IMG/VR virus record: IMGVR_UViG_3300030376_005008 | Coordinates: 1 to 61,055 of that record | From: a virus | Taxonomy: Duplodnaviria > Caudoviricetes | DNA: 61,055 nucleotides | Strand: one strand, 5' to 3' | Part shown: piece by piece, positions 1 to 61,055 of the stretch | Numbering within the stretch: the stretch's first letter is position 1 | Layout: the number at the start of each line of letters is the position of its first letter | The notes under the pieces: model-generated | The model's database searches: none | Seen by the model: the letters and a program-made list of their open reading frames with translations, nothing else | What the model was told of the DNA's origin: nothing | Program-made: the position numbers and the translations under genes

Positions 1-156
1 GCTTTCGATGCTGAACAAGGTAGACGATTTGATGCAAGCCGTATACCTACTCATGAAGCCGAATCCCCAACGCCTGTAAATCTCGGTATCAAAGACGATG
101 TTCCTCTTACAAAGGATGGAAAGCCCGATAAGCGATACCTAAAGAAAGGTGAGTGA
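1..156 (+). CDS. 3' end of a hypothetical protein (partial, begins before the window)
   Basis: Frame +1 is open from base 1 to TGA at 154-156 (...DVPLTKDGKPDKRYLKKGE*). It ends in a basic KDGKPDKRY motif. Confidence 0.6.
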   Translation, partial: AFDAEQGRRFDASRIPTHEAESPTPVNLGIKDDVPLTKDGKPDKRYLKKGE

Positions 157-161
157 AGTGT

Positions 162-416
162 ATGGGCCGTATCTTCAAAACTCCATCCGATAATGCCACG
201 GAGGAAACCCTCCGAGCGATGCATATCGCGAACACCGTAGATACGACTTATGAACGCACTTGGGGTTGGCTCAAGACCATAGTTGCGTCTGCTATTACCG
301 CTTTAGTAATTAGTGGTTTTGAATTTCATAATCCTGAGTTTAGCCTTTGGGAAAACACTGCTGATTGGGCTGCTGGTAAACTTGTAGATTTTGCTAATTG
401 GATTAAATGGTGGTAA
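162..416 (+). CDS. Small membrane protein
   Basis: ORF track gives 153..416. ATG at 162 follows a GGTGA RBS at 148-152. Hydrophobic segment WLKTIVASAITALVISGF and an amphipathic Trp-rich C-terminus. Confidence 0.7.
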   Translation: MGRIFKTPSDNATEETLRAMHIANTVDTTYERTWGWLKTIVASAITALVISGFEFHNPEFSLWENTADWAAGKLVDFANWIKWW

Positions 417-419
417 CAT

Positions 420-1133
420 ATGCCTGACCCGACTGGAACCGCACTGGTTGGTGCGGCAATGTGGGGGCAGATGCTTTACCATACTTATCGTCCTCGTAAA
501 GTCGGAATCTACGGCACTCCGATGGTTGGTAAAACAACTCTTGACCGATACATGACTACACCGGGCGAGATGGAAGAAATAGAAGAGCGCACAAGTCATA
601 GTCGTATTCTCAAATTAGGAAACTTCAGGATGCCTAAGCCTACACGAAAACGACTTTCGTGGAATAATGAGCGCCGTCTTGTATTTTCATCCGACGTTGG
701 AGGAGATACTCGATTTTGGAATCTTTGGGTGGAAGATATGGTTACGCGTGGAGTTGAGGCTGTAGTATATATGTTCGATGACCGTGCGTTCAAAGGTGAA
801 GACGCTGGAGAGCAAATTGCTGGATTTCGCTTTCTTGTTGACAGAGTTATTGCTCGCGATTATCGTTACCGCTCTATTTGGTCACGATTGAAGGGTCGTC
901 GTTACCACCCTCGTATCGTCATGCTCGTTGCAAATAAGGCTGACCGCTTCTTTGATGAAACTGCATCTAAGTTGTGGAAAGACGGTCGAATCGCTGAGCA
1001 CAAGATATTCGACCCGTTCCGTGACGACCTCATACGATTGCAGAAAGCGGGTATACCTACAAAGCGCTCATTCATGGCTACACGTATTGGTTGGAATGTG
1101 GAAAAGACGATGTTGGACTTGTTGACCCTTTGA
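420..1133 (+). CDS. Small GTPase of the Ras superfamily, Arf/Sar-like
   Basis: G1 GTPMVGKTT, G3 DVGG within DVGGDTRFWNLW (compare Arf DVGGQxxxRxLW), AVVYMFD strand, G4 LVANKAD, and an N-terminal hydrophobic/amphipathic segment. Confidence 0.85.
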   Translation: MPDPTGTALVGAAMWGQMLYHTYRPRKVGIYGTPMVGKTTLDRYMTTPGEMEEIEERTSHSRILKLGNFRMPKPTRKRLSWNNERRLVFSSDVGGDTRFWNLWVEDMVTRGVEAVVYMFDDRAFKGEDAGEQIAGFRFLVDRVIARDYRYRSIWSRLKGRRYHPRIVMLVANKADRFFDETASKLWKDGRIAEHKIFDPFRDDLIRLQKAGIPTKRSFMATRIGWNVEKTMLDLLTL

Positions 1134-1168
1134 GTGACCTTTATGTGGAACAGGAGTGTGGGATAGTC

Positions 1169-1339
1169 ATGGTCAGCACGCGCCTTGTCTCTACAGGCGG
1201 AACAAGTCGTAGTTTACGCACAACCGTTCCTCAATGGGTTGTAGAACATTTTTCTCTCACTCCCGGTGACGCTGTTAACTGGGCACTAAAGGTTGAGAAT
1301 GGTGAAGTGTCTCTTGTTGTGACCCCGAAAAAGGATTGA
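1169..1339 (+). CDS. AbrB/MazE/SpoVT-like DNA-binding protein
   Basis: SLRTTVPQWVVEHFSLTPGDAVNW matches the swapped-hairpin pattern. The likely start is ATG 1169 (ORF track 1091..1339). Confidence 0.75.
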   Translation: MVSTRLVSTGGTSRSLRTTVPQWVVEHFSLTPGDAVNWALKVENGEVSLVVTPKKD

Positions 1340-1345
1340 TTTTTT

Positions 1346-2266
1346 ATGATGATGCGACCAAATGAACAAGTGTCGTTGGCGAGTGTCAATGAGGCTCATT
1401 TGTCTATGCTCGCCGCACAAGGAAATGAACAACTAACTCAAGCCGCTCTTGCAGAAATGGTTAACGCACAACAGGCTATGCAAGTAGCCGCTGAAGTGCA
1501 AAACATTGAGGTTCCTAGGGTTAATTTTTATCCAAGTCGTCACTCTGATGGACGAAAGGCTCGACGCAAGGACATAAAACAAGCCTACAAGTTATTGACT
1601 CCTGCAAAACGTTCGATTTTTAGCCCCCTTCGTTGGGCTGGAAACAAATATCGTTACAATAAGGACACTGGTGTGTGTGTTGTGGATGGTTGTAATTGTG
1701 GTGAATTGATTAAGCATGATAATCTCTATATGCGAATATGTGATGAAGATACAGGCCGTAGTTTATGGGAAATGTATTGGCAAAATCCTGTAACTGGTCA
1801 GGCTGAGGCGTTTATTGCACAGAATAAAGTCACAAGTGGTAGTAAAATGAGAGGCACTTATTGTCCTGAGCACCTCCATCTTTTCCACCTCTTGAAGAAA
1901 TGGGAGACAGAAGAAGACAAACAGAATGAAATGAATCCTAATCGCCTTCGTGATAAGGTTAAGCGTGGTGTTTCTATTGTGACTGTGCCTGTTGCATCTG
2001 TAAAGAAGAAAGACCCTCAACCAGCAATGCTTGCAAAGTATGAACCATTCTTTGCTGAACTTGAGAGGGATGCTGGTAAGACAAAAGGCATTAGTATTCT
2101 TCATTACAAGAATCCGGTGACTAACGTAAATGATGTCACGATGATTGTCTTCGACCTTCGTATTTTCCAAGCAGAACTTGAGGCTCTAAATACTCCTACT
2201 CAAGCGTTTCAAAATTTAGTTGCACAACAGAACATTGATTCGGGACAGGCTCTTGGGGGTGAGTAG
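1346..2266 (+). CDS. Hypothetical protein with Cys/His metal-binding motifs
   Basis: 306-aa ORF with CVVDGCNC and YCPEHLH motifs and a Q/A-rich helical N-terminus. Confidence 0.75.
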   Translation: MMMRPNEQVSLASVNEAHLSMLAAQGNEQLTQAALAEMVNAQQAMQVAAEVQNIEVPRVNFYPSRHSDGRKARRKDIKQAYKLLTPAKRSIFSPLRWAGNKYRYNKDTGVCVVDGCNCGELIKHDNLYMRICDEDTGRSLWEMYWQNPVTGQAEAFIAQNKVTSGSKMRGTYCPEHLHLFHLLKKWETEEDKQNEMNPNRLRDKVKRGVSIVTVPVASVKKKDPQPAMLAKYEPFFAELERDAGKTKGISILHYKNPVTNVNDVTMIVFDLRIFQAELEALNTPTQAFQNLVAQQNIDSGQALGGE

Positions 2267-2899
2267 ATGTTTGGCTTCAGTAATCAACCAGCACAACCCG
2301 GTTCATTGAATCTTTCAGCAACAGGTGCGCCTGTGGGTGCCCAGCAGTCATTCGGTTTTGCCCAACCTGCTATGCAACAAAATCCCATGATGGGTGGTAT
2401 GATGGGTGGTATGGGGATGACCCCACAACAGCAACAATTTGTGCAGCAACCTGTTGCACCCCCTAGTGAGTTAGAGATACTTAACGCATTACTCGTTTCA
2501 CAGAATCCTCTTCATCGTTTCATCAAGGATGGAGGTCTAGGGATGTTAGTTGAGATTATAGCAGCCACAACGACGCTTTCTCTTCTTACTGTTCTCAAAG
2601 ATGCTACTTTCGCAATTGATGAAGAAGAAGGCGGAATGAAGTTAGACCAAGCGAGCCTTCCTGATAATCTCAAGACGTTAAGTGCTGAGAATGTTGGTAT
2701 CCTTCTCAATCAAATGATTGCTAATAGCACTCAAACTGTTCAACAAGCAGAAATGCAACGCCAGCAAATTATAGCAATGTCTCAACAATCCATGATGGGA
2801 GGTGCACTTCAAGCCGCACTTGCTGATGAGGGGATGATGGAGAAGGTCGGAGGGGGCATCGGAAGTGTTGCACGTTCCTTCATGGGTTTACCTAAGTGA
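2267..2899 (+). CDS. Hypothetical protein with Q/M/G-rich N-terminus and hydrophobic helices
   Basis: 210-aa ORF abutting the previous stop, GGTGA RBS, hydrophobic stretch LGMLVEIIAATTTLSLLTVL. Confidence 0.75.
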   Translation: MFGFSNQPAQPGSLNLSATGAPVGAQQSFGFAQPAMQQNPMMGGMMGGMGMTPQQQQFVQQPVAPPSELEILNALLVSQNPLHRFIKDGGLGMLVEIIAATTTLSLLTVLKDATFAIDEEEGGMKLDQASLPDNLKTLSAENVGILLNQMIANSTQTVQQAEMQRQQIIAMSQQSMMGGALQAALADEGMMEKVGGGIGSVARSFMGLPK

Positions 2900-3165
2900 T
2901 TGATATGATACCTACACCAAGAGATGCTATCGAAATCCCAATGAGGGGACTTACGAGTTCCAGTATTGATGTGTTTGCACCAAATCGCTCTGTTATTACA
3001 GACATGATTATGGTGCAATTTATTAGCATCATTGTGGTGTTTTTCGCTCTGTTACTCTTCAAAGGTCAAACTCTTTCTTCTACAGATGTGAGTTTAGCAT
3101 TAGTTGGGATATTTAGTGCGTCTATGATGCTGGGCACTATTTACTCACGTTTGACTCGTGGTTGA
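2896..3165 (+). CDS. Small two-TM membrane protein
   Basis: 89 aa with two hydrophobic segments (IMVQFISIIVVFFALLLF; VSLALVGIFSASMMLGTIY). GTGA overlap with the upstream stop. Confidence 0.7.
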   Translation: MIDMIPTPRDAIEIPMRGLTSSSIDVFAPNRSVITDMIMVQFISIIVVFFALLLFKGQTLSSTDVSLALVGIFSASMMLGTIYSRLTRG

Positions 3166-3384
3166 CCATTTCCCTTTTGGACATTCCATACTCGGTAATG
3201 CGGCTTTAATACGCATTACACAACCACATGAGCGGCATAACCCTGCTCTCTTCATGAGCAACGGACAAGTATCACAAATCGAGAGACGCCGAGCATATTC
3301 TATTTTTGTAACTCGTTTGTTTTTAATGACATCAGAACTCGCTTGAACGAGTTCACCGGGAATCCGTTTGAGACGCCGAGGCAT
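3145..3384 (-). CDS. Small Cys-rich Zn-binding protein (DUF6171-like)
   Basis: RRLSICDTCP...CRSCGC...CPKGKW pattern, common in viral small proteins. Confidence 0.7.
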   Translation of the reverse strand: MPRRLKRIPGELVQASSDVIKNKRVTKIEYARRLSICDTCPLLMKRAGLCRSCGCVMRIKAALPSMECPKGKWSTTSQT

Positions 3385-3443
3385 AGTCAGTCGCTATCGC
3401 CTTCCCTGAAAAGGATTATCTCCAATGCCGCTTTAAGCGCACC

Positions 3444-4127
3444 ATGACCGGAGCGGAGCGTGTCTCTAAGCGGTCTTGTCCATTTTGCCAACATCCAAGT
3501 CGCGATGAGTTAGAAGAAGCACTTCTGTTGGGCGAAATCTCTCCAAAACAACTTGACCAAGATATGGGATGGCGTTTCAATACGGCTGACCGTCATTATC
3601 GAAATCACATGGGACAATTCCATATGGCTTCTAATCCTCAATGTAAGGTTTGTAGCCACCCGCAACGTGCTGAGTTTGAAGAGAGATTTTTCGCAGATGG
3701 TTCACAATCTGATGCTATTGCTGAAGAAGTCGGTGTTGCTGAATCTTCTGTATATCACCATATGAAACATCACTTTCAACCGATGGTTCAAAGAGCGGCT
3801 GTTGCTGAGGTCGCGATGGTAGTGGGGCGCGAGGTAGATGCACTCAGGTCGAATGTCGAACTTCTCAACCATAAGTTGTCTGAATTGCTCGGCGAGGGAA
3901 GTGTTCACGAAGACGGCTTTGTTCGGGATGCAGTGTCCTTGCACAAAGAAGTCAGAGAATCCTTGAAGGATTTGATGAAGATGCAGGAAACTTGGGGTCC
4001 GACTACTGAAAATGGGGAGATTCACAATACCATCAATATCTTGAAGGTTGAACTTGGAAAAGAAAGTCCTGAATCTTGGGCGCGTATTCGTGAGAAGTTA
4101 GTAGGACATGTGGAGGACTTAGAATGA
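3444..4127 (+). CDS. Tandem CxxCxH...HxxxH Zn/HTH protein, putative terminase small subunit
   Basis: Two repeats (CPFCQHP...HYRNH; CKVCSHP...HMKHH) followed by a coiled coil. It is the first gene of the operon leading to the large terminase. Confidence 0.55.
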   Translation: MTGAERVSKRSCPFCQHPSRDELEEALLLGEISPKQLDQDMGWRFNTADRHYRNHMGQFHMASNPQCKVCSHPQRAEFEERFFADGSQSDAIAEEVGVAESSVYHHMKHHFQPMVQRAAVAEVAMVVGREVDALRSNVELLNHKLSELLGEGSVHEDGFVRDAVSLHKEVRESLKDLMKMQETWGPTTENGEIHNTINILKVELGKESPESWARIREKLVGHVEDLE

Positions 4128-4519
4128 TTCAAGTCCCTGTGCCTGACCTCCTCCAAATGACTCATCCGGGTTATGTTAATATCAAAAGTGAAGTTAATCT
4201 TTCACATCTCCCTGCTATACTCGACTATTCTCGTTGTTTAGTAGAGCGGTTTGAACATTATGGGGATGTGAAAATTTCCCCTTCTGACATGTTCCCTATA
4301 CTTGGTAAGATGTTTGAAACATTAAACACAGAAGATGACCCCGCTATTGTTCTCCCAGTTCGTATGCAACTCCCACGTGTTCTTGAGGAGTTTGAAGCCA
4401 TGACTGAGAAAATGTGTCAAGCCTTCCCAATGAATGCGAACATTAAGAAAATTTATCGCGATATCTCAGAATATTACTACGAGATGTTCGATGTGCTTAC
4501 TGGGGGTGAAAACGAATGA
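4124..4519 (+). CDS. Hypothetical protein
   Basis: 131-aa ORF with ATGA overlaps on both sides and a GGAGG RBS. Confidence 0.7.
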   Translation: MIQVPVPDLLQMTHPGYVNIKSEVNLSHLPAILDYSRCLVERFEHYGDVKISPSDMFPILGKMFETLNTEDDPAIVLPVRMQLPRVLEEFEAMTEKMCQAFPMNANIKKIYRDISEYYYEMFDVLTGGENE

Positions 4520-5706
4520 CTGGTGGTATGATGGGTCGAACTTCTGATACTCGGATGTATAATCCTCATTCTGAATCTTCTCACATGTATCGTGAGAATC
4601 ACGAAGAGGAATCCACTCGAACTGGATACGAAGACCCTCGTGATGTTGATGCTAAGGCTGACCGTCGTCAGAAGAAAAAGGAAGCCGAGGAGAAAGAAAA
4701 CCGAAAGATTCGCCATATTAAGGTCCGCCGTCATCACATGGGTCTTGGTGAAAAAGAACCATCGGGAGAAATGCCTGAAGAAGAATCTGAGTTTAAGCCA
4801 CGTGAATCGCCATCAGAACCAACAATCCCTGCTGGTGCTGGTGGATTCCTAACAAGCCTTGCTGCTCAAGCAAAAGGTCCGGGCGCTGCCGCTGGTCAAA
4901 TGGTTCAGATGAGCGAGCCAATGGAGCATGCTTGGTCTGAGTTGTTGAAATCAAAGCGTAAGACCGAGAAGCAACGCAAGAAAGAACAACGCGCAAAGTG
5001 GCGACCATCCACTGGTAAGTTCAAGCGACCTCGTGGTGGATACACTGGACGTTCAGGAACATCTGCTCGTGCTAAGTTACTTTCTCGACACATCAAAGGT
5101 GGGCGTAAGTCAGGTCTAATGCTCCCTCATCTTGCTGTTGAGATGTCTCACCGTGGTGTTGCGTCCAAGCAACCAATGTCCAAAGACCCACAAGCATACA
5201 ATCAGTATCGTGCTTACCAAGAGCAGCAAAACATTCTTGGAAACGTCCGCCCACAACGTGGTGCGCGCCTTCCTTCTTCTCAGATTCGCATGCCGCAGGT
5301 TCCTAAACCTCGACTCAAGCCCCATCGCATTGCACCGATTCAGCCCCCGGCCATGCGTAGACCTCATCTTGTTCAACCAAAGATGCCCAGCATGGTGACC
5401 ATGAGCGAAGATGAACCTGTTAGTTCTGATATTCTGAAGGCTGCTAATCGCCATCTCCTAATTGAGATGCGAAATGAACTCAAGCAACTCAAAGAGATGA
5501 TGAAACGTCGCGACCGCGATAGTAAGAGGAAGGGTATGGGAGAGCCTGATACTGCTGGTGCAGCATCGACATTACCAAAATATCCCGGCAACAATCCAAA
5601 ACAAACTACTCGTCCTGAGGGCGCAACCGAAGATGAGAATGATGCTCGCACTTGGGGCCTCGACCCAATCGGAGGCATAGTTGGTCGAGGAGGAAACCGA
5701 GCATGA
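4516..5706 (+). CDS. Basic, disordered hypothetical protein carrying an EPMEHAWSELLK tag
   Basis: 396 aa, R/K/P-rich. Internal motifs MSEPMEHAWSELLKS (~4909-4953) and SSDILKAA. Confidence 0.75.
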   Translation: MTGGMMGRTSDTRMYNPHSESSHMYRENHEEESTRTGYEDPRDVDAKADRRQKKKEAEEKENRKIRHIKVRRHHMGLGEKEPSGEMPEEESEFKPRESPSEPTIPAGAGGFLTSLAAQAKGPGAAAGQMVQMSEPMEHAWSELLKSKRKTEKQRKKEQRAKWRPSTGKFKRPRGGYTGRSGTSARAKLLSRHIKGGRKSGLMLPHLAVEMSHRGVASKQPMSKDPQAYNQYRAYQEQQNILGNVRPQRGARLPSSQIRMPQVPKPRLKPHRIAPIQPPAMRRPHLVQPKMPSMVTMSEDEPVSSDILKAANRHLLIEMRNELKQLKEMMKRRDRDSKRKGMGEPDTAGAASTLPKYPGNNPKQTTRPEGATEDENDARTWGLDPIGGIVGRGGNRA

Positions 5707-8027
5707 GTTACATCATGGTGCGTAAGTCACTCATCATCAAGGGTGATGGTGTCTATGCGTATCATAACGGAGTCCCTCATCTTCTAACTGCGCCTCCACC
5801 TGAGGCTTTTGGTATTGGTCCCGATGGAATTGATGCACCTGCGTTTGCTCATCTTGGAGCCGCAGCACCTCATGCCAGTGGTCATCCCGGTATGGGTGAG
5901 TTACTTCCCGGTAAATTCCGTCGTGGTAAATACGGTGAAACTGCTTGGCATGATGGAGATTTTGACCACTTTCACGGCCATGATGGTGTATGGCATCAAA
6001 TCGGAAAAGCGCTTGAAGAGAGCGGTATGCTTGGTAAAGAACATCCTGAACTGGGTAAATTAACTCCTGATAATATCCTTCAACGTTCAATTACTGAGCA
6101 TAACAGAAAACACCATAGCGAAAATAATTTTCATGCGCTTCCTGATGTAGATAGCCCTGAGTGGAGAAAAATCAATACTGCTTCTTGGACTGGAAAAAGT
6201 GCGTCAGGAAGACCTAATAGAAATTCTGATGGAAAACTGATAACTGGTTTCACTAATCGCGGTGAAGACCGGGCCAAGATTGGGCATTTTGTTGAGTCAT
6301 ATTCCGTGCCTTACAATCAAGAACTTCAAGAAATTATGCTCCATACCCTTGGTCTTCAGCAATATGCACAAGAAGAGTGGCTTTCTCGCAATTACATTTC
6401 TATTGATGACCTCGATAGCGGCGCTCGTCGTGGAAAGAGAATCAAAGGTTATGGTGGTGACCGAATAGGGGACAAAGGGCAACTTCCTGATATGCATCTT
6501 GACGATAGACATGATGCTCCTCATCAACGTATTCAATCTTGGGAAGTCGCTCACCATCTTCCTGATATGTTTCATTACAAGTTAAATCGTCAACCTACGA
6601 GTTCTGATATGGGTAGTGCCATGCAACATATTGAGATGGCTATGGGGTCAATCGACCCTAACAAAATACCTGATGTGATGGTTCCAATCAATACGGCTCA
6701 AACTGCTGGTGGGACAGATTACAACATGCAGCCTTTACGCACTGCACTTCGTGACCCAACCATGAGGCAAAATCTTGTAAAAGAATTAGCAAGAACTCCA
6801 GCATTTCATTTTATGTTTGGAAGAGTAAAGGCTGGTGGCTCTCGCCCAACTCCTTCTTCGCGTATGTTCCAACATCTTTTGGAACAATTTGGCGGAGACA
6901 ACTTTGATGATGCTAAATCACACGTAACCGCTGGGCCACACATGCGAATGCCTGATGGTTCAAAAGCAGGAACCAGTGGAAAAGGCACACACACAAACGC
7001 TGCTAATTTCTTCACAAAAGTAATGCTTGGTGGGCCTCATGAAGAAGGGCCGAGTGCCATGCGTCATTACCATCCTGACGAAGATGTGCTTCAGTCATTT
7101 GGTGTTGATACGGGAAGTGCGGAAACTGCTGATGCAAGAAGACAAGCAGTTGAAGCAATAGGCGACCTTATTTCAGAATCACAAGGTCATCAAACTCGCC
7201 GTCCTGTTCCTGAAGATATTCCAACTGGTGCACTTAGGTCAAGTCGTGTTCAAGGTTATCCAGAACCTGATGCTCTTATTGACCGACTCCCTCCTCACAT
7301 TCCGTTTTCCACGGACCTTTCTATGCCCCCAATGGCTTCGGGACCACCCCGTGAGCGCACACCACCCACTCCTTCGGCGGCGCCGTCCCCGTCGAGAGAG
7401 GCCAGCCCTCCTCCGCTGGCGACCCCCCAACCTCCTACAAGGGCGGCACCTTCTCCTCAAACGAGATTGGACGACCCTAGATTTAGGCAACAACGTCCTT
7501 CCACTATGCAAGAAGAGTTCCAACGTCGTTTGGCTCGTGGGCCAAACCGAGCACAGCCGCCTGAACTTGTGCGCGTTCGTCGTGATGTTGGTGGCTATGA
7601 GCCTCAGCAACTTCGTCAGTTTATGCAAGCAAGTGGTATTGGTCCTCGACCCGGTGTCGGTGAACTTACCCCTCAAGAACAACAATTCCAACAAACATTC
7701 GGTGACCCTCGCCAGCAGTTGATTGAACAATATTTGAGAAGCCTTGACGAGTCACTCCCTGAGGCTGACCGTTTATTGAAGGCAATGGAAACCATGCAAC
7801 GAGATGATGCGATGGGTGACGACATGGTCATGAAACATGCCCTTACTCGTCCAGTTAATATCGCTGACAATCACGGTGTGAGCCACCTTGCTAAAATGGT
7901 AGGTCTAACTCCACTTGATGTTCGCTCTATTGCACACCAAACAGGTGATTGGAATCGTATTGCAAAGCGTCTTAATGTTTCTGACAATGTTGTGAAGGTC
8001 ATCAAAGTAAGCATCGGAGGTGTCTGA
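5703..8027 (+). CDS. Large hypothetical protein, His/Gly-rich with a Pro-rich linker and C-terminal HTH-like region
   Basis: ORF track gives 5652..8027. The likely start is ATG 5703 (ATGA overlap). C-terminus LAKMVGLTPLDVRSIAHQTGDWNRIAKRLNVSDNVVKVIK is HTH-like. Confidence 0.75.
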   Translation: MSYIMVRKSLIIKGDGVYAYHNGVPHLLTAPPPEAFGIGPDGIDAPAFAHLGAAAPHASGHPGMGELLPGKFRRGKYGETAWHDGDFDHFHGHDGVWHQIGKALEESGMLGKEHPELGKLTPDNILQRSITEHNRKHHSENNFHALPDVDSPEWRKINTASWTGKSASGRPNRNSDGKLITGFTNRGEDRAKIGHFVESYSVPYNQELQEIMLHTLGLQQYAQEEWLSRNYISIDDLDSGARRGKRIKGYGGDRIGDKGQLPDMHLDDRHDAPHQRIQSWEVAHHLPDMFHYKLNRQPTSSDMGSAMQHIEMAMGSIDPNKIPDVMVPINTAQTAGGTDYNMQPLRTALRDPTMRQNLVKELARTPAFHFMFGRVKAGGSRPTPSSRMFQHLLEQFGGDNFDDAKSHVTAGPHMRMPDGSKAGTSGKGTHTNAANFFTKVMLGGPHEEGPSAMRHYHPDEDVLQSFGVDTGSAETADARRQAVEAIGDLISESQGHQTRRPVPEDIPTGALRSSRVQGYPEPDALIDRLPPHIPFSTDLSMPPMASGPPRERTPPTPSAAPSPSREASPPPLATPQPPTRAAPSPQTRLDDPRFRQQRPSTMQEEFQRRLARGPNRAQPPELVRVRRDVGGYEPQQLRQFMQASGIGPRPGVGELTPQEQQFQQTFGDPRQQLIEQYLRSLDESLPEADRLLKAMETMQRDDAMGDDMVMKHALTRPVNIADNHGVSHLAKMVGLTPLDVRSIAHQTGDWNRIAKRLNVSDNVVKVIKVSIGGV

Positions 8028-9404
8028 ATGAAAGATGTCGGTGTTTTGCGAAAGCAGGATAATTTTGTCGGTGTTTTGCGAAAGCAAGTCGAAGGTGAAA
8101 TCCAAATGACACCGGGTGAGGGCGCTCGTTTTGTTCAAACATTACCCATAGGTAATAGAGGAAAAAGAGAACAAATGCCACTTCGTGGTGGTCGTAGTTA
8201 TGAAGAAATGCGTGATGCTCAAACAGCAGGTGAGAAAGCAACACAAAAATTACAAGATATTCGTAGTAAAAGAGTGCCACTTACTGAGCAAAGCGCAATT
8301 GACCCTGTTCAGTTTAGTGAAGCACAAGCCGCTCAAAGAATGGAACAAATGGATGCCCCATTGTATGAATCGACAATAGAAGAGGCACAACCACAAACAT
8401 ACAAAGAGCAGTATGGACTTCAAGCAGCACAACGTGCTCAACCCGGTCAAGAAGCAACGGCATACAGTCGTGGTGGATTAGGTGGGACAACAGGGCGAAC
8501 TGTTGGTGCTGGGCTTGCTGGTGCCTATGGTGGGCTTCAGGCTCTTCTTGCATTAAATCGAGCAGGTGCTTCGGGTCAAGATTTACCGAGTGCTCTCGGT
8601 GGTTCTGCTCTTCAAGGTATGACGAGTTACGGAACAGTTGCACCGACTGCTCAGAATATTGGAGGCGAGGTTGGAAGTAGAGTCGCTGTCCGTGGTGGAC
8701 AAGTAAAAGACCAAGGACAAAAAATTGCTCAAGGTGTAAAAGTCCAAGGACAAAAAATTGCTCAAGGTGTGAAAAACCAAGGTCAAGATTTTGCTCAAAG
8801 TGTTAGAGAACGCATGCGACCTGCTGAGCCGACTGTTGCTGGGCCTACTGGACCCCCTCCTCCTCGTTATCCACTCGCTCGCACCGGACCGTCGTATCTA
8901 GGTGAAACTCCTTTTACTCATACAGCACCTACGAGTTTCCAACAAAGACAATTTATGGGTGAAGCAGATGCACGAAGTCACGCAAATGAAAGGCTTCGTA
9001 GGCAAGGTCTTCCAAGGCTTCCTTCTTTGTTTAGTCCTATAGAAAAACCACCAGCAGCACCAGTTCTTGTTACGCCTCCAGTCGCTGGACCTATTGGTCC
9101 TCCACCTACTGCCCCAGTTCCTGTTGCTCAACCTGCTAGTCAAACTAATTTATATGATGGCAAATTCGCCCCTCCAGTCGCTGGACCTACTGGTCCTCCA
9201 CCTACACCTACACCTATTGGTCAAACCACATATGACCAATTTACACAACCTGCCGCACCAACTCCCGCCGCACCAACTCCCGCCGCACCAACTCCCGCCG
9301 CACCTAACTCTAACATGTTAGATGCTTTTACAGAGCAAGTAATAGCAGGGCAAAATGCAGCAGCCGCCAGTAGTTCCACTGTAAGCAAACCTCACGGAGC
9401 GTGA
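8028..9404 (+). CDS. Low-complexity Q/P/A/G-rich hypothetical protein
   Basis: 458-aa ORF with GGAGGTG RBS and several internal tandem repeats. Confidence 0.75.
   Translation: MKDVGVLRKQDNFVGVLRKQVEGEIQMTPGEGARFVQTLPIGNRGKREQMPLRGGRSYEEMRDAQTAGEKATQKLQDIRSKRVPLTEQSAIDPVQFSEAQAAQRMEQMDAPLYESTIEEAQPQTYKEQYGLQAAQRAQPGQEATAYSRGGLGGTTGRTVGAGLAGAYGGLQALLALNRAGASGQDLPSALGGSALQGMTSYGTVAPTAQNIGGEVGSRVAVRGGQVKDQGQKIAQGVKVQGQKIAQGVKNQGQDFAQSVRERMRPAEPTVAGPTGPPPPRYPLARTGPSYLGETPFTHTAPTSFQQRQFMGEADARSHANERLRRQGLPRLPSLFSPIEKPPAAPVLVTPPVAGPIGPPPTAPVPVAQPASQTNLYDGKFAPPVAGPTGPPPTPTPIGQTTYDQFTQPAAPTPAAPTPAAPTPAAPNSNMLDAFTEQVIAGQNAAAASSSTVSKPHGA
8036..8086 (+). repeat. Two exact 21-bp direct repeats (TGTCGGTGTTTTGCGAAAGCA), period 30 bp
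   Basis: Copies at 8036-8056 and 8066-8086, encoding VGVLRKQ twice. Confidence 0.9.
8703..8801 (+). repeat. 33-bp coding tandem repeat x3 (VKxQGQKIAQG)
   Basis: CCAAGGACAAAAAATTGCTCAAGGTGT occurs twice, followed by a degenerate third copy. Confidence 0.85.
9252..9305 (+). repeat. 15-bp coding tandem repeat (GCCGCACCAACTCCC; AAPTP) x3.5
   Basis: Directly visible tandem copies. Confidence 0.9.
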
Positions 9405-9408
9405 TTAA

Positions 9409-10893
9409 ATGGAAAAGCGCGAAGCCGAGATGAAGGAACTCGTTATCGAGATGGACAAGAAGATGTCCGCTCGCTCGTTCAAGTATTTCTTTGAAACAGT
9501 TCTCGGCTTCGATTATGCCTACCATCACGGTATGTGGGACAAAGGTCTTACAGACAATCGCTACTATTGTGTAAAAGCGTCTCGTGACCATGGTAAATCT
9601 GTTTTCTTCATGTCATATGCTCTGTGGCTCGCTGCTTTCAATCCGGGTAAACACATCATGATTTTCAGTCACTCGTTGGAGCAGACACTGGAACACATGC
9701 GTTTCATTCGTGGTAACATCGACACATCACCTTGCCTTCAAGAATTGAAGCCGGGTGGTATTCCATGGCGAAAGACCTACTTTGAGTTCACCAACGGTAG
9801 TCGTATCATGGCTAAGTCGGTCGGTGGAGGAACTCGTGGTTTCCACCCTGACATTGTTCTATGTGACGATATTCTTTGGGGCACAACTGGTTCTGAATTG
9901 CAACGTGCTGCTGATTGGTTCTATGGTGTATTGCTTCCAGTTCTTCACCATACGGGTCGTTTGATGATGGTGGGAACGCCGTTTAGTTACAACGACCTCT
10001 ATGCTCAGTTGGAAAAGACCGAGACATTCCAAGTTGAAACATATCCAGCCATCGACAAAGAAGGCGAAGCACTGTGGCCTGAGCGTTGGAGTTTGGAAGC
10101 ACTTGACCAACGTCGAATGTCCATGCCAGCGATTCAGTTTACTCGTGAATATCTCTGTGAGCCGATTCACGACGTTGCGAGTATGTTCCCGATGGAACTA
10201 CTTGAGAAAGCACGTGACCATGACCTCAAAATCCTCGACCACGCAGAGCGTGATTTCAACGAAGAAGGAGAAGACATTGGTGTATTCGGTCAACATTTCA
10301 TTGGCTGGGATACAGCGATTGCATCTGACAAGAACGCTGACTTTACCGCTATGACTGTAATGCGAACAATCCCTGATGAAGACATTAAACAGATTGTTGG
10401 TATTGTTCACGAGAAGGGTATGTCGTCTATGGCGCAGAAGCGTCAGATTATCATTCTCAATAACAAGTTCCAACCTGACCTCATCGAACTTGAGGGTAAC
10501 AACTTCCAGCGAATGTTTGCTATGGAGTTACAAGACATTCGGCAAGACATTCCAATTCGCACTTTCATGACTACGCGCACGAAGAAAGAAAGCCTATTCA
10601 TGTCGCTTCTTCTTGCATTTGAGCAAGGGCAAATCAAGACACCGTATGGCGACGACCGCTCTCGTCGTTTTACTCATAAGTTGGAAGAAGAACTCAATCG
10701 CTTCGGAATGCAGAAGAGCGGAAGGCTTGAGTCCGTAGGCACGCACGACGACTTGGCTATGTCACTTGCGTTGGCGAACTGGGCAACTAAAGAATTCCGT
10801 GGAAGTGTTGTTATGCTTGATGATTATATGCCCGGTTTCGATGAATGGATAACGGGTAAACCTCGTAAGAAAGATGGATGGATGATACCATGA
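9409..10893 (+). CDS. terL: Terminase large subunit
   Basis: Walker A ASRDHGKS, Walker B IVLCDD, coupling motif VGTP, and RNase H-like nuclease acidic residues IGWDTA, DFTA, HDDLAMSLALA. Confidence 0.95.
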   Translation: MEKREAEMKELVIEMDKKMSARSFKYFFETVLGFDYAYHHGMWDKGLTDNRYYCVKASRDHGKSVFFMSYALWLAAFNPGKHIMIFSHSLEQTLEHMRFIRGNIDTSPCLQELKPGGIPWRKTYFEFTNGSRIMAKSVGGGTRGFHPDIVLCDDILWGTTGSELQRAADWFYGVLLPVLHHTGRLMMVGTPFSYNDLYAQLEKTETFQVETYPAIDKEGEALWPERWSLEALDQRRMSMPAIQFTREYLCEPIHDVASMFPMELLEKARDHDLKILDHAERDFNEEGEDIGVFGQHFIGWDTAIASDKNADFTAMTVMRTIPDEDIKQIVGIVHEKGMSSMAQKRQIIILNNKFQPDLIELEGNNFQRMFAMELQDIRQDIPIRTFMTTRTKKESLFMSLLLAFEQGQIKTPYGDDRSRRFTHKLEEELNRFGMQKSGRLESVGTHDDLAMSLALANWATKEFRGSVVMLDDYMPGFDEWITGKPRKKDGWMIP

Positions 10894-11750
10894 AAGAAGA
10901 AAAAGTTGGAAAGAAACCTAAGGGTATGGTCGTTGTTATCTCGGTTGGTAAACCGGGTGGGAAGAAACCTGAGCGAGAGGCTGACCCTGATACGAAGAAG
11001 AAAGCACAAACACGTGATAACGACGATGCTAAAGCGAGATTTCTTTATGATAGATTACCTGATGAAGCATTTGGGATAACTCCTCAAGTAGAAAATCCAG
11101 CGACAGGTTACAATCGAAGAATGATGGTAGATGACCTTCACACAGACATAGCAGGTGGCCTTGAGCCGGGAATACCCTTTGAAGACCCTCATATGGAACT
11201 TCGTCTTGACCCTGAGGAAAGAGAGTTAAATCGCCTCCAAGGTGTTCAAGGAGATTCTCCTAATATTAGACCGAGGCTCCATTCTTTGCATGGTTCAAAA
11301 CACTCACCGTTACAAGATATTACTAATCCTAATTACCTTGCTCAACCATTTTTGATTCCACAACATGAGTGGGTAGATGCCCCATTATCATTAGATATGT
11401 TGCTTAATCCAGCACCTCAAGGCACGGATGAAAATAAAATCAGATATCAAGATGGTGAACGGCAAGAACTTCGTCAAGTTGGTCGCATGCACAATCCTAA
11501 TGTAGATTATCGTAAGTGGATACAGAAACCAATGAAAACCGCAGTGCAACAAAGACGCGGTGAGGGTATAATCCAAAGAGGTGCTCCTATAGATTTGGCT
11601 TGGCGTTTGTTGAAAAATACTCCTATTGACCCCGCTGATGAAAGTAGAAGCGGTATGGGGCGCTGTAAATTCTGCGGAACTTATGCTGTTAATTTCAATC
11701 CATATGGTATTGGTGAATGTGCTGAGTGTGGAAGGCAAAATTACAGGTGA
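10890..11750 (+). CDS. Accessory protein with an internal PIDLAWRLLK tag followed by a Zn ribbon
   Basis: ORF track gives 10878..11750, and ATG 10890 overlaps the terL stop. Tag at 11586-11615, then CKFC...CAEC. Confidence 0.75.
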   Translation: MKEEKVGKKPKGMVVVISVGKPGGKKPEREADPDTKKKAQTRDNDDAKARFLYDRLPDEAFGITPQVENPATGYNRRMMVDDLHTDIAGGLEPGIPFEDPHMELRLDPEERELNRLQGVQGDSPNIRPRLHSLHGSKHSPLQDITNPNYLAQPFLIPQHEWVDAPLSLDMLLNPAPQGTDENKIRYQDGERQELRQVGRMHNPNVDYRKWIQKPMKTAVQQRRGEGIIQRGAPIDLAWRLLKNTPIDPADESRSGMGRCKFCGTYAVNFNPYGIGECAECGRQNYR

Positions 11751-11755
11751 TTAAG

Positions 11756-12343
11756 ATGAGTCCATTTGAAGTGTCATGGTATCTTCTGAAAATGGGCGGA
11801 AGCCCCCGTGCTCAAATAGGTTATGACCACTTACCTACAGAGATGAACTATGATGCTGTGACTCAGTTTCTTCAAAGTAATCCAAATGCGACAATGGGAG
11901 ACATGATGGCTCCTTATCTCAGAGGTCAGTTCACCAATCCTTCCTCCGAAGTTTTTACTGACCCACGCTCTTATCAAAGTGGTAATTTACCATTCCCAAT
12001 GACGGAACGTGAGGCCAGTTCATTTGCATCTAAATTCCAAACAGATGATGGTTATTCAATACCTGAAAATTACATTTCCGGCGGTCACATTGCTGCTGAC
12101 CGCCCTTTACTCATGAATACGATTCGCACATTACAAGGTCGACTAAGGCAAATGCCGGATGCGTTTGAGTTTCAACCCACTGAAAACCGCATTCGACCAA
12201 ACATGACTTCACGACCCACAGGAAAAATGGCTCGCCTTGGACAAAGATTTGAAAATTATATGAATACTCCTGTTGCCGTGCGGCAAGCAACCATGATTCC
12301 ACCGACACCTACTGCTTCTACAACACCGGAGATGCTTGCATGA
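11756..12343 (+). CDS. Accessory protein with an N-terminal PFEVSWYLLK tag
   Basis: ATG 11756 follows an AGGTGA RBS (ORF track 11726..12343). Confidence 0.7.
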   Translation: MSPFEVSWYLLKMGGSPRAQIGYDHLPTEMNYDAVTQFLQSNPNATMGDMMAPYLRGQFTNPSSEVFTDPRSYQSGNLPFPMTEREASSFASKFQTDDGYSIPENYISGGHIAADRPLLMNTIRTLQGRLRQMPDAFEFQPTENRIRPNMTSRPTGKMARLGQRFENYMNTPVAVRQATMIPPTPTASTTPEMLA

Positions 12344-12416
12344 CAAGGCGTAGGTGGCAAGCCAACCATTGTGAAGATGGTGGGTGTTAAGTAGAGGTCA
12401 CTTGTGAGGTCAAAGT

Positions 12417-13634
12417 ATGTGGGGGTCATTAGTGATAGATGAGTCACCCGCCTCTATCGAGCAGGAATTGAAAATCAATACTTTCAGCAAGTCCTACCAA
12501 TTTCCACCGAATGGTGATGGTTGGTTTGAGGCTAAGATGGGTTGCTCTGCTGGTAATCTTGTAAAACGACTTCGTAAAGCACGCCGACACAACAAAGATA
12601 ATGTCGGTGAGATTGATGCGTTTATTGATGATATTCGCACAATTAAGTCAATTGAAACAGAGATGACAATTCGTAATCTTTCATGGGGGCATGAACATGA
12701 AAGTTCAATCAAAAATCTTGGTTTATCTGATAGGTCATTGAAACATCTTCGTCAATTCGGTGAGTCAAGAGCGGTATCTCTTCAAAAAGCATGTCTTCTT
12801 TGGGACAAGGCTGATACGACACTCAAGATGTTAGATGAGCATGAAGATGTATGGGGTGAAGAAGAGCAACGCGCTTGGGCATCTGCTATGCGTGATAGAA
12901 CTGATGCTCGTAAAATGTGGAGAACTGCGCTTTTCCAATCTGACAAATTAACTAAGAAAGAACAAGATTACCTTGAGTTTGCCTCTGAAGAATTACTACA
13001 CAAAGGGCCGATGCGCGCTGTAGACATTATGGATAATCTTAGTGAAGAAGGCATCATCCATAAGGCATACACCGATAAGAAATTGGCTCGTCTTATCTCA
13101 CTTTATGGTGAAGAATACGATATCATGAAGGGAGGGGAAAGAGGCACTTATGTGAGAGTAACTCATGATGGTCTTGTTCTGAAAGATTCATGGGCTTATG
13201 GGGCAGGTTTCCTTGATGCTGATGGTTACATTACCATTACTGAAAGAGGAGAGCCTCGTGCTGGTATGATTGCGACTGGTGAGCGTGGTCGTATTCATTG
13301 TGAAGACCTTTACAAAACTCTTGATTGTGGTATTTTGCAATTAAACAATAAGGTCCATAAGAATTCAAAACGCAGTCAACATCGCCTTCAATTCTATTCT
13401 AAAGCAGACCTTCGTAAGTTCCTCACTGGCGTTTTACCTCATTTGAAAATGAAATCTACTCAAGCAAAGGCAGTTTTAGCATATATTGATGAGAAGGATA
13501 GGACTCGGAAGGAAGAGTTGAAGCGCCTCGTGAGGTTCAAAAACTGGGAAGACGATGAGAAAAAATCTGTGGAACTCTTGTCTTCTTGGGGTGTTGATGC
13601 AGATACAATTGGGAAATACGCGGAGGGATTATAA
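12417..13634 (+). CDS. Protein with a C-terminal LAGLIDADG endonuclease-like domain
   Basis: YGAGFLDADGYITI motif, followed by HRLQFYSKADLRKFLTGVLPHLKMKSTQA, typical of the LAGLIDADG fold. Long helical N-terminus. Confidence 0.8.
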   Translation: MWGSLVIDESPASIEQELKINTFSKSYQFPPNGDGWFEAKMGCSAGNLVKRLRKARRHNKDNVGEIDAFIDDIRTIKSIETEMTIRNLSWGHEHESSIKNLGLSDRSLKHLRQFGESRAVSLQKACLLWDKADTTLKMLDEHEDVWGEEEQRAWASAMRDRTDARKMWRTALFQSDKLTKKEQDYLEFASEELLHKGPMRAVDIMDNLSEEGIIHKAYTDKKLARLISLYGEEYDIMKGGERGTYVRVTHDGLVLKDSWAYGAGFLDADGYITITERGEPRAGMIATGERGRIHCEDLYKTLDCGILQLNNKVHKNSKRSQHRLQFYSKADLRKFLTGVLPHLKMKSTQAKAVLAYIDEKDRTRKEELKRLVRFKNWEDDEKKSVELLSSWGVDADTIGKYAEGL

Positions 13635-15397
13635 TGGCAGAAGACGATGAACAAGGACCGGTTAGTCGCTTCTTATCGGCTCTTGCAAGTCCTTTCCGAC
13701 GGCGCACTACGCCTCAGCCACAGATGCCTCTGTATACCACTGGTATACAGGAGCCTGTTCTTGCACAAGGAATTACACTTCCTGCTTTGTATGCAGTGAG
13801 TCATGAAAATCTCATTCTCCGAACTGTCCAATCTAAACTGAATCAGGAAGTTTTCCGACGTGGTTATCATTGGGAAAAGAAGTTCCGCAAGAAATGTGTA
13901 GAATGTAATGAAGAATTTCAACATGAAATTGAATCTTGTAATGCATGTGGAGGTCAAGTTCGTGACCCTGACCCTGAGCAAGTGATTTACCCGAAGTGGC
14001 TTTTGAATCAAGAAAACTCTATGGAACAGACCTTTATGCAAGTGCTTTCTGAGATTGAGAATGATTTGAATATTGTTGATGATGCATTCCTTATTCTTGT
14101 TAAGGAATATTATGTGGATGTTGATACGGGTGATGTTCAATTTTTCCGTGTGAAAGAAATCATTCGTGGTGACCCCATCTTCATGCGAATTATCGCGGAT
14201 AAGCGTGGTGTTCGTGGCGGTCGATACAAGATTTGCAGAATACATCGCGACCAAGTGGCTTACCCCGGTCAAGAAAACGCTTGTCAAGTGTGTGGGTCAA
14301 AACTTGTTGATGCTCATTATGTAAACATGGCTGGGTCAGGGAAAAATCAATACTATACTAAGGGTGAGATTATACATATTAGTAAGTATAATCCATCTAA
14401 ATTGTATGGTCGTAGTCCTGTTAATACAATGTGGCGTCAAGCAATGAGCCTCACAGCGATGGATAATTATATCTATACTGCATATCAGAAACGTCGAACT
14501 CCGAAAGGTATCATTTCCGTAACGACGGATAACCTTGAGTCAATGAAATCGTTTTGGAAGTCCGTTGATGAAAAGATGGAACGTGACCCTCATTATGTTC
14601 CTAAAGTTGGAATCGAATCCTCCAGTGGCCGTGGTGGTGTGAATTGGGTTAAGTTCATGGATACACTTGAAGAGATGCAATACATCGCTGTTCGTGATGA
14701 AATACGAAATCGTATTGCGGCTTACTATGGTGTTTCTAGTATTTTCATGATTGACAATGGTAAGTCCGGTGGCCTCAATAACGAAGGTATGCAAATTCTT
14801 GTGACAAATCGTGCTGTTGAGTTTGGTCAAAAGGTCTACACTGAGACATTATTCCCACGAATGCTACGACAAATGGATGTTAGTGATTGGAAATTAACTC
14901 TTTATCCCAATGAAGAAGAGGATGAAATCACCCGTCTTCGACGCGATGAAATGGAAGTCAACTTGGCACAGAGAATGCAAATGTTAGGTTATCAACCTGA
15001 ACTAATGGAAGAAGGTGACCGAGACATTAGATTCGTTTATCGTAAGCAAGAGCAAGCGCAAGAGCAAGCACCTCCTCAGGGTGGAGGGATGCCTCCCGGT
15101 GGAGGGATGCCGATGCCTCAGGGTGGAGGGATGCCGATGCCTCAGGGTGGAGGGATGCCGATGAGAAGTAGTGCACCCCGTGGAGGAGGTATGCCAATGC
15201 CGCCTATACCGCCGTCGCAACCCGGTGGTGAAGGTATGGGGATAAGAACACCTAGAAGTCCAGCAAGGCCACAGCAACGTGGTTCACCCGGCGCTGGCTC
15301 TCCTATAACAAGCGTTCAGCAACGCGGTCCACCAGAAACTCTTCAGCAAAAAAACTCTAATGCTTTGATTGACTCGCGAAGACCTCGTGGAGCATAA
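13634..15397 (+). CDS. Portal protein
   Basis: Position after terL. EIIHISKYNPSKLYGRSP, MQYIAVRDEIRNRIAAYYGVSSIF and LVTNRAVEFGQ are portal-like segments. It also carries Zn-ribbon insertions and a P/G/M/Q-rich tail. Confidence 0.9.
   Translation: MAEDDEQGPVSRFLSALASPFRRRTTPQPQMPLYTTGIQEPVLAQGITLPALYAVSHENLILRTVQSKLNQEVFRRGYHWEKKFRKKCVECNEEFQHEIESCNACGGQVRDPDPEQVIYPKWLLNQENSMEQTFMQVLSEIENDLNIVDDAFLILVKEYYVDVDTGDVQFFRVKEIIRGDPIFMRIIADKRGVRGGRYKICRIHRDQVAYPGQENACQVCGSKLVDAHYVNMAGSGKNQYYTKGEIIHISKYNPSKLYGRSPVNTMWRQAMSLTAMDNYIYTAYQKRRTPKGIISVTTDNLESMKSFWKSVDEKMERDPHYVPKVGIESSSGRGGVNWVKFMDTLEEMQYIAVRDEIRNRIAAYYGVSSIFMIDNGKSGGLNNEGMQILVTNRAVEFGQKVYTETLFPRMLRQMDVSDWKLTLYPNEEEDEITRLRRDEMEVNLAQRMQMLGYQPELMEEGDRDIRFVYRKQEQAQEQAPPQGGGMPPGGGMPMPQGGGMPMPQGGGMPMRSSAPRGGGMPMPPIPPSQPGGEGMGIRTPRSPARPQQRGSPGAGSPITSVQQRGPPETLQQKNSNALIDSRRPRGA
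15073..15163 (+). repeat. Coding tandem repeat (P)QGGGMPMP in the portal C-terminus
   Basis: CCTCAGGGTGGAGGGATGCC(GATG) occurs about 4 times. Confidence 0.85.
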
Positions 15398-15441
15398 CCT
15401 CTTTTAATGGACAGGACTTACGAAAGGACAGTGGTGCACGA

Positions 15442-15786
15442 ATGGACTTACAGAAGATGAATCCTTTGGCTCGAAAAATGATGGTCCATAGCGAGGCTTT
15501 TACGAAGGCTCTTGAAGACGGAAATGCGAATGCTGCTCGTGACCACATTACAGAAGTTCTCAAATTTGCTGAGTATCTTTCTCATGATGTTTCTGGTCAT
15601 ATTGCTAAAGCAGAAGATATCGGTTTTACTCTTGAACCAGTTATGGTTCGTAAGATGAACGAAAGTGGACAAAAGTTTGACACTGCTTCTCGTGACCGTG
15701 TTCTACCCGGAACTGTTATTCCAGCACGAACTCATACGGGTATGCGACCACACCATGGCACCTTTGGAAGATACACCCCTCAGTGA
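15442..15786 (+). CDS. Hypothetical head-module protein
   Basis: 114-aa ORF between portal and protease. Contains HIAKAED. Confidence 0.7.
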   Translation: MDLQKMNPLARKMMVHSEAFTKALEDGNANAARDHITEVLKFAEYLSHDVSGHIAKAEDIGFTLEPVMVRKMNESGQKFDTASRDRVLPGTVIPARTHTGMRPHHGTFGRYTPQ

Positions 15787-15795
15787 GATGATTAA

Positions 15796-16119
15796 ATGGA
15801 GGAAGAAGTTTCAGCAACTGAGCGTCTTATGACGACTCTTATCTCCAAGATGGAGAGCATGGACTCCGACCTCCAATCTCTAAAGCGAGAAAACGCTATG
15901 CTTCGTAAAGCCGTTAATGACCCAACTGCACTTCTTCGTAAGGCTGGTTTTGTCGCTACCATGACTCCTTTGAGTGAGGATGTAGAGACAGATGTGTTTC
16001 GCTCTGACGAAGGTGTCTTGCTCAAAGCCAATGATTCATTTACAAATGAAGAAATTCATCTTATGAGTTGGGAGGAAATACACGATATGGCCGACCAAGC
16101 AAAAACCACAGAGGTATGA
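15796..16119 (+). CDS. Small coiled-coil protein with a scaffold-like C-terminal motif
   Basis: Coiled coil, VLLKAND, and a C-terminal MSWEEIHDMA resembling the scaffold end MTWEEVHRLA. Confidence 0.75.
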   Translation: MEEEVSATERLMTTLISKMESMDSDLQSLKRENAMLRKAVNDPTALLRKAGFVATMTPLSEDVETDVFRSDEGVLLKANDSFTNEEIHLMSWEEIHDMADQAKTTEV

Positions 16120-16121
16120 AT

Positions 16122-16721
16122 ATGAAGCCAATTCCTTCTCTAGCAAGTAACGAAGCAATCTCACAACTTGAGCGCGCTCAGCGTCTTCTTGAGAAAGCCG
16201 ATAAGTTGGAGAAGTCCGCTGAATACAAGGCCGATGGAATGTGTCCTTGTGGAAGTGGAAAACCACAGGCTGAATGTTGTCCTGATATTTCAAAGTCCGC
16301 CGAAGGGGGTAGTCAACCGAACTTTCAAATTTCTTTCGATACCAAACCACAGGATGTAATGTTCGCTGCTGAAAGTGGTGGGCAAACTCGTAACGCTCAC
16401 TACACTACAAATCAACACCTATTAGATGCTGAAGATGTTACTAACAAAGGCGCAACATCGGAGGCATTTAACTTAGAATCCCTTGGTGGTAAGTTAAATC
16501 CACATGAGGGTGGTGGCTCTGACCGTCAAGTCGTTGATGGTATTCTTAGTAAGGCTAAAGATATGGTTGAAAAAGGAATTTGTCGGGAATGTGGTGGTAA
16601 TCAATTTACTGGTTGTCAATACGGTATTGCATCTTGCGATGGTCTTCAAGGCACTGGATTTGATACTGGTGGATATGAAATGCGCCATGACCCTTCCGAC
16701 CCTAGCCGTAGTATCTACTGA
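16122..16721 (+). CDS. Head-module protein with a SEC-C-like metal-binding motif and a C-terminal Cys cluster
   Basis: CPCGSGKPQAECC and CRECGG...C...C. Start is at 16116 or 16122 after GAGGT (ORF track 16068..16721). Confidence 0.7.
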   Translation: MKPIPSLASNEAISQLERAQRLLEKADKLEKSAEYKADGMCPCGSGKPQAECCPDISKSAEGGSQPNFQISFDTKPQDVMFAAESGGQTRNAHYTTNQHLLDAEDVTNKGATSEAFNLESLGGKLNPHEGGGSDRQVVDGILSKAKDMVEKGICRECGGNQFTGCQYGIASCDGLQGTGFDTGGYEMRHDPSDPSRSIY

Positions 16722-16733
16722 GGGTGACGAAGT

Positions 16734-19700
16734 GTGCGCGAAGATGCTGTTGACATTTACATTCGCTCAAGAGGCGAGTTGCTAAAGTCAATTCTTGATG
16801 GCGCAGATTACGACCTTAGTGTTGGTAACTACGTTACTGCTCAAATTAATCTTGAGCGTCATGGGTATGTGATAGAGAAGACAACAGATGATTTGTTGTG
16901 TGACTATGTTGTTCGTAAGGAACTGTCTGATGAACAATTAGCGCAAATTGAGGCTCTTCGTGCGGAAGAACAAGATTTACCACCCTTCTCAGAAGAAAGG
17001 TTCCAAATCTCTGACAAAATTAGAGAGATTGAGTTGTCTGCTGAAGGGAAAAAGAAAGAAGAAGGCGATGCGAAAGAAAGTAAATTCCGTTTCCGTCGTG
17101 GTGCTGAGTTTATTGTGCCTAAGCATGGTTGGTTAGGTAGGTATAATCAACACAGTTTAGAGGACTCTCATGCTTTATGGGCGAGCGCTCCTTTTGATGC
17201 GTCAGGCACTCATGGTGGTGAGTTACACCCAATGCACGAAGATATTCATCCTCTTTTGAGAAAGAATCATGGAACTAATAGACCTGAATGGCTGGAGACA
17301 CTACGTGATTTTTATCTTGAAAAAGATGCAGAAGGTAGAACACTAGCAGAGCGTTACAAGGGACACGAGAATGCTGAGCATAATTATCATGCAAAAAAAG
17401 AGCATGGTTTAGTAAATGGTATATCTAAGGATGAAAGAGAACACTATCCATATCTCGGCCCCTTGAATCAAAATAAAACAATTTCACACATTCATGATAT
17501 CTATGAGAACAATTACCAAAACTGGAGGAGAGCCAATCCAGAGATTGTTAATGAGATTACAAATAACAATACAGACCCTGAGTCCACTCTTAGAGAGATG
17601 CATTTCGATGATGCGGCAGAAGGTTGGATGAATGAGGATAAAAATATCAATTTCTCAATGGCTGATTATGCAAAGGGCACTGAAATATATGACCTTAGTG
17701 AAAAAGACATGGCAGGTTATGATGTTCGTGGAAGCCTTGGGCACATGGGATATCTACTCGGTCTTGAGTTCTTAACACCAGAACAACGTCATCTTGTCAT
17801 GAGACATCTTCATGAAAAAGGAAGTGATTCTAAGGATGCTCAGACCATCGACATTGGTGATGGACAGAAACTTTCAATGGGGCGCATTAAAAGAAATATG
17901 AAACAAAGATTCACTCCTGAGTTTTTACACTACGGTCGTTCTACACACATGACTGGACCGAACACAAATGCGCATGTTGAAAGCGTCGATGACCACACAG
18001 ACGCAGTGCAAATGGCGGCAGGAATGCACATGATTCCTGCTCTTTTCTCTCATGAAATGGAAGATGGACGTAGTGCTGCTGAGCATCTTCTTGATGGGAT
18101 TAACAATCATCTCTATGGTGGAGACGAAGAAGATGAATACGGAAATAGAATACATCTCACTGAGTTACCTGACATGAGTCGCTTTGATGGTTACAACAAA
18201 GAAGCACAGAAAATGGTTGATGGTGGTATTGTTGATAATACTGGAGACGCTATCCGACATATTTTGAGAAGAGAAAATAGTAGAAGTGAGTTTTCTAATC
18301 ATAACCAATTACTGAATATGGTTGGGTATGATGGTAATTCAGAAACACCACATGAACCCGGCGCTCATCCTTTGTTTCCTGATTTTGAGCAACCGTTTCT
18401 TTCTGAAGATACAATGAATGAGGTTATGAAATTAGCCACTGAAATGGGCGCTTTGGCATTCAACAATAAGGATATTCGCAATGGATTGGCTGTTCATCGC
18501 CTCGGTATAAATGGTCCAAAATTTGAAGATATTGACCCTGATTTACAAGATGCTTGGATGAGGGGCGCTGATGGGCATGCAGTGGGTTTGTCTGCTCCTT
18601 TCGCGAGGGCGTTTCAAGAACAGGGAGGAAGAGGGAGAAGCCCCTTGTCTTTATTGGAGATTAAACATCAGACACTTCCAAAGGACGAAAATGGTTTTTC
18701 GTTGATTGGAAGAATTGCTTCTAATGGTATGTTTGAACCTAACCCTGAAACAATTGGTCTTTTTGGGTCTTATATGCCGGTGCTTAGTGATAAGCACAAC
18801 CACGAATTAAACGGTGCTCATGGGTCGCAAAGCATGTGGGAAGTAGCAAGTCCACAACAAGAAATAGACGGTAACCCTAGACACTTAAAAAATGACACCG
18901 GTCCAAGCAGGTCGGTTTTTTCTAAGAGTTGGTATAAAACATCCGCTGGGTTATCTGACGCTGAGCGAAAAGAAAAATATGGACAGCAGAACATGAGCGT
19001 TAAAGGTCCAAAACTATGGGACCGAGGATACTTTCACACTGAGCCTCTTACAGCAGTCGGTGGTAAAGGCGGGGTAGCAACTCAAACAAAGAATAACTGG
19101 CAAAACGCACATGCTCGTAAAACATCTTTTGGACATATTTCTCCCCCTCATGCACCGAGTAAAAAATCATTACTTAACCGTGGGGATATAAAATCGGGAA
19201 GGCATGCTGTGAGTTATGGGAACTCAGCCATATTCGCTCAGCAGCAGGGTCTTACGGGTAAAAAAGTTGATATCGCTAATTTTTCAGCGGAAGCGAGAGA
19301 AGTTGAAGATAAGATGAACTCCATAGTAGAACGCATTGAGTCCGTTAAAGATGGGGAGGAAAAACAAGCGTTAGTAACGGAATTATCTCAGTTAGAACAC
19401 AAATATGATAATTTAACAACAAAACGAGGTAAAGGAAAATCTCCACCTAAAGATTCTTTTAAAACTGTGGAAGCAAAACGAGGTGCTGACAATAAAGCAA
19501 TTTTCGACATGGCGAAGATTCTACGCCCAATGATGTTGGAAGCAGACCCTACGGCCTTTGATACTTCTAATCCTAGTAAAGCAATGTCTAACGCGGCAGG
19601 ACTTCTCCAAGATGCACAACGAGCGTTACTCTCCTTACCTCATGAAGCACATGGTTTAACGACGTATGGATATGATGTAGACGAAGTTCTTGCTAAATCA

Positions 19701-22262
19701 GCAAGTGGGATAATGAGTAGTGGAGAAAATATTGTATCTCCTCACTCTGAGTTAGCGAAATTACTTATGGCATCGCAAAAGAGGATTGAGCCTGATTTTT
19801 CACATGAGCGCGTTCTTGAAACTCTTGGTTTTCCTGATGATGAGATTCATCGTGAGGTTGCGTCACGTGTTCTTAACCAAGCGACAAAAGCGGCGAATGA
19901 TGGTAAAATATTCTTCGCAATGAACCATGGAGATATTCTTGCCTCCGGTGCTATTCCCGGTGTGCCTCAAATACATGAAGGAGTAGAAAACCATCATGAT
20001 GAACTGCAAAGATTCTACGATGAAAATGTTCGAGGTCTAAGGAAAAAAGACCACAAAGTAGTTTTCGGCCCCATCAATGCTGCTTTATCGAATCTGAGAA
20101 TATTACATAATCCAACTTTTAATGCTGAGAAAGAAATGTATGGTGTTGAAAAAATTCCGTTTACAGACATGGCCAAATATGGCAGAAAAAAGAATCAATT
20201 TGGAGCCACTGGAAACACGTATAAACAGAGTTATTTCAATCATCTAAAGTCACGTATACATGATGTCTTTAGTGTCTCTCTCGACGAGCCTACTTTGAAT
20301 AATATTCAGAATCCTGAAATTACTCCTGACCAAATGGTTCAACAAGGTCAATTTTCTACAGGGCGAAAAATTACTCCCGCTTGGTCCACGAGTGGAGAAG
20401 GGATTCAAGATGCATATTTCGCTGGTATGTTAGATTCAGGTAGGCAATATTTGGATGGTTCAGGAGGATTTGAGTTTCACACAGGTCAACCCGTTTTTGG
20501 CACTGCAACAGCAGGGCAGTCCCGCCGTGCCGCGACGCCGTCTATGCCTTTCATGAATGAAGTGTTAGGTGAAGATTTTCACAAAGAGATTATGCAAACT
20601 GGGTATGCACACCCTGAGGAAAATATACCAGCGCTAGTTCCCAACAACATGGGTGTAACTCATAACGATAATCCTGAAAATATCGCTTTGAGTGAAGATG
20701 ACACTCTAGCAATTCTAATGAATCCTGATGTGCTTCTCAAAGCAAGTGAGGGTAAACCTCCTCCTATTTTACCTATGCATCGTATCTTCTCTATCAAAGA
20801 TTTTGACGCTCTACGTGGTTTTAGTGGTGAATGGGCCGTGTCTTCATTCCCAAACGGTCAACGTATGATTGTTCAACGTAAGAGTAGTCGTGTTTCGGCC
20901 TATGACGAAAACGGTGAATCTGTAACTCTTAGCGAAGAAGAAAGAAAATATTTCCGTAAGATTGGGGAGAATAATTTCATGGTTGACGCTCTAAGAGCGG
21001 ATAAGGAGATTCATATTATTGACATCATAGAATATGATGGCACAAATGTCGCTGACATGGATGTGCGTGAGCGTCTAAAGGTTCTTCGTGGACAATTCGA
21101 TAGTCATGAAACCGTTCTTGTTCCCGGTCCTCATAACTTCCGTTTGACTGACCATGAAGGATTAGATAATGCTGTGAAGGACATGGTGGAATCCCATCCT
21201 CAAGTCCTACTTCGTGATGCTACTTCTACATACATGCGTGGGGAGCGTCGTCATCCGAAGTGGTTTGTTCTACGTCGTGATAAGAATATCCCGTTAATTA
21301 TCCTCGATGCTCGTGGAAAGGGACCATACACATATCGTCTTGGCGCTGGCCCTCTTGATGCAGAAGGTTTTGGTAATCGCGGTGTCGAATATGAGGGAGA
21401 ATCTTACCTTGATGTTGGAACAGTGCGAAGTCCAAAGGCGTTTGAAGAAGGTGAAATCGTTAGTGTTGGTGTCTCTGGTGTTCGTTCTCACAAGCGTAGC
21501 GGCGCTACTATCTATACAGTGACACCTACTAAGATTAGAGGTGAAAGTGAAGAAGGCGCTTCTAGCCTTGAGACACTTTCTCTTCTCACAAAGTCCTATC
21601 CTGTCATTCCTGTGGAGTATTCAATGAAAATTGAAGATGAGCGCGTTATCTTATCGTTCCCTGAGTTGGATGATGTCATCTACAAGATGGAACAGCACCG
21701 TGCTGGTCGTTGGGTTCACAGTCCTGTATCCTCACTTGGAGAACTGATGAAATCAGAATATCCTACTTTGCTGGCAGAAAGTGTTCGTCCACTATGGTCT
21801 GAGGCGATTGCTTTGATGGTAAAAATGAATTTGAATACTCTTGAACATCGCACTGAACTTCCAGAAGCAGGTAAGGTTCGCACTATGACTAATCCTAAGC
21901 ATCGTGAGGCATCAGAAAAAGAATCGGGTGGTATTATTGATGCTGATGATGATGCGAATATCCTCAAACCTCAGAAAGCGGAAGTCATGGCAAAGACACT
22001 TCTTCGTATAGCAGACCTCGCAGACCGTATTGAGAAAGAGAAGATGAGTGGTCGAACGGGTGCTCAGGGCCTTGGTATCTTTGGTGACGGGGTAGAGTCC
22101 CCACGCGGCCCAACACGCCTCACATCTGAACAATCTATGCCTGATTGGGACATGTTGGAACGCCCTACAGAAGACCCTGAAGAGGAATATCCGGGCGCTG
22201 CAAAGAAGATTAAAAATGCTGAGCAGTATGACGAAATTGAAGTCGGAGACGCAGGGCCTTGA
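16734..22262 (+). CDS. 1842-aa head-module protein with a C-terminal degenerate ATP-dependent DNA ligase (adenylation + OB) fold
   Basis: WAVSSFPNGQR (motif I position), IHIIDIIEYDG...VRERLKVL (IIIa), VLLRDATSTYMRGERRHPKWFVLR (IV/V), then OB-like strands. GTG start after GGGTGA. Confidence 0.75.
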   Translation: MREDAVDIYIRSRGELLKSILDGADYDLSVGNYVTAQINLERHGYVIEKTTDDLLCDYVVRKELSDEQLAQIEALRAEEQDLPPFSEERFQISDKIREIELSAEGKKKEEGDAKESKFRFRRGAEFIVPKHGWLGRYNQHSLEDSHALWASAPFDASGTHGGELHPMHEDIHPLLRKNHGTNRPEWLETLRDFYLEKDAEGRTLAERYKGHENAEHNYHAKKEHGLVNGISKDEREHYPYLGPLNQNKTISHIHDIYENNYQNWRRANPEIVNEITNNNTDPESTLREMHFDDAAEGWMNEDKNINFSMADYAKGTEIYDLSEKDMAGYDVRGSLGHMGYLLGLEFLTPEQRHLVMRHLHEKGSDSKDAQTIDIGDGQKLSMGRIKRNMKQRFTPEFLHYGRSTHMTGPNTNAHVESVDDHTDAVQMAAGMHMIPALFSHEMEDGRSAAEHLLDGINNHLYGGDEEDEYGNRIHLTELPDMSRFDGYNKEAQKMVDGGIVDNTGDAIRHILRRENSRSEFSNHNQLLNMVGYDGNSETPHEPGAHPLFPDFEQPFLSEDTMNEVMKLATEMGALAFNNKDIRNGLAVHRLGINGPKFEDIDPDLQDAWMRGADGHAVGLSAPFARAFQEQGGRGRSPLSLLEIKHQTLPKDENGFSLIGRIASNGMFEPNPETIGLFGSYMPVLSDKHNHELNGAHGSQSMWEVASPQQEIDGNPRHLKNDTGPSRSVFSKSWYKTSAGLSDAERKEKYGQQNMSVKGPKLWDRGYFHTEPLTAVGGKGGVATQTKNNWQNAHARKTSFGHISPPHAPSKKSLLNRGDIKSGRHAVSYGNSAIFAQQQGLTGKKVDIANFSAEAREVEDKMNSIVERIESVKDGEEKQALVTELSQLEHKYDNLTTKRGKGKSPPKDSFKTVEAKRGADNKAIFDMAKILRPMMLEADPTAFDTSNPSKAMSNAAGLLQDAQRALLSLPHEAHGLTTYGYDVDEVLAKSASGIMSSGENIVSPHSELAKLLMASQKRIEPDFSHERVLETLGFPDDEIHREVASRVLNQATKAANDGKIFFAMNHGDILASGAIPGVPQIHEGVENHHDELQRFYDENVRGLRKKDHKVVFGPINAALSNLRILHNPTFNAEKEMYGVEKIPFTDMAKYGRKKNQFGATGNTYKQSYFNHLKSRIHDVFSVSLDEPTLNNIQNPEITPDQMVQQGQFSTGRKITPAWSTSGEGIQDAYFAGMLDSGRQYLDGSGGFEFHTGQPVFGTATAGQSRRAATPSMPFMNEVLGEDFHKEIMQTGYAHPEENIPALVPNNMGVTHNDNPENIALSEDDTLAILMNPDVLLKASEGKPPPILPMHRIFSIKDFDALRGFSGEWAVSSFPNGQRMIVQRKSSRVSAYDENGESVTLSEEERKYFRKIGENNFMVDALRADKEIHIIDIIEYDGTNVADMDVRERLKVLRGQFDSHETVLVPGPHNFRLTDHEGLDNAVKDMVESHPQVLLRDATSTYMRGERRHPKWFVLRRDKNIPLIILDARGKGPYTYRLGAGPLDAEGFGNRGVEYEGESYLDVGTVRSPKAFEEGEIVSVGVSGVRSHKRSGATIYTVTPTKIRGESEEGASSLETLSLLTKSYPVIPVEYSMKIEDERVILSFPELDDVIYKMEQHRAGRWVHSPVSSLGELMKSEYPTLLAESVRPLWSEAIALMVKMNLNTLEHRTELPEAGKVRTMTNPKHREASEKESGGIIDADDDANILKPQKAEVMAKTLLRIADLADRIEKEKMSGRTGAQGLGIFGDGVESPRGPTRLTSEQSMPDWDMLERPTEDPEEEYPGAAKKIKNAEQYDEIEVGDAGP

Positions 22263-22267
22263 TGCCG

Positions 22268-22286
22268 TTTTATTAATATATATGAA
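22268..22286 (+). promoter_or_regulatory. Putative archaeal TATA-like promoter upstream of the protease-capsid genes
   Basis: AT-only stretch TTTTATTAATATATATG in a short intergenic gap before the protease gene. Confidence 0.45.
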
Positions 22287-22292
22287 CAACGA

Positions 22293-23654
22293 GTGGTGAG
22301 ATGTGTGCTTCGACAACCGGAACGACTCAGTGGTCTTTCACTCCTCAAGGGGAGTTCAGACCTCGTGGTCGCAGGCTATGCCTCCGTTGAACTGGTCGAT
22401 AAGCAGGGAGATTTGATAACGCGCTCGGCTTTGAAGGATGCCTTCAAGAAGTTTATGACGGAACCGAAATATCGCAATGTTCAACTCGCACACTCAAATA
22501 TTCAAGTTGGAGAAGTAATACCAAATTATACAGACACAGAAGGGAGGATGTGGAAAAGCGAAGTTGATGACGCCGGAATGTTCGTCGTAGTCCAACTGAG
22601 AAATGACATTGAAAAGGCACGAGAAGTCGCAGCCGAAGTCAGAAAAGGAAATCTCACAGGATTCAGTATTGGAGGACAAGCATTCAAACGCGTAAACAAG
22701 AGCGATAATACTCACGGCTCATACCAAGAAATCAGCAAACTGGAACTACACGAAATCACAATCTGCGAAAAAGGAATAAACCCGGAAGCAACATTCAAGA
22801 TATTGAAAGAAGATAAAACAAAAACGGAGATGAAAAAAATGACCGATGATGTAATGGAACAAATGAACAGCGTTCTCGAACGCCTAGAAGGACGATTGGA
22901 CTCGATGGAGAAGGGTGAGTTGCCACCGGCACTCGCTGCTCATCAGAAGGAGTCCAAGGGCGAGTCGAAAGATGAGTCCACGGACGAGAAGGAAGAGAAG
23001 GAAGAGAAGGAAGACAAGGACGACAAGGAAAAGTCCGAGTTCTCTGATGTAATAACTGCTGAATACCTCAACTGGATGGAAGACACACTCAAGTCCGCTG
23101 GAGTAGACACTATGGGCGCTCGTGCGCACTTTGACGGTGTCGCTAAGGCTAACCTTGGCTCTACTCCTGAATCCGTTGACTTAGAATACGGTCAGACAAA
23201 GAACCGTGAGCAGGAAAATGGTTCACCTTCTACTAACGCTATATCCCGCGCAGGTCTTTCCGGTGGGAGCAAGAGGGTCCAAAAGGGAGAATTCCTAACC
23301 TCTGTTGACGCAGCATCTGCTGAACACGCATACGAGGTCTTCAAGGCCGCAAAGCAGGAAGAAGAACTTCGCAAGGCTCTTCATGGTAACTTCGAGGCTC
23401 GATACACCCATGAGCGCACTGCTGAAATCACTAAGGCTCAGGCTCAGAATTTCGACGCCCGTGCTCCTCTCAGTGAGGTCATGAAGGCTCTTGACGCTCT
23501 TAATGAGCGCATTGACAACATCGGTTCATCGGTTGAATCCTCAACCATTGCAAAGGCAGACAATCCCTCCATCGAGGTTCCTTCAACGGCTGACCTCGCT
23601 AACATGACTTGGGAAGAAGTTCACCGCCTCGCAGGAGGATTGTTCACTGAGTGA
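22293..23654 (+). CDS. Prohead (maturation) protease, HK97 family, fused to a scaffold domain
   Basis: VVAGYASVELVDKQGDLI, QLAHSN (His), GFSIGG (Ser), ELHEITICEKGINPEA. Acidic coiled-coil C-terminal half. The true start may be slightly downstream (GTG ~22305). Confidence 0.9.
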   Translation: MVRCVLRQPERLSGLSLLKGSSDLVVAGYASVELVDKQGDLITRSALKDAFKKFMTEPKYRNVQLAHSNIQVGEVIPNYTDTEGRMWKSEVDDAGMFVVVQLRNDIEKAREVAAEVRKGNLTGFSIGGQAFKRVNKSDNTHGSYQEISKLELHEITICEKGINPEATFKILKEDKTKTEMKKMTDDVMEQMNSVLERLEGRLDSMEKGELPPALAAHQKESKGESKDESTDEKEEKEEKEDKDDKEKSEFSDVITAEYLNWMEDTLKSAGVDTMGARAHFDGVAKANLGSTPESVDLEYGQTKNREQENGSPSTNAISRAGLSGGSKRVQKGEFLTSVDAASAEHAYEVFKAAKQEEELRKALHGNFEARYTHERTAEITKAQAQNFDARAPLSEVMKALDALNERIDNIGSSVESSTIAKADNPSIEVPSTADLANMTWEEVHRLAGGLFTE

Positions 23655-23689
23655 ACAGGAATTGAATTAAAAAAAGGAGATGATGAAAA

Positions 23690-24865
23690 ATGGCACGAAA
23701 CTACGTTAGAACAGTTACAGACATGGAGCGCTACTACTATGGCGCTGGGAATGCAATGGGATACACCTACAGTGGTAGTGAACTACTGAAGGCTGACTCA
23801 CCAATGCTTTCCTCAACTGCTGGAACCTACCAAGCAATCTACGGTCGCAAGGTATGGAGCCAGTTGAACCAAGAATTCAACGCTTTCTCAATCCTACCAA
23901 AGCGTCCATGGGACCGCAGCGGATGGAGAGTAATCACTGCAAAGCCTAATGCTGGCGTTGTCCACGGTGGTCTACCTGAGAACGGTGCTCTACCAGACAC
24001 CGTGAAGCCTACCTTCCAGCACGTTGCTGCAAAGCCTAAGACAATTGCTCACTCATTCGATGTGAGTGAAGTCGCTGTGTTCCTTGCAGACAAGGATGAT
24101 GGATTGGGCGACATGCGCGCAGTCCTCAAGGAAGAAATGGGTAAACACCATGCTGAGATGGTCAACAAGATGCTCCTAACGGACTCTGAGACAGTCGCAG
24201 GAAACAACTTCGAGTCCCTTGACCGAATCACTGGAAACGACGGTGGTTCCTCTGGTGGACTAACATCCATGGAAACTGGTGCAAGCAGTGGAACTGACCA
24301 CTGTGGTGCAGCAGACCTAGATATCTACAGTATTGACCGCAGTGCTAACACATGGTCTAACGCAGTAGTAAACTGTGGGTCTGACCGTGCATCGGGTAAC
24401 CGACGAACCTTCTCCCTCGACCAGTTGGATGATGTCTTCCAGCGCATGTGGGAACTTGGTGGAAACCCTAAGGTTATGCTCACTGGCTATGATACTCTAA
24501 TGCGCCTACAGCAGTTGCTACAGGCACAGCAGCGATTCATGGAAGAGAAGCGCGTTACACCAACCTACAACGGTGTAAAGGGTGTTCCCGGTATCGAAGC
24601 CGGATTCATCGTCGCTACCTACAACGGTGTTCCAATCATTCCATCGAAGGACGTTGAGAAGGACGGCATCAGCCGAGTTTACTTCCTCGACACGGACTAC
24701 CTATACTTCTCCACGGCAATCCCGACTCAATACTTCGAGTCCGGTATCGAGACAGGCGACCCGTTCGCTATCAACCGCCTCGGTCAGGAAGGGCTATACC
24801 GAACCATGGGTGAAGTATGGACTACCTTCTTCCGCGCACAAGGGAGTATTCGGGACTTGTCCTGA
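23690..24865 (+). CDS. Major capsid protein (HK97 fold)
   Basis: Directly follows the protease/scaffold, 391 aa, strong RBS. Segments KPKTIAHSFDVSE, FESLDRI, ATYNGVPIIPS and YFLDTDYL are typical of archaeal tailed-virus capsid proteins. Confidence 0.9.
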   Translation: MARNYVRTVTDMERYYYGAGNAMGYTYSGSELLKADSPMLSSTAGTYQAIYGRKVWSQLNQEFNAFSILPKRPWDRSGWRVITAKPNAGVVHGGLPENGALPDTVKPTFQHVAAKPKTIAHSFDVSEVAVFLADKDDGLGDMRAVLKEEMGKHHAEMVNKMLLTDSETVAGNNFESLDRITGNDGGSSGGLTSMETGASSGTDHCGAADLDIYSIDRSANTWSNAVVNCGSDRASGNRRTFSLDQLDDVFQRMWELGGNPKVMLTGYDTLMRLQQLLQAQQRFMEEKRVTPTYNGVKGVPGIEAGFIVATYNGVPIIPSKDVEKDGISRVYFLDTDYLYFSTAIPTQYFESGIETGDPFAINRLGQEGLYRTMGEVWTTFFRAQGSIRDLS

Positions 24866-24900
24866 TGGAGATAACGAGAATAATACGGAGATGATGAAAA

Positions 24901-25362
24901 ATGGCAACAGTAACCTCACACACACAATGCACAGTAACGACAGTATACTTGGATATTCCAATGGGCGGAAACAGCCCCGGTGCTCCAATAACAGTGCCTA
25001 ACGCAGATGGCACTGTAGGTGATAACACCGCATGGCTATCCGGCACAGCAGCAGCAGGGACTTACCCCGGTGCTCTCACAGGATTCCAAGCAGTGAACTC
25101 CAGCAGCAATGAACCAGTCAGTGGACTTCGACTAATCTCAGTCATGGTCACTGGTGACACAGGCACAACTCAGAAGTTCGCAGTCAATGCTTACGACTCA
25201 AGCCTAAGCCGCATCTATGCGCTTATCAACTTGACAAACAACACTGACACTGATGAATCACTAGCCGCAGCAGCGACTGTTGTGGCCCACGAAACTGGTG
25301 AACTAACCTTCACTGTCGGTGGCGCTACAGACACGACCTTGATTACACTAATCGCCGGTTGA
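24901..25362 (+). CDS. Putative capsid decoration / structural protein
   Basis: T/A/G-rich beta protein right after the capsid gene, sharing an identical 20-nt translation initiation region with it. Confidence 0.6.
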   Translation: MATVTSHTQCTVTTVYLDIPMGGNSPGAPITVPNADGTVGDNTAWLSGTAAAGTYPGALTGFQAVNSSSNEPVSGLRLISVMVTGDTGTTQKFAVNAYDSSLSRIYALINLTNNTDTDESLAAAATVVAHETGELTFTVGGATDTTLITLIAG

Positions 25363-25374
25363 AGGTGACAATAC

Positions 25375-25761
25375 ATGCCTATTGTGACTTACATTGGTCG
25401 CTCCCACACTCGTCGGGCTACAGACCCGAAGATGCCTGATTGGGAACAGAACCGACCAGTCGAAGTAACCACAGCATGGTTGGATTGGTATTCGCCACGC
25501 CTCGATGAGATTAACTTCCGCATCGAAGGCTGGACTGCTTCAGAAGCAGATGAGCGAAGTGAAGACCTTGGTGGAGACGGAATCCCTGATGAGGGCTGGT
25601 CCCGTAAGGATATTCAAGGCTGGCTCGCTACTTATGACATTAAGCCTAAGGGCTATGCAACCAAGTCCACACTACTAGAACTCGTCGCAACTGTTATGAG
25701 TCCCGACGGAGTGGCAGAGACAGAAGAACTCGTAGCAGAGTCCGCAGAAGAAGAAGAGTGA
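25375..25761 (+). CDS. Protein with a HeH/SAP-like helix-extension-helix motif
   Basis: WSRKDIQGWLATYDIKPKGYATKSTLLELV and an acidic tail. AGGTGA RBS. Confidence 0.65.
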   Translation: MPIVTYIGRSHTRRATDPKMPDWEQNRPVEVTTAWLDWYSPRLDEINFRIEGWTASEADERSEDLGGDGIPDEGWSRKDIQGWLATYDIKPKGYATKSTLLELVATVMSPDGVAETEELVAESAEEEE

Positions 25762-25766
25762 TTTGA

Positions 25767-26084
25767 ATGGCAGTAACTATTGATACCCGACCTACCTATT
25801 TTGGTGACCGAATGATTGTAACCGGCTCATATGAGGCTGGTGATTCAAGTATTGACCTAAGTGGTCTTCTTGCAAGTATTGATGCAGTTATCATTAACTC
25901 AGCATCTATTCAGACGCACAATATTTCTATTACTGACGATGGTGACAACTCAGATACTGTGGCTAATGTCGCTCACGGAGATGTCGCAATCTTTTCAGGC
26001 TCCACAATCACTGTTGGACCCGCCGAAGGAAGTGGTGGTAACACTAAGGCTGGAACTTTCCTTGCGATTGGTCGCCGCTCTTGA
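25767..26084 (+). CDS. Small structural protein (beta-rich)
   Basis: 105-aa ORF in the head-neck block. Confidence 0.65.
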   Translation: MAVTIDTRPTYFGDRMIVTGSYEAGDSSIDLSGLLASIDAVIINSASIQTHNISITDDGDNSDTVANVAHGDVAIFSGSTITVGPAEGSGGNTKAGTFLAIGRRS

Positions 26085-26098
26085 GGGCGGTGATTTAG

Positions 26099-26272
26099 AT
26101 GGCAAAGTCAGTTACAATTCTTGGCCCTTTTCCGCCAAAGAACTTTGCTGATACCACACTAAGAACAGCAATCGCTACAGACATTAGCACTGCTATTGGT
26201 AGCAACACTTGTGTGTCTTGTGACCCGCATACAGTGCTTGGAAACATCTACATTATTGTGACTACAAGTTGA
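26099..26272 (+). CDS. Small hypothetical protein, 57 aa (not in ORF track)
   Basis: MAKSVTILGPFPPKNF...GNIYIIVTTS*, with GGTGA RBS. It fills the gap exactly. Confidence 0.7.
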   Translation: MAKSVTILGPFPPKNFADTTLRTAIATDISTAIGSNTCVSCDPHTVLGNIYIIVTTS

Positions 26273-26278
26273 GAGTGA

Positions 26279-26587
26279 GTGGTATGCATGGGTTTGGAAC
26301 TTCACACAATTGAGTTTTCAGACATCGAGCGTATGCAAAAACAAGCAATCCGTTCGGATGTCAACCTTGACCTCGGTGCTATTGCTGACGAAGACCGTCC
26401 TCTACATGGCGTTGTGAGTGAACAACGCAATCGAAATACCGAGGCCGCTGACATCCTTAACATCGGTAAAGGGACACGTTGTCAACACTGCGGCATGCTC
26501 CACTTCTTGTGGCGAGAAACATGTGGTGCATGTAAGCGCCCCATGGAATACAACCTCGGTCACCGAGACGAGGAGGCAAGAGAATGA
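26279..26587 (+). CDS. Zn-ribbon protein
   Basis: CQHCG...CGACK. The true start may be ATG ~26288. Confidence 0.7.
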   Translation: MVCMGLELHTIEFSDIERMQKQAIRSDVNLDLGAIADEDRPLHGVVSEQRNRNTEAADILNIGKGTRCQHCGMLHFLWRETCGACKRPMEYNLGHRDEEARE

Positions 26588-27036
26588 GGGCTTTTGATTT
26601 AGCATGGTCTGTTCTCAAGGCTTTACCTGAACAGCAGTTGGTAACAACTGATGAGGATTATAACTATCTTCCTGAAATAGCACCGAGTATGTATCCCATA
26701 GGAACATTACACCCTGCCGCTTTAGGTGCTGCTCGTAGGCAACAAGCGAAAATGCCTGTCGGTGCTACTCAAATTCAAAGATTACAAAGACCAGATGTTG
26801 ATATTCACCCAAGAGAAGGGAAGGAGCAAGATATGAAAACTTATGGTGTTAGGGCATTTGCGCCCCATGAACCAAGTCATCCTGACTTTGAGGATGAAGA
26901 TTTAGAAGGGGATTTTATTCATTATGATAATCCTGATGATGTATTTTTCGGCCATAGGCAAAGGATTGAGCCTGATTATCCACCCCGTCATCCTATTTTC
27001 TTAGATAGTCCATTAGGACTTGAAGGAGGGAGGTAG
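26584..27036 (+). CDS. Accessory protein with an N-terminal AFDLAWSVLK tag
   Basis: MRAFDLAWSVLKA start, acidic Pro-rich body, GGAGG RBS. Confidence 0.75.
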   Translation: MRAFDLAWSVLKALPEQQLVTTDEDYNYLPEIAPSMYPIGTLHPAALGAARRQQAKMPVGATQIQRLQRPDVDIHPREGKEQDMKTYGVRAFAPHEPSHPDFEDEDLEGDFIHYDNPDDVFFGHRQRIEPDYPPRHPIFLDSPLGLEGGR

Positions 27037-28614
27037 ATGCCAGTTGTCTTTAGTCCCGGTGAGCCTGAAACGCGGCCTCTCGACCCTACTGCAATTGTCT
27101 ATACCACTGCTCAAAAAGTTGCTGACTTCCTTGCTATTGGTCCTCAAGACGCTGTGCTTGTCGCTGCTGATTCTGTTTCTGACGGCGTCTATGTTACTGG
27201 CGCAGATTACCGCACAATAGGATTTGAAGTTGGAGATACCATTTTCATTTACAGTGATGCAGACCCTCTTGGATTGGAGAAGACCATCACTGCTATTTCG
27301 AACGGTGGAGCAAGTGGTGTGAAACTCGCATTCACTGGTGGGTTCACTCACGCTGATTATCAAGCAGCAGACAATGCGTATGTCCAGAATACATCCTCAT
27401 TCTCCAATGGAGCAGTGGGACGACAGCGTGGTATGACGAAGGCAATTGTTGAGGCTCGTATCAAGGAAACTCAGGATAAGATAGATAATATCACACATAA
27501 TGCTTGGCGACCCTACCTTGTGAGTGCAGAATACATCAATTTTGACACATACAAGCCGTATCGCCGCCGATATTACACAGATTATGTCGGCACAACCCCG
27601 CTTCTTTTCCGCAATGTTCAGCAAATGTTGCGTATTGAACTATGGCAGGGTGACGACTATCGTGAGATTGCTTCAGCCGAAGCACGTATCAAAATCCCTG
27701 AAGATGTCAGGGCGATTAGTGGTTCGATAGTTGTGTCTCCGGGTAACGGAAGTGCCGCTGTTCTTACTGCCGGGTCATCTACGAGTCAATGGCGTGCTGA
27801 TTTTGATGCTGCCACTACTGCACAAAATCTCTCTGACCTCATCAACAAGGAAGACCGAGTTAGTAAAGCAGCAGTAGAGTTTGCATCTGCATTTACTCTT
27901 GAAGGCTCAACAAGCAACGTCGCTGTCCACAATGAGTTCCTTGCATCTGCGAACGCGGACTACGGAACAGGTGTTGTAAAGTTGACAAGCATGAGAGCCG
28001 TAAAAGGTGGCGAGTCATGCTCGATAGTTGTGACAGATAGTAGTGTCACACTGTCACAAACTCAGGTGAACACTGCAACTGTCAGCAATGCCACAACGAC
28101 TGTCTTAACTGTTGACTCGACATCTGGATTTGCTTCTGCTGGGGTTTTATCCGTTGGTGATACGGCTATTAGATACACAGGTAAGACAGCCACGACATTC
28201 ACTGGGTGTGCATCTGTCGTAGGCTCTTCCGTGGACGATTTGAATGGACTCACTCTCACTCAGCACTTACTCCAAGTAGACCTTCAAGGTGGAAGTAGTA
28301 GTGGGGATGTAGGACGCCTAAGAGATTGGTGGCTCGACCACGAGGAAGGTATTGTCTACTTCAACAACTCATATCCCTTCTTTGAGTGGAACGCTGTCAA
28401 GGTTGCTTACATCTATGGAGAGCGATATTTGGAAAAGGCGATAGAAGAGGCTGCGACTAAGATGGTTGCTGCTGACTTACTGATGTCTGATGACCGCAGC
28501 GTCCTCATACCTGAAGGCACACAGAATGTAGACATCGGAGCAAAGGTGCAACTTTTACGTCAAGAAGCAGAGGCCATATTGAGACGCTACACGGAGATTG
28601 TGGTGTTTGAATAA
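27037..28614 (+). CDS. Putative head-tail adaptor (neck) protein with inserted beta domains
   Basis: N-terminal YTTAQKVADFL and C-terminal VKVAYIYG...IEEAATKMVAADLL...EAEAILRRY resemble gp6/gp15-type adaptors. Position fits. Confidence 0.6.
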   Translation: MPVVFSPGEPETRPLDPTAIVYTTAQKVADFLAIGPQDAVLVAADSVSDGVYVTGADYRTIGFEVGDTIFIYSDADPLGLEKTITAISNGGASGVKLAFTGGFTHADYQAADNAYVQNTSSFSNGAVGRQRGMTKAIVEARIKETQDKIDNITHNAWRPYLVSAEYINFDTYKPYRRRYYTDYVGTTPLLFRNVQQMLRIELWQGDDYREIASAEARIKIPEDVRAISGSIVVSPGNGSAAVLTAGSSTSQWRADFDAATTAQNLSDLINKEDRVSKAAVEFASAFTLEGSTSNVAVHNEFLASANADYGTGVVKLTSMRAVKGGESCSIVVTDSSVTLSQTQVNTATVSNATTTVLTVDSTSGFASAGVLSVGDTAIRYTGKTATTFTGCASVVGSSVDDLNGLTLTQHLLQVDLQGGSSSGDVGRLRDWWLDHEEGIVYFNNSYPFFEWNAVKVAYIYGERYLEKAIEEAATKMVAADLLMSDDRSVLIPEGTQNVDIGAKVQLLRQEAEAILRRYTEIVVFE

Positions 28615-28955
28615 TGGATAAGCGGAGTATGATTGACGACATCTTTCGAGATATGATGAGCGATTACAGTAAACCCAGCGTCCAAGAAGAATTGAAAGAA
28701 GTCCTTACTAAGATGCCAGCAGATTTCAGAGACACTGTAGAGACAAGAGAACTCAGATTGGAAGGAATCGAGAAAGAGGGAGATGGATATTTCAGAGACA
28801 GAAAGCCTGTGCCTGATGAAATCCTTGAACATGTCATGAACAGGGTGGATGAAGTTATGCTCACAACCTCTCCTTTGCTCTACGAATATGGGTTGGTTTA
28901 TCGTGGTGGAGTCCTTCTACCTGATAAAGCAGCATTGATGCGGGGTGATGAGTGA
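28614..28955 (+). CDS. Hypothetical neck-region protein
   Basis: 113-aa ORF, translationally coupled to its neighbours. Confidence 0.65.
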   Translation: MDKRSMIDDIFRDMMSDYSKPSVQEELKEVLTKMPADFRDTVETRELRLEGIEKEGDGYFRDRKPVPDEILEHVMNRVDEVMLTTSPLLYEYGLVYRGGVLLPDKAALMRGDE

Positions 28956-29401
28956 TGGTCGCGACATTCGATGAAGCACTCACATCTGTCCTCAACACTC
29001 TCAGTGATTGGAATCGTGGTAACACAGACAACATCAAACCAGTCATCGCTGACATTGCTACACTCACTCCTGAGCGCGGTAAGCGTCTCGATATGTCCCG
29101 ACAGGACTTCGTTATGTGCTACGAGACAGCGCACAACGAAGAAACTCCTGAACTTCTCTACGACTTTGTCACCACGCGGGTGAACATCACGATTGACATC
29201 CGCACATCGCGAAGTCGAGAGCATCTGAAAAAGATGGAGAATGAGGTGCGACGCCTCGTTCATTTGAAGAGAAAAGGCGACGGAACCAACTTCGACCGAA
29301 TGGTGTTCAAAACACGCACGGATTTGTCCGATAGGACGAAAATGTATTTTAGAATGACCTTTCAGACCGAAGTTGTTATCTTCGCGGAACTTATCCCATG
29401 A
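28952..29401 (+). CDS. Putative tail terminator / head-tail joining protein
   Basis: 149 aa, lies just before the tail tube. Pattern VNITIDIRT...MENEVRRLV...FRMTFQTEV. Confidence 0.5.
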   Translation: MMVATFDEALTSVLNTLSDWNRGNTDNIKPVIADIATLTPERGKRLDMSRQDFVMCYETAHNEETPELLYDFVTTRVNITIDIRTSRSREHLKKMENEVRRLVHLKRKGDGTNFDRMVFKTRTDLSDRTKMYFRMTFQTEVVIFAELIP

Positions 29402-29411
29402 GGTGTAGAGC

Positions 29412-31658
29412 ATGCCATCCACAGTATACAAGGGCGATTTGACCGAGATTTCCTTCGGTCACGAGACAGGCTTAGTGTTGAAACATGATTCAATAACATC
29501 ATTTACTTTTACTCATACAAGCACGCTTGCGAGTGCGAATACCAGTTTAATCACACTTGCTGGAGGAGCAGCATCTATGCCAATAGCATCAGGTGGTGCC
29601 CCTCAGATACCAAGAGGTATGTTAGTTGGAGCGAAGATGACTATTACTGGAACTGGCAATTTTACCGCTGATGATAACGCTGCTACTGGAAAAACATTCA
29701 CAGTAGTATCAAACAATGAAGATGATGAAAATACAATTACAGTCACACCTGCACTTTCTACACCCACATCTACCGCATCAACTGGTAGTGACACTCTTGT
29801 TTTCCATCCTTTCACCCTTCCATCAATTGATGTAAATATGGCTTACCATGATAACGCTAATCAAACGTCTGAATCATCTTTACTTGACCAGTTCCTTGGT
29901 ATTACAACCGCCATTACACTACCTGAGACAAGAGTAGACCTCAAGCGTTACCATGTCGTTGGTCTTGGTCGAGATGTATCAGTGCAGGTTCCGGGCCGTT
30001 TCATCAACGAAGGTGGCTCCTTTGAAGTCAACATGCACAATCCACGATGGCTCTACTACTGTCTTGGTATGGAATCCGTCATGGTAGGTGAAAGCACCTA
30101 TGACGTAAAAGATGCTGATGAAGCCATGCTCACCAGCGCATCATTAACTAATTCAGGAACATACGTCCATAACGGTGGTGGGTATTCTACTTCGGTAGAT
30201 ACAATTACTGTAGATGATGCTTCAGCAGGCGACTCTGATGCTATTACTGATTTTGCTGTTGGAGATGCTGTGTTTGATGATGCTAATGCGTTTGTTGGAA
30301 CTGTAGAATCACGAACGGCTACACAAATTGTATTTGAATCTAATCTTGCAGTTGCTTTGAATGATAATGAAAGATTGAAGAAAGCACTTACCGTGACCAG
30401 CGTAGCGCTTTCTGCTGGTGCATCTATTATTTCATATACGAACGGAAGTGCAATTCCAATTTTTAAGCAGGCAACATCTACTGTTACAGCAGGTGATTAT
30501 GTTATAATCAAAGATTTGAATACTGAAAGTATCACTTCTTTCAAAGAGGGCGACCAAACGGCTTTTGGGCTTATTAGAGATTCTGAGTCAGACCCAGCAA
30601 TAAGTGTCTCTACCACAAGAGGGACGTATTTCGATACGACTACAAAAAGCGAAATCCGCCGAATAGTAGCAATCACCGCTACGGAGATTTGGCTTGACGA
30701 CCCGTTGTGTTTTTCACATGCTTCGGGTGCGGTTCTTCGTTTCGCGAAGTTTGACGCTGCTGCTCTTTATGGTAGTCCTAATCGTGCATCTACTGGTGCT
30801 CTCACAAATGGTGTCACTCGACTTCTCTATTCGCGTAGTCATGTGCCATCTTTCGCAATGGAAGTCAGTATTCGTCGTCGTGATAATCAGGCTGATGATG
30901 GGACTACCGCCGAAGTTGTAGATGGTGGAACTTCTGATGCGAAGCAGTTGACTCGTGTGTTCCGTGGATGTAAAGTCAAGGAGTTCTCTTTGACTGCTGA
31001 TACAGATGCTGCACTTCGCCTCTCTGTTGGTTTTGATTCTGCTCTTTGTTATACAGACACAGGTCGTCTTGAGTCAAGTAACAAAGGTGACCGATACAAC
31101 CCACATCGCATCTTTGAAGACACTGCAAGCACAGATGTAGACCGAAAGAAAGCAGGTATTGCTGTTGGCACTCAAAAACCATACATGTTCTACAACGGAA
31201 CCATCACAGTTGCAGGAGTCCAGATTGGACAAGTTGTATCTTTCACAGTCACTGGGACCACTGGTGTGCAGCAATTCTACACCATAAACGGTGCACCAAT
31301 TGCTGATGCTGCTACTGACCAAGTTCCGTTTGCTGGTGCTCGTAATGCAAGCATCGCTGTTGAAGGTCAGACAGAATACATGGCTGACTTAGAAATTATC
31401 GTGGACGACCCTGTATTCTACCACAAGATGCGGCGTGCTGTAGACCACGATGCCACAACTGCGAACATGATTCGTCTATCATTCACAAAGGCTGGTAGTG
31501 CTGGCACACGTGAGAGCATAGACATCTATCTCGATGACTACGTCATCACTGAGGCTCCACTTCCTATCCCTGAAGACAAGGGACCGATTCGCGCACCGCT
31601 CAAGGTTATGCCCAAGGCAATACGTGTGATTTCAACGGATACTCTATTCCATTGCTGA
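29412..31658 (+). CDS. Major tail (tube) protein with inserted domains
   Basis: Tube-like segments (FGHET; RYHVVGLGRD...EGGSFEVNM; SFAMEVSIR; VFRGCKVKEFSLTA; ITEAPLPIP) interrupted by T/S/A-rich insertions. Confidence 0.7.
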   Translation: MPSTVYKGDLTEISFGHETGLVLKHDSITSFTFTHTSTLASANTSLITLAGGAASMPIASGGAPQIPRGMLVGAKMTITGTGNFTADDNAATGKTFTVVSNNEDDENTITVTPALSTPTSTASTGSDTLVFHPFTLPSIDVNMAYHDNANQTSESSLLDQFLGITTAITLPETRVDLKRYHVVGLGRDVSVQVPGRFINEGGSFEVNMHNPRWLYYCLGMESVMVGESTYDVKDADEAMLTSASLTNSGTYVHNGGGYSTSVDTITVDDASAGDSDAITDFAVGDAVFDDANAFVGTVESRTATQIVFESNLAVALNDNERLKKALTVTSVALSAGASIISYTNGSAIPIFKQATSTVTAGDYVIIKDLNTESITSFKEGDQTAFGLIRDSESDPAISVSTTRGTYFDTTTKSEIRRIVAITATEIWLDDPLCFSHASGAVLRFAKFDAAALYGSPNRASTGALTNGVTRLLYSRSHVPSFAMEVSIRRRDNQADDGTTAEVVDGGTSDAKQLTRVFRGCKVKEFSLTADTDAALRLSVGFDSALCYTDTGRLESSNKGDRYNPHRIFEDTASTDVDRKKAGIAVGTQKPYMFYNGTITVAGVQIGQVVSFTVTGTTGVQQFYTINGAPIADAATDQVPFAGARNASIAVEGQTEYMADLEIIVDDPVFYHKMRRAVDHDATTANMIRLSFTKAGSAGTRESIDIYLDDYVITEAPLPIPEDKGPIRAPLKVMPKAIRVISTDTLFHC

Positions 31659-31667
31659 GGTGAAAAG

Positions 31668-31874
31668 ATGACTGCATTCGATAAGGCTTGGAGTATATTG
31701 AAAGCAAATATGCAATGTCCTCAATGTGGTAACCCTAATGCTCAACTCATCAATGAAGGTGAACTTGGTGACCCTGAAACAATGGATATGATAGAACAAC
31801 AAGGACTTAATCCCCACAATATACATAGTTTAGTGTGCCAAAAATGTGGATATGATGAGTTCTTTGGAGAGTGA
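31668..31874 (+). CDS. Small Zn-ribbon protein with an N-terminal AFDKAWSILK tag
   Basis: MTAFDKAWSILKAN then CPQCG...CQKCG. GAGGTGA RBS. Confidence 0.75.
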   Translation: MTAFDKAWSILKANMQCPQCGNPNAQLINEGELGDPETMDMIEQQGLNPHNIHSLVCQKCGYDEFFGE

Positions 31875-31878
31875 TTAG

Positions 31879-32427
31879 ATGATGCCAACGCCCCGTGAAC
31901 GTGTCTATCACTTCCGGCGTAAGACCGCTCAAGGATACGGCGAGTGGTTTGCACAGCGTATGGGGATTGAAGGAGAGATTCTCATTTCTCATCGTTCTCG
32001 TGATTTGATAGAAGAAGCCGTGCTTTCCCAAGCCTCAGTATATAAGCCAGCAGCAAAAAGCCCTGATAGTGATGCGAACGAGACAGATGTGACACCTGAA
32101 ACTGTCACAGATGTCACAGTAGAAGACATCCCTGACTCGGCAGAGTTTCCCAATGACATTTCCTACGATGCTATGACGCTTGTTGAACTCCGTGAGGAGT
32201 GCAAGCGTCGCGACCTCCCGTATTACGGGACCAAGGCTGAAGTCGCCCTGCGTTTGCGGCGCGACGACGAAGGTATCGAGGAAGCAACCACGGCTGAGTC
32301 CGAGGCCCCCGCTGATGAAGCGGCTGCCGAAGAACAGCCGGATGCCCCCGACGAAGAGTCGGCTGTAACCGAGGTGGAAAATAATGCCAGTAGTGGACAA
32401 GAACAAACTGTTGAGACAAACGAATGA
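31879..32427 (+). CDS. Acidic protein with a SAP domain
   Basis: YDAMTLVELREECKRRDLPYYGTKAEVALRLR fits the SAP consensus. Confidence 0.75.
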   Translation: MMPTPRERVYHFRRKTAQGYGEWFAQRMGIEGEILISHRSRDLIEEAVLSQASVYKPAAKSPDSDANETDVTPETVTDVTVEDIPDSAEFPNDISYDAMTLVELREECKRRDLPYYGTKAEVALRLRRDDEGIEEATTAESEAPADEAAAEEQPDAPDEESAVTEVENNASSGQEQTVETNE

Positions 32428-32752
32428 GACAAAGCATACAATCCCGATTGACCCTGATGACCCTGATGCGGTCATGGAGGTGTGGATTAGGGATATTTCA
32501 TTCTTCGATATACAACGAGCCACGCAGGAACTTTTCGACATCGGTGGAGGAGGCGAACTCAGCCTCAACCTCGAAGCATATTGGCGCTTCGCCTTTACCA
32601 GTTGGATTATGAAGACCAACCCTACTCTCTCTACTGATGAGATTTTGAATCTCAAGGGTGATGTTGGGAACGCAATCTCCTCTCTACTCCCCAGTCCTGA
32701 TGAACTTGCACAGACCGTGCAAGGGGGGTTTACGAAGGGCGACAGCGCGTAG
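32384..32752 (+). CDS. Tail assembly chaperone
   Basis: Lies between the tube and tape measure genes, GAGGTGG RBS, ends just after a G6-T3 run. Confidence 0.6.
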   Translation: MPVVDKNKLLRQTNETKHTIPIDPDDPDAVMEVWIRDISFFDIQRATQELFDIGGGGELSLNLEAYWRFAFTSWIMKTNPTLSTDEILNLKGDVGNAISSLLPSPDELAQTVQGGFTKGDSA

Positions 32753-33027
32753 TCGAGGATTTCCTCGCACGCAAGGCTGTCAATAGCCCCGAAGATTTGG
32801 TCCTACAATTGGAATTGTGGGCTTACATGGTAGCAAAGCACTACGGAGTATCACTAAAGGAAGTAGATGAAATGAATCCAGATACTTTCCGCCGTTCTCT
32901 CGTATGGGCGCTTGTTGCGCGTAAGGAAGAGGAAAAGGCGAATAAGCGGCAACGCCAAGAGGCAAAGAGTGGTGGGCGAGAGACAGTGAGCGTTGACTAC
33001 TCGTTCCTTGATAGGGAGGACTTCTGA
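32704..33027 (+). CDS. Second tail-chaperone frame (probable -1 frameshift extension)
   Basis: The -1 frame is open from 32704 to 33027 (ORF track 32797..33027). WAYMVAKHYGVSLKEVDEMNPDTF resembles lambda gpT-like chaperone ends. Confidence 0.55.
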   Translation, partial: TCTDRARGVYEGRQRVVEDFLARKAVNSPEDLVLQLELWAYMVAKHYGVSLKEVDEMNPDTFRRSLVWALVARKEEEKANKRQRQEAKSGGRETVSVDYSFLDREDF

Positions 33028-34166
33028 TGGCTGGAATCGCAACACTGGCTGGTAGCCTCAGCACGCTCGGCACTCTTTCGCAAAGCGTTTCATCTACATT
33101 CAGTTCTCTCGGTTCAGTATTCAGCGGGGCTATGAGTAAAGTCAAAGAAACATTCATCAATATTTGGAATACAATCAAAGAAAAGTATGAGGCACTAAAG
33201 GTTTGGATAGATGAAAATCTTGGTCCGATTTGGGATTTTATTAAAGAGAAAGCAATTGTTGCTTGGGAAGGTATCAAGTCCGCTTGGGACGCAGTGATTG
33301 TTCCGATATGGGAATGGCTCAAAGAAAATGGAGCCGCTGCGTGGGAGCAACTCAAAGTAGACGCCTCCGGCACTTGGGACGCCATCAAGGGTGTTTGGGA
33401 TACGGTAATTGTGCCCATATGGGAATGGCTCAAAGAGAACGGAGGTGCTGCATGGGGAGCCGTGAAAACTTCAGCAGAATCTGTATGGCAATCAATCAAA
33501 GACACTTGGAATAATGTTGTGGTCCCAATATGGGATGGTTTGAAGGTTACAGCGGCAGGAGTTTGGGAATCCATCAAAAACACTTGGAATGGAACGGTTA
33601 TGCCGATTTGGGATAAACTCAAAGAAAAACTCGGAGGAATATGGGACACTGCCAAGGAAAAGTGGGAGGGTTTCACTGGAAACATCAATACATGGTGGGT
33701 CAAGTTGAAAGGCACAATCGGTAATATTAGAGCGACTCTTGGAGGTGTTTGGGACACTGCCATGACAAAGTGGGAAGAGTTCAAGGAAAAAATCAAAACA
33801 GGATACAAAAACGTCCTTGACCCAATAGTAGAAGGTCTAAAGACGGGTTTTAATGCAATCAAAAACACCTTTGAGTTCATTAGTTCACTGATAGGTGACA
33901 TCGTTTCTACGGCTGGTGACCTTCTTGGCGATGCTATTGGGATAGCAACAAGCGCTGTATCAGGTTTCTTCGATGGTGGTAGTGCTACTGGAACGACGGC
34001 CACTGGCGGTGGCGGTGGTGGCGGCACTAATTACAACATCACAGTCAACGCTGGAGGTATCACAGACCGCACAGACAAGCGCGAACTTGCGCGAGAAATT
34101 GGTAATTTGATTCAACAAGAAGTTTCTCGCGGACAGGGTGGTAGCACCATGAGTGGGAGGATGTGA
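33027..34166 (+). CDS. Tape measure protein (short)
   Basis: Trp-periodic amphipathic repeats (~11-aa spacing, duplicated VIVPIWEWLKENG), C-terminal NYNITVNAG...LAREIG, located after the chaperones. Confidence 0.75.
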   Translation: MAGIATLAGSLSTLGTLSQSVSSTFSSLGSVFSGAMSKVKETFINIWNTIKEKYEALKVWIDENLGPIWDFIKEKAIVAWEGIKSAWDAVIVPIWEWLKENGAAAWEQLKVDASGTWDAIKGVWDTVIVPIWEWLKENGGAAWGAVKTSAESVWQSIKDTWNNVVVPIWDGLKVTAAGVWESIKNTWNGTVMPIWDKLKEKLGGIWDTAKEKWEGFTGNINTWWVKLKGTIGNIRATLGGVWDTAMTKWEEFKEKIKTGYKNVLDPIVEGLKTGFNAIKNTFEFISSLIGDIVSTAGDLLGDAIGIATSAVSGFFDGGSATGTTATGGGGGGGTNYNITVNAGGITDRTDKRELAREIGNLIQQEVSRGQGGSTMSGRM

Positions 34167-35452
34167 GTATGGCAAGTGGTTATGCAACTCCTATCCGCCT
34201 CATCCTTGATGATGATGAGAAGACAGCAATCCGTCTTAACGCTACCCGTATTGGTATGAGTGTAGAACGTAAAGTGGGTGGTTCACCAGTTCCATTTTCT
34301 GGTGGTAAGCGATTCGGTCTTGACCTTAACATGTCTAATTCTACTATCGTTATTGACGGTGTGTTTGTAGATGATACTGTGGATAGAGCAGATACGGCTG
34401 CTTCAGGTGCTGTATTTGATATTGATTTTGGAAAAAGTAATGCTGGCTCACCGGGAATAGTAAGGTTTGAAGAAGCAAGTATAGACATGATGGTTGGAAC
34501 TGGTATATTCAATAGAGCCACTTCGTATGTTCTTCGTGATAAGAGTGGAACAGTTGTTGTTAAGTTTAGTATGAATAGTTTTACTGGCGCTGGTGAAGGT
34601 GGAGGGACTGCTTATGGTTCCAGTAACAACGCCTATGTTCAAGTTGGTGCCTCATCGAGCACTGAATGGGCGATTAGGTGTAGAGGTCATGGTGGTAGTG
34701 ATGCAACAACTGCTGAAGTTGCTCAAGCAATCCAACATCTAATGAGTAACCAATCAATTGGTGGTGTAGCGCTAACGACCAAGTTTACTACTACAATTGC
34801 TGATTCAAACAACACAGATATTGTAACTGTTGCCAACAAACGTGTGGTATTTACAGCCGCTGGTGATAATAAGGGACTTTACACAGAGAACGGGATTCAA
34901 GTGGACGGAGTCGGGAATGATGTTGGAGAAGGCGGAACAGTAAGTGTAACGAGTTTTGGCGCTAACGCATCCAGTGGTTATCGAAAGTCAGCAGGTGACA
35001 AAGTGCAAGACCTCTATGGTATTCTTCACAATACAATTCGTGGTGGTTCTGCTAAGTTAGGTGCCACTATGTCAACTGGTATTGGCGCTACTACGATGAT
35101 TAGATTGGCTGGTGCGGCTTTAACGGAAGAGCAGACGGTTGCTACGGCTACTCAAGAATGGAAAAGAAGTGGTGATTATCCTATTGGTCTTCAGATACCA
35201 TACAATTCAATGATACAAGCACCTGATGGACAACTCTACACAGCGCGTAATTTCTTTGTCCCCACTGGTCGTAGAATGAAAGGTGAAAAAGGCTCTGAGG
35301 CAAACTCTCTTTCAGCCGATGTGGAGTTTAGCACAGAAGATAATTATACTGGTATCCAAGGCACCATCAAAAACATGGAAATTGGTTATGATGCTGGTGA
35401 AGCCGTCTACCGATTCTCAATGACATTCCTCCCAATAGATGCAATTTTCTGA
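34163..35452 (+). CDS. Putative distal tail / tail-tip protein
   Basis: Follows the tape measure. N- and C-terminal beta segments (IQGTIKNMEIGYDAGEAVYRFSMTF) surround a variable insert. Confidence 0.5.
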   Translation: MSMASGYATPIRLILDDDEKTAIRLNATRIGMSVERKVGGSPVPFSGGKRFGLDLNMSNSTIVIDGVFVDDTVDRADTAASGAVFDIDFGKSNAGSPGIVRFEEASIDMMVGTGIFNRATSYVLRDKSGTVVVKFSMNSFTGAGEGGGTAYGSSNNAYVQVGASSSTEWAIRCRGHGGSDATTAEVAQAIQHLMSNQSIGGVALTTKFTTTIADSNNTDIVTVANKRVVFTAAGDNKGLYTENGIQVDGVGNDVGEGGTVSVTSFGANASSGYRKSAGDKVQDLYGILHNTIRGGSAKLGATMSTGIGATTMIRLAGAALTEEQTVATATQEWKRSGDYPIGLQIPYNSMIQAPDGQLYTARNFFVPTGRRMKGEKGSEANSLSADVEFSTEDNYTGIQGTIKNMEIGYDAGEAVYRFSMTFLPIDAIF

Positions 35453-35461
35453 GGTGTCAAA

Positions 35462-38400
35462 ATGCCAGCAATACTTCAGAGCAATCATGCCTTGTTGTTT
35501 GACGGTGTTACAGATTCTGTTATTGTTCCTCAAGGCTCTCATCGTGGTGTCGGGAATGATGATGCGAGTGGTAATCGTAGTGCTGGTGATATTCTTGGTG
35601 ATTCAGCAAGTGGTGACCGTGGGCCGAGTGTCGTTGGTGACCTCTTTCGTAACACCATCACCATTGAGGCATGGGTCACACCTGACTGTGGAGGCATCAT
35701 TGCTCTCAAAGAAGACCAGTTTTCATTAGAAATGGGCACTGTAGACACTCCGGGTCCAGCCAAGTTTTCAGTTAGATTAGAAACCCAAGGTGGAGTCAAT
35801 ACATATCAGGTATCTACTGCTTCACTCACAAGTAACGGTTACAGCGGGACTGTATATCCTACACCTGACTTTGGCGGAGTAAGCGATTCTTACAACCGAT
35901 TCGACAGCGATAAGGATGATGCTACAACTCTAAATCTAAATCACCGTCACTTGTATCATGTTGTCGGAGTTGTTGAACCCGGCTTCATTCGTTTGTATGT
36001 CAATGGTCTTTTGATGGCGCAAGAAAAGATTCCATTTCAAACATCTATCATTCAGTCCAACAATCACATCTATCTTGGTGGTAAGGGAGGACAGTTCCGT
36101 GGAGTCATTGAGAGCCTACATATTTCTAATAATTTTGAAAATGAAATGTTGAGTCCAAGTGCACCACTGGTCCAAGATTCAACTGCTCTTCTCTATCGTT
36201 TTGAGGAGCCAATCAACCCTATTCAAAATGAATATCAGATTGCATCTATCTCTTCTGCTTCAAATCTATCAGCAATTAATATCTCGACCAGTGACGCAGC
36301 AGCACTTGCATCTGCTCTTACTGGAACAACTGTAACCACTGGGACTATTGTCTTTACAGATTCACCGTATTCAACTGGAAACTACAGCGTCCATGACAAT
36401 GTTACTGGTGCTGGGGCTTCTCCGGCCACTCGAAGTATTCCTCACGTTCCATACAATCTCCTCATCAATCCCGGTGCAATCAATCGGGAAACAAACAAGC
36501 CCAATCAATCACCTCCTGAGCGAGTTCGTCTTCACAATATCAACGTCAGCACGGGTGCTATGCTCGTGAGTAGTATCCATTTGGACTTTGCAACGAGTGC
36601 AACAGGAGATGGATTACGACCAGTATTACATTCCCGTAGTGCCGCTACCGGGGATGACTACTTCGTTGTAGTCGCAGCAGACCTGTTAATTGAAGGTGGC
36701 TCAGGACGACCATATCAACCTCCTCATCTTGCCAGTCAAATCATTGACCGGACTGGTCAGATGATTCTTGACGAGAGTAATTTCGAACAACACGGTATCG
36801 CATACTCATCTCGAATGGCTACGACTGCAAATGATTCTAACAACCCATTCGCTGTATCATGGCCTACTTCTCTTGATGAATCATTCCAAGTCGGGCATTC
36901 AGGAAGGCACATTAAGAATCATGTCAATGGTCATCATTATCTCCGCATGCTCCCCAAAGCAAGCGACGAAATGCTTGACCAACAAATCGGCACATCAGAC
37001 ATTATCAATCTCATGTATGATGATGCGGCGAGGGGAATTGAAAACCAAGTCCCAATCAACTCTGAGATGGAATATTATCGTGAAGTTGCTTCGATGGAAG
37101 TTGTATCCGTCCAAGATTCTTCGATGGCTTTTGAGATTGTAGATAACGGACTTACTGGTGCGACTCGTGAAATTATTGCCATAGGTGGGAGTGGGACTAA
37201 GACCATAACTGCTGAAGCAACCTTCAATCCATATCCATTCTTCCTCAAAGGACCAGTGCCTGTATCCGCTGAAACACTTGATGAAACCGAAAGAACTCAT
37301 CACCTTCGTCCTTCAAGAGAAAGTCGCGTGGCTGTTCTTTCCGTCCCATCTCTTGCGAGTCACGGGTTTGCATCTTTCATTGAGGTGCATTACAATGCGT
37401 TAGACCTCACTGGTGTGAGCATGGGTAAGACGAAACCGATGCTAATGGTTGAGAAGACCGTTCCTGCTGGGTCTGTGCAGACCGCTGGGAGTTCGTTTAC
37501 CGACGCAACTTGTGATTACAACAACGACCCTACTATTGCGATGGATGCTACAACGAACGTCCGACCCGGTATGCGTGTTTCAGGCACAGGGATTCCTGCT
37601 GGTGCTTTTGTTGTTAGCGTGACAAATAGCACGACATTTGAGTTGAGTGCCGCGACTACTGGTGGTTCAAAAACCAATCAAACTCTTACCTTCACGCCAG
37701 CATACATTGCTGACATCGTCGCTGCTGACCTTGTTAATCCAGCAACAGATACGACTCTCTTCTCACCCGGTGGTATGATAACAATGAGGATGGAGGAGGG
37801 TAACCTCAACACACTTCAGATGCCTCACGCCATGATTGGTGATGTGAGTGAAGGCTACGAATCTGATGATGAATTAGACGAACGGTATACTCCTCAATAC
37901 TATACGACGATGTCTGATGAGCCGAGGAAAACACCTCAAATTATTACTGCTTCTCATACTAATTCTGACATTCATAATTCTACATTCAATCGTTTGTTGA
38001 TTGGTGGAAGCAAGGTTACGAAAGAGAACATCGCAGATACAGGGAGGCGAGGTGTGTTCACTGACATAGGGTCACCAAGTGATGGACAATTCGACATACC
38101 AATCACTCGTTCTGCTTCTCCCGTGCATGAAATGTTCGACATCATTGACAATCATATTCAAGCGTCATCTGACCCATTCATCCTCTACATTCAACCATCT
38201 GACCGCACAAGAACAATGCAACTCAATCATCTCAGAGCAGCATTGGATAGACCCGGTGAAGCAAATACAGCCCAAGTCCTCTACATGATGAGTAAAGGTG
38301 TTCTCCGCTCTGTTACAGAGAGTGACGCAGACAATGGTGGCCGCTTCACATCTCTTCAGATAGTTGGAACATCTTCCTTAGTGAACACTGCCAGCACGAG

Positions 38401-41400
38401 TGAGATAGGGTCAGGAAGCCCTGATTCTCATGTCGTGAAGGAGATTGACCCACACGCTCCTGTCGTCACCGTATCACTCGGTGGCCCCGGTCAAGGAGCA
38501 TTCGATACCAAGCCATCGTTTGACCCCAGCCCATTATCTCGTCTCCCATACAGCACTCGTCGTGGCTTTTCTGTCATGGGACAATCTGTTCGTATAGAAC
38601 CGGGTGGAACTCAATTTATCACTGTTCGTGCGTTGAATAACGCGACCCCTGACCTTCAGTCGTGGGGCACGTATCCATTCCCAAAGAAGGGTCGTCTCTT
38701 CCTCAAGAATGGAGCCAGTGCTGAATACTCGTCTAAGAGTGGTGTGTCTTTCATGTTTACTGATGGCACAGCCGGTGATGGTAAGTTCACGCTGGCTGAC
38801 GGTCAAGACCTTGGGACATTCAAGGCTTGGTCTATCGCATCTGGTCTTGTCCCTGAAGCAAAAGACATAGTAGGGTCAACATTCAACGATGCAACTTGTG
38901 ACACAGACCACTCTGCTGGGTCAGGAACATCATTTGGGAGCAATCCGAAAATTATCCAAATGGACTCTACTACGAACGTCAAAGTTGGTATGACTGTAAG
39001 TGGCACTGGTATCGCGGCTGGCTCTATCGTTACACAAATTGACAGCGCTACCCTGTTTCGAGTTAATCTTGACACAACTGCAACGAATAACAATCAAACA
39101 TTGACATTCACTCTCGTGGGAGAAAACTTCTCTCTCGGAGAGATTCTTCTTGGTGACGGGCATTTCTATATTGAGAACTCTGCTGCTGACGGAACGACTG
39201 TCAATGACCGTATGTTCCAGTCCATGGATACAGCGACACACGATTATCAGTTGGGCACACAGTTTGCGTCAACACGCGCACTGGTAGAGATTCCATTATT
39301 TGCTGGACAATTCTTTGAAAGTGCCGCTGAGAGCATCTTCCCCGGTCCTGACAACTCATTGAAAATGCATGTAGACGCTACGATGACAGCCCACACTTAC
39401 AACCCAAGCCCTGTTGGTCGTAGGTTTCCTGATAAAGCACCAGCGGACAGAGCAGCGAAAGCAGCATATGCATACTCGATGGAGCGTGCTGAGTTCACAA
39501 AGCGCACTACGATTCTCTTAAGAGCAAAGGATGAAACTGCGAATTATCATCTCTATGTAAACAATCCATCAGCATTCCCTGCTGCGGTAACAAGCGCGTC
39601 TGCATATCATAATGTGGACAATGTCGTCCTTTATCGCCAAGCATTTCTCTCAAATGGTGAATGGATTCTCTATGATAATGACCCTGCATCTGATGGTTAT
39701 CTCCAATTTAAGAATGAAGATTGGGCGCATTCAGAAAACTTCCTTAACTCACATGCTCCGGGTATGGCTCTCCTAATCGCAGATGGTTATGAGTCCGAGC
39801 GAGTCATTCCAATTTTCTCTGATGATGAAACACTGTCCTCTGATTTCGAAGGACGAGGCGAATACTACCACGACCAATCCAGTGTGAAAACGCAGGGCGG
39901 GAATGTGGACTATGGTCTACGTCAGTATGTGAGTGCGGTAGAGTTCAAGGCTGGGCCATCAACAAACCCACACTCTCCTCGTGTGAAGAGTAAGAGAGCC
40001 GCTGGTGTTATCAGAGGTGTAACGCCGTTGATGAATCAGGGTAACTTCAGCGGTGTATTTACCGTGACACTAAGTGAAGAAGACGCTGCTTTGTTCCCTG
40101 CAATTGATGTTAATTTAGACAGTGGGACTGTTGATTTCGATACAGGAGACATGTTCTATACTGTTGAAATTACTCTCCCCGATGGCACAGCACAGAAATG
40201 CATCTATTGGGGCGACGGTAAAGCAACTTTTTCACACGCTAATCTTCTTACTTTTGGCTCAGCAACTGTCACAACATCTGAGATTCCAAAGTCAACGATT
40301 ATCTTGGAGACAATTGAGAGTCGCCCCTCTCTTCCTAATTTCCTTAACGAAACTCATTCCAGTTTTATCTTAGGTCAACCCCTTAAGTTGACAAAGAAAT
40401 CTTTTGACCCTCTCTCAGATTTTACATCTGTTCAATTGAGGAACAATGTAAATATCGCTCGCTCAGATAGACCGGGTAATTCTTCATCATGGACAATTGC
40501 AGCGGTGCCAAATGCCAACCAAATTACACTTGGTGCACCCAGTGGTGTGCACGCTGGGACGCTTCAGTTTGATAACGCAAGTTGGCAAGGTCAATTTTCC
40601 GCTAAGGTAGGTGATAAGATATACGCAGAGCCAACCGTTGCATCGGGAGCAAGTAATGTTCTTGCTGTTGGTTCAGTAATGTATCTCGGTGAGGTTACAG
40701 CAATATCAGAGGTAGTAATCAACGGGTCTGCTACTGTTATTGGTTTAGCAAGTTTGGCTGATATTACCGGTATTACGGGAAGTGTTGAGGCTGACCTTGG
40801 TGCGATGATTGCAGCAGGGACTGTGTATCTTAGAGTGGGTGTAGAAGAACTATTGACTGAAGATTCCGAGGCTATTCTTAATCGCTCATGGTTATTCCCA
40901 TACGCACAGGGTGGTCTTCGCGAAGGAGATACTGTTTGGGCAAACATGACTTACAATAACCCACACGCTGTTGAAGGTCTATTCGCTAAGAGTCGTGGTG
41001 TGTTGAATGAAGCGATGGTTTGTAATGTCTTCAACGGTGGAGAAGGAGCACTGAATAACAATCCACGAGACAGCCTACCATTAGAGAACTTCTTGATTGG
41101 GAACTCCTGTTATGAAACAGCAGTGAATTACGTGCAACATGTCAACAAAACAGTGGAACTTAACTACACAAATCTTGGTTTGAGCCAGCCGCCTACTGTT
41201 GCATATCTTGACCCATACTTATCGAACGCTGGTCATGCTCGTGTTCTCCTCTTTGATGTCGCTCATGACCGTGAGTTCATTGCATTCCAAGACCTACACA
41301 TGCAGGTGCAGAGCAGTCCAATGCACGCACAGATAGGATGGAGTCGAGATGTTATCGGCGCTGACCTTACACGCACACAAGCAAATCTTGGAGGCAACCA

Positions 41401-44400
41401 CAGTCCATATTCCACACAGATTGATGTTGCTGCTGGTTTCCCATCTCAGAACCCATTTGTTCGTAGTAGTTCTCGTTCAAGATTTATGGAGAGTGCATAC
41501 GCGCACAATCGTGCAAATTACATTAGTAGTAAATTGATTAACCCTGTTGATTCTTCAAGTGGTTCAGGAGCGACTACTGTTCCCAAGGTCTTATTGAACA
41601 ATCTTGATTACTCGTGGCTTTATGGTAAAGCACATCAGCATTATGTGCATACTGGATTTGAACAAGGTATTACTTTAGGAGAAATAGCGCTTGGAGACAG
41701 CGTTCTACCAAGAACAAAAGAAGCAGTTGTATCTCCAAAGTTTGCAGATAAGTTACACCCTTACACTCGTAAGGGAAGAAGCGCGGAGCATAATCTAACT
41801 GTTGCTTTACGAGAGCATCGTTCTCCTAATTTTAAAACTTCTATCTTTTCAACAGCATCCACTATACGTGACCCATCTACATTGTTTGATACTCCTGATG
41901 GGACTCGTGTTATCCCTGCATTCCTTGCACTCAAAGGTATTCGTTCCTCTTCTCTTGATTTGAGTAATCATACAGAAGCAAATCAAACCAGTGGACGAAG
42001 AGGCATCAAGCATCTTAAGCAATGGACAGACATGGAGTTCACTCGCCGTCTTTCAATTGACCTCGGTGAAGTTGGAGTGCGTGACGGTGTTACAGATGTA
42101 GAGGCCGCTGCACGCGAGGTCGTGCGACTCATCAATCAGGCTGCTGCACCTAACGCTCGCACTCATGTGCGAAGACCCAACAATAATTATCCAGCAGAAA
42201 ATGTAGTGTTAGATACTGATATTTCGAGCACACCAAGCCTAACAAGAATAGATGCAGCCGTTCCACACGTAAATGCTGACTTCGCAGCAACTGGGTCTAC
42301 ATTCGACCCTGCTGATTGGTGGAACGATTCTTCTTCTGAAAAACCTGACAAGGGCACACATATGGGATATGTGCGTGCTCACCTTGGGCGTGTAGTGCAA
42401 GATTCACGGGGGCGAGAAGGCTACAGTATCATTATACACAGCACCATCCCCGGTGCCACTGGACGTAATTTCTGTGTGTGGTTAGACAATAGTAAGGGGC
42501 AAACACCCTACGAACCTGAGTTTTTGATTGGTCACGGAGGTAGATTCCGCACTTTCTGGTGTCAACCTGACGAAGTTAGTGGGGAAAACATGCACCCTGC
42601 TCCTATGCCACTCAACAAACACGGACGACCATTTGCACCAATTACAACTCTTAAGCAGTATACGATTCCAGATAATGCCGGACAGCAAGTCAGCCCAAGT
42701 GATGAGTTTGGTGAAGCAGGTAAATCCTCAGATGAGTCAGCCGACCCTGTCAATCGTGCTATAAGCACCTTCATTGGCGCAGGTAAAACACACAATACAG
42801 TGAACACTGAATCATTAGAAGCAGAGGGTTTTGTAACATCTCTTGTAAGTGGTTTGAGAACTGGAACTGGAGCGATTGGGAGAGTCAATTTCGGTGGACT
42901 GGTTGCATCAGGTATACCGGGTTTTGCACCAGACGCAGGTGAGTGGGGCTTTGGTCGTAGAGGTGACAAACGCTTCTCTGCTTACTATGGTGGTGTAAAT
43001 GTCACAGACAACGCAATTACTGTCGCATCTTGCACTACAACTGCTAATTCTACTCAAGTTACTTTCACAAACGTAGCCACAACTCATGCTATTGTCGAAG
43101 GTATGGCTGTTAGCGGCACTGGGATTGCATCTGGAACGAAAATTGCATCTATTACAAATGCTACCACTTTCCAACTTGATGTGGTAGCGACTGCATCAGG
43201 GACAGTTACATTGACATTCACACCTCAAGCACCTGTAAAATACACACCACACGTTCCTGAATCTGAAGTGCTGAATCAGAATATAGGAAACACTGACCTC
43301 TACGGATTCCGCTTCATTGACCACAGAGGTATAGGTCATGGTATTCGTTTTGTTTACCGTCAGTTTGGTCAGAAGTTCGCTCTTGAGAACACTGAGTTAC
43401 CTGACTCCATCAATGAAGAAGTCATGGTTTATTTTGATGACAGAGATGTCGGTCAGGGTGGGTTTACGATTGGTCGGCACATGCATGGTTCAGGAGATGC
43501 AACTGGGCGTTTCCCTGCGTCCGATAGCAACGCGACACACGTGCCATGGCGTGGTAATCATTGGAATGGTGTTCCTTCTCATAACGCAGCATATGATTGT
43601 GAAGTAACCTACGATGCATCTGCGAAGACGTTGACCATTGAACCTCAGACACCTTACAATGCTTGCCCTCATCACGATATGCTCGGATACATGGGCTTCC
43701 CACTGAAAAACGGCGTCGTGCAAGTTTCTGACCCATTCAATCATTCAACTATGAAAGGCTCACAAGGTCACATGTTTTCTTACACAAGTAGAACGCGTGC
43801 GACGGGTAGCGGCACTCATGTATTCTATGGAGTCACTGGTGCTAATTTCGTAGCATCACACAAGACAGATGGTTCTGGTGGTGTTACAACTGTTACCCAT
43901 TTGTTTGGCGATGGTGCAAATGGTGAGATTCGTGCCCTTATCTCATCCACTGCGAATTGGACATGCCTCATTACTGATGAATTGATGGCCGCTGTGACAA
44001 CTGCTGTTATCAACGCACCTGCTTTGATGAGTCCCAATATCAACAGTGAGGAAGGACTTACCTTTGATTGCACACACATGTATGCCGCTGACGGAAAAAC
44101 ATTCGGTGAATGGGGTGTAGACCCTGAAGCAATTCGCATCCGTGCGTATAATCCAGCGAGAGAGATTCAGCCGCTTTCGCAATTCTTTGAAGCATCAATA
44201 CACAAAGACATGGGGATACCAGCGGCTCATGTTGAATATGGTGAGATTTCTTCATTGATTGTAAATGCTGACGGTATCACTCTACCCGCTTCAAGTCGTG
44301 CTGCGAGCAATGGTGAGATTGATGCTGGTCTTCGTAATCCGTGTGGATACATTCCGCGAACTGTGATGCAGGTGCGCACAAAGGGTAAGGGTTCTAACAC

Positions 44401-47400
44401 CAATACTCAATCCCCTGTTCTCGTTGATACTAAGAACAATCCAATAGATGTCTCTACATGGAAGAAGGGGTTGATTGGTGAAAACTACACTGCTGACAGC
44501 GGTGACCACATCTTGCCAAATATTGACAATCCAACAGTTCAGATTACCAAAACTGACATCTACGGTTCTTCCGCACCACCTACTACTCTTTCAATCTCTA
44601 CTGGGGAAATGTGGTATTTCACTCGTCCCGCTGGTGAAGAAAGTGCTACGTTATCCTCAAAGGCAAAAATTGTATCATTTGGTGATATTTCTACTCTCTA
44701 TTATGGAGAAAAACCTGCTTTAGTTACTGGAATCCATAGCGCTGGTGGTGGTGTTTCACAAACCCAATTTTCAATACTTGAATTACAAATCGGCACAGCG
44801 GATACTATCAATTGGCCTACCGCTGATTCTGCTACTAATGCAGCAATGCAAAGATACGGAGGCACTTCTCGTTACGGTATCACAGGTAAGCGCTCTCTTG
44901 GTAGTGTGAACTCTGTCCCACAGGTCTTCTTCCGTGGGGCAAAAGACAGCACAGACCATTCTGTGCCTCTGTTCTTTGGTGGTGGTTTCAGTGGTGTCGT
45001 ATTGGACATCAACGACGGGACTGATACTGACTACTCGTCATTCAACACACATCCATACGCGAACGGACCAACTGGTTGCGCTGGCATACAACATGCCAAC
45101 GAAGTATTGTCTTCTCATGCGATGATTGATTGTAACGCAATCATGGCGTTCTTCCCCGGCACTCCATTATTAAACCAGCATCGTGGGTCCATCACTCCAC
45201 CGTTTTCTAATCAAGACAACGTGTTGTCTCCTGACATCAAGAGGGGAGAGCACACAGTAGCCGCTAATCATCCTAATGCTGCTCCATATACTGCTGGTGT
45301 TCACATTCAAGTTCCGTCACCGTTTGTTCTTCGCTTCGCTCATCCTACAGCGCGTTATGGGGATGCGGCGGCTGGGACTGAAAACAAGACAACCTACCTC
45401 ATCTATGGCCCCGGGCAACCATTCCCGTTCACACAAGAGGTTGCTGACAGTAGTGGTTCTCACAATGTAAACGAGCCACATCCGGGCCGTGCTATTGTAG
45501 CAGGTGGCTCATTCTCTAAGGTGCCGCACGGTGGTGCCGCACAATATCTACCTAACCACATTGAGAATGACCAACAGCACTACATGCCAATGACAAGCGC
45601 GTATCAAGTTGCTCGTGGTCGTTTCCATTGGCGTCAGACACTCAATTGGGAACCAGCCATAGGTAAGCCAAACACTGGTATTCTGTATCAAAGACCTGAA
45701 CAAGGTCGCATGTATGGCGATATGGTAAACCCACTTGGGGACACACCGTCAACATCTAATATCGCTGACTTCAGAGTTCTACACCCAACGCGCCACGCAT
45801 TATTCATGGGTGGTGGTATGGTGTCTAATTCAGATTGGACTTGGCACATGGATGGTGGGTATCATCCCGGTGGTTCTTGGATGGACAATCAGGTTTCAAT
45901 GAACCCAGCCCATCCAAATGGAAATACTCTCGTTGCAAAGGTGGCTGCAAGTAATTGTTCTGTGCATCCAACAGCATTCAGAGTTGCAGGAACACTGGCT
46001 ACCCGTGTAATGTATGGAAGTAGTGCCTCATTCCAAGTTCACACGCCTGATGCCGATGATGTAGACATGGAATACATCGTCATTGACGGCACTCGATGCC
46101 AAAATGGTGAGGAATTGGCGACTATCATAGGCGCTGGTATCAACACATTCCCCGGCGCTGGAGCGCTCAAAGCAATGGGCGGCACGTTCATGCCCAGCAT
46201 GGGTAACGCGTTACGTCAAGACCGATATGGTTGGAAGGAGTTCACAGTTAGCGCTTATCGAAACGACGGGAGTGGGGTATCAGGTAGTGGTGTTGACACT
46301 ACTGCTGGTGTTACTAATTCAGATAGGCGAACGAGTGCTACGTGTTATCTTGATGTTGCTACAACCCTTGCTGCTGGTGAGCAAGTTCCCGCATCCGGTT
46401 GGCTTAGGACTAAGACACTCTATACTGTGGCTGTTTCAGGCGGTAATAGCACTGCACCGGCCTATGCACCGTATCATACACGTATCTTGTATACATCTAA
46501 TGGTAGTGATTATTTCATTCGATTTTATCTTGGATACAATTATCTCACGGGAACTAAAGGGTTTGAAACTGCGGAGACATGGCACGATATTGAAACAGCA
46601 GCAGCCTCTACTGGTGACCCTAATGATAGAATAAAAGATTTGATTGATACTAACGACATAAATCTACCAACAGTGGCCGCTAACGATGATATTTTGGTTT
46701 GGTCAAAAGCAGGGACGTTCTCTTACAACAACGAAAACGCCTCCACTCGTGACCACATGACCAACGTCCACTTCAGTGGGCTTCATGACGCTATTGACCG
46801 AACAAGACCGACGGGTGTTGTTGGTTGGGCTGGAGAGCGATACTCGTATCTAAACAGCCTGTTAGTCGGCTCATCCTACGCTGCTGGTCTTGGAGCATGG
46901 CACACTGCACTTGGGTTCTCACCATATGGAAATGCAAACAGTTGCATGACGACGTTGTCGCATCTTCCTCATACAGCGCCGATGCCGAACAGTGGCGAAT
47001 CTATTCGTCCTGATGAATCCTATACTCATTTCCCCGGAACTGGAGGTGACCCACCATACGATTCACTCGGGAGTATGACGAATGAAGCACGCGTTACTTC
47101 TTCATATGAAGCGTATGTCCCCGGTTACGCAGACGTATCAGGTTTCAATAGCACCCCAACTTACTACAGTGAGGAGAACATCCCATCTGAGTTGCGTCAC
47201 CCACAAGGTGTTTCCGCTCGTGCATTCCTTGTTGTTGCCTACGAATCTGAACTACCACTTGTTGCTAAATACGACCGTGATGGAATCACTTGCACTGGTG
47301 ATTGGCTGCTCGCTGAGCAACAAGGAAACAAAGCAAAGGCTGGGACTACACGCTGGGACGAGCGTATACATGGACAAGACCGGTTTACTTGCACTGCAAA

Positions 47401-50400
47401 TGCTGGACCTAACGTAGAGGCACTGATTGTTGGAAGCACCAGCACTCCAAGTGTTTCTGACTATACTGCGGCTAACGGATTAGATGCTGCACCATTTGAT
47501 GACACCTTCTTCCTTCACGATGCTATTAGTGCCGACACCAGCCTTGAGAACGCTACACCTTGTAGGGCTGAAACTGGTGACCTGTTTTACGACCTTGACC
47601 ATAGTATAGGCACTGAGTTCTCAGCCACTGCGACTGGGCAACGCAATGTAGTCAATGACTTCTATGCTGAGCCTTCCAACCGTCCATCTGCATTCTTTGC
47701 TAACACAGATACTGGGAAGTCATTCTTCATTGGAGATGTCAATGGATATGACTTCTACAGGCGCTCTCCCGCGAAGAACTTCAACATCGAGCATGCTATT
47801 TGGAAACGCATGGATGGTGGTAGTTTGTCCTTACCTACAATCAATGCGCGTGGTCTTGGTGCTATTCCTTGGATTAACCGCGTTAAGAGTAATACAGAAT
47901 ACACCATGGGTGAGAAGTTGTATGGAAATGTGCGATTCTCGTTTGAGACAACTAACAGTGCTATGATGCCTATTCTACAGGCACAAGAACTGGCGCACCC
48001 TCAATTGGCAGCGCGACACCCACATGAGTTGCGCAACATCTTGGAGATTCCAAATGAGGAGTTGCAATTCGAGGCAATGGAAGTTATTGATGACACAGGG
48101 CAGACGCACAAGATTGAGGGTGGTTCGCCGTTTGGTGTCATCATTCGTGCATTCCAAACAGCAGGTGAACGGCTTGCCAGTGGACTACAACCAGCCAATG
48201 CGAACAGTGGTATTGAGCCTAACCTGAAAGTTCGCTTACCTAACCCTGATGCGATACCGGGTAACATCATTGTGCGCTCAGGATATGATAGGTTGCAAGC
48301 CTACCAGAATGAGAACATTGGTGATGGTGGTATGCTACATCCTGACCTTGGAGCATCTCATGTTGGACATCTCTTTGACAATGCAATCAAGGGACCGCGT
48401 TATGGTCCTACGATGGGTGAGGTTGGTTGGGAACATATCTCACAGGGTGAGTCATTCCCCGACAGCACACGAGATGGTTGGACGGGCGCTACACAAGATA
48501 ACCCAATACAATCGTCTTACGAACTACATGACAGGACACTATTCTTCCATGTCACTAAGATGGGTCACAGTCACACAGAGCGTTATCCTGTGACTTACAA
48601 CCATACCAGCGGTGTTGTCAATCAATCTTTGACAGTGAGTAGTTTTAGCGGCACTACGCTGACTGCTTCAGCAACTGTCACATCTGCTGTCTTCGATGCT
48701 GACTTTGCATCAAAGGAGCGGAGTGATAATCGCCGCTTCCTACGACTCTCTACAGCCACAGAAACGGTAGTCGTATCCTATACTGGTATTAGTGGAGCAA
48801 CTTTTACTGGTGTTATAGGAGATATTGACTTCGACCAATTCCTTCTTGATAATCCACCTGCGACATCCACAATCAATATCTCACCCTCATACTATGTGCC
48901 AGCAGGTAGCACTCGTTTCTTTGCTGCTCGTCGTCTTCGTGACCATGCTGAAGTTAGTGGTAACAGCCCCGACATGGCACATACACTCTACTTCGATGGT
49001 GACCAGAACACACTCCTGCATACACGATATAGCAAGCCGCAGTTGACACCTATGCCATACCCGCGTATGGGTCACCACTTTGTCAACGCGACCATGCCTA
49101 TGCTACCGGGTCATTGGGCGCATCCTGCGTATCAGGGTCTTTACTCGCGCTCTCGTAGTGAAAATAGAGTATCTCGCGCTGATGAAGATTACATTACACT
49201 GAAAGACAACATTGGGCTGGTTGATACATCTCTTAGTTCTACAATCACAGACAAGATGCATCCACTCAATCCACCACTTCGCGTCGGCTCTTTGACAGCG
49301 TTGCCATCAGGACCAAGCGATATTCACGGTGGCGCTTTCACGCTGATGTTTGAAACCAAGGTCAAGTATGACGGGTATGGAATCCTTGCATCTAAGGGAA
49401 CTGCTGGTGACATGAACAAGGCTGGTGGTCACTCTATCGTTCTTGAAGCAGCAGGAAATTACACCCTTGACAGGCACTTCCCTGACCCCGCTGAGGTTGG
49501 TGCATATCAGATTGTTATACAACCCAATGTGCGTAAACAACAGATTGCAGGTTTCCATGCAAATCATAGTTCAGCCACCTCTTTACCAAATGGCTCTGCT
49601 GTAGAGTTGACCAGTCAACAAGTCAACCTCGTAGTCGGTATCAAGTATGATAGCGAGAGGGGTTCTGCTATCGGTGGCGTGACGTTAGTTCTCGCCGAGG
49701 CTACACTCGCGGATGTGCGTGGTTGTGAGGTGTTCATCAACGAGGTCATCCTTGACCATGACCCCGACCATGGTGGACAGTTCACTAACATACCACCGTT
49801 GTTGACTTACAACGCTCTCGGTGTGCAGGGTAATCAGAGTCCACCGTTTACTCGCTCTACACATGCGTATCATGTGGGTATGTTCAGTGATTCGACACCG
49901 GGGAGAACATTACACATCCCATGGTGGTCTATCATGCATAAGGTTGCACCTGATGATAGCACTGCTACTGGTTTTAGACATCTATCCCTCTGTCGTATTG
50001 ATAATTACTACGAGTTCTGTCGTGCCAGTTTTGGTTCAATTGGATGTCAATTAACTCTTGCTGGTTATCCAAGTATCTACCCTGATATGTATTCCAAGGT
50101 CTTGGCTAATGCAAGCCTTTCTCCTGCTATTACTGTTCAATCTACATCTTTTACGAATGCTACTTGTGATTACAACAACGACCCGACAATCGCGCACGAC
50201 GACGATGATGGACAAATCAAAGCCGGTATGTTGGTGACTGGCACTGGTATACCAGCGGGTGCTTTCGTTGCATCTGTCACAAGCGACACTGAGTTTGAAT
50301 TGAGTGCATCAACCACTGGTGGTGCGGTAACAAATGGCACCTTGACGTTCTACGGTATCGTAGTAGATGATGCGACACATCTTCCTGAAGTTCCTTACTA

Positions 50401-53400
50401 TGGACAGAAGTTGCAATACACAAAGAGTGACGGAACCACTGCTGAGTTTGATTATACTGTTCGTTCAGGCACAACAAACAACGCTACTACGATGAACAAA
50501 ACCAATCTAATCGTTGTCCCAACGACCACAACTATGCCTCAAAACGGCGCTGTTTTACGACTCACAAGGGAGTATTCGACTGCTGCTGCATCTTCTCTAT
50601 TCAATGATGGTAAGACCAGTGTGTTGACACGGACACTACCACAGATGTTGAGTGGCACAAGGGATACAAACAGCCTCCATACCCCTGATGCTTTCCTATG
50701 TATGTGGCATCCTAATCTCGGTCGCCCACATACTTTCTACTCCGATGGGTCAAGAACTTGGGGTAACCTCACCAGTGACCGAGCGGTCAACAAGGCTGCA
50801 TACAATAGTATGCCTGAGCACTTTGAGACAGTTCACTATCATGGTGCAAACTATGCTGTCAGCCATGGTCCATTCAACCTTGATATGAATACACCAAAGC
50901 CACCGACTAAGATTTCTCTTGCTGTTGCAAGTGTTGGAGCCACGTTCTTAACATTCTCAGGTAACGCTGCATCAGAAATGTCAGCAGGAACTCTGTTGTT
51001 TACATCAGATGGTTTGTTCATTGGTAAATCATCAGGCGCTGTGCATTTCTCAGGAACTACTACAGCGGGTTTCACAACTAATTTATTCAACAATCCGGGT
51101 GTGGGTGACTTCATTTACAAAGATGCAGATGGCTCTGTGGAAACTGCCACGAACATTCATGCTATGTCAGGATACGAAGCACAAGGTAGCGGCACAGTCA
51201 TGCTCAGTCACTACTGGCCTTGTGGTAGTCGAGGTGGTCTTCTCAATAGCCGTCTTGACGGTTATGCTGCATGGTCTGCTGCATGGCATGTTCCTCGTGC
51301 ATATACTGCTGCTGGGGCTACATACTGGACGGATGCTGATGATGATGGCTCTTATGCAGTAAGTAGTGGAATTACAACTGCTGCTGCTTCAACAATTACA
51401 ACGCGCCGCTATCCTTTCGGCTATCGTTTCGGCCTTCGCCAACCATGGAACAGACCGCAATGGGGGCACTACGGAATGCGAGCCTATCAAGAGGCCGCTA
51501 CACACGCAAGTGCAAGTAACTTCACAGTGGGTTACAAGGCTGGTCCGTTAGTTGAATATGAGACGCAGAGTTGGAATTATGCTGGAGGGGCTGGTCTTGC
51601 AAACAGCACTCTACCCGTCACCTATGTCGGTATGATGGAACGGCAGACCAACGCAGCGGCTATGCTTGGTGTAGACAAACCTGAGTGGCAAGTGCGATAC
51701 AGTGACGGTCGTCGTATGACGAGAAGTTACGGATGTCCTGTAAGGACACTAAGGGACACCAATAGTGTAGCCACTGCTACTCTCACAGTCACAGACGGTG
51801 ATGCCGCGAGTGGTATGAGTGAGAAGCAAACTATCGCAATTCAATCAACAGATGGCACAACGAGGATGTATACCTTAGTAGATGATAACGCCACTACTGT
51901 CGCAACGGGGGATGTTCTTGCTGCATCTTCTGACACAGGGGCCAGCACTGCTGGTGCTGACCTTGTCGGTGCTATCGCTGTAGCCATCAATCTAACTGGC
52001 TCTGCGTCCACACAGAATGCATATTTGGTGCAACTTAAGGCAGCGATAGAGCATGCGAATGGTCACAATGGTAAGATTACTGTCTCAGCAGTTCCTACTG
52101 AGGCTAACGGTAACCAAGCCATCACGCTCACACAAGCAAAGGCAGGTCTTGCGGGGAATACTACAATCACTGAGAATGTGGATAATCTAACTGAGGCTGA
52201 TTTCAGTGGTGCTAAAGCAGTGCCTCGTGACTGGTGGGGTGATAACGAAGCGTTGGGTGTCACTACGATTGATGCTGCCGTGGGATACTATCTTGTGGAT
52301 TGGTGGGGTAACACGCGTGGCGAAGATGTGCGTCGCGCACCAGTGCGTGGCTTCGGTATTCGCCCAGCATGGGATGCCGGTGATGCATACGAGTATGACC
52401 GCACCAACAACAGAACACCACACGCGAGGATTTGGAACAACGGTAAGCCTATCTTCAATGTCAAGGGTGTGTTAGATAGTAGTGGTAATCTTCTATCTGC
52501 CACCACTGCATCTATCCCTCGTTTCGGTGGAGCAAGGAACAGCACAAACAACAATGATTCCAACTCTCTCGTTGATGTGTTCGCGCCTACTAATGCTATG
52601 CGTGTAGGTGACATGGGTGGCGGTCGTGGTGTGCGTTACCCAACACAGTTCAACGAAGACCTATTGGTTGAATTAAGCGATGTCTACGAAGCATCCGGCC
52701 TTGTTCTCTCTCATCATACTGCTGAACCAGCGTTTGGTCAAGGATATGTGCGCCCACGAAACGACGCGCTACAATCTGATGAACTAAGGCGTGGTATCAG
52801 TGCTCGACTTGAGATTGACGAAGATGGTCTTCTCAAGCCTGAAGCAGTAGTCAGTGACCGAGTTGAAACGGTTAGTGGAACAAGCGTGCATAAAGACGCA
52901 GTATCTCGAACCAGTCCACGTATTGGTCTTGACGCAGAGGCGCTTGAGGCAATTTCAAGTGGTGTTGACAGGGACTATGTTGCTATCAACACCGAGGCTC
53001 ACAGCCTACACGCTGACCGTGGTGTAGGTCAACGTGTCATTCTTCATGGTGGTATGCAAGCAGGGTCGCAGACACTTGGTGATTATGACCTCAGAAGCCT
53101 ATCATTCGCCGCACAACCACACGGTGGTGTAATGCGATTCAGTCATACTTCTAACGTCAAACCAATGGGCGGTTCATACATCATCGAATCACGCTCATTC
53201 GTCAACCCATTCGATGATACAGGTTGGGGTCGTAGTAGTTTAGCCGGTGGAGAGAAAACAAGCAATCCATATCAAACCACAACATACGACAGCACAAGCG
53301 CACAGACAAACTACAAGGATACCAGTGTCAAGTTCATGCTACGACCAGTGCGTCTGCTTGATAACCAACATATCGAAGTATTCCGACCTGAACACAATCT

Positions 53401-53842
53401 ACACAGCAGTAGTCCACAAGACGGTGGCACTTTCTTTTCAGCAACTGCCGGTGGTAAGTATGGTCTGTTTACCTATGAAACAACCAGCGCACGCGCCGCT
53501 GATGGGTTCTTCATAGGTGGTAGTAATAATCCAGCAAGCAACGCACCATATCAACCAGTATACCTAATGGAGACAAGTAGTGATACTGTGCCAGTTGCAA
53601 AGGGACCAAAACTCCCCGGAACTGAAGCCACGGGCTTTGATAAGACCACACTGAAGAGCACAGTTAGTCGCCTTATTATCACTGAAAATACACTTCAGCA
53701 CTTCCGTAGTGACGCGCCTCGTAATACGGGTAATGAGAAGGATTTCACAGTCAAACCGCGCTTTAGTCAATCATTACACAGCAAGGGGCATAAAGAAGAT
53801 GTTACCTACAATACATCAGACCACAGCGGTGATGCCTCTTGA
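35462..53842 (+). CDS. Giant (6126 aa) tail / adhesin-like virion protein with an N-terminal LamG/concanavalin-like domain
   Basis: ALLFDGVTDSV...TIEAWV...HVVGV...RLYVNG...IYLGG...FRGVIESLHIS is a LamG-like pattern. 18.4-kb uninterrupted ORF in the tail module with repeated beta modules. Confidence 0.8.
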   Translation: MPAILQSNHALLFDGVTDSVIVPQGSHRGVGNDDASGNRSAGDILGDSASGDRGPSVVGDLFRNTITIEAWVTPDCGGIIALKEDQFSLEMGTVDTPGPAKFSVRLETQGGVNTYQVSTASLTSNGYSGTVYPTPDFGGVSDSYNRFDSDKDDATTLNLNHRHLYHVVGVVEPGFIRLYVNGLLMAQEKIPFQTSIIQSNNHIYLGGKGGQFRGVIESLHISNNFENEMLSPSAPLVQDSTALLYRFEEPINPIQNEYQIASISSASNLSAINISTSDAAALASALTGTTVTTGTIVFTDSPYSTGNYSVHDNVTGAGASPATRSIPHVPYNLLINPGAINRETNKPNQSPPERVRLHNINVSTGAMLVSSIHLDFATSATGDGLRPVLHSRSAATGDDYFVVVAADLLIEGGSGRPYQPPHLASQIIDRTGQMILDESNFEQHGIAYSSRMATTANDSNNPFAVSWPTSLDESFQVGHSGRHIKNHVNGHHYLRMLPKASDEMLDQQIGTSDIINLMYDDAARGIENQVPINSEMEYYREVASMEVVSVQDSSMAFEIVDNGLTGATREIIAIGGSGTKTITAEATFNPYPFFLKGPVPVSAETLDETERTHHLRPSRESRVAVLSVPSLASHGFASFIEVHYNALDLTGVSMGKTKPMLMVEKTVPAGSVQTAGSSFTDATCDYNNDPTIAMDATTNVRPGMRVSGTGIPAGAFVVSVTNSTTFELSAATTGGSKTNQTLTFTPAYIADIVAADLVNPATDTTLFSPGGMITMRMEEGNLNTLQMPHAMIGDVSEGYESDDELDERYTPQYYTTMSDEPRKTPQIITASHTNSDIHNSTFNRLLIGGSKVTKENIADTGRRGVFTDIGSPSDGQFDIPITRSASPVHEMFDIIDNHIQASSDPFILYIQPSDRTRTMQLNHLRAALDRPGEANTAQVLYMMSKGVLRSVTESDADNGGRFTSLQIVGTSSLVNTASTSEIGSGSPDSHVVKEIDPHAPVVTVSLGGPGQGAFDTKPSFDPSPLSRLPYSTRRGFSVMGQSVRIEPGGTQFITVRALNNATPDLQSWGTYPFPKKGRLFLKNGASAEYSSKSGVSFMFTDGTAGDGKFTLADGQDLGTFKAWSIASGLVPEAKDIVGSTFNDATCDTDHSAGSGTSFGSNPKIIQMDSTTNVKVGMTVSGTGIAAGSIVTQIDSATLFRVNLDTTATNNNQTLTFTLVGENFSLGEILLGDGHFYIENSAADGTTVNDRMFQSMDTATHDYQLGTQFASTRALVEIPLFAGQFFESAAESIFPGPDNSLKMHVDATMTAHTYNPSPVGRRFPDKAPADRAAKAAYAYSMERAEFTKRTTILLRAKDETANYHLYVNNPSAFPAAVTSASAYHNVDNVVLYRQAFLSNGEWILYDNDPASDGYLQFKNEDWAHSENFLNSHAPGMALLIADGYESERVIPIFSDDETLSSDFEGRGEYYHDQSSVKTQGGNVDYGLRQYVSAVEFKAGPSTNPHSPRVKSKRAAGVIRGVTPLMNQGNFSGVFTVTLSEEDAALFPAIDVNLDSGTVDFDTGDMFYTVEITLPDGTAQKCIYWGDGKATFSHANLLTFGSATVTTSEIPKSTIILETIESRPSLPNFLNETHSSFILGQPLKLTKKSFDPLSDFTSVQLRNNVNIARSDRPGNSSSWTIAAVPNANQITLGAPSGVHAGTLQFDNASWQGQFSAKVGDKIYAEPTVASGASNVLAVGSVMYLGEVTAISEVVINGSATVIGLASLADITGITGSVEADLGAMIAAGTVYLRVGVEELLTEDSEAILNRSWLFPYAQGGLREGDTVWANMTYNNPHAVEGLFAKSRGVLNEAMVCNVFNGGEGALNNNPRDSLPLENFLIGNSCYETAVNYVQHVNKTVELNYTNLGLSQPPTVAYLDPYLSNAGHARVLLFDVAHDREFIAFQDLHMQVQSSPMHAQIGWSRDVIGADLTRTQANLGGNHSPYSTQIDVAAGFPSQNPFVRSSSRSRFMESAYAHNRANYISSKLINPVDSSSGSGATTVPKVLLNNLDYSWLYGKAHQHYVHTGFEQGITLGEIALGDSVLPRTKEAVVSPKFADKLHPYTRKGRSAEHNLTVALREHRSPNFKTSIFSTASTIRDPSTLFDTPDGTRVIPAFLALKGIRSSSLDLSNHTEANQTSGRRGIKHLKQWTDMEFTRRLSIDLGEVGVRDGVTDVEAAAREVVRLINQAAAPNARTHVRRPNNNYPAENVVLDTDISSTPSLTRIDAAVPHVNADFAATGSTFDPADWWNDSSSEKPDKGTHMGYVRAHLGRVVQDSRGREGYSIIIHSTIPGATGRNFCVWLDNSKGQTPYEPEFLIGHGGRFRTFWCQPDEVSGENMHPAPMPLNKHGRPFAPITTLKQYTIPDNAGQQVSPSDEFGEAGKSSDESADPVNRAISTFIGAGKTHNTVNTESLEAEGFVTSLVSGLRTGTGAIGRVNFGGLVASGIPGFAPDAGEWGFGRRGDKRFSAYYGGVNVTDNAITVASCTTTANSTQVTFTNVATTHAIVEGMAVSGTGIASGTKIASITNATTFQLDVVATASGTVTLTFTPQAPVKYTPHVPESEVLNQNIGNTDLYGFRFIDHRGIGHGIRFVYRQFGQKFALENTELPDSINEEVMVYFDDRDVGQGGFTIGRHMHGSGDATGRFPASDSNATHVPWRGNHWNGVPSHNAAYDCEVTYDASAKTLTIEPQTPYNACPHHDMLGYMGFPLKNGVVQVSDPFNHSTMKGSQGHMFSYTSRTRATGSGTHVFYGVTGANFVASHKTDGSGGVTTVTHLFGDGANGEIRALISSTANWTCLITDELMAAVTTAVINAPALMSPNINSEEGLTFDCTHMYAADGKTFGEWGVDPEAIRIRAYNPAREIQPLSQFFEASIHKDMGIPAAHVEYGEISSLIVNADGITLPASSRAASNGEIDAGLRNPCGYIPRTVMQVRTKGKGSNTNTQSPVLVDTKNNPIDVSTWKKGLIGENYTADSGDHILPNIDNPTVQITKTDIYGSSAPPTTLSISTGEMWYFTRPAGEESATLSSKAKIVSFGDISTLYYGEKPALVTGIHSAGGGVSQTQFSILELQIGTADTINWPTADSATNAAMQRYGGTSRYGITGKRSLGSVNSVPQVFFRGAKDSTDHSVPLFFGGGFSGVVLDINDGTDTDYSSFNTHPYANGPTGCAGIQHANEVLSSHAMIDCNAIMAFFPGTPLLNQHRGSITPPFSNQDNVLSPDIKRGEHTVAANHPNAAPYTAGVHIQVPSPFVLRFAHPTARYGDAAAGTENKTTYLIYGPGQPFPFTQEVADSSGSHNVNEPHPGRAIVAGGSFSKVPHGGAAQYLPNHIENDQQHYMPMTSAYQVARGRFHWRQTLNWEPAIGKPNTGILYQRPEQGRMYGDMVNPLGDTPSTSNIADFRVLHPTRHALFMGGGMVSNSDWTWHMDGGYHPGGSWMDNQVSMNPAHPNGNTLVAKVAASNCSVHPTAFRVAGTLATRVMYGSSASFQVHTPDADDVDMEYIVIDGTRCQNGEELATIIGAGINTFPGAGALKAMGGTFMPSMGNALRQDRYGWKEFTVSAYRNDGSGVSGSGVDTTAGVTNSDRRTSATCYLDVATTLAAGEQVPASGWLRTKTLYTVAVSGGNSTAPAYAPYHTRILYTSNGSDYFIRFYLGYNYLTGTKGFETAETWHDIETAAASTGDPNDRIKDLIDTNDINLPTVAANDDILVWSKAGTFSYNNENASTRDHMTNVHFSGLHDAIDRTRPTGVVGWAGERYSYLNSLLVGSSYAAGLGAWHTALGFSPYGNANSCMTTLSHLPHTAPMPNSGESIRPDESYTHFPGTGGDPPYDSLGSMTNEARVTSSYEAYVPGYADVSGFNSTPTYYSEENIPSELRHPQGVSARAFLVVAYESELPLVAKYDRDGITCTGDWLLAEQQGNKAKAGTTRWDERIHGQDRFTCTANAGPNVEALIVGSTSTPSVSDYTAANGLDAAPFDDTFFLHDAISADTSLENATPCRAETGDLFYDLDHSIGTEFSATATGQRNVVNDFYAEPSNRPSAFFANTDTGKSFFIGDVNGYDFYRRSPAKNFNIEHAIWKRMDGGSLSLPTINARGLGAIPWINRVKSNTEYTMGEKLYGNVRFSFETTNSAMMPILQAQELAHPQLAARHPHELRNILEIPNEELQFEAMEVIDDTGQTHKIEGGSPFGVIIRAFQTAGERLASGLQPANANSGIEPNLKVRLPNPDAIPGNIIVRSGYDRLQAYQNENIGDGGMLHPDLGASHVGHLFDNAIKGPRYGPTMGEVGWEHISQGESFPDSTRDGWTGATQDNPIQSSYELHDRTLFFHVTKMGHSHTERYPVTYNHTSGVVNQSLTVSSFSGTTLTASATVTSAVFDADFASKERSDNRRFLRLSTATETVVVSYTGISGATFTGVIGDIDFDQFLLDNPPATSTINISPSYYVPAGSTRFFAARRLRDHAEVSGNSPDMAHTLYFDGDQNTLLHTRYSKPQLTPMPYPRMGHHFVNATMPMLPGHWAHPAYQGLYSRSRSENRVSRADEDYITLKDNIGLVDTSLSSTITDKMHPLNPPLRVGSLTALPSGPSDIHGGAFTLMFETKVKYDGYGILASKGTAGDMNKAGGHSIVLEAAGNYTLDRHFPDPAEVGAYQIVIQPNVRKQQIAGFHANHSSATSLPNGSAVELTSQQVNLVVGIKYDSERGSAIGGVTLVLAEATLADVRGCEVFINEVILDHDPDHGGQFTNIPPLLTYNALGVQGNQSPPFTRSTHAYHVGMFSDSTPGRTLHIPWWSIMHKVAPDDSTATGFRHLSLCRIDNYYEFCRASFGSIGCQLTLAGYPSIYPDMYSKVLANASLSPAITVQSTSFTNATCDYNNDPTIAHDDDDGQIKAGMLVTGTGIPAGAFVASVTSDTEFELSASTTGGAVTNGTLTFYGIVVDDATHLPEVPYYGQKLQYTKSDGTTAEFDYTVRSGTTNNATTMNKTNLIVVPTTTTMPQNGAVLRLTREYSTAAASSLFNDGKTSVLTRTLPQMLSGTRDTNSLHTPDAFLCMWHPNLGRPHTFYSDGSRTWGNLTSDRAVNKAAYNSMPEHFETVHYHGANYAVSHGPFNLDMNTPKPPTKISLAVASVGATFLTFSGNAASEMSAGTLLFTSDGLFIGKSSGAVHFSGTTTAGFTTNLFNNPGVGDFIYKDADGSVETATNIHAMSGYEAQGSGTVMLSHYWPCGSRGGLLNSRLDGYAAWSAAWHVPRAYTAAGATYWTDADDDGSYAVSSGITTAAASTITTRRYPFGYRFGLRQPWNRPQWGHYGMRAYQEAATHASASNFTVGYKAGPLVEYETQSWNYAGGAGLANSTLPVTYVGMMERQTNAAAMLGVDKPEWQVRYSDGRRMTRSYGCPVRTLRDTNSVATATLTVTDGDAASGMSEKQTIAIQSTDGTTRMYTLVDDNATTVATGDVLAASSDTGASTAGADLVGAIAVAINLTGSASTQNAYLVQLKAAIEHANGHNGKITVSAVPTEANGNQAITLTQAKAGLAGNTTITENVDNLTEADFSGAKAVPRDWWGDNEALGVTTIDAAVGYYLVDWWGNTRGEDVRRAPVRGFGIRPAWDAGDAYEYDRTNNRTPHARIWNNGKPIFNVKGVLDSSGNLLSATTASIPRFGGARNSTNNNDSNSLVDVFAPTNAMRVGDMGGGRGVRYPTQFNEDLLVELSDVYEASGLVLSHHTAEPAFGQGYVRPRNDALQSDELRRGISARLEIDEDGLLKPEAVVSDRVETVSGTSVHKDAVSRTSPRIGLDAEALEAISSGVDRDYVAINTEAHSLHADRGVGQRVILHGGMQAGSQTLGDYDLRSLSFAAQPHGGVMRFSHTSNVKPMGGSYIIESRSFVNPFDDTGWGRSSLAGGEKTSNPYQTTTYDSTSAQTNYKDTSVKFMLRPVRLLDNQHIEVFRPEHNLHSSSPQDGGTFFSATAGGKYGLFTYETTSARAADGFFIGGSNNPASNAPYQPVYLMETSSDTVPVAKGPKLPGTEATGFDKTTLKSTVSRLIITENTLQHFRSDAPRNTGNEKDFTVKPRFSQSLHSKGHKEDVTYNTSDHSGDAS

Positions 53843-53955
53843 CCAATCTTGAATTGTTCACAATTTCACTGATAGGTGGGTTCTTCATCGGTATTTGCAT
53901 AGGTCTGCATATTGCTATGAGTCGTGAAGACGCTGCACGTTGGAGTGATGTCTGA
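53839..53955 (+). CDS. 38-aa single-TM peptide (not in ORF track)
   Basis: TTG start overlaps the giant gene stop (TTGA) after a GGTGA RBS. Sequence LTNLELFTISLIGGFFIGICIGLHIAMSREDAARWSDV. Its stop overlaps the next ATG (TGATG). Confidence 0.6.
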   Translation: MTNLELFTISLIGGFFIGICIGLHIAMSREDAARWSDV

Positions 53956-56543
53956 TGCTTCCAATGGACCTCGCTATGCGGTTGCTGAAAGAACAAATAG
54001 ATTATGAGAATCAAATGGAACTTGCCCCTCACGAGCAACTATGGAACGATGAGGCTGATGAACACCTTAAAACCAAAACAAATGAATTATTTGATTATGC
54101 GATAGCGCAGGGGATTGACCCCGGTGATTTATTGGACGCATGGCACGATAGAGCCTCTATGGTTGAAGGGCTTGATTATGGTGAGCCGGGAAGTGAATTA
54201 GGATTTAGAGCGCACGCTGTTGACCCTTCACAATGGAAGAAGTTAGCCAGCGAACCAATGGACCTCGCTATGCGGTTGCTCAAACGCCAAACAGAATTAG
54301 GAGAGCACCGGGGCTTTGAAGATGAAGCATTTTCATCTCATGGTCCGGTAACTCATTATCATGCAACAAAAGCACCGGAAGATGCTGAATCCATAAAGGG
54401 ACATGGTATTCGACCTGCGGGAAATTATGCTACGCACAGTGGTGGTAAAACAAAGTCAATATATTCTTATTTAGTAGATAATATGGATTTAGAAAACACA
54501 GAGCCTTTGATTTGGGCTACAGGTGAAGGACAGGAGTTACCTATTGAATATGCAGGGACTTATAATGATAAATGGGTAGGAGAGCCACAATTTGATGAAA
54601 GTGGGATGTTAATTCCCGGAACAGGCCCATCTCGTGAAAGAGAGTTTCAAGAAGGGGGGATGTTTGGTATCAGGGGTGGTGATATAGATTGGGAAAGGTC
54701 GCAATCTCCCATTTATAGACAAGGTGAGGAGTTCTATATTCACAATCAGCCTATTCCAAGAGAAAAAATTATCCCTATGCCTGTCCAAACAGGCGAATCA
54801 ATGGACCTCGCTTGGCGGTTGCTCAAGATGTCTGAGGCTGAAATGAGGGAAGCGGGTTATCTTGATTATTACAGTCCTGAAAATATTGCGAATTATTATC
54901 AAAAAAGAAGAATGCGATATGGTAGCCGATTACCAAGTAATCTGCGTAATGAGATTATATCAGAACAATTAGCCCGGGGAAATAGGATGTTAGCGGCAGG
55001 TATACCTGAAGAACTAATGTATGCACATCACGATTATCCACCACTTTTAGAAGCAAGAATGAATGTTCCCGAAAGAAAATTACATTTATTACCATATGAA
55101 GCAGACGAAAGAAGTCAAATTGCGGACTTAGAAGATGTAGCAAGTAAAATAGATATGAATCCACGCGCTGTTTACAACAATCAAAGATTGTTTAGGCAAA
55201 TGATACCTGAAAACTTCGCGATGGAAGAGCCTGAAATAGAGCAAGAGCAAATTATTGAAGAATCACCAATCCCGGGTATGGTTTTCATTAACGGTGTATT
55301 AAGCGTTGACCCCCGAAATCAAAAAAGCGAACCAATGGACCTCGCTTGGCAGTTGCTCAAACGCCAACCGGGACAACCGGAACTTGGTGAGTTTCATCCC
55401 GATTTACCTTCTTCGCAGGGGCCGATAGTAGCGTATCATGGTAAAGGAGTAAACGAAGATAGGCGAAGGAAGTTTCAAACTGAAGGTATTCTACCAGTTG
55501 ATACACCAGAGGCTCAAATAGGCAGTGGTAGATATGTGCAACAACAACAAGGTAATGATGCGTATTGGAATCGTGATATTCCAGCAAATGTTTCTGTAAC
55601 TGGTGATTTGAGCACAGCACAGGAGTTTGCTACCCACGGAACCCGCGTAGATGGAAATCCATTGCAAGGTCGTCCTGATTCAGAGGAGGTGGTTTATGGA
55701 GTAAGAGCAGGAGCATTAGCGAACCAACTTCCTATGGACGACCCGCGTCGTTTATCTGCCCAACACTTACCGGAGGTTGGAAGAGAAGGAGGAGGAGCAA
55801 AAACTCACCGTTTCATAGCGGGAGGTATAGCACCAGAGGCGCTGCATGCATTTTCTGGACGAGATGCGCAAAAACATGCAGGTGGACATTGGGCGCGAAA
55901 CTTAGGACAATTCCAAACACATGGTCCAGACAAAGTTTACTGGGATTCATTGGATGAATATGAATATGAAAATCCCCGACCACGGGAGTTTATTGACGAC
56001 TACTTTAGGGAGGGAAACCCCGCATACAAAGAGTGGTCTGATGCGCAAGGGCGAGCAGCATTTTCAGGAAGAGAACAATGGATAGATGACCAAGTTTCTA
56101 ACTGGCAAGCACAGCAAGCACAGCAAGCACAATTACAACAACAACTGCAACTACGACAACAGCAGCAGCAGTCAATGATGAACCCTGACCCGTCTGGACA
56201 AACGACTCTGAATACGTTTCAAACAGGCGAACCAATGGACCTCTCTTGGCGGTTGCTCAAGGAGAAGAAGCCTGACCCACGCCTGAAAGCGGCAGGAGTG
56301 AGTGGATATAACAAACCGAAGCGCACGCCAAACCATCCAAAGAAATCACATGTGGTTGTAGCAAGGTCAGGTGGTAAGGTCAAAACAATTCGATTCGGTG
56401 AACAGGGCGCAGACACTGTTACAGAAGATAATCCAAAAGGTAAGAGAGCAAAGAAGCGAGCGTCGTTCAAAGCCCGACATCAGAAAAATATCAAACGAGG
56501 ACCAATGAGTGCGGCATATTGGGCGGATAAGGTGAAGTGGTAA
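53955..56543 (+). CDS. Modular polyprotein: five MDL(A/S)(W/M)(R/Q)LLK-tagged cassettes, including two ADP-ribosyltransferase-like domains and a C-terminal basic viral domain
   Basis: Five tag copies. ART-like YHAT..SIKGHGIRP and YHGK..FQTEGILP..SVTGDLSTAQEFA. C-terminal KTIRFGEQGA...ASFKARH...SAAYWADKVKW. Confidence 0.85.
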   Translation: MLPMDLAMRLLKEQIDYENQMELAPHEQLWNDEADEHLKTKTNELFDYAIAQGIDPGDLLDAWHDRASMVEGLDYGEPGSELGFRAHAVDPSQWKKLASEPMDLAMRLLKRQTELGEHRGFEDEAFSSHGPVTHYHATKAPEDAESIKGHGIRPAGNYATHSGGKTKSIYSYLVDNMDLENTEPLIWATGEGQELPIEYAGTYNDKWVGEPQFDESGMLIPGTGPSREREFQEGGMFGIRGGDIDWERSQSPIYRQGEEFYIHNQPIPREKIIPMPVQTGESMDLAWRLLKMSEAEMREAGYLDYYSPENIANYYQKRRMRYGSRLPSNLRNEIISEQLARGNRMLAAGIPEELMYAHHDYPPLLEARMNVPERKLHLLPYEADERSQIADLEDVASKIDMNPRAVYNNQRLFRQMIPENFAMEEPEIEQEQIIEESPIPGMVFINGVLSVDPRNQKSEPMDLAWQLLKRQPGQPELGEFHPDLPSSQGPIVAYHGKGVNEDRRRKFQTEGILPVDTPEAQIGSGRYVQQQQGNDAYWNRDIPANVSVTGDLSTAQEFATHGTRVDGNPLQGRPDSEEVVYGVRAGALANQLPMDDPRRLSAQHLPEVGREGGGAKTHRFIAGGIAPEALHAFSGRDAQKHAGGHWARNLGQFQTHGPDKVYWDSLDEYEYENPRPREFIDDYFREGNPAYKEWSDAQGRAAFSGREQWIDDQVSNWQAQQAQQAQLQQQLQLRQQQQQSMMNPDPSGQTTLNTFQTGEPMDLSWRLLKEKKPDPRLKAAGVSGYNKPKRTPNHPKKSHVVVARSGGKVKTIRFGEQGADTVTEDNPKGKRAKKRASFKARHQKNIKRGPMSAAYWADKVKW

Positions 56544-56580
56544 TATGAAACCAATGGACCTCGCTTGGCGGTTGCTCAAG
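53961..56580 (+). repeat. Six dispersed ~30-bp direct repeats, consensus CCAATGGACCTCGCTTGGCGGTTGCTCAA(G/A)
   Basis: Copies start at about 53961, 54255, 54798, 55332, 56232 and 56551, with at most 3 mismatches each to the consensus and variable 0.3-0.9 kb spacing. Confidence 0.95.
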
Positions 56581-56730
56581 GTTGATGATGAAATACCGGA
56601 TTTTAGTGATGAGCCTGTTGACCAATGCGAAATGTGCAACAAATATCTCCATGATTCAGATTACCATGTCCTAAATGACCACAATTTTTGTAGCGATTGC
56701 TATAATCAATTGGCTGAGGAGGGAATGTGA
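56545..56730 (+). CDS. Small Zn-finger protein with an N-terminal PMDLAWRLLK tag
   Basis: MKPMDLAWRLLK then CEMC...FCSDC. AGGTGA RBS. Confidence 0.8.
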   Translation: MKPMDLAWRLLKVDDEIPDFSDEPVDQCEMCNKYLHDSDYHVLNDHNFCSDCYNQLAEEGM

Positions 56731-58157
56731 TGCCTTACCTCGCCAAGCAACGATTGACTGGTGATAGCAATGTCGTCATGAAACATGTGCGTAAGCCTAA
56801 GTTCGTGGACAACGCTGTGCATGTTGGTGAGATTACAATGCAAGGTAATACCCAGCAGAAGGTAACAGTCAGAAAACGCAATTCTACTAATTTCGCTATC
56901 GCATCAGAGCGTGCATATGAGTTGACTGAGGTCGAAGGAGGTATGCGAATCATGCAACCTCAAGTCGCTGGACATGAGAATACATCTTCGCCGATTTATA
57001 TAGGGTCATTATTGGATGATACTGCTGCTTTAAATAGGCCACCGCTGATTTTCTCTGCCGACAACCCTTCTTTGCGCCTTGTCCCCGGCTCAGTTTTGTC
57101 GTCTGGTAAGGGAGTAGTCCTTGCTTTACGCAATCTACAGGGTGGCACTGCTGCTGACCTTGGTTTCCAATCCACACGTGGGCACCTTGGTCAGACGTTA
57201 GATGTTGGATTACGAACAACAGACATGGCTCTACGTCTTGGTCGTGTCATTGAAGAATCACTTGCTTCAGTCAATATCGCTCTACCTCGCACACCAACGA
57301 ATGCTACCAAAGATAGACGTAAGCATAGCACTGAGTTCGTCGCATTCGACTTCTATGATGTCAACGTCATGGAGGCTCTACGCTTCCTTGGTAGACACGA
57401 TAACCGCATCATCTACTTCGATGCATATGGAAACATGCTTTACATTCCATTCAACTTTGGTGGAGCAGGTAGATTACTTGATTCTAAGACCCGCACAGGG
57501 CCAAGTGCTACCAATCCAATATCAAACACACCTAACCGCATCGCTGTGCAAGGATTCCCAAAGGCACTCAATCAATCAGCCTTTGCTCTGGTTAATGACG
57601 GTGAGAGACAGAGCGGTCGTATAGGAGACATACAAGCCGCACCCGAGATTATTGAAGACATCACGGTCAACAGTGATAGGGAAGCCCGTCGTGTTGCATT
57701 GAATATTCTCAAGGCTAACAATGCCGAGGCTGGAAGTAAAAGCAGTAAGGGTCATCTTGAAGCATGGGACTTACGACCCGGTAAGATTGTTGAGTATGAC
57801 GGCGTGAGGCGCATCATCACAGAATCGAGACATTCGCTTAGAACAGGCGAAAGTGACTTTGTTTTCTTGATGGTAGATACAGGCGTCGAGGGAGTGCTAC
57901 AGGGTATCAAGGCTGGTATATCTTTGAGTGCAAAGGCAAGGGCAGAGATTGAACAAGTGAGTGAATTGAATATGTCCTTGTTTGGTGACATCAGAATCAA
58001 CACTATCCCAATCATTCAAGTGAAGCAGCACGGTGCATCAGGCACAGGGTTCATCATTGGGAAGGCGATGGCGAGGGGAACAATCGGAGGAACCAGTTCG
58101 CAAGAGGTCGTCGGCGGCAGTAAGTCCATACCAGTAGTATTCAGAGGTGATATGTGA
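56727..58157 (+). CDS. Putative tail-tip / baseplate hub-like protein
   Basis: NVMEALRFLGRHDNRIIYFDAYGNMLY, NRIAVQG, IEDITVNSDREARRVALNIL and WDLRPGKIV resemble hub (gp27/Tal-like) proteins. Confidence 0.55.
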   Translation: MMPYLAKQRLTGDSNVVMKHVRKPKFVDNAVHVGEITMQGNTQQKVTVRKRNSTNFAIASERAYELTEVEGGMRIMQPQVAGHENTSSPIYIGSLLDDTAALNRPPLIFSADNPSLRLVPGSVLSSGKGVVLALRNLQGGTAADLGFQSTRGHLGQTLDVGLRTTDMALRLGRVIEESLASVNIALPRTPTNATKDRRKHSTEFVAFDFYDVNVMEALRFLGRHDNRIIYFDAYGNMLYIPFNFGGAGRLLDSKTRTGPSATNPISNTPNRIAVQGFPKALNQSAFALVNDGERQSGRIGDIQAAPEIIEDITVNSDREARRVALNILKANNAEAGSKSSKGHLEAWDLRPGKIVEYDGVRRIITESRHSLRTGESDFVFLMVDTGVEGVLQGIKAGISLSAKARAEIEQVSELNMSLFGDIRINTIPIIQVKQHGASGTGFIIGKAMARGTIGGTSSQEVVGGSKSIPVVFRGDM

Positions 58158-58504
58158 TGCCAGTAAGTGATTACATCAAACGCACCCTTCTGGACACTCT
58201 TGTGTCAAACATCAATGAGATGGTGATTGGATTTGATGGAACACCTTCAACATCATCTGATGGAGCAGCAGGACGCCCAGCAATCACTCTTAACCCAACA
58301 GTGAGAATAGTAGATGATTCGACTATTCTTGTTGAGGCTATTCTACCTGCAAATCAGTCATTTAATGAGACGCTGAAAGAGGTCTACATACAATTCAAGG
58401 GGACTGATTCCACATTTATCCCCGTCGCAAGACACACAATCGCACCCGTCCTCAAGACATCATCAAATGAGATGCGTGTGCAAGTTCTAATCGAGGTGAA
58501 GTAA
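58154..58504 (+). CDS. Small tail/baseplate structural protein
   Basis: 116 aa with a MVIGFDGT...LKEVYI...PVLKTSSNEMRVQVLIEV pattern. GAGGTGA RBS. Confidence 0.55.
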   Translation: MMPVSDYIKRTLLDTLVSNINEMVIGFDGTPSTSSDGAAGRPAITLNPTVRIVDDSTILVEAILPANQSFNETLKEVYIQFKGTDSTFIPVARHTIAPVLKTSSNEMRVQVLIEVK

Positions 58505-59628
58505 TGCCGGACAACCCACTATCAGGACATACTGCTGGAACAAATGACGGTCTTCGTGACGGTGACCATATTCTATCTCCGTCAATAACCAATCTATACG
58601 AAGGAGTTCACGGAAACGGTATCTTATCCGCTCACGGGACTGCATACGGTGACAGTAATCGTAACGCACCAGCACAACTTGGTGGTGCAATCAGCAGTTC
58701 AGCGGCTCATCAAATCACTGTCGAGAGTTGTAGTTATGTTCTGGACGGCGTCCTCTACACTATTGCTGACACTACCATCAGCCTGACATCAGGTAGCAGT
58801 TCTAAGATTGGTTCGACTACCGCTCTGTCAAGTGGCAAGGAATGCCTCTTCGTCATCGTTTTAACATCCAAGTCACCATACGTGATGTTCGCTCAAGCAA
58901 CACCAGTTACTACTGCAACAGGCGTCTATGCATCTATCAGCGGCACTGCTGCTTCATATCTGTCAGATGGTGTCGGGACTAACAATAAGCAATCTATTGT
59001 GATTGGAACAGTGCGTGCAACATACAACGGAAGCGCTGCCGGAGCCAATGACCTCAACCTTACACAGAGTGAGAGGAACGATAAGCGCGTTTTTATCCGC
59101 CCTTCGCCAATGTATTTCTCACCAGTCACGACTGGCGCTGTTGCAGCCACAACAGAGGTCGCAACACACACTGCTCTATCTCAGGTCCATGGTAGTGGTG
59201 AATACGGTGACTTCGGCGCTAATGGTGTTATGTGGCAATCCTATGGTGGACAAGTCAGCAGCACCACAGCAGGGGACAATGACAAGGATGTGCTCTACTA
59301 CAGTGGCACACACGCTGCTCGTTTCACTCGTTCTGTCTTCGACCGTGTGCTAACCAGCACTGCTACGTCTATTGACCTCACAGCGAGCGATGCTAACATC
59401 CTCGTGCTTACACCCGGTGGTTCATTCGCTGTCACTACAAGCGGTCCATTCCCTGCTGGTTATGTCATTGAAATCAAGAACACGCATGGGTCTAACACAG
59501 GAACATTCGCACTAACGAATGCATCAACATCTGCTATCGGTGATACCGCTGATGCAGACGGAGGGTATGGTCGCTTTGTATGCACTGTCAGTCATGCTAC
59601 TGACCCGACGTTTGTTCGTCTGATTTGA
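58504..59628 (+). CDS. Putative tail fibre / minor tail protein
   Basis: 374 aa, S/T/G/A-rich beta protein, last gene of the + strand operon. Confidence 0.55.
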   Translation: MPDNPLSGHTAGTNDGLRDGDHILSPSITNLYEGVHGNGILSAHGTAYGDSNRNAPAQLGGAISSSAAHQITVESCSYVLDGVLYTIADTTISLTSGSSSKIGSTTALSSGKECLFVIVLTSKSPYVMFAQATPVTTATGVYASISGTAASYLSDGVGTNNKQSIVIGTVRATYNGSAAGANDLNLTQSERNDKRVFIRPSPMYFSPVTTGAVAATTEVATHTALSQVHGSGEYGDFGANGVMWQSYGGQVSSTTAGDNDKDVLYYSGTHAARFTRSVFDRVLTSTATSIDLTASDANILVLTPGGSFAVTTSGPFPAGYVIEIKNTHGSNTGTFALTNASTSAIGDTADADGGYGRFVCTVSHATDPTFVRLI

Positions 59629-59785
59629 AGGCGCTATCTACCCATAGATGGCCGCATTCCTTGCAACACCATAGGCTGATGCGCTCACGGTCACCATCAA
59701 GGAATCGAGCCTGTAGGCGGCGTGGTATGTGCTCATGCAAGCACTGACGGCACTTGACGGTTAGACGGTCAAGTAGACGGCCCAT
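59597..59785 (-). CDS. Small Zn-ribbon protein
   Basis: MGRLLDRLTVKCRQC...CCKECGHLW. ATG ~59785 overlaps the upstream stop (ORF track 59597..59806). Confidence 0.65.
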   Translation of the reverse strand: MGRLLDRLTVKCRQCLHEHIPRRLQARFLDGDRERISLWCCKECGHLWVDSAFKSDEQTSGQ

Positions 59786-59979
59786 TACTCCATCTCCTCT
59801 TGCCAATCCTCATCAAACTCATTATCATCTGGTGTTCTTTTGATAATTGAACCGTCATATTCTTCATATTCATCTGGAGGCGTGTATTTGTGTGCCTTTT
59901 TTATTCCTTCAAGTTCATTTTGCATTGTCATCATTACTTTCAGTAAACTTGCAATAATTACATCCCATTGTTCGACCAT
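59785..59979 (-). CDS. Small acidic hypothetical protein
   Basis: 64-aa ORF coupled to the downstream Zn-ribbon gene. Confidence 0.55.
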   Translation of the reverse strand: MVEQWDVIIASLLKVMMTMQNELEGIKKAHKYTPPDEYEEYDGSIIKRTPDDNEFDEDWQEEME

Positions 59980-60065
59980 AAATCACGGACATCTCATTAC
60001 TACATAAGGTGCCCCGTGAGACATCTCGACAATTGACTACCCCGTCGTTTGTTTCAAAAAATTGA

Positions 60066-61055
60066 CTACTCACTTCCACGCCTTCCAATCACATCATCAA
60101 TGCGTAGGATGGCTGTAGCAACCTCAGTAGCGCTGGTGATAGCACTACGGATGAGAGACATAGGTTCGTAGATGGACATCTCAGTCATGTCACAGATACC
60201 ACCATTGTCGGTATCAGGACCGTAGCATGTCTCTCCTTCGATGACCTTGTTACGCATGGCGAGGATAGTGTCCAACGCATCGTGACCAGCGTTCTCAGCG
60301 ATAGTGCCGGGGATAGCCTCCAGAGCGTCACAGAATGCTTCGATAGCCATCTGCGCACGACCACCCACCTCAGCAGCACGGGAGCGCATAAACACTGCAA
60401 GGGAGAGATATGTTGCTCCACCACCAATGCAGACCTCATCACCGTTAGCAACGAGTGAGACGACACCAAGAGCATCATCGAACCCACGTTGCACCTCATC
60501 GAGTGTGGACTGTGTCGCGCCGAAGAGAATCAAAGTAGCCTCTGTTTCGCTACCTGTCACGAATAGATAGTCCACATCGTTCAGTCGTTTACGAGATACA
60601 TGGACCACAGATGTTTCCATATCATCCTCAGGAGTTTGGTAAATGACTGCGCCTGTCTCATTATTCAATCGCTTCATAGTGCTTGGTGGCACTCTTCGAC
60701 AGATGAAGATATCACGTTTACGCAGGTATTGAATGATGGTGTCATGCACTCCGTCACGCACGAATACTACCTTAGCACCAATGTCTTCAATTTGCTTCGC
60801 AGAGGCGAGCATCTGCTCACGGTCAGCGTTCTTGATAGAACTGTAGTTTGTGGCATCAACCTGAACCTGCACGTTTCCTTCCTGCTTCTGTGGCTCCAAA
60901 CCACCATTGATGAGTAGGATTGGGGTGTCACTTCCTTCCCATTTACCATCTGCTGTGACGAAGTCCTTGTTGACTACAACTCCGTTGAACAGATAGGAAT
61001 CATTGAGAGAGCCACCGGGTGCAGCGAGAATCTTCACATCAGATGCATCACCTGC
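60066..61055 (-). CDS. ths: Group II chaperonin (thermosome subunit), 3' part; 5' end lies beyond the window
   Basis: DSYLFNGVVVNK, ATLILFGAT...LDEVQRGFDDAL, GGGA, AIEAFCDALEAIPGTIAENAGHD, IYEP and ATEVATAILRIDDVI. The frame is open to the window edge. Confidence 0.9.
   Translation of the reverse strand, partial: AGDASDVKILAAPGGSLNDSYLFNGVVVNKDFVTADGKWEGSDTPILLINGGLEPQKQEGNVQVQVDATNYSSIKNADREQMLASAKQIEDIGAKVVFVRDGVHDTIIQYLRKRDIFICRRVPPSTMKRLNNETGAVIYQTPEDDMETSVVHVSRKRLNDVDYLFVTGSETEATLILFGATQSTLDEVQRGFDDALGVVSLVANGDEVCIGGGATYLSLAVFMRSRAAEVGGRAQMAIEAFCDALEAIPGTIAENAGHDALDTILAMRNKVIEGETCYGPDTDNGGICDMTEMSIYEPMSLIRSAITSATEVATAILRIDDVIGRRGSE

Follow-up and report, generated by a model that had tools for sequence, protein, structure and literature searches.

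Gene content of the locus

The window analysed here, a stretch of 61,055 nt taken at its full length, is a 57%-complete magrovirus, that is, a tailed virus infecting Marine Group II archaea (Poseidoniales); it is not a haloarchaeal virus, nor is its host a haloarchaeon. Magroviruses are an abundant virus group of the ocean. No match was obtained when positions 1-12000 were compared with a phage collection by megablast. The locus was followed through a sample of 177 loci belonging to four magrovirus lineages (A, B, C and D), and no loci were found in viral contigs for three divergent branches of the GTPase described below (P0127, P0173 and P0154). Throughout, a KD19 value of at least 1.6 was used as the mark of a transmembrane (TM) segment.

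The central gene (420-1133, plus strand) encodes a divergent Arf/ArvA-like small GTPase of 237 aa, assigned from its motifs, its profile and an AlphaFold model. It forms a trio with two ORFans, a Cys/His protein (1346-2266) and a Q/M-rich protein (2267-2899), and all open reading frames that had been named beforehand were indeed located where they had been placed. The window begins within the preceding gene (1-156, plus strand), so that only the last 51 aa are left of a 2-TM protein whose tail is a basic coiled coil. This family provides the first cassette gene of lineages A to C, with a full-length orthologue of 206 aa at 5117-5737 of locus L002; it was found in 76/76 (A), 4/4 (B) and 8/12 (C) loci having enough upstream DNA, and KD19 was at least 1.6 in 88 of its 90 members. 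In lineage D a different 2-TM protein is present upstream (76/76), and the flanking membrane proteins of A-C and of D are not homologous (hhalign 0.2%), so only the architecture is shared.

The next frame (153-416, plus strand) ends 3 nt before the GTPase start, encodes 87 aa from a GTG at 153 (with an ATG at 162) and is present in 80/80 lineage-A loci. Its product had been read as a one-TM protein; the hydrophobic segment is there but is marginal, with a KD19 of 1.56 in the window, a family median of 1.68 and 48 of 80 orthologues at 1.6 or above, and from its hydrophobicity the protein is probably single-pass. An unrelated hydrophobic ORF of 72 aa was seen at the same position of the lineage-B locus L084. 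Downstream of the GTPase, an accessory gene (1169-1339, plus strand) encodes a small AbrB/SpoVT/MazE-like DNA-binding protein; the frame is open from a TTG at 1091 (1091-1339, 82 aa), with the ATG at 1169 as the likely start. The earlier assignment to AbrB-like regulators proved consistent, PF04014 being matched at E 0.0035 in the window and at E 2.6e-5 to 3.5e-3 in 6/6 orthologues, although all these matches lie under the 24.7-bit cut-off. By HMM the gene was detected in all 80 lineage-A loci and in none of lineages B, C and D.

The Cys/His ORFan (1346-2266, plus strand, 306 aa), called from its frame and family conservation, has a basic helix that is conserved, besides Cys-x(2-4)-Cys and a GTYC-x2-H stretch that may be zinc-binding. 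Its family was recovered by hhalign of A3 against A4 (95%, E 3.8e-8); none of 610 relatives carried a Pfam domain or a name, no PDB or Pfam match was obtained, and the structure model was poor (pLDDT 64). It is a candidate direct partner of the GTPase. When the two proteins were co-folded, the score was 0.43 as compared with 0.00 for the best of three controls, with runs agreeing in at least 91% of contacts and a partner pLDDT of at least 49. The verdict was weak support, a mark that 58 of 80 solved complexes and 2 of 110 mismatched pairs also attained; the scores passing at 0.60 or under comprised 7 of the 80 solved complexes and both passing mismatches. We count this result neither way.

The Q/M/G-rich ORFan (2267-2899, plus strand, 210 aa), called in the same manner, consists of an N-terminal low-complexity region, a conserved core with an LSAEN-type motif and a Q/M-rich tail. 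Its family was joined by hhalign of A6 against A5 (88%, E 3.2e-6), and it has no Pfam or PDB match. The hydrophobic helices formerly ascribed to it did not hold as a family property, since a TM segment was seen in only 20 of 93 members and in 0/75 of lineage D. On the other hand, the small 2-TM protein of 89 aa that comes next (2896-3165, plus strand; A 80/80, C 12/13) was robustly confirmed, KD19 being at least 1.6 in 92/92 orthologues and the window segments lying at residues 37-55 and 65-83; it is holin-like in size and topology only. Thus, of the cluster of membrane proteins that had been described around the GTPase, some members stand, namely the protein at 2896 and marginally that at 153, but not the Q/M-rich protein.

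Two further genes border the cassette. On the minus strand, 3145-3384 encodes a Cys-rich small protein of the DUF6171 family (PF19668, E 1.7e-9, 38.4 bits against a cut-off of 27; phrog_13558 at 2.1e-14), found in 52/80 lineage-A loci only and probably a variable accessory outside the module. The 227-aa product of 3444-4127 (plus strand) has two CxxC pairs and a weak HTH-like signal (TetR_N and GerE, E 0.012-0.07). Its gene lies downstream of the cassette in 80/80 lineage-A and 12/13 lineage-C loci and was not found in B and D, and its membership of the module is uncertain.

The GTPase is divergent and Arf-like

From the N-terminus, the GTPase comprises an amphipathic helix, the P-loop, a basic and extended switch-I insertion, DVGGD followed by Trp at +11, and NKAD. 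As had been noticed earlier, the main G motifs are all present, with P-loop, DxxG and NKAD intact; G1 (GxxxxGK[ST]), G3 (DxxG) and G4 (NKxD) follow in order on a Rossmann-like G-domain fold, as in Ras-superfamily small GTPases. The AlphaFold (AF2) model was confident (pLDDT 87.9), and the best 22 neighbours in a structural search with it were all Arf/Arl/Sar proteins. With the family profile, a chain named only 'GTP-binding protein' (8oun_A) was matched at E 1.6e-6 and Arl8A at E 1.1e-4; the Arf-like nature of the protein was therefore borne out by both structure and profile. No Pfam family was obtained for the window protein even at E <= 10, and PHROGs gave nothing usable. The gathering threshold of PF00025 (Arf) was not reached, 8 of 15 family members matching at E < 1 with 0.0048 as the best value.

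With the Arf family (Arf, Arl8, Arl1, Sar1 and ArfR; PF00025; eukaryotic and Asgard), the viral GTPase appears to share a switch-II/interswitch motif of the DxGGQxxF/RxxW type at the same spacing and an N-terminal amphipathic helix, a helix that in Arf proteins inserts into membranes on GTP binding (interswitch toggle); its profile matches Arl8A/B at E 1e-4. It differs from that family in falling below the Pfam threshold, in about 55 extra residues in three insertions and in a variable catalytic residue. It also belongs to a prokaryotic virus and is not accompanied by homologues of ArfGAP, Sec7 or coat proteins, nor is there conservation of the Trp that in Arf typically precedes the G3 Asp. 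Over the 177 loci the catalytic position holds Q in 116, E in 42, D in 13 and H in 6, the last as in Sar1, which has His at this position; G3 is often DxAG in lineage C. The Gln-to-Asp change that had drawn attention (DVGGD) is therefore present in the window but is lineage-specific and not a family trait. As the residue varies, classical GAP-assisted hydrolysis is uncertain.

The loss of the catalytic Gln in 61/177 loci, together with the blindness of Pfam to the protein, would fit an ordinary GTPase taken from the host in recent times, or else a remnant that has decayed and is inactive, lacking a dedicated module. Such an origin is hardly credible and has largely been refuted here. The P-loop, NKxD, the Asp and Gly of DxxG and the +11 Trp were kept in 177/177 loci, and the family, in which identity falls to about 30%, occurs with conserved partners in at least four lineages. 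Matches among 1.84 billion representatives were confined to 70 clusters. (The 120 matches listed from a 5.8-billion-protein collection were all in-family and so tell nothing of distant cellular relatives.) In the 401 host-phylum genomes no match to the viral profile was better than E 1.4e-5; the close host relative expected of a recent capture was thus not found there.

Small GTPases had been called unusual in tailed viruses, which agrees with the best 50 rows of a BFVD search with the GTPase, all of them bearing names of giant eukaryotic viruses. Proteins such as the mimivirus Rab (5xc5, among the structural matches listed) share with the present GTPase a virus-encoded Ras-superfamily G domain. 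By their listed names they can be recognised as Rab, Ran or Ras proteins homologous to eukaryotic genes, whereas the magrovirus protein belongs to a virus of an archaeal host, has no close cellular source and is accompanied by its own conserved partners.

The N-terminal helix spans residues 4-23 of the model. In the first 40 residues, KD19 reached a maximum of 0.48 in the window and 1.77 at the highest in any lineage; muH was 0.27 in the window, with lineage medians of 0.29-0.44 and ArvA controls of 0.50-0.58. The helix is weakly to moderately amphipathic and not transmembrane, and the idea of a hydrophobic TM anchor was dropped. The same value speaks against a targeting or insertion helper for viral membrane proteins akin to SR-beta/SRP, in which the Met-rich protein would shield hydrophobic segments. 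SR-beta has an N-terminal TM anchor on an Arf-like G domain, and no such anchor is seen here; no likeness to SRP, SR or Get components was found in PDB and Pfam searches, and the Met-rich idea comes from composition alone. We regard this explanation as very unlikely.

The cassette is conserved and changes its position

The Cys/His ORFan was found directly after the GTPase in 80/80, 4/4, 13/13 and 73/73 loci of lineages A, B, C and D, the last count covering loci with at least 1.5 kb downstream. The whole trio was present in every one of these loci of A, C and D. For lineage B, the GTPase and the Cys/His protein were identified by HMM, and a Q/M-rich look-alike was recognised by eye at one locus (L084, 7534-8274). 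The neighbourhood is thus kept across four lineages, and the lack of conservation that would have counted against a module was not observed.

The genome position of the cassette varies between lineages. In lineage A the large terminase gene follows 8 kb downstream of it, and its strand is that of the entire structural block; in lineage D it comes directly after the capsid genes and, at locus L105, between capsid/SAP-domain genes and downstream genes of structural size. Both settings would suit an accessory of virion morphogenesis or packaging, in which the GTPase and the two ORFans would work off membranes as an assembly chaperone, scaffold or checkpoint for head, tail or DNA packaging, the low-complexity Q/M-rich proteins being possible scaffolds. 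We hold this to be unlikely: the constant neighbours are membrane proteins, the amphipathic helix and the likeness to ArvA and Arf point to membranes, and we know of no tailed virus that uses a small GTPase in assembly. Furthermore, the shifting of the cassette relative to the structural genes suggests an autonomous function.

Likeness to the ArvA GTPase of archaeal cells

Host-side relatives were searched in the 401 host-phylum genomes, which are without taxon labels and were sought via a thermosome alignment query. The viral profile gave weak matches (bits about 18-26) in 68 of them, located N-terminally in open frames of about 210-370 aa. Twelve of these matches were checked and all were ArvA; at the loci of the 12 best, ArvA, ArvB and ArvC were found in 12/12, 12/12 and 9/12 cases. 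In a MAG labelled Flavobacteriales, one hit with E 4e-70 (G001) adjoined a thermosome match; it lies on a contig of about 101 kb and was read as a mis-binned magrovirus and not as a host gene.

The best cellular match of the viral GTPase is the N-terminal third of ArvA. In a head-to-head hmmsearch, 17/17 ArvA proteins scored 17.6-25.8 bits, with matches confined to model positions 12-65, and 12/12 host-phylum GTPases of the PF00025 type scored at most 5.1 bits. With hhalign, ArvA was aligned locally at 97.3% over 47 columns and globally at 98.3% over 182 columns with 23% identity. PF00025 itself was matched in 112/401 host-phylum genomes and also in E. coli and other controls, and is therefore not specific.

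According to PMC10927574, ArvA (OapA, HVO_3014 family) is a vesiculating small GTPase of archaea, encoded in the arvABC operon; it is the driver of vesicle formation in Haloferax, and its N-terminal helix is amphipathic. The viral protein resembles it in size (about 213-240 aa), in such a helix directly before strand 1, in the strand-1/P-loop signature (basic residue, [IV]G[IV]YG, GKTTL), in an extended switch-I insertion with a T-R-basic motif, in NKxD and an SA-type G5, and possibly over its full length, to go by the colinear alignment, ArvA being the best-scoring cellular GTPase for the viral profile. In both systems two partner genes (small ones in the case of ArvA) lie directly downstream, one of them for a Zn-type protein, putatively so in the virus. 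There are also differences: identity is only 23%, G3 is DTPG in ArvA and DxGG or DxAG with the +11 Trp in the virus, the viral cassette is flanked by membrane-protein genes, and no kinship links the viral partners to ArvB (DUF2073) or ArvC (DUF2072). PF09846 (arvB) was absent from the window, with control matches in Haloferax, and the partners aligned to ArvB at no more than 0.7% in hhalign; PF09845 (arvC, Zn-ribbon) was absent as well, with at most 0.3% against ArvC.

These data also bear on a mimic or antagonist of host ArvABC, in which the viral GTPase, imitating ArvA in its N-terminal part, would hijack or block vesicle formation. The aim would then not be lysis but, e.g., the suppression of decoy vesicles or a redirection of membrane. 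The host phylum does carry arvA-arvB-arvC, which fits, as does the fact that the only cellular matches of the viral profile in those genomes were, in the 12 cases checked, ArvA. However, the resemblance is weak and lies mainly around the P-loop, the viral switch II is DxGG plus Trp and not DTPG, and the possession of its own conserved partners suggests that the virus encodes a self-contained machine. We consider such mimicry quite improbable.

A possible role in egress

No lysin or holin family was detected among 41 ORFs of the window scanned with Pfam, nor a hydrolase or holin among 10 ORFs by PHROGs, in agreement with the earlier remark that no holin/endolysin pair is recognisable. Like holin-based cassettes of phages, the present one has small proteins of one or two TM segments clustered in a late region and a position that varies between genomes. 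Unlike them, it has no cell-wall hydrolase adjoining these small TM proteins, no endolysin or spanin and no holin-family homology, and its conserved core is a GTPase with two soluble ORFans.

Taken together, the cassette is best explained as a virus-encoded, magrovirus-specific unit built around a small GTPase that is highly divergent and of the Arf/ArvA kind. As to its function, we tentatively propose that the module is switched by GTP, binds the membrane of the host and remodels or breaches it for egress, a reading that is a real possibility though short of probable. It is supported by the Arf/ArvA likeness, the conserved trio, the membrane-protein neighbours and the lack of recognisable lysis genes; the membrane binding, the contact of the GTPase with its partner, the late timing and the egress role we infer. 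Once in its GTP state, the GTPase would bind the host cytoplasmic membrane through its N-terminal amphipathic helix and its basic insertions. The Cys/His protein, possibly zinc-binding, would then bind the GTPase as a regulator or effector, GAP-like by analogy only. Finally, the complex would act late, with the Q/M-rich protein and the small membrane proteins, to deform or breach the membrane, so that virions may leave.

Several observations count against this egress module. The amphipathic moment of the window helix is weak (0.27 against 0.50-0.58 in ArvA), the catalytic residue is variable and the Cys/His model is poor. The viral partners resemble neither ArvB and ArvC nor any GAP, GEF or coat protein so far known; the flanking membrane proteins of A-C and D are non-homologous, and membrane character is not conserved in the Q/M-rich protein. 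In lineage D, the place of the cassette among head genes fits assembly equally well. A bolder version of the egress module is somewhat unlikely: the long-sought exit machine of a major group of tailed archaeal viruses, self-contained and serving Arf/ArvA-like vesiculation or lysis, maybe rebuilt from host ArvA, with its own non-homologous regulator and effectors and a GTPase clock that times rupture or budding.

PMC10791045 states host lysis and exit of tailed archaeal viruses to be completely uncharacterised, and the GTPase cassette is a concrete, testable candidate for this step. It also supplies two protein families without known fold or function that are likely regulators or effectors of the GTPase. 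Although weak, the likeness to ArvA is specific, and it is relevant to the evolution of small-GTPase membrane systems and to their movement between archaeal cells and viruses. If the egress module is real, the theme of GTPase-driven membrane deformation known from Arf, Sar and ArvA would be extended to viruses of prokaryotes.

Conservation of the GTPase cassette

All of the ORFs named in the sequence-only reading were found in the window, and the cassette was followed through 177 loci in four lineages, of which lineage A is window-like (80 loci kept of 143 relatives), B has 4 loci, C has 13, and D has 80 kept of 140. By tblastn, the one-TM protein o153 (153-416), the GTPase (420-1133), the Cys/His protein (o1346, 1346-2266), the Q/M-rich protein (o2267, 2267-2899), the two-TM protein o2896 (2896-3165) and the downstream ORFs o3444 and o4516 were present in identical order in 80/80 lineage-A loci, together with the AbrB-like ORF in 71 and the ORF o4124 in 50 of them. 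HMM searches placed the Cys/His protein after the GTPase in lineages B (4/4) and C (13/13), and detected the Q/M-rich protein (13/13) and o2896 (12/13) in lineage C. In the lineage-B locus L084, a 72-aa hydrophobic ORF preceded the GTPase, and a 246-aa ORF judged by eye to be Q/M-rich followed the Cys/His gene. In lineage D the downstream genes had diverged beyond the reach of the HMMs built for lineage A; with lineage-D seeds, both the Cys/His and the Q/M-rich proteins were found in all 73 loci having at least 1.5 kb downstream. Profile-profile comparison of lineage D with lineage A gave 95% (E 3.8e-8) for the Cys/His protein and 88% (E 3.2e-6) for the Q/M-rich protein. The gene neighbourhood is conserved, in support of the earlier reading, with the GTPase and the Cys/His protein in lineages A-D and the Q/M-rich protein, by HMM, in A, C and D.

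Membrane proteins always accompanied the cassette. A two-TM protein with a basic tail lay upstream in lineages A (76/76 loci), B (4/4) and C (8/12), and window bases 1-156 were found to be its C-terminus; a non-homologous two-TM protein occupied the same position in lineage D (76/76), and o2896 stood on the downstream side in lineages A and C. The Q/M-rich protein itself had no conserved membrane-protein character across its orthologues. The Cys/His protein kept across lineages a stretch with a basic helix, Cys-x(2-4)-Cys and a GTYC-x2-H motif, possibly a zinc site. Just downstream of the cassette, the 227-aa protein o3444 (3444-4127, plus strand) was found in 12/13 lineage-C loci besides all 80 of lineage A; it has two pairs of CxxC and gives weak signals of a helix-turn-helix, and may bind DNA or be related to packaging. 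The 396-aa o4516 (4516-5706, plus strand; 78/80 lineage-A loci by HMM), a very basic Lys/Arg/Pro-rich protein of no family, lay past the cassette and ahead of the terminase region. A DUF6171 Cys-rich protein (3145-3384, minus strand; PF19668, E 1.7e-9; phrog_13558, 2.1e-14) was encoded on the opposite strand within an otherwise single-strand block, and was present in only some of the 80 lineage-A loci (49 by tblastn, 52 by HMM).

Arf-like features of the GTPase

The ORF at 420-1133 contained GTPMVGKT, DVGGD with a Trp 11 residues past the Asp, and NKAD, and was recognised by neither Pfam nor PHROGs; when solved structures were searched by sequence alone, it matched Arl8 at switch II with E ~0.2-0.4 only. 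In a 90%-clustered collection, 469 of 714 candidates fell into its family at E ≤ 0.01, some of them bearing the automatic JGI name 'GTPase SAR1 family protein', and among 1.84 billion 50%-identity representatives only 70 clusters matched at E ≤ 0.001, about eight of them at full length. An alignment of 15 diverse members showed G32, G37, K38, D92, G95, N172 and K173 to be invariant. The substitution of the catalytic Gln by Asp (DVGGD) is indeed present in the window but is not typical of the family: the residue after DxGG was Q in 116, E in 42, D in 13 and H in 6 of the 177 loci, and Asp was seen both in the clade immediately around the window and in lineage C.

In the AlphaFold model, which is confident (15-member alignment; pLDDT 87.9, pTM 0.85), a helix at residues 4-23 precedes strand 1. 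The N-terminal hydrophobic helix noted earlier has a counterpart in the model but is not a TM segment (hydropathy value KD19, maximum 0.48); its hydrophobic moment was 0.27 in the window, with lineage medians of 0.29-0.44 and higher values (0.50-0.58) in three controls of ArvA, the small GTPase of the archaeal vesicle-formation system. Basic insertions also proved real; ~55 model residues lie beyond the ~162 alignable to Arf proteins, most of them in two places according to the model secondary structure, behind helix 1 (~47-74) and from strand 4 to strand 5 (~120-165). The structural neighbours were headed by Arl8b (score 18.1; rmsd 2.3, 162 aligned), followed by Arf6 and Arl1 (17.9), Arf1 (17.8), Asgard ArfR (17.3 and 16.8), Sar1 (16.8), a RagA-like protein as the first non-Arf entry (16.0) and Rab5 (15.9); the gap to the other families, ~2 Z units, is suggestive of Arf and not decisive. 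The family profile matched 8oun_A, named solely 'GTP-binding protein', with E 1.6e-6 and the N-terminal helix included, and Arl8A/B with ~1e-4 over switch II, better than Rab33B (1.6e-3) and Ras. A protein-language-model atlas placed the GTPase in Uroviricota clusters named 'putative GTPase domain-containing protein', the next-nearest clusters being bacterial with PF00025 in 17-67% of members, and in single-member scans 8/15 touched PF00025 and 9/15 touched Roc, all far under threshold. Taken together, these data indicate that the GTPase is Arf-like by structure and switch II, and outside PF00025 by Pfam's own threshold.

Comparison with ArvA

A review of archaeal virus egress points to ArvA (PMC10791045). 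Haloferax volcanii is reported to need this protein to form extracellular vesicles; its gene stands together with arvB (DUF2073) and arvC (DUF2072, Zn-ribbon), and the protein has an N-terminal amphipathic helix and is nearest to PF00025 by HHpred (PMC10927574). Five arvABC loci were taken from genomes of haloarchaea and methanogens. The viral GTPase profile aligned with ArvA both locally (97.3%, E 2e-11, 47 columns running from the helix through strand 1 and the P-loop to the beginning of switch I) and globally (98.3%, E 2e-13, 182 colinear columns, 23% identity). On the host side, 401 genomes from the phylum of a Thermoplasmata MAG were searched; matches were obtained in 68, all of them weak (best 24.4 bits) and restricted to N-terminal model positions 9-84. 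The 12 fetched loci (L264-L275) carried arvA (12/12, E ≤ 8e-91), arvB (12/12) and arvC (9/12). Complete arvA-arvB-arvC operons occur in this phylum; those listed in the main text of the paper on ArvA are mainly from Halobacteriota, Methanobacteriota and DPANN (PMC10927574).

In a head-to-head hmmsearch, 17/17 ArvA proteins scored 17.6-25.8 bits and PF00025-type GTPases of the same phylum ≤ 5.1 bits (12/12). Since both this result and the profile alignments favour ArvA, it is, judged by sequence comparison, the nearest cellular relative found for the viral GTPase, and a distant one. The G3 motif is DTPG in ArvA, whereas the viral GTPase has DxGG and Trp; the viral partner proteins had no likeness to ArvB or ArvC (≤ 0.7%), and PF09846 and PF09845 were absent from the window. 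In its general plan the cassette works like Arv or Arf systems, but it is not an arvABC operon. That it interferes with the ArvABC of the host is conceivable, and we regard this as quite unlikely.

Identity of the virus and origin of the GTPase

The 61,055-base record, covered entirely by the window, is classed as viral and ~57% complete. It encodes a T4-type large terminase (9409-10893), a portal (13634-15397), a prohead protease (22293-23654), an SU10/HK97-type capsid protein (23690-24865) and, at the far end, a thermosome-type chaperonin fragment (60066-61037, minus strand; PF00118, E 1.8e-74), and the GTPase relatives sit on ~100 kb marine contigs, many from Tara Oceans. The traits reported for magroviruses, tailed viruses whose assigned hosts are Marine Group II archaea, are genomes of ~100 kb with a thermosome gene and a structural block like that of haloviruses, and high surface-ocean abundance (PMC5434244). 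The virus is a magrovirus, not a haloarchaeal virus, and the haloarchaeal setting assumed earlier, including Haloferax as natural expression host, was therefore off target. Two giant ORFs, of 6126 aa (35462-53842, plus strand; its sole Pfam match, at residues 134-223, is Laminin_G_3/concanavalin-like, E 2.2e-6) and 1842 aa (16734-22262, plus strand; no Pfam match), together fill ~39% of the window. The window also encodes a SAP-domain protein (31879-32427, plus strand; PF02037, E 1.3e-5), and in the lineage-D locus L105 a 164-aa ORF (4487-4981) with a SAP-like C-terminus by eye lies between the capsid gene and the cassette.

No close host homologue of the viral GTPase was found among the 401 host-phylum genomes or the 1.84 billion representatives. 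The sole strong genome match (G001, E 4e-70, full length) was on a ~101 kb contig (C22; L184/L258) of a MAG labelled Flavobacteriales bacterium; given the thermosome match adjoining it, we read it as a mis-binned magrovirus and not as a cellular gene. A recent, isolated capture of an ordinary host GTPase was therefore rejected, the best match in the 401 host-phylum genomes having E 1.4e-5.

Possible role of the cassette

We tentatively favour, as a possibility still short of probable, that the cassette is a GTP-switched module which would bind the host membrane and remodel or breach it for virus egress, the Cys/His protein serving as regulator or effector of the GTPase. This reading draws on the Arf/ArvA-like switch with its amphipathic N-terminal helix, on the small membrane proteins constantly accompanying the cassette and on the strand shared with late, structural genes. 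A further point is that none of the 41 window ORFs scanned with Pfam was recognisable as a lysis gene, in line with the earlier remark that no holin/endolysin pair could be seen. Furthermore, Arf1 and Sar1 have roles in membrane deformation, and for ArvA such a role was experimentally shown. The position of the cassette varied: upstream of the terminase in lineage A, ~1.5 kb downstream of the thermosome gene (L084 2820-4481) in lineage B, and immediately past the capsid and SAP-domain genes in lineage D. Lying among head genes in lineage D, it could instead serve virion assembly; this role is the main rival to egress, and we consider it unlikely. A small GTPase of this kind might also act as an SR-beta/SRP-like insertion helper, and to this we give very little credence.

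Novelty and significance

The word 'GTPase' was absent from the main texts of the magrovirus papers PMC5434244, PMC10160649 and PMC11706807, of the archaeal Caudoviricetes survey PMC8651126, of the Aoguangviridae profile PMC10768690 and of the diel transcription preprint 10.1101/2025.10.05.680483. Literature on archaeal-virus small GTPases and on Arf-like GTPases in Poseidoniales or bacteriophage yielded no description of the cassette; an Asgard archaeon is reported to have Arf GTPases in what may be a mobile element (PMC11529989). Automatic annotation already identifies the gene as a GTPase; no description seems to exist so far of the conserved module, of its affinities with Arf and ArvA or of the role it may have. 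The cassette is a real, conserved and unusual small-GTPase system of the Arf/ArvA kind, and its membrane role is inferred. An abundant group of archaeal viruses would carry, in variant form, a small-GTPase membrane system of this kind.

Follow-up and report, generated by a model that had tools for sequence, protein, structure and literature searches.

The locus examined here raises the question of why one short amphipathic peptide should recur in front of, and between, protein domains that share no recognizable relationship. The window, that is, the whole stretch of 61,055 nucleotides that was analysed, covers about 57% of one genome, and its source is a magrovirus-like archaeal tailed virus. 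Magroviruses belong to the most abundant viruses that infect archaea of the ocean, and no host of theirs has been cultured. An original prediction, made from the sequence of the window, held that the peptide is a portable capsid address with a cleavage site, through which the virus packages effectors and injects them into its host.

Table 1. Tags, tagged polyprotein and head genes of the window; a slash marks the putative cut
Feature	Position	Strand	Details
Variant tag EPMEHAWSELLK, aa 134-145 of a 396-aa basic protein (gene 4516-5706)	4915..4950	+	17.4 bits
Terminase large subunit	9409..10893	+	
Internal tag APIDLAWRLLK, gene 10878-11750	11583..11615	+	Followed by a 44-aa Cys4 zinc-ribbon-like tail
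N-terminal tag SPFEVSWYLLK, gene 11756-12343 (195 aa)	11759..11791	+	Tagged ortholog in G002
Portal protein	13634..15397	+	Pfam PF04860
1842-aa protein, between portal and protease	16734..22262	+	GELLK/S at aa 14-19, DVLLK/A at aa 1332-1337
Prohead protease (S78) fused to a helical scaffold-like C-terminal part	22293..23654	+	Likely start GTG at 22305
Major capsid protein (MCP)	23690..24865	+	SELLK/AD at aa 30-36
N-terminal tag RAFDLAWSVLK, gene 26584-27036 (150 aa)	26587..26619	+	
N-terminal tag TAFDKAWSILK, gene 31668-31874 (68 aa, zinc-ribbon-like)	31671..31703	+	
862-aa polyprotein, five tags delimiting five modules	53955..56543	+	Tags at aa 2, 100, 281, 459, 759 (nucleotide starts 53958, 54252, 54795, 55329, 56229)
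Module 2, aa 111-280, diverged paralog of module 4	54285..54794	+	Alignment
Module 4, aa 470-758, predicted ADP-ribosyltransferase-fold domain	55362..56228	+	AF2, Foldseek and VIA-align
Module 5, aa 771-862, basic domain phrog_7595	56265..56540	+	E 1e-33
N-terminal tag KPMDLAWRLLK, gene 56545-56730 (61 aa, Cys-rich)	56548..56580	+	

The tag and its setting

The tag takes the form [GS]-E-P-M-D-L-A-[WM]-R-L-L-K or M-x-A-F-D-x-A-W-x-φ-L-K, and the roughly 11 copies that had been predicted were all found in their places (Table 1). Every copy lies in the coding frame and on the structural strand, five at the starts of stand-alone genes and six inside longer proteins, and the expected placement at the extreme N-terminus (the tag starts at residue 2-3 in all five stand-alone carriers) or between polyprotein modules is borne out. 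An in-frame stop precedes the ATG by 3-4 codons in three of these five carriers. Ten copies are 33 nt long; in the twelve-residue variant EPMEHAWSELLK one additional residue separates W from LLK, and the relatives G001, G003 and G004 likewise bear a tag at the orthologous position.

The core pattern GCNTGGNNNNTNYTNAAR occurs six times, always on the plus strand, against a mean of 0.14 in shuffled sequence, with none of 100 shuffles reaching six, and LLK is found 17 times in 19,800 residues where 4.0 would be expected. All 22 internal tags that were aligned end in L-L-K without variation; upstream of it they also conserve [GS]-E-P, which could act as a helix cap or as a different cut site. The residue after K is variable among tags, and at the conserved sites of structural proteins it is A, S or G.

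The use of different codons by dispersed copies had been put forward as a sign of selection on the peptide. The DNA quoted in support (11592-11615) is correct to the letter and has no second copy in the window, and the argument holds for the four dispersed copies but not for the six in 53955-56730, whose DNA is almost identical (GAA CCA ATG GAC CTC GCT TGG CGG TTG CTC AAR). Codon pairs among the 10 canonical tags are synonymous but different in 113 cases versus identical in 189. That selection acts on the peptide is shown by the N-terminal tags at start codons and by the strict frame and strand specificity.

The helical hydrophobic moment is 0.5-0.65 in four of five tags. In an AF2 model of tag 4, module 4 and tag 5, the folded core spans residues 41-300 (pLDDT of module 4, 70.3), and the linkers around it hold the tags as helices of pLDDT below 50 (residues 16-24 and 318-324). 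The model thus suggests that these two tags are short helices in flexible, exposed linkers, and burial inside folded domains, which would have spoken against the original prediction, is not what it indicates. Taken together, the data support the tag as a real, peptide-level and portable element that is exposed rather than buried.

Tag carriers overlap or abut structural genes, at distances of 0-10 nt, and are therefore likely to be co-transcribed with them, judging from this arrangement. Gene 26584-27036 has a conserved gene on each side, overlapping the upstream one by 4 nt and directly adjoining the downstream one; in G001 this slot is empty and the flanking genes abut. The gene for the 862-aa polyprotein has a giant tail-region gene on one side and more structural-strand genes on the other. 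The proposal that all carriers belong to a late structural operon stands as far as the strand is concerned, whereas "late" is deduced from strand and dense gene packing. Most carriers of the complete relatives are clustered in an island that opens the structural-strand module and adjoins the switch to the replication strand, so that late expression is not assured and early genes could also lie in this island. A chaperonin gene is also present in the window virus.

Relatives and cargo

A position matrix built from the tag copies themselves detected 11 tags in the window, 13, 12, 6 and 12 in four relatives of 90% completeness or more, and 13 in a fifth, G005, at 10 bits or more. As anticipated, each of these five near-complete relatives thus carries 6-13 copies, N-terminal or at joints and with diverse cargo. 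In G005, a more distant relative, all 13 are N-terminal, on small proteins, and end loosely in φ-x-K (IVK, ISK, VTK and similar). When a greedy set of ORFs of at least 70 aa was divided by strand, 57 tags fell in 315 structural-strand ORFs versus none in 227 opposite-strand (replication-gene) ORFs totalling 54,673 aa, where about 17 would be expected if tags were evenly spread. A strict 10-residue pattern had no match in 185,579 species genomes and matched 19 stretches in IMG/VR. By this search the tag is virus-specific. HVTV-1, with homologous MCP, protease and portal, contains no tag of at least 9 bits in 91 of its 102 kb.

The cargo is indeed unrelated, since its 58 segments fall into 36 BLAST-unrelated groups. 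Pfam returned no family for the tag carriers of the window and, among the 27 tagged ORFs of relatives, nothing for any of the 20 that were searched. The product of gene 31668 has zinc-ribbon matches below Pfam cut-offs only, and a 35%-identical homolog in G005. All five tags expected in the 862-aa polyprotein are present, although two of them carry Met instead of Trp. For module 4, all the top Foldseek matches listed are chains of the ADP-ribosyltransferase (ART) superfamily (best E 4.7e-3), and VIA-align gave a best Z of 8.8 (rmsd 2.8, 88 aligned) to Tpt1/KptA and Z of 5-7 to ART toxins; every score of the Atlas leads was below 0.9. Its alignment has conserved columns [HR]-G, N-V-S and R-A-G. 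The predicted structure thus places module 4 in the ART fold with middling Z values, and a shared fold proves no activity. The phrog_7595 domain of module 5 is found in other marine viruses fused to LysM, NUDIX, kinase or zeta-toxin proteins without a tag.

Polyprotein modules reappear in other arrangements among relatives, with the shuffling exactly at the tags. Module 4 stands alone behind an N-terminal tag (P0397-P0400), is internal, or forms a tag-module-tag-zinc-finger array (P0391), the last with the Cys-rich 61-aa protein of gene 56545 joined on after tag-module 4-tag. In G004 the 396-aa protein encoded by gene 4516 has grown to 947 aa, with three extra tag-delimited modules inserted at its tag. 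Tag-plus-module units thus behave as cassettes that are swapped, fused and split between viruses. HExxH modules were recognized, by eye and by regular expression, in six tagged ORFs of G001, G002 and G004; the tagged proteins of the window contain no zincin-like HExxH module, the sole HE..H match being HEPSH in gene 26584.

LLK sites in head proteins and the protease

Outside the tags, three successive head genes, for the 1842-aa protein, the protease and the MCP, have an LLK no further in than residue 34; it is kept in five of five relatives compared, unlike the LLK of gene 1346, which is not conserved. The LLK of the MCP is at aa 32-34; the MCP of G005 also keeps DLLK/AD, and SELLK/AD aligns to GGMSK/AD of HVTV-1. 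In the 1842-aa protein both LLK sites are kept in five of five relatives at about 39% overall identity. The LLK of the protease (aa 17-19) lies in a predicted flexible lead-in with pLDDT below 50, and FKILK at aa 168-172 forms the last core beta-strand, which is confident in the model. The predicted match of the tag end stands for the MCP, and LLK is conserved in the 1842-aa protein and the protease as well. The SLLK of the protease, however, belongs to a family-wide [F]-x-I-L-K that precedes the core and in which K is present in at least 90% of 60 diverse homologs; the F-x-I-L-K that ends the core is likewise family-wide. Because these motifs are family-wide and one is a core strand, the LLK/ILK sites of the protease may be structural rather than cleavage sites. 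In G005 the tag ends in φ-x-K while the MCP keeps LLK, so that tag and MCP do not strictly co-vary.

The protease matches Pfam Peptidase_S78 and S78_2, of the HK97/XkdF type. No homology to the T4 system, with its gp21-family protease and its capsid-targeting sequence (CTS), is seen, and the likeness to T4 is one of function and not of membership.

Proposed mechanism and alternatives

The best reading, plausible though far from secure, is that the tag is a capsid-targeting and protease-cleavage peptide comparable to the T4 CTS. As a short amphipathic helix it would mark a protein or polyprotein module for incorporation into the assembling procapsid, and its end, φ-L-K, would be recognized by the HK97-type (S78) prohead protease, which would cut behind K. 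Tagged proteins would be produced together with the head proteins in a Poseidoniales (MGII) cell, and the helix would dock the cargo on an internal head component, namely the scaffold part of the protease, the capsid protein or the protease. The protease would then trim the leaders of the capsid protein and of the 1842-aa protein and cut tagged cargo after L-L-K, freeing single modules inside the head, and the cargo, comprising ART-fold enzymes, zinc-ribbon proteins and very basic proteins, would exit with the DNA and act in the host. Docking, cleavage, packaging and injection are all inferred. More tentatively, we speculate that magroviruses might possess a programmable cargo-loading system, in which the helix addresses any protein to the capsid, near-identical tag DNA helps exchange, and each virus packs and injects its own host-takeover arsenal, including ART-fold proteins.

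It seems unlikely to us that the tag is instead a docking helix for a non-capsid partner, such as a viral hub, a virus factory, the virus chaperonin or a host protein or membrane, with tagged proteins acting unpackaged in the infected cell. An exposed amphipathic helix in linkers would suit such a role, as would a main tag island at the start of the structural module, where early or host-takeover genes could lie, and the exclusively N-terminal tags of G005, on small proteins and with loose ends. A chaperonin is encoded by this virus, but only by 12 of 26 magroviruses according to the excerpted text of PMC5434244, and docking outside the capsid leaves unexplained the invariant L-L-K that the tags have in common with the leaders of the MCP and the 1842-aa protein, the unspaced insertion of carriers between head and tail genes and the stringing together of unrelated modules with a tag at each joint.

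Less probable again is a processing or pro-peptide signal without any targeting role, used by a viral or host protease, which could be the prohead protease outside heads or the HExxH modules of relatives, to split polyproteins and to remove N-terminal pro-peptides so as to activate enzymes. The polyprotein layout with its conserved joint and the six HExxH-bearing tagged ORFs would agree with this, and metallopeptidase domains have been proposed to process polyvalent phage proteins (PMC5512222, in excerpt); however, a protease site rarely requires a conserved 11-residue helix, most tags are on single-domain proteins in which separation is unnecessary, and the tagged proteins of the window, about 57% of the genome, have no zincin-like HExxH module. 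That the repeats are mainly DNA-level recombination joints for module exchange, the peptide being a tolerated linker, is very improbable, for although the near-identical 33-nt DNA of six tags and the shuffling exactly at tags would fit, the dispersed copies keep the peptide with different codons, and N-terminal tags at start codons together with strict frame and strand specificity show peptide selection.

Comparison with known systems

As a putative capsid-targeting peptide, the tag is most readily compared with the CTS of T4, whose internal proteins and Alt carry N-terminal targeting propeptides of 10-20 residues that are removed by gp21 (PMC5694885, PMC5512222), Alt being a packaged and injected ADP-ribosyltransferase (PMC5512222, PMC5694885). 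In the excerpts of PMC5694885, PMC9024508 and PMC5512222, the CTS is a short N-terminal peptide common to unrelated, often basic or host-modifying proteins (IPI-III, Alt), including an ADP-ribosyltransferase; one such peptide likewise recurs here on unrelated proteins of the same virus, with five stand-alone carriers and 36 cargo groups, and the predicted ART fold and the very basic cargo proteins parallel Alt and the internal proteins. Within the same excerpts the end motif also marks the capsid-protein propeptide of T4; the LLK conserved in the MCP here would be a putative counterpart, although the residue after K differs between tags and structural proteins. The carrier genes are variable in both. 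The tag differs from the CTS in its sequence, in its S78/HK97-type rather than gp21 protease and in a putative cut after Lys rather than Glu; moreover, its repetition at each polyprotein joint is not described for T4 in the excerpts of PMC5694885, PMC9024508 and PMC5512222, and the host is an archaeon.

Head and ejection proteins of phiKZ and SPN3US similarly combine N-terminal targeting with trimming at a common protease motif, and their protease cuts itself (PMC5694885, in excerpt), and the first 30 residues of P1 DarB suffice for capsid targeting (PMC9024508, in excerpt). The giant-phage propeptides are, however, mostly long (more than 100 residues), and neither one shared 11-mer nor tag-delimited polyproteins are described in the excerpted source. 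Polyvalent proteins (Iyer et al. 2017, PMC5512222, in excerpt) are multi-module effectors encoded beside virion genes, with ART and metallopeptidase modules, predicted to be packaged, delivered with the DNA and released as modules by proteolysis. The 862-aa polyprotein has five modules, among them two predicted ART-fold paralogs and a basic domain, within the range of 2-15 distinct domains beside virion genes that characterizes that class. It differs in that no Pfam domain of the PMC5512222 repertoire was detected, the ART fold being seen by structure only, and in that the excerpted description in PMC5512222 has no single conserved helix shared by all joints and by stand-alone proteins.

In agreement with the original prediction, no comparable tag system was found in the archaeal-virus literature searched. 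If true, the programmable loading system considered above would have no described precedent among archaeal viruses as a means of capsid targeting and effector delivery, and would use a polyprotein strategy that is not known from tailed viruses. Confirmation of the tag's role would carry capsid targeting as known from T4 over to Archaea and to proteases of the HK97 type; it would also bring a new layout, in which tags delimit polyproteins and cassettes are exchanged, and a portable tag for loading HK97-fold shells. Almost nothing is known about host takeover by archaeal tailed viruses, and the conserved, easily spotted tag would flag, directly from sequence, those proteins of an entire abundant virus group that are likely to be delivered by virions, amounting to dozens of dark-matter families with ART-fold enzymes among them. 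The cargo-loading idea can be tested without a host.

A further parallel is offered by encapsulin cargo-loading and bacterial microcompartment encapsulation peptides. These short amphipathic sequences are carried on flexible linkers, terminal or interdomain, and direct diverse cargo to a protein shell, which in encapsulins has the HK97 fold, as in the capsid protein family of this virus. Those systems are cellular compartments with mostly C-terminal tags and without a protease step. The two modelled tag helices and the hydrophobic moments reported above match their description of an amphipathic helix on a flexible linker.

Tag copies and their distribution

All 11 tag copies named in the original prediction are present in the window, and the tag comes in two flavours. 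The N-terminal flavour, M-x-[AP]-[FM]-[DE]-x-[AS]-W-x-φ-L-K, occupies residues 2-12 of the products of genes 11756, 26584, 31668, 53955 and 56545, in line with the proposal that the tag forms the extreme N-terminus of stand-alone genes. The internal flavour, [GS]-E-P-M-D-L-[AS]-[WM]-[RQ]-L-L-K, occurs in gene 4516 (as a variant longer by one residue), in gene 10878 and in four further copies within gene 53955, whose 862-aa product has five tags delimiting modules 1-5. The strict core is found six times in the window, always on the + strand, against 0.14 expected, and LLK 17 times against 4.0 expected.

Strict cores occur in all four close relatives of at least 90% completeness (G001-G004), with counts of 4, 9, 3 and 5; each lies on the gene strand, and a reversed control pattern has no match in these genomes. 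A position matrix built from the tag copies, which is circular for those copies and was controlled against the remaining frames and the opposite strand, counts 11 tags in the window, 12 in G001, 13 in G002, 6 in G003 and 12 in G004, with nothing else at or above 12 bits in these five sequences, and 13 tags at or above 10 bits in the more distant relative G005. The motif was expected in related contigs and indeed recurs there, at 6-13 tags per relative. Greedy ORF sets contain 57 tags in 315 structural-strand ORFs and none in 227 opposite-strand ORFs (54,673 aa); the tag-free opposite strand carries the chaperonin and, in the magrovirus layout as excerpted from PMC5434244, the replication genes.

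In IMG/VR the strict internal pattern was matched by 19 stretches, in 185,579 species genomes by none; the N-terminal pattern has at least 100 stretches in IMG/VR. Among 78 new loci selected by the N-terminal pattern itself, 73 hold a total of 200 tags at or above 20 bits, 141 of which have a Met at most 3 residues upstream. The haloarchaeal tailed virus HVTV-1 has no tag at or above 9 bits in the 91 of 102 kb scanned; only its portal, protease and major capsid protein (MCP) are BLAST-detectable, so that presence or absence relative to this virus is uninformative on the tag receptor. Among 120 homologs listed for the 862-aa protein, 20 had tags and the others shared the C-terminal basic domain only; together with the HVTV-1 result this indicates that the tag belongs to this archaeal-virus lineage. 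Across the genome collection the N-terminal pattern gave three matches, two of them orthologous Glaciecola proteins; these large proteins, which start with M-x-AFDLAWRLFK, were taken as chance matches, of which about 0.5 would be expected by a rough estimate.

Tag carriers and cassette exchange

In the relatives, the core genes are collinear and the tag carriers lie in variable slots, such as that of gene 26584, where G001 lacks the insert and the slot is empty. Most carriers of G001-G004 cluster in an island that opens the structural-strand module, lying upstream of the gene 153 homolog, and since the window starts exactly at this position, the window has probably lost its tag island. Most island ORFs have the tag, intact or degenerate (for example MTAFSDAFYILK), at their start, and G005 has twelve tandem small tagged genes, each starting with MTAFDxAW..K.

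The 58 cargo segments fall into 36 groups unrelated by BLAST. Pfam assigned no family to any of 20 scanned carriers of the relatives (20 of 27 tagged ORFs; the scan omitted G001 10001, 10355 and 12983, G002 6781, 7215 and 92715, and G003 62202), and Pfam and PHROGs together gave nothing on tagged proteins but sub-threshold zinc-ribbon/RING matches and phrog_7595. Individual modules recur in different company: in G004, module 1 of the 862-aa protein lies within a 911-aa protein and module 3 within the gene 4516 homolog, which three additional tag-delimited modules, placed at the tag, expand to 947 versus 396 aa; in G002, module 5 is fused to the gene 10878 homolog; module 4 stands alone after an N-terminal tag in four homologous proteins (P0397-P0400); and P0391 reads tag-module 4-tag-zinc finger, the zinc-finger part being the separate gene 56545 in the window. 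The unit of exchange is therefore the tag plus its downstream module.

Several cargo families may be recorded here. The basic domain of module 5, phrog_7595 (KPKRTP..HP.KSH...IRFG), also occurs in many other marine viruses (homologs P0020-P0120), fused to tag-free LysM, NUDIX, protein-kinase, zeta-toxin and nucleotidyltransferase proteins, and is possibly a module for virion incorporation or DNA binding in its own right. Several of the relatives' tagged polyproteins contain zincin-like HExxH modules (G001 9100, G002 91906, G004 89694 and P0002; for example HEAIHAAQD), candidate processing peptidases or effectors; no such module occurs in the tagged proteins of the window, whose sole HE..H match is HEPSH in gene 26584. 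A four-member family (G001 14461, G002 3935, G003 50736 and G004 94501) looks protein-kinase-like by eye, with a Gly-rich loop followed by V-I-K, and has no Pfam match.

Structure of the tag and of module 4

An AlphaFold2 model of tag4-module4-tag5, built from 15 aligned rows (the window piece and 14 others), has a pLDDT of 70.3, with residues 41-300 forming its folded core. Each tag is modelled as a short helix (16-24 and 318-324), at a pLDDT below 50, within a flexible linker and is thus predicted to be exposed, so the model does not bear out burial inside folded domains, the case held to count against the original prediction. Taken as helices, the tags are amphipathic. The Foldseek matches listed for the module 4 core all belong to the ADP-ribosyltransferase (ART) superfamily and are weak (best E 4.7e-3); VIA-align placed Tpt1/KptA at Z 8.8 (rmsd 2.8 over 88 aligned residues) and ART toxins at Z 5-7, and the Atlas leads are also ART-like, all below 0.9. 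Module 2 is a diverged paralog of module 4 by the 15-row sequence alignment.

LLK and the prohead protease

In an alignment of 22 internal tags, taken from 43 tag windows, L-L-K is invariant in 22/22, with E-P-M and A almost invariant and the position following K variable. LLK also occurs at eight sites outside tags, of which six are conserved in relatives; gene 1346 has one that shows no conservation in relatives, and the eighth lies at aa 5790 of the giant protein. Three consecutive head genes have leaders of about 15, 18 and 34 residues ending in LLK plus a small residue, and by a rough estimate about 0.3 such LLK-ended short leaders would be expected among 43 proteins. The MCP site aligns to GGMSK then AD of HVTV-1.

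The protease family, aligned from 59 homologs with N-terminal protease architecture out of 270 listed, conserves two motifs: [F]-x-I-L-K immediately ahead of the core, its K being kept in at least 90% of 60 diverse homologs, and F-x-I-L-K at the core end. In the AlphaFold2 protease model (pLDDT 75.5) the latter forms the last beta-strand of the core and is hence probably structural, and the former lies in a low-confidence lead-in, residues 1-20. Thus, of the proposed match of the tag LLK to capsid protein and protease, the capsid part is backed by the conserved MCP site, whereas the protease part is weakened by the family-wide [F]-x-I-L-K motif. No co-variation between tag ends and the MCP site was seen in G005, whose tags end in φ-x-K and whose MCP keeps DLLK then AD. 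A literature search returned no statement of a P1 preference for HK97-type proteases. A complex prediction of the protease-scaffold protein with a 46-residue tag window, run on the protease and tag alignments above, gave an ipSAE of 0.00 in two runs without controls and is neutral on binding.

Interpretation

The tag would act as a portable address helix whose end is the prohead-protease site. This softened form of the original prediction is the best-supported reading, to which we give somewhat less than an even chance; docking, cleavage, packaging and injection are the steps that we infer. The tag has an analogue in the 10-20-residue capsid targeting sequences carried by T4's internal proteins and by the ADP-ribosyltransferase Alt, which gp21 removes according to excerpts of PMC5694885, PMC9024508 and PMC5512222, the addition here being that the tag also lies between polyprotein modules. 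The targeting principle itself is already known from T4, P1 and giant phages. Encapsulin and microcompartment targeting peptides resemble it as well. The tag, its use at polyprotein joints, the link to an HK97-type protease and its presence in archaeal viruses seem to have gone undescribed so far: the main texts of three magrovirus papers mention no polyprotein, N-terminal motif or ADP-ribosylation, and searching full texts for capsid targeting in archaea brought up no archaeal-virus paper, as judged by titles and abstract openings.

It is unlikely that the tag is instead a docking helix for a non-capsid partner. Somewhat less likely still is a processing or pro-peptide signal only, for which the HExxH modules seen in relatives' polyproteins speak as possible cutters. 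Lastly, we consider it very improbable that the repeats are recombination joints at the DNA level. The argument from differing codons, by which the peptide itself is under selection, holds for the four dispersed copies only; the six tags in 53955-56730 are nearly identical in DNA. Besides any peptide effect, cassette exchange may well be helped by the near-identity of tag DNA within a polyprotein. A further idea, a MIM1-like tag docking to an MIT-domain ATPase, was dropped; its spacing fits only partly.

Genome and lineage

The window is the entire IMG/VR record, an estimated 57% of the genome, and its + strand carries nearly all long ORFs. Gene identities were obtained from Pfam and PHROGs.

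Coordinates of the features discussed, in the window unless a contig or locus is named
Feature	Position	Strand	Remark
Large terminase	9409-10893		Pfam and PHROGs
HNH-type endonuclease, 405 aa	12417-13634	+	phrog_5046 match; between terminase and portal
Portal	13634-15397	+	
1842-aa protein	16734-22262	+	between portal and protease
S78 prohead protease	22293-23654		fused to helical C-terminal part
MCP	23690-24865		
Tape-measure protein	33027-34166		
6126-aa protein	35462-53842	+	Laminin_G_3 at aa 134-223
phrog_7595 domain of module 5	56265-56540	+	
Cpn60/TCP-1 chaperonin	60066-61055	-	gene cut by contig end
Conserved LLK, MCP	aa 32		ELLK then A/S
Conserved LLK, protease	aa 17		
Conserved LLK, 1842-aa protein	aa 16 and aa 1334		
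Conserved LLK, gene 15796	aa 75		
Conserved LLK, gene 5652	aa 708		
G005 tagged tandem genes	contig C2 (L226-L231) 4454-10291	-	
Glaciecola look-alike, first genome	L126 5071-5106	-	
Glaciecola look-alike, second genome	L127 3204-3239	-	

The MCP shares 33-34% identity with its counterparts in the haloarchaeal siphoviruses HVTV-1, HCTV-1 and HCTV-5, and IMG/VR contains more than 600 relatives of it; searching PDB sequences with either the MCP or the protease profile gave 0 matches. Magroviruses, viruses of Marine Group II (Poseidoniales) archaea, are characterized in the excerpted source by ~100-kb genomes, a halovirus-like head module and a chaperonin (PMC5434244), and the ~100-kb genomes, head module and chaperonin here match this description; the window's chaperonin fits the thermosome or GroEL genes reported in some magroviruses. 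G005, a 106-kb contig in an assembly labelled uncultured Poseidoniales archaeon (L128), shares 61% MCP and 39% protease identity with the window and is a divergent, magrovirus-like genome, a more distant member of the group, whose assembly is host-link evidence for the tag-bearing lineage. The small shares (0.17 and 0.06) of 22293-32292 found in two marine metatranscriptome runs are not read as expression.

The 1842-aa protein, conserved at ~39% among relatives and matched by no Pfam or PHROG family, is possibly a large protein of the head interior; the same slot in HVTV-1 holds proteins of 1048 aa and 1313 aa ("zeta toxin"). The 6126-aa ORF, for which Laminin_G_3 is the sole family match, follows the tape-measure and distal-tail genes, has homologs of 5660-5687 aa in G001 and G002, and presumably encodes a giant tail or adhesion protein. 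The HNH gene is kept in all four close relatives, and HVTV-1 has an HNH gene at the same position. The portal carries a Cys-rich, zinc-ribbon-like insert at aa ~86-106 (DZR match sub-threshold) and ends in a Gly/Pro/Met-rich repeat (aa 480-520) with GGGMPMPQ copies.

Follow-up and report, generated by a model that had tools for sequence, protein, structure and literature searches.

An Array of Coding Cassettes Delimited by a Translated Repeat, and Exchanged at It, in a Putative Magrovirus

Introduction

In the polymorphic toxin systems CDI and Rhs, a short conserved coding motif (VENN in CDI and DPxGL in Rhs) divides the constant from the variable parts of the protein. The DNA of this motif serves as homology for the swapping of variable ends, and the Rhs motif is also a cleavage site.

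In phage T4, a leader loads cargo into the core of the prohead and is removed by the prohead protease, and the internal protein (IP) cargo is injected and blocks host restriction, according to passages in PMC3012670, PMC9026906 (section 2.6), PMC12373910, and PMC2839356. In T-even phages, conserved adjoining sequence is thought to confine shuffling to the IP loci (discussion of PMC2839356; Repoila et al. 1994 is cited within such passages on T-even IPs). Parts of PMC2839356 also describe PeSLs, ~100 bp non-coding promoter/terminator elements of T4-type phages, which their authors themselves liken to integrons.

The locus considered here lies in a stretch of viral DNA of 61,055 nucleotides (the window), to which all positions refer unless another locus is named. 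The original prediction was that near-identical coding repeats of 30 bp punctuate an array of cassettes and act as homology anchors for gain, loss, and reordering of cargo. The tag-delimited cassette array is real: unrelated small modules share a ten-residue prefix, and cassettes are swapped exactly at this tag among close relatives. It is undescribed in the literature searched, and is akin to the T4 internal-protein loci and to the polyvalent proteins.

Results

Repeats and layout of the array

A direct, coding repeat of 29–30 nt occurs six times on the plus strand, at 53961, 54255, 54798, 55332, 56232, and 56551, i.e., with start-to-start spacings of 294, 543, 534, 900, and 319 nt, which agree with the 0.3–0.9 kb foreseen for the segments. 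The six copies are present where they had been placed, each with 0–1 mismatch to the consensus then given; the number expected by chance is 0, and none of 100 dinucleotide-preserving shuffles gave a match. All six encode in frame the tag peptide (G/S)-E-P-M-D-L-A-(W/M)-R-L-L-K, tags 1–5 within an 862-aa open reading frame (ORF) and tag 6 at the start of a separate ORF, as had been proposed for the sixth cassette. Only two sites vary synonymously among the copies (CTC/CTG and AAA/AAG) and five vary non-synonymously (P/S, A/S, W/M with two bases, and R/Q), which bears out the claim of identity even at synonymous positions. The longer flanks that had been noted were also found, AGCGAA...CGCCAA in copies 2 and 4 and CAAACAGGCGAA in copies 3 and 5, and from this follows that the repeat unit is 36–42 nt and not 30. 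Several segments had further been said to look more A-rich than the flanking tail genes, which holds in part; the AT skew is indeed higher over 54–57 kb (0.13–0.23) than in the 10 kb upstream (−0.03 to 0.10), but it is as strong at 22–23 kb as in the array.

Late in the structural gene block, the array is flanked by a giant ORF of 6126 aa and by a conserved ORF of 476 aa that belongs to no known family, and all features given here are on the plus strand. It begins with a left connector, GGAGTGATGTCTG+ATG (53942–53957), where a small upstream ORF stops and the array ORF starts, and which also includes a ribosome-binding site. This connector is identical at positions 6639 and 7049 of the related locus L008, the same connector separates the free cassettes of relatives, and a variant, GAGGTGATATGTGATG, occurs at L007 7516 and L025 1992. 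The 862-aa array ORF (53955–56543) is polyprotein-like, with five tag-prefixed cassettes, and as a whole has no Pfam family. Tag 1 (P-M-D-L-A-M-R-L-L-K, 53961–53990) is N-terminal (M-L-P-M-D-L...) and precedes cassette A (53991–54248, ~86 aa), which has no Pfam match and no known family, and of which L065 and L069 hold relatives with 34–39% identity. Tag unit 2 (S-E-P-M-D-L-A-M-R-L-L-K, AGCGAA + 30 nt, 54249–54284) is followed by cassette B (54285–54791), a putative member of an ADP-ribosyltransferase-fold family with the motif RQTELGE...YH(G/A)T (hhalign to A1: probability 99.0, E 3e-18, 54 columns). Behind tag unit 3 (G-E-S-M-D-L-A-W-R-L-L-K, GGCGAA + 30 nt, 54792–54827) comes cassette C (54828–55325, ~166 aa), of no known family, whose relatives in L051, L063, and L152 (37–43% identity) also stand behind tags. 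Tag unit 4 (S-E-P-M-D-L-A-W-Q-L-L-K, 55326–55361) precedes cassette D (55362–56225), a divergent second putative member of the same fold family (hhalign to A1: probability 99.2, E 2e-19, 95 columns) with an extension, the Q-rich end of which is also present in L015. The ORF closes with tag unit 5 (G-E-P-M-D-L-S-W-R-L-L-K, 56226–56261) and cassette E (56262–56543), a basic 93-aa module that is common in marine phages (residues 771–862 of the ORF match phrog_7595, E 1e-33). The free 61-aa ORF (56545–56730) consists of tag 6 (M-K-P-M-D-L-A-W-R-L-L-K, 56551–56580) and cassette F, a small zinc-finger-like domain with weak RING-like zinc-finger matches, all under the Pfam cut-off. In the right connector, GGAGGGAATGTG+ATG (56717–56732), a ribosome-binding site, the stop of the array, and the start of the 476-aa ORF are combined.

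That the segments are largely unrelated holds in so far as intra-protein BLASTP among the cassettes of the 862-aa ORF gave no match at E<=1e-4, but the second and fourth cassettes, B and D, are distant members of one family, as the hhalign probabilities indicate.

Variation among close relatives

The comparison across relatives that had been named as a test could be made for six flank-matched loci, in which the 476-aa downstream ORF has 97–99% protein identity and the flanking DNA is 93–99% identical (blastn). All six hold different arrays, with 1, 1, 1, 2, 3, and 6 cassettes, in sequences that are, like all those compared here, short-read metagenome assemblies, where a repeat of 30–36 nt can cause wrong strain joins. 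In every comparison the left break is at, or at most 25 nt from, the end of the first repeat, the homology of L007, L008, L176, L178, and L179 to the window stopping at 53989–54014. The right break is always at 56717, ~10 nt ahead of the next gene, so that the right connector is the right border of all variation; homology resumes at 56717/56718 in the same five loci and in L180.

To see how the arrays are related, consider L178, which differs from L176 in having one more cassette and one more tag, and where the homology blocks overlap by 39 nt, i.e., by one tag unit. Between L179 and L008 the difference is two ORFs, and the overlap of the blocks, 20 nt, corresponds to the connector. In L017, two cassettes are added to what L012 has, as an insertion of 687 nt with both junctions 1–2 nt from tag edges. 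What the window and L084 have in common is limited to tag 5 through tag 6 and starts 5 nt before 56232, and cassette E thus lies between these tags in both, with different neighbours. Cassette E is 100% identical in amino acids in L084, L020, and L107, with different cassettes next to it in each, and the homology of L015 to the window stops 1 nt past tag unit 5. When eight loci are taken together, 9 of the 22 internal block endpoints are within 12 nt of full tags, as compared to 3.4 expected from a uniform distribution. Four others are at the right connector, seven at edges of cassettes where a remnant of a tag (..LLK, ..VLK) is left, one is 14–17 nt past a tag, and one is near a contig end. 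Since some junctions retain just such a remnant, fused proteins do not all require the tag in full. Logan contigs from other runs (4/4) pile up on tag bins and then have different continuations right at the tag ends; in runs X4 and X5 divergence comes directly after 54283/54284, and in run X3 other sequence is found before 54784. No single read or Logan contig spans the whole array of the window.

The 36-nt tag-coding unit and the 17–20-nt connector are shown by these comparisons to be sites of cassette insertion, deletion, replacement, and fusion. Array content varies, as the original prediction had it, with breaks at or near the tags and at the connector, and this supports the view that the repeats are homology anchors for cassette exchange. 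Gain, loss, replacement, and fusion or splitting of cassettes are all seen; reordering of the same cassettes, which had also been predicted, is not among them. The proposal that cassettes can be fused or free is borne out by the same cassette occurring in both states, with the connector between free ones. This ribosome-site/stop/start connector is a second recombination anchor beside the tag, one that had not been foreseen.

Codon choice in the tags

A total of 140 tags was collected with a pattern that permits all synonymous codons; they are not independent, since their codon sharing is in part due to common descent. Among them CGG is used at 45% (background 5%), TTG at Leu7 at 69% (22%), ATC at 71% (20%), GCT at 70% (31%), and CCA at 68% (29%). 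From a codon choice so far from the background follows that the DNA itself is kept alike, and the nucleotide sequence of the array tags is far more uniform than the peptide demands.

The tag as a peptide

Three loci within the structural block bear the tag, and their codons differ. P-I-D-L-A-W-R-L-L-K at 11586–11615 (inside ORF 10878–11750, with a CxxC...CxxC tail behind it) departs from the array consensus in 6 of the 8 degenerate codons, and the window's other tag copies are, as had been claimed, unlike those of the array. Diverged N-terminal tags with other codons begin the ORFs 11756–12343 (M-S-P-F-E-V-S-W-Y-L-L-K, tag at 11762–11791) and 26584–27036 (M-R-A-F-D-L-A-W-S-V-L-K, tag at 26590–26619). 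Distant homologues of the ADP-ribosyltransferase-fold cassette have a looser N-terminal M-x-P-(M/F)-(D/E)-x-(A/V)-W-x-(L/I)-(L/I)-K. The peptide is thus kept despite diverged codons, both at other loci and in distant homologues, and from this follows that the repeat also has a role at the protein level, a point absent from the original prediction. The ORF 26584–27036 is itself not conserved, in contrast to its neighbour upstream, of which conserved copies occur in many loci that bear tags.

AlphaFold2 places a helix at residues 3–11, and the tag, in its general form (G/S)-E-P-M-D-(L/I)-A-(W/M)-(R/Q)-L-L-K, is predicted to be a short amphipathic helix. When 189 tags are counted, 168 are internal and 17 N-terminal. 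The internal ones have Glu at −2 in 141 cases and Gly/Ser at −3 in 153, and the N-terminal ones have the start Met at −3 in 15 cases and Glu at −2 in just 2. Tags within 8 residues of the stop (11/189) are a misfit with a purely N-terminal signal. Tag-bearing ORFs of relatives have up to 8 tags each, and at least 138 tag sites were found in viral contigs; 596 Gb of cellular genomes gave 7, of which 6 look like chance.

Positions 22293–23654 (plus strand) encode a fusion of a prohead serine protease (S78) with a scaffold-like C-terminal half. It has a conserved LLK at residues 17–19 and ILK at 170–172. The capsid protein, too, has conserved LLK/ILK motifs, and the S78 protease is a candidate for the enzyme that would process the tagged proteins.

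Cargo domains

The assignment of cassettes B and D to the ADP-ribosyltransferase fold is made through their family, and weak scores (E 0.003–0.01) suggest it. In a PDB profile search, 30 of 30 weak matches were in the ADP-ribosyltransferase superfamily (best E 0.01), and the ESM Atlas gave a weak PARP lead. For the AF2 model of the family (pLDDT 82), Foldseek ranked KptA/Tpt1 first (E 2.9e-3, probability 1.00), followed by PARPs, pertussis S1, Arr, and DarT; the top matches are all of this fold, with TM 0.29–0.41. With regard to the catalytic residues of this superfamily (H-Y-E or R-S-E type), the family keeps the His of YHGT, a stretch (F/Y)V(S/T)T, and, in G(I/V)R, an Arg that is invariant. 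HD_4, GNAT, and DUF5872 domains occur in relatives, and the identifiable cargo includes ADP-ribosyltransferase-fold, HD, GNAT, and zinc-finger domains. No Pfam family was assigned to 58 of the 72 tagged ORFs scanned, and no PADLOC model matched in 13 of 13 ORFs tested. With so few families and no PADLOC match, "anti-defence effector" is a guess, and we infer the label "effector" from domain types and context.

Virus identity

Magroviruses are described in passages of PMC5434244 as having halovirus-like structural genes, ~100-kb genomes, a family B polymerase (split in group B1), and a chaperonin. The only matches of the window's capsid protein among 50,697 phage records are eight Haloarcula tailed-virus records (33–34% identity) and one Methanofastidiosa virus, and a Cpn60 chaperonin is encoded at 60066–61037. 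All ten of the tag-bearing long contigs tested (10/10) have a capsid protein 72–95% identical to that of the window. A family B polymerase is present in 5/5 contigs tested, and is split in the two closest of them (84% capsid identity). Relatives are ~100 kb, and with a genome of ~107 kb the window amounts to ~57%. By their fit to the described features, these genes indicate that the window belongs to a magrovirus-like tailed virus of marine archaea, for which a Poseidoniales host is probable from the passages of PMC5434244 cited.

Discussion

What the array may do

The account that we consider probable as a whole is that of a magrovirus-like array in which recombination shuffles cassettes, and in which the tag serves virion loading and cleavage, with cargo delivered to the host. 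In the DNA, cassettes would be shuffled in frame as tags undergo general homologous recombination with one another, be it inside one genome or between co-infecting relatives, and repeated exchange would homogenise the tags. At the protein level, the tag would be a common handle that draws downstream cargo into the assembling virion, much as in capsid targeting in T4, and it may mark the site, behind either LLK or the conserved Glu, at which the prohead protease cleaves the polyprotein. Cargo would then reach the host cell with the DNA, and there act against the defences of the host or subvert it. That the tag is a capsid-targeting or processing signal like that of T4 is suggested by gene position and by analogy.

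A bolder form of this account, put forward tentatively and with some reserve, is that the tag is universal, so that any cargo is packed, freed, and injected into Poseidoniales. As one homogenised 36-nt word encodes the signal, these viruses would then run an "in-frame effector integron", in which cassettes pass between genomes when a translated linker recombines by homology, with no recombinase supplied by the virus. For archaeal viruses, neither a capsid-targeting signal nor a repertoire of injected effectors would have been known before.

It is also conceivable, though unlikely, that the shuffling is real and the tag has nothing to do with virion loading, being instead a docking helix (for a host or viral hub, or a membrane), an oligomerisation handle, or an internal translation start. 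In favour of this, the predicted helix is short, amphipathic, and basic, 11 of the 189 tags are C-terminal, and packaging is argued from analogy and gene position; against it, all three tagged loci of the window are within the virion gene block, and unrelated enzymes with one short leader make up the T4 internal-protein pattern (passages of PMC3012670 and PMC9026906). In the internal-start version, an in-frame ATG after GGYGAA would allow the cassettes to be produced one by one. Met is the first residue in 159 of 168 internal tags, a count inflated by the seed-tag pattern, which required ATG there, and the codons at −3/−2 are GGT GAA in 29 of 132, with GGTGA 4 nt ahead of the ATG. However, in 69 of 132 cases the codon at −3 is GGC or AGC, neither of which makes a good ribosome site, and the start of free cassettes, three codons ahead of the tag Met, has a strong GGAG(G)TGA site in front of it.

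If the tag instead mattered as a peptide only, its near-identical DNA would stem from recent tandem duplication of a founder leader, and the breakpoints would be incidental. Copies within one array are expected to be young, and descent among tags inflates the codon statistics. This explanation is already disfavoured, and we regard it as improbable: the segments between the tags are unrelated, so that the tags cannot come from duplicated cassettes, the same codon choice is found in contigs with capsid proteins merely 72–84% identical, and non-array tags of the same genome have drifted at 6/8 degenerate codons. Neither the overlap by exactly one tag unit in the insertion/deletion pair nor the excess of endpoints at full tags fits incidental breakpoints.

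That assemblers joined strains at the 30–36 nt repeat, and that the real genomes are less variable, is very unlikely. Several contigs do end within arrays (in G003, either end of the contig bears tags), each tag is a point of breakage for Logan contigs, and the array is spanned by no read. Yet contigs from different collections have identical flanks and arrays that differ by whole in-frame cassettes, the one-cassette arrays of L007, L179, and L176 have no internal repeat to misjoin, and the same blocks recur with 97–100% identity in separate assemblies. The many true continuations after a tag in unitig-level contigs reflect real population diversity, even if some orders may err.

Finally, a dedicated site-specific recombinase that recognises the tag DNA, encoded elsewhere in the ~107-kb genome, of which the window holds just ~57%, would make this a true integron-like system with the strongly conserved 30-nt core as a protein-binding site, but it is highly improbable, as the window has neither an integrase or recombinase family nor attC-like inverted repeats, and as crossovers at the unrelated connector, leaving tag remnants of variable length, fit homology-driven and not fixed-site exchange.

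Comparison with known systems

As in an integron, promoterless single-function cassettes stand in a row, in one orientation, and vary in number and content. The original prediction had likened the array to an integron without a dedicated integrase, which agrees with what was found: PHROGs and Pfam gave no IntI, integrase, or recombinase among the ORFs of the window (~57% of the genome), and the array has no attC-like sites, only a single 15-nt inverted pair 1165 nt apart. In contrast to integrons, the window has no IntI, attI, or attC, and the cassettes are translated through as one protein.

With the polymorphic toxins the array has in common that a coding motif at the border of constant and variable parts serves as homology for swapping. 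Here, however, many cassettes stand in series, in place of one tip with orphans, and the system is viral and not cellular. No trafficking or secretion domain and no immunity gene for each cassette were found, and the cassettes abut without small intervening ORFs.

Polyvalent proteins, which occur in phages and in conjugative elements, as portrayed in parts of Iyer et al. 2017 (PMC5512222), also combine unrelated enzymatic domains in one polypeptide among virion genes, and are predicted to be packaged and injected. The five cassettes of the array ORF likewise bring at least two unrelated domains of effector type into one polypeptide in a virion context. ADP-ribosyltransferase and GNAT domains are common to both, and ParB-like motifs by eye only. 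MuF, portal-fusion, and zincin-like peptidase domains were absent from Pfam scans of the window ORFs and of 72 tagged ORFs. What sets the array apart is that one fixed peptide tag parts the domains, that the same cassette is both fused and free, and that the variation between near-identical genomes is extreme; in the accessible part of PMC5512222, "linker" and "shuffling" have 0 occurrences.

The T-even IPs, as presented in the passages cited above, are unrelated small proteins with a leader (CTS) of ~10 residues, encoded at loci that are polymorphic between close relatives. By analogy, a short shared leader on unrelated small proteins in polymorphic loci is what is seen here. The tag has no sequence likeness to the T4 CTS, PHROGs gave no IP family among the window ORFs, and tblastn of the 862-aa ORF against the 50,697 phage records matched the last cassette only, in roseophages and cyanophages. 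The virus is archaeal, with a protease of HK97/S78 type and not of T4 type, and its tag is mostly internal (168/189), building polyproteins with up to 8 tags. Packaging and cleavage are known for T4, whereas here they are proposed by analogy and from gene position. The anchor of exchange also differs, being adjoining promoter/stem-loop elements in the T-even IPs, in the account of PMC2839356, and here the coding tag itself.

Like PeSLs, as characterised in the same parts of PMC2839356, the repeats are short, lie between accessory genes, and provide the homology by which single ORFs are excised, inserted, or replaced between near-identical genomes with no dedicated recombinase. The main anchor of this array is part of the coding sequence, so that exchange has to preserve the reading frame, as it in fact does. 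The ribosome-site/stop/start connector comes nearer to a PeSL.

Six In-Frame Repeats Delimit the Cassettes

The repeats claimed in the original prediction are found on the plus strand at 53961, 54255, 54798, 55332, 56232 and 56551, with zero or one mismatch to the predicted pattern, which has no match in any of 100 dinucleotide-preserving shuffles. A repeat finder returns the identical six copies, spaced by 294, 543, 534, 900 and 319 nt, and since copies 2 to 5 have up to 12 more upstream bases in common (…RGCGAA), the repeat unit is 36–42 nt long. All six are in one reading frame, five of them within the open reading frame (ORF) 53955–56543 (862 aa), while the sixth begins three codons into ORF 56545–56730 (61 aa). 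They encode P/S-M-D-L-A/S-W/M-R/Q-L-L-K, here called the tag, and behind each tag stands a small cassette (A to F).

The copies had been claimed to be conserved even at synonymous positions, unlike tags elsewhere in the window, and both claims are borne out: only two synonymous against five non-synonymous sites vary among the six, and the tag at 11586–11615 (P-I-D-L-A-W-R-L-L-K) differs from the array consensus at six of eight degenerate codons. Looser N-terminal versions of the tag occur at 11762–11791 and 26590–26619. The further claim that the segments between the repeats are largely unrelated stands in so far as they have no mutual BLASTP match at E ≤ 1e-4, but profile comparison reveals that cassettes 2 and 4 (B and D) are distantly related. 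The AT skew is elevated (0.13–0.23) across 54–57 kb.

The strict DNA pattern occurs in 18 stretches in IMG/VR, and at least 138 sites there fit a pattern that admits all synonymous codons. The latter pattern has seven sites in bacterial and archaeal genomes (596 Gb), where about six are expected by chance according to our own estimate, and only one of the seven is a true tag. It belongs to a 16-kb contig (L171) binned in a Parvibaculum sp. MAG, and since this contig carries the "AAGGEMIQMSEP-tag" stem seen in several viral contigs, it is probably a viral contig that has been wrongly binned.

An array is present in each complete relative. Across the loci examined, 133 distinct ORFs contain 189 distinct tag contexts; a single ORF can have as many as eight tags, and the consensus is x-(T/A/K/R)-(G/S)-E-P-M-D-(I/L)-A-(W/M)-(R/Q)-L-L-K, in which P, M, D and K were fixed by the search pattern and only the other positions are unbiased. 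Internal tags (n = 168) have Glu at −2 in 141 cases and Gly or Ser at −3 in 153, and of the N-terminal tags (n = 17), 15 have the start Met at −3 and 2 have Glu at −2. Eleven tags lie at most eight residues from a stop, and four contexts fall outside these classes.

Array Content Varies between Relatives with Matching Flanks

The comparison of close relatives had been named in advance as the test of the proposal that cassettes are gained, lost and reordered at the repeats. The conserved 476-aa ORF that follows the array served as the query against collections of viral and metagenome contigs, and five further loci with both flanks were obtained, where this ORF is 97–99% identical in protein. 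Over these five and the window the flanking DNA is 93–99% identical, and the array content differs in all six, as the proposal requires. The window has A-B-C-D-E fused and F free; L007 has one predicted ADP-ribosyltransferase-fold cassette; L008 has three free ORFs, of which one is GNAT-like, one is HD_4 and the third, of 168 aa, has the diverged tag F-T-F-A-W-R-L-L-K; L176 has a cassette G and then a tag that abuts the stop; L178 ends in this same tag, preceded by G and a GNAT-like cassette; in L179 the only cassette is the GNAT-like ORF also present in L008. The left homology stops in every comparison at window 53989–54014, at the end of tag 1, and the right homology always restarts at 56717/56718, 12–13 nt before the ATG of the next gene.

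To exemplify, consider L176 and L178, which are 99.3–99.5% identical on either side of a 489-nt difference. Their homology blocks overlap by 39 nt in L176, which is exactly one tag unit and the mark left by a tag-to-tag exchange. Two whole ORFs distinguish L008 from L179, and here the blocks overlap by 20 nt, corresponding to the connector GGAGTGAT(A/G)T(G/C)TGATG, a short ribosome-site/stop/start word found between free cassettes and at array edges. In more distant relatives, at the same position, L017 is L012 with two cassettes (687 nt) added, and the junctions lie 1–2 nt from tag edges; residues 314–468 of L012 are 100% identical to a free ORF of L025 and are fused in L012 behind the remnant "..ALLK"; and L020 and L025 have 264 residues in common at 98.5%, with different upstream parts. 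The only stretch common to the window and L084 is 56227–56589, i.e., tag 5, cassette E, the stop/start and tag 6, and in the window, L084 and L020, where cassette E has 100% amino acid identity, three different cassettes come next.

Homology blocks among eight loci were included from 150 nt in length and 85% identity upwards, and 22 of their endpoints fall inside arrays. Nine of these lie at most 12 nt from a full tag, where 3.4 are expected if endpoints are uniform, and four lie at the right connector. Another seven are the edges of one cassette, whose neighbours retain only remnant tags (..LLK, ..VLK, ..VIK); the remaining two are 14–17 nt past a tag and near a contig end, respectively. None of the 22 endpoints in the eight loci is clearly inside a cassette. 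The translated tag unit and the ribosome-site/stop/start connector are the two kinds of short conserved sequence at which arrays gain, lose, replace, fuse and split cassettes.

At L176 2693–2731 and L178 4966–5004 a full tag is followed only by E-E-M-stop and abuts the right connector; it resembles an "empty slot" that a cassette has vacated or could occupy. Ten more tags, in other loci, are likewise at most eight residues from a stop. Another related locus, L177, holds cassette F as in the window (93–287), in a block 97.9% identical from window 56536 on. Its tag reads F-D-I-A-W-R-L-L-K and has several codons other than those of the window, which means that tags can differ while the cargo stays.

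Could misassembly at the repeat be the cause of the entire pattern? Among the Logan contigs of four public sequencing runs (X2 to X5), which were aligned to the window, no contig spans the whole array, and therefore the cassette order is that of the window assembly, not independently confirmed. Parts of window 53400–57300 are present in 20 public runs from 16 studies, and all cassettes are present at 100% identity in run X2, a sample other than the likely source, though in pieces broken at tags. Array stretches without contig cover in X3 to X5 were not counted as absence. The Logan contigs diverge right after the tag ends 54283/54284, 56260 and 56580 and before 54784 and 56551, at joints with short sides (22–33 nt) that may reflect merely the repeat. 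Depth piles up in the tag-holding bins in all four runs, in X4 and X5 to as much as 73–82 against 3–7 alongside, from which follows that the tag is common to many more sequences than any single cassette. Misassembly as the source of the entire pattern is unlikely.

The Tag Is Conserved as a DNA Word

Codon choice was compared between 140 tags from the codon-neutral search (L027 onward, outside the window and the strict-pattern loci) and the same ORFs outside their tags; the 140 tags are kin by descent, so that the counts are not independent. In tags against background, Arg is CGG in 45% against 5%, Leu7 is TTG in 69% against 22%, Leu8 is CTC in 40% against 10%, Ile is ATC in 71% against 20%, Ala is GCT in 70% against 31%, Pro is CCA in 68% against 29% and Asp is GAC in 72% against 39%. 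The use of GAA and GAG for Glu at −2 is near background, and Ser at −3 is AGC or AGT, one base from the Gly codons GGC and GGT, in 35 of 45 cases. The same DNA word is kept in genomes with only 72–84% capsid protein identity, and the non-array tags of the window have drifted. We infer that tag DNA is homogenised by repeated exchange at tags, with selection for an effective patch of homology possibly contributing.

The Tag Peptide and Its Cargo

Three distinct loci in the window's virion gene block retain the tag, although their codons differ, and the peptide, as judged by its conservation, should have a function of its own. At the 26.5-kb locus the upstream neighbour (26279–26587) has relatives in 12 tag-bearing loci and the tagged ORF has none there, so that this locus, too, consists of a conserved neighbour plus a tagged variable gene.

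A phmmer search with the L007 cassette against 1.84 billion representative proteins gave only 49 relatives, and a tblastn search with it against phage records gave no match. The strict tag is present in 21 of the 49, and 26 others that were inspected start with the looser M-x-P-(M/F)-(D/E)-x-(A/V)-W-x-(L/I/V)-(L/I)-K directly before RQT(E/T)LGEFHPDFPS. This RQTELGE family includes window cassettes B and D. Its AlphaFold2 model, from an alignment of 25 rows with short single-domain members chosen from the 49, has a pLDDT of 82, with the tag as a helix (residues 3–11). A profile search of PDB sequences gives 30 weak matches, all in the ADP-ribosyltransferase superfamily, among them PARP16 (E 0.01), the archaeal RNA 2'-phosphotransferase KptA/Tpt1, exotoxin A, PARP15 and DarT, and in a Foldseek search with the model KptA/Tpt1 is the top match (E 2.9e-3, probability 1.00), ahead of PARPs, pertussis S1, Arr and DarT. 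The family is predicted, with moderate confidence, to be an ADP-ribosyltransferase-fold domain.

A Pfam scan covered 72 of the 124 tagged ORFs of at least 60 aa, the others being mainly in short 630-nt loci. At E ≤ 0.001, 58 of the 72 have no Pfam family; the others match DUF5872 (7), HD_4 (3), GNAT (2) and a DnaJ-type zinc finger (1), and one has DUF3293 together with a sub-threshold S-adenosylmethionine-lyase match. PADLOC has no match in 13 of 13 tagged ORFs. In the window, cassettes A to D lack any Pfam match even at E 0.5, the best ESM Atlas score for C (0.76) was counted as no match, E belongs to phrog_7595 in PHROGs, a family without known function, and F is a putative small zinc-finger-like domain. 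A first clustering gave 112 cassette families, mostly without known family; this figure is rough, since single linkage lumped 86 sequences into one false family.

The Virus and Its Gene Neighbourhood

The record of 61,055 bp is estimated to be 57% complete. PHROGs and Pfam scans of its ORFs identify a large terminase (9409–10893), a portal (13634–15397), an S78 prohead protease fused to a scaffold-like half (22293–23654), a major capsid protein (23690–24865) and a tape-measure-like protein (33027–34166). Directly upstream of the array, on the plus strand, is a 6126-aa ORF (35462–53842), whose sole family match is a Laminin_G_3/concanavalin-like domain at about residues 134–223 and whose final ~4 kb are 93–99% identical in close relatives. 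A Cpn60/TCP-1 family chaperonin on the minus strand (60066–61037, to 61055; Pfam E 1.8e-74, GroEL-like in PHROGs) is truncated by the contig end.

Further observations concern the neighbourhood. An 1842-aa ORF at 16734–22262 (plus strand), between portal and prohead protease, belongs to no family in PHROGs or Pfam; the same slot is occupied in many phages by a MuF-like head protein, an anchor of polyvalent effectors. The portal C-terminus (15100–15397) is a low-complexity GGGMP(M)P repeat run (PPQGGGMPPGGGMPMPQGGGMPMPQGGGMP...). A 405-aa ORF at 12417–13634 (plus strand), between the terminase and tagged ORFs and the portal, has an HNH endonuclease match (phrog_5046, E 2.4e-9). A short ORF at 53850–53954 has a hydrophobic stretch (…GGFFIGICIGLHIAMSREDAARWSDV) and terminates in the left connector; its last residues, SDV-stop, are the connector word that also ends the free cassette L008 6639–7049.

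Magroviruses rank among the most abundant archaeal viruses in the surface ocean; to our knowledge, they and their hosts are uncultured, and next to nothing is known about how they counter host defences. Among 50,697 phage records the capsid protein matches only eight Haloarcula tailed virus records (33–34% identity) and one Methanofastidiosa virus, and in ten of ten long tag-bearing contigs tested it is 72–95% identical to that of the window. A family B DNA polymerase is present in five of five tag-bearing relatives tested. It is split into adjacent ORFs of 471 and 349 aa in the two closest (84% capsid identity; G004 29184–30328 and G005 73771–74918) and unsplit in the three more distant. Two tag-bearing relatives have direct terminal repeats, at 106.9 and 107.6 kb. 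According to Philosof et al. 2017 (PMC5434244), magroviruses combine structural genes of halovirus type with a polymerase of their own, which is split in group B1, and with genes for GroEL or the thermosome; the genes of the window virus and its relatives match this description, and the virus is filed as magrovirus-like. The host assignment to Poseidoniales is carried over from the same paper.

Discussion

The cassettes would be shuffled by plain homologous recombination in replication or co-infection, and, with a fixed in-frame word as the main anchor, the products would remain translatable. The tag itself may, by analogy with T4, be a loading and processing signal. In T4 internal proteins, a leader of 10–19 residues directs the protein to the prohead core and is cut off by the prohead protease (PMC9026906, section 2.6), and, as outlined in PMC12373910, Ip1-3 each block a different type IV restriction enzyme once injected. 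Such a model fits with all tagged genes being among virion genes, with the same cassette being equivalent in fused and free forms, and with Glu at −2 being kept in internal (141 of 168) and not in N-terminal tags (2 of 17).

S78 proteases are taken to cut after Lys. Motifs of the type (L/I)(L/I)K occur at capsid residues 32–34 (ELLK|AD), at the protease N-terminus (17–19, LLK|G) and at the protease/scaffold boundary (170–172, ILK|ED), and all three are kept in six of six aligned relatives. One may speculate that they are candidate sites of maturation cleavage resembling the tag's ...LLK end, with cutting after LLK; such tripeptides are common, which makes the idea speculative. A complex prediction with capsid, protease-scaffold (residues 12–453) and the tagged ADP-ribosyltransferase-fold protein (0.00 and 0.00, without controls) was given no weight.

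A ribosome-site reading of the tag's G-E codons was judged weak, and a 2A-like ribosome-skipping peptide was dropped, since free ORFs start with the same tag. An integron, to which the original prediction had likened the array, was rejected: PHROGs and Pfam scans of the window ORFs give no integrase or recombinase family, and a search for attC-like sites gives just one 15-nt inverted pair, 1165 nt apart.

In the main texts of three magrovirus papers (PMC5434244, PMC11706807, PMC10160649), keyword searches found neither polyproteins nor hypervariable or cargo loci mentioned. Searches of openly accessible main texts by tag strings or keywords found no description of the tag or the locus. We know of neither injected effectors nor targeting signals described so far for archaeal tailed viruses.

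The short tag motif is probably a sequence handle on the accessory or effector repertoire of the whole magrovirus-like lineage. The array is also a natural case where a translated linker doubles as a recombination site, with domains gained, lost, fused and split while the frame stays intact, and this bears on the evolution of polyvalent and polymorphic proteins. If the tag is a loading signal, the capsid-targeting principle of T4 would reach archaeal viruses, and there would be a tool to package foreign proteins in HK97-type capsids.

Two known systems come nearest as evolutionary mechanisms, one being the demarcation motifs of polymorphic toxins. The other is PeSL-mediated shuffling, as outlined in PMC2839356. 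By architecture the nearest is the polyvalent protein class, as outlined in PMC5512222, while the nearest functional analogue is the T-even system of internal proteins and their capsid-targeting sequence.
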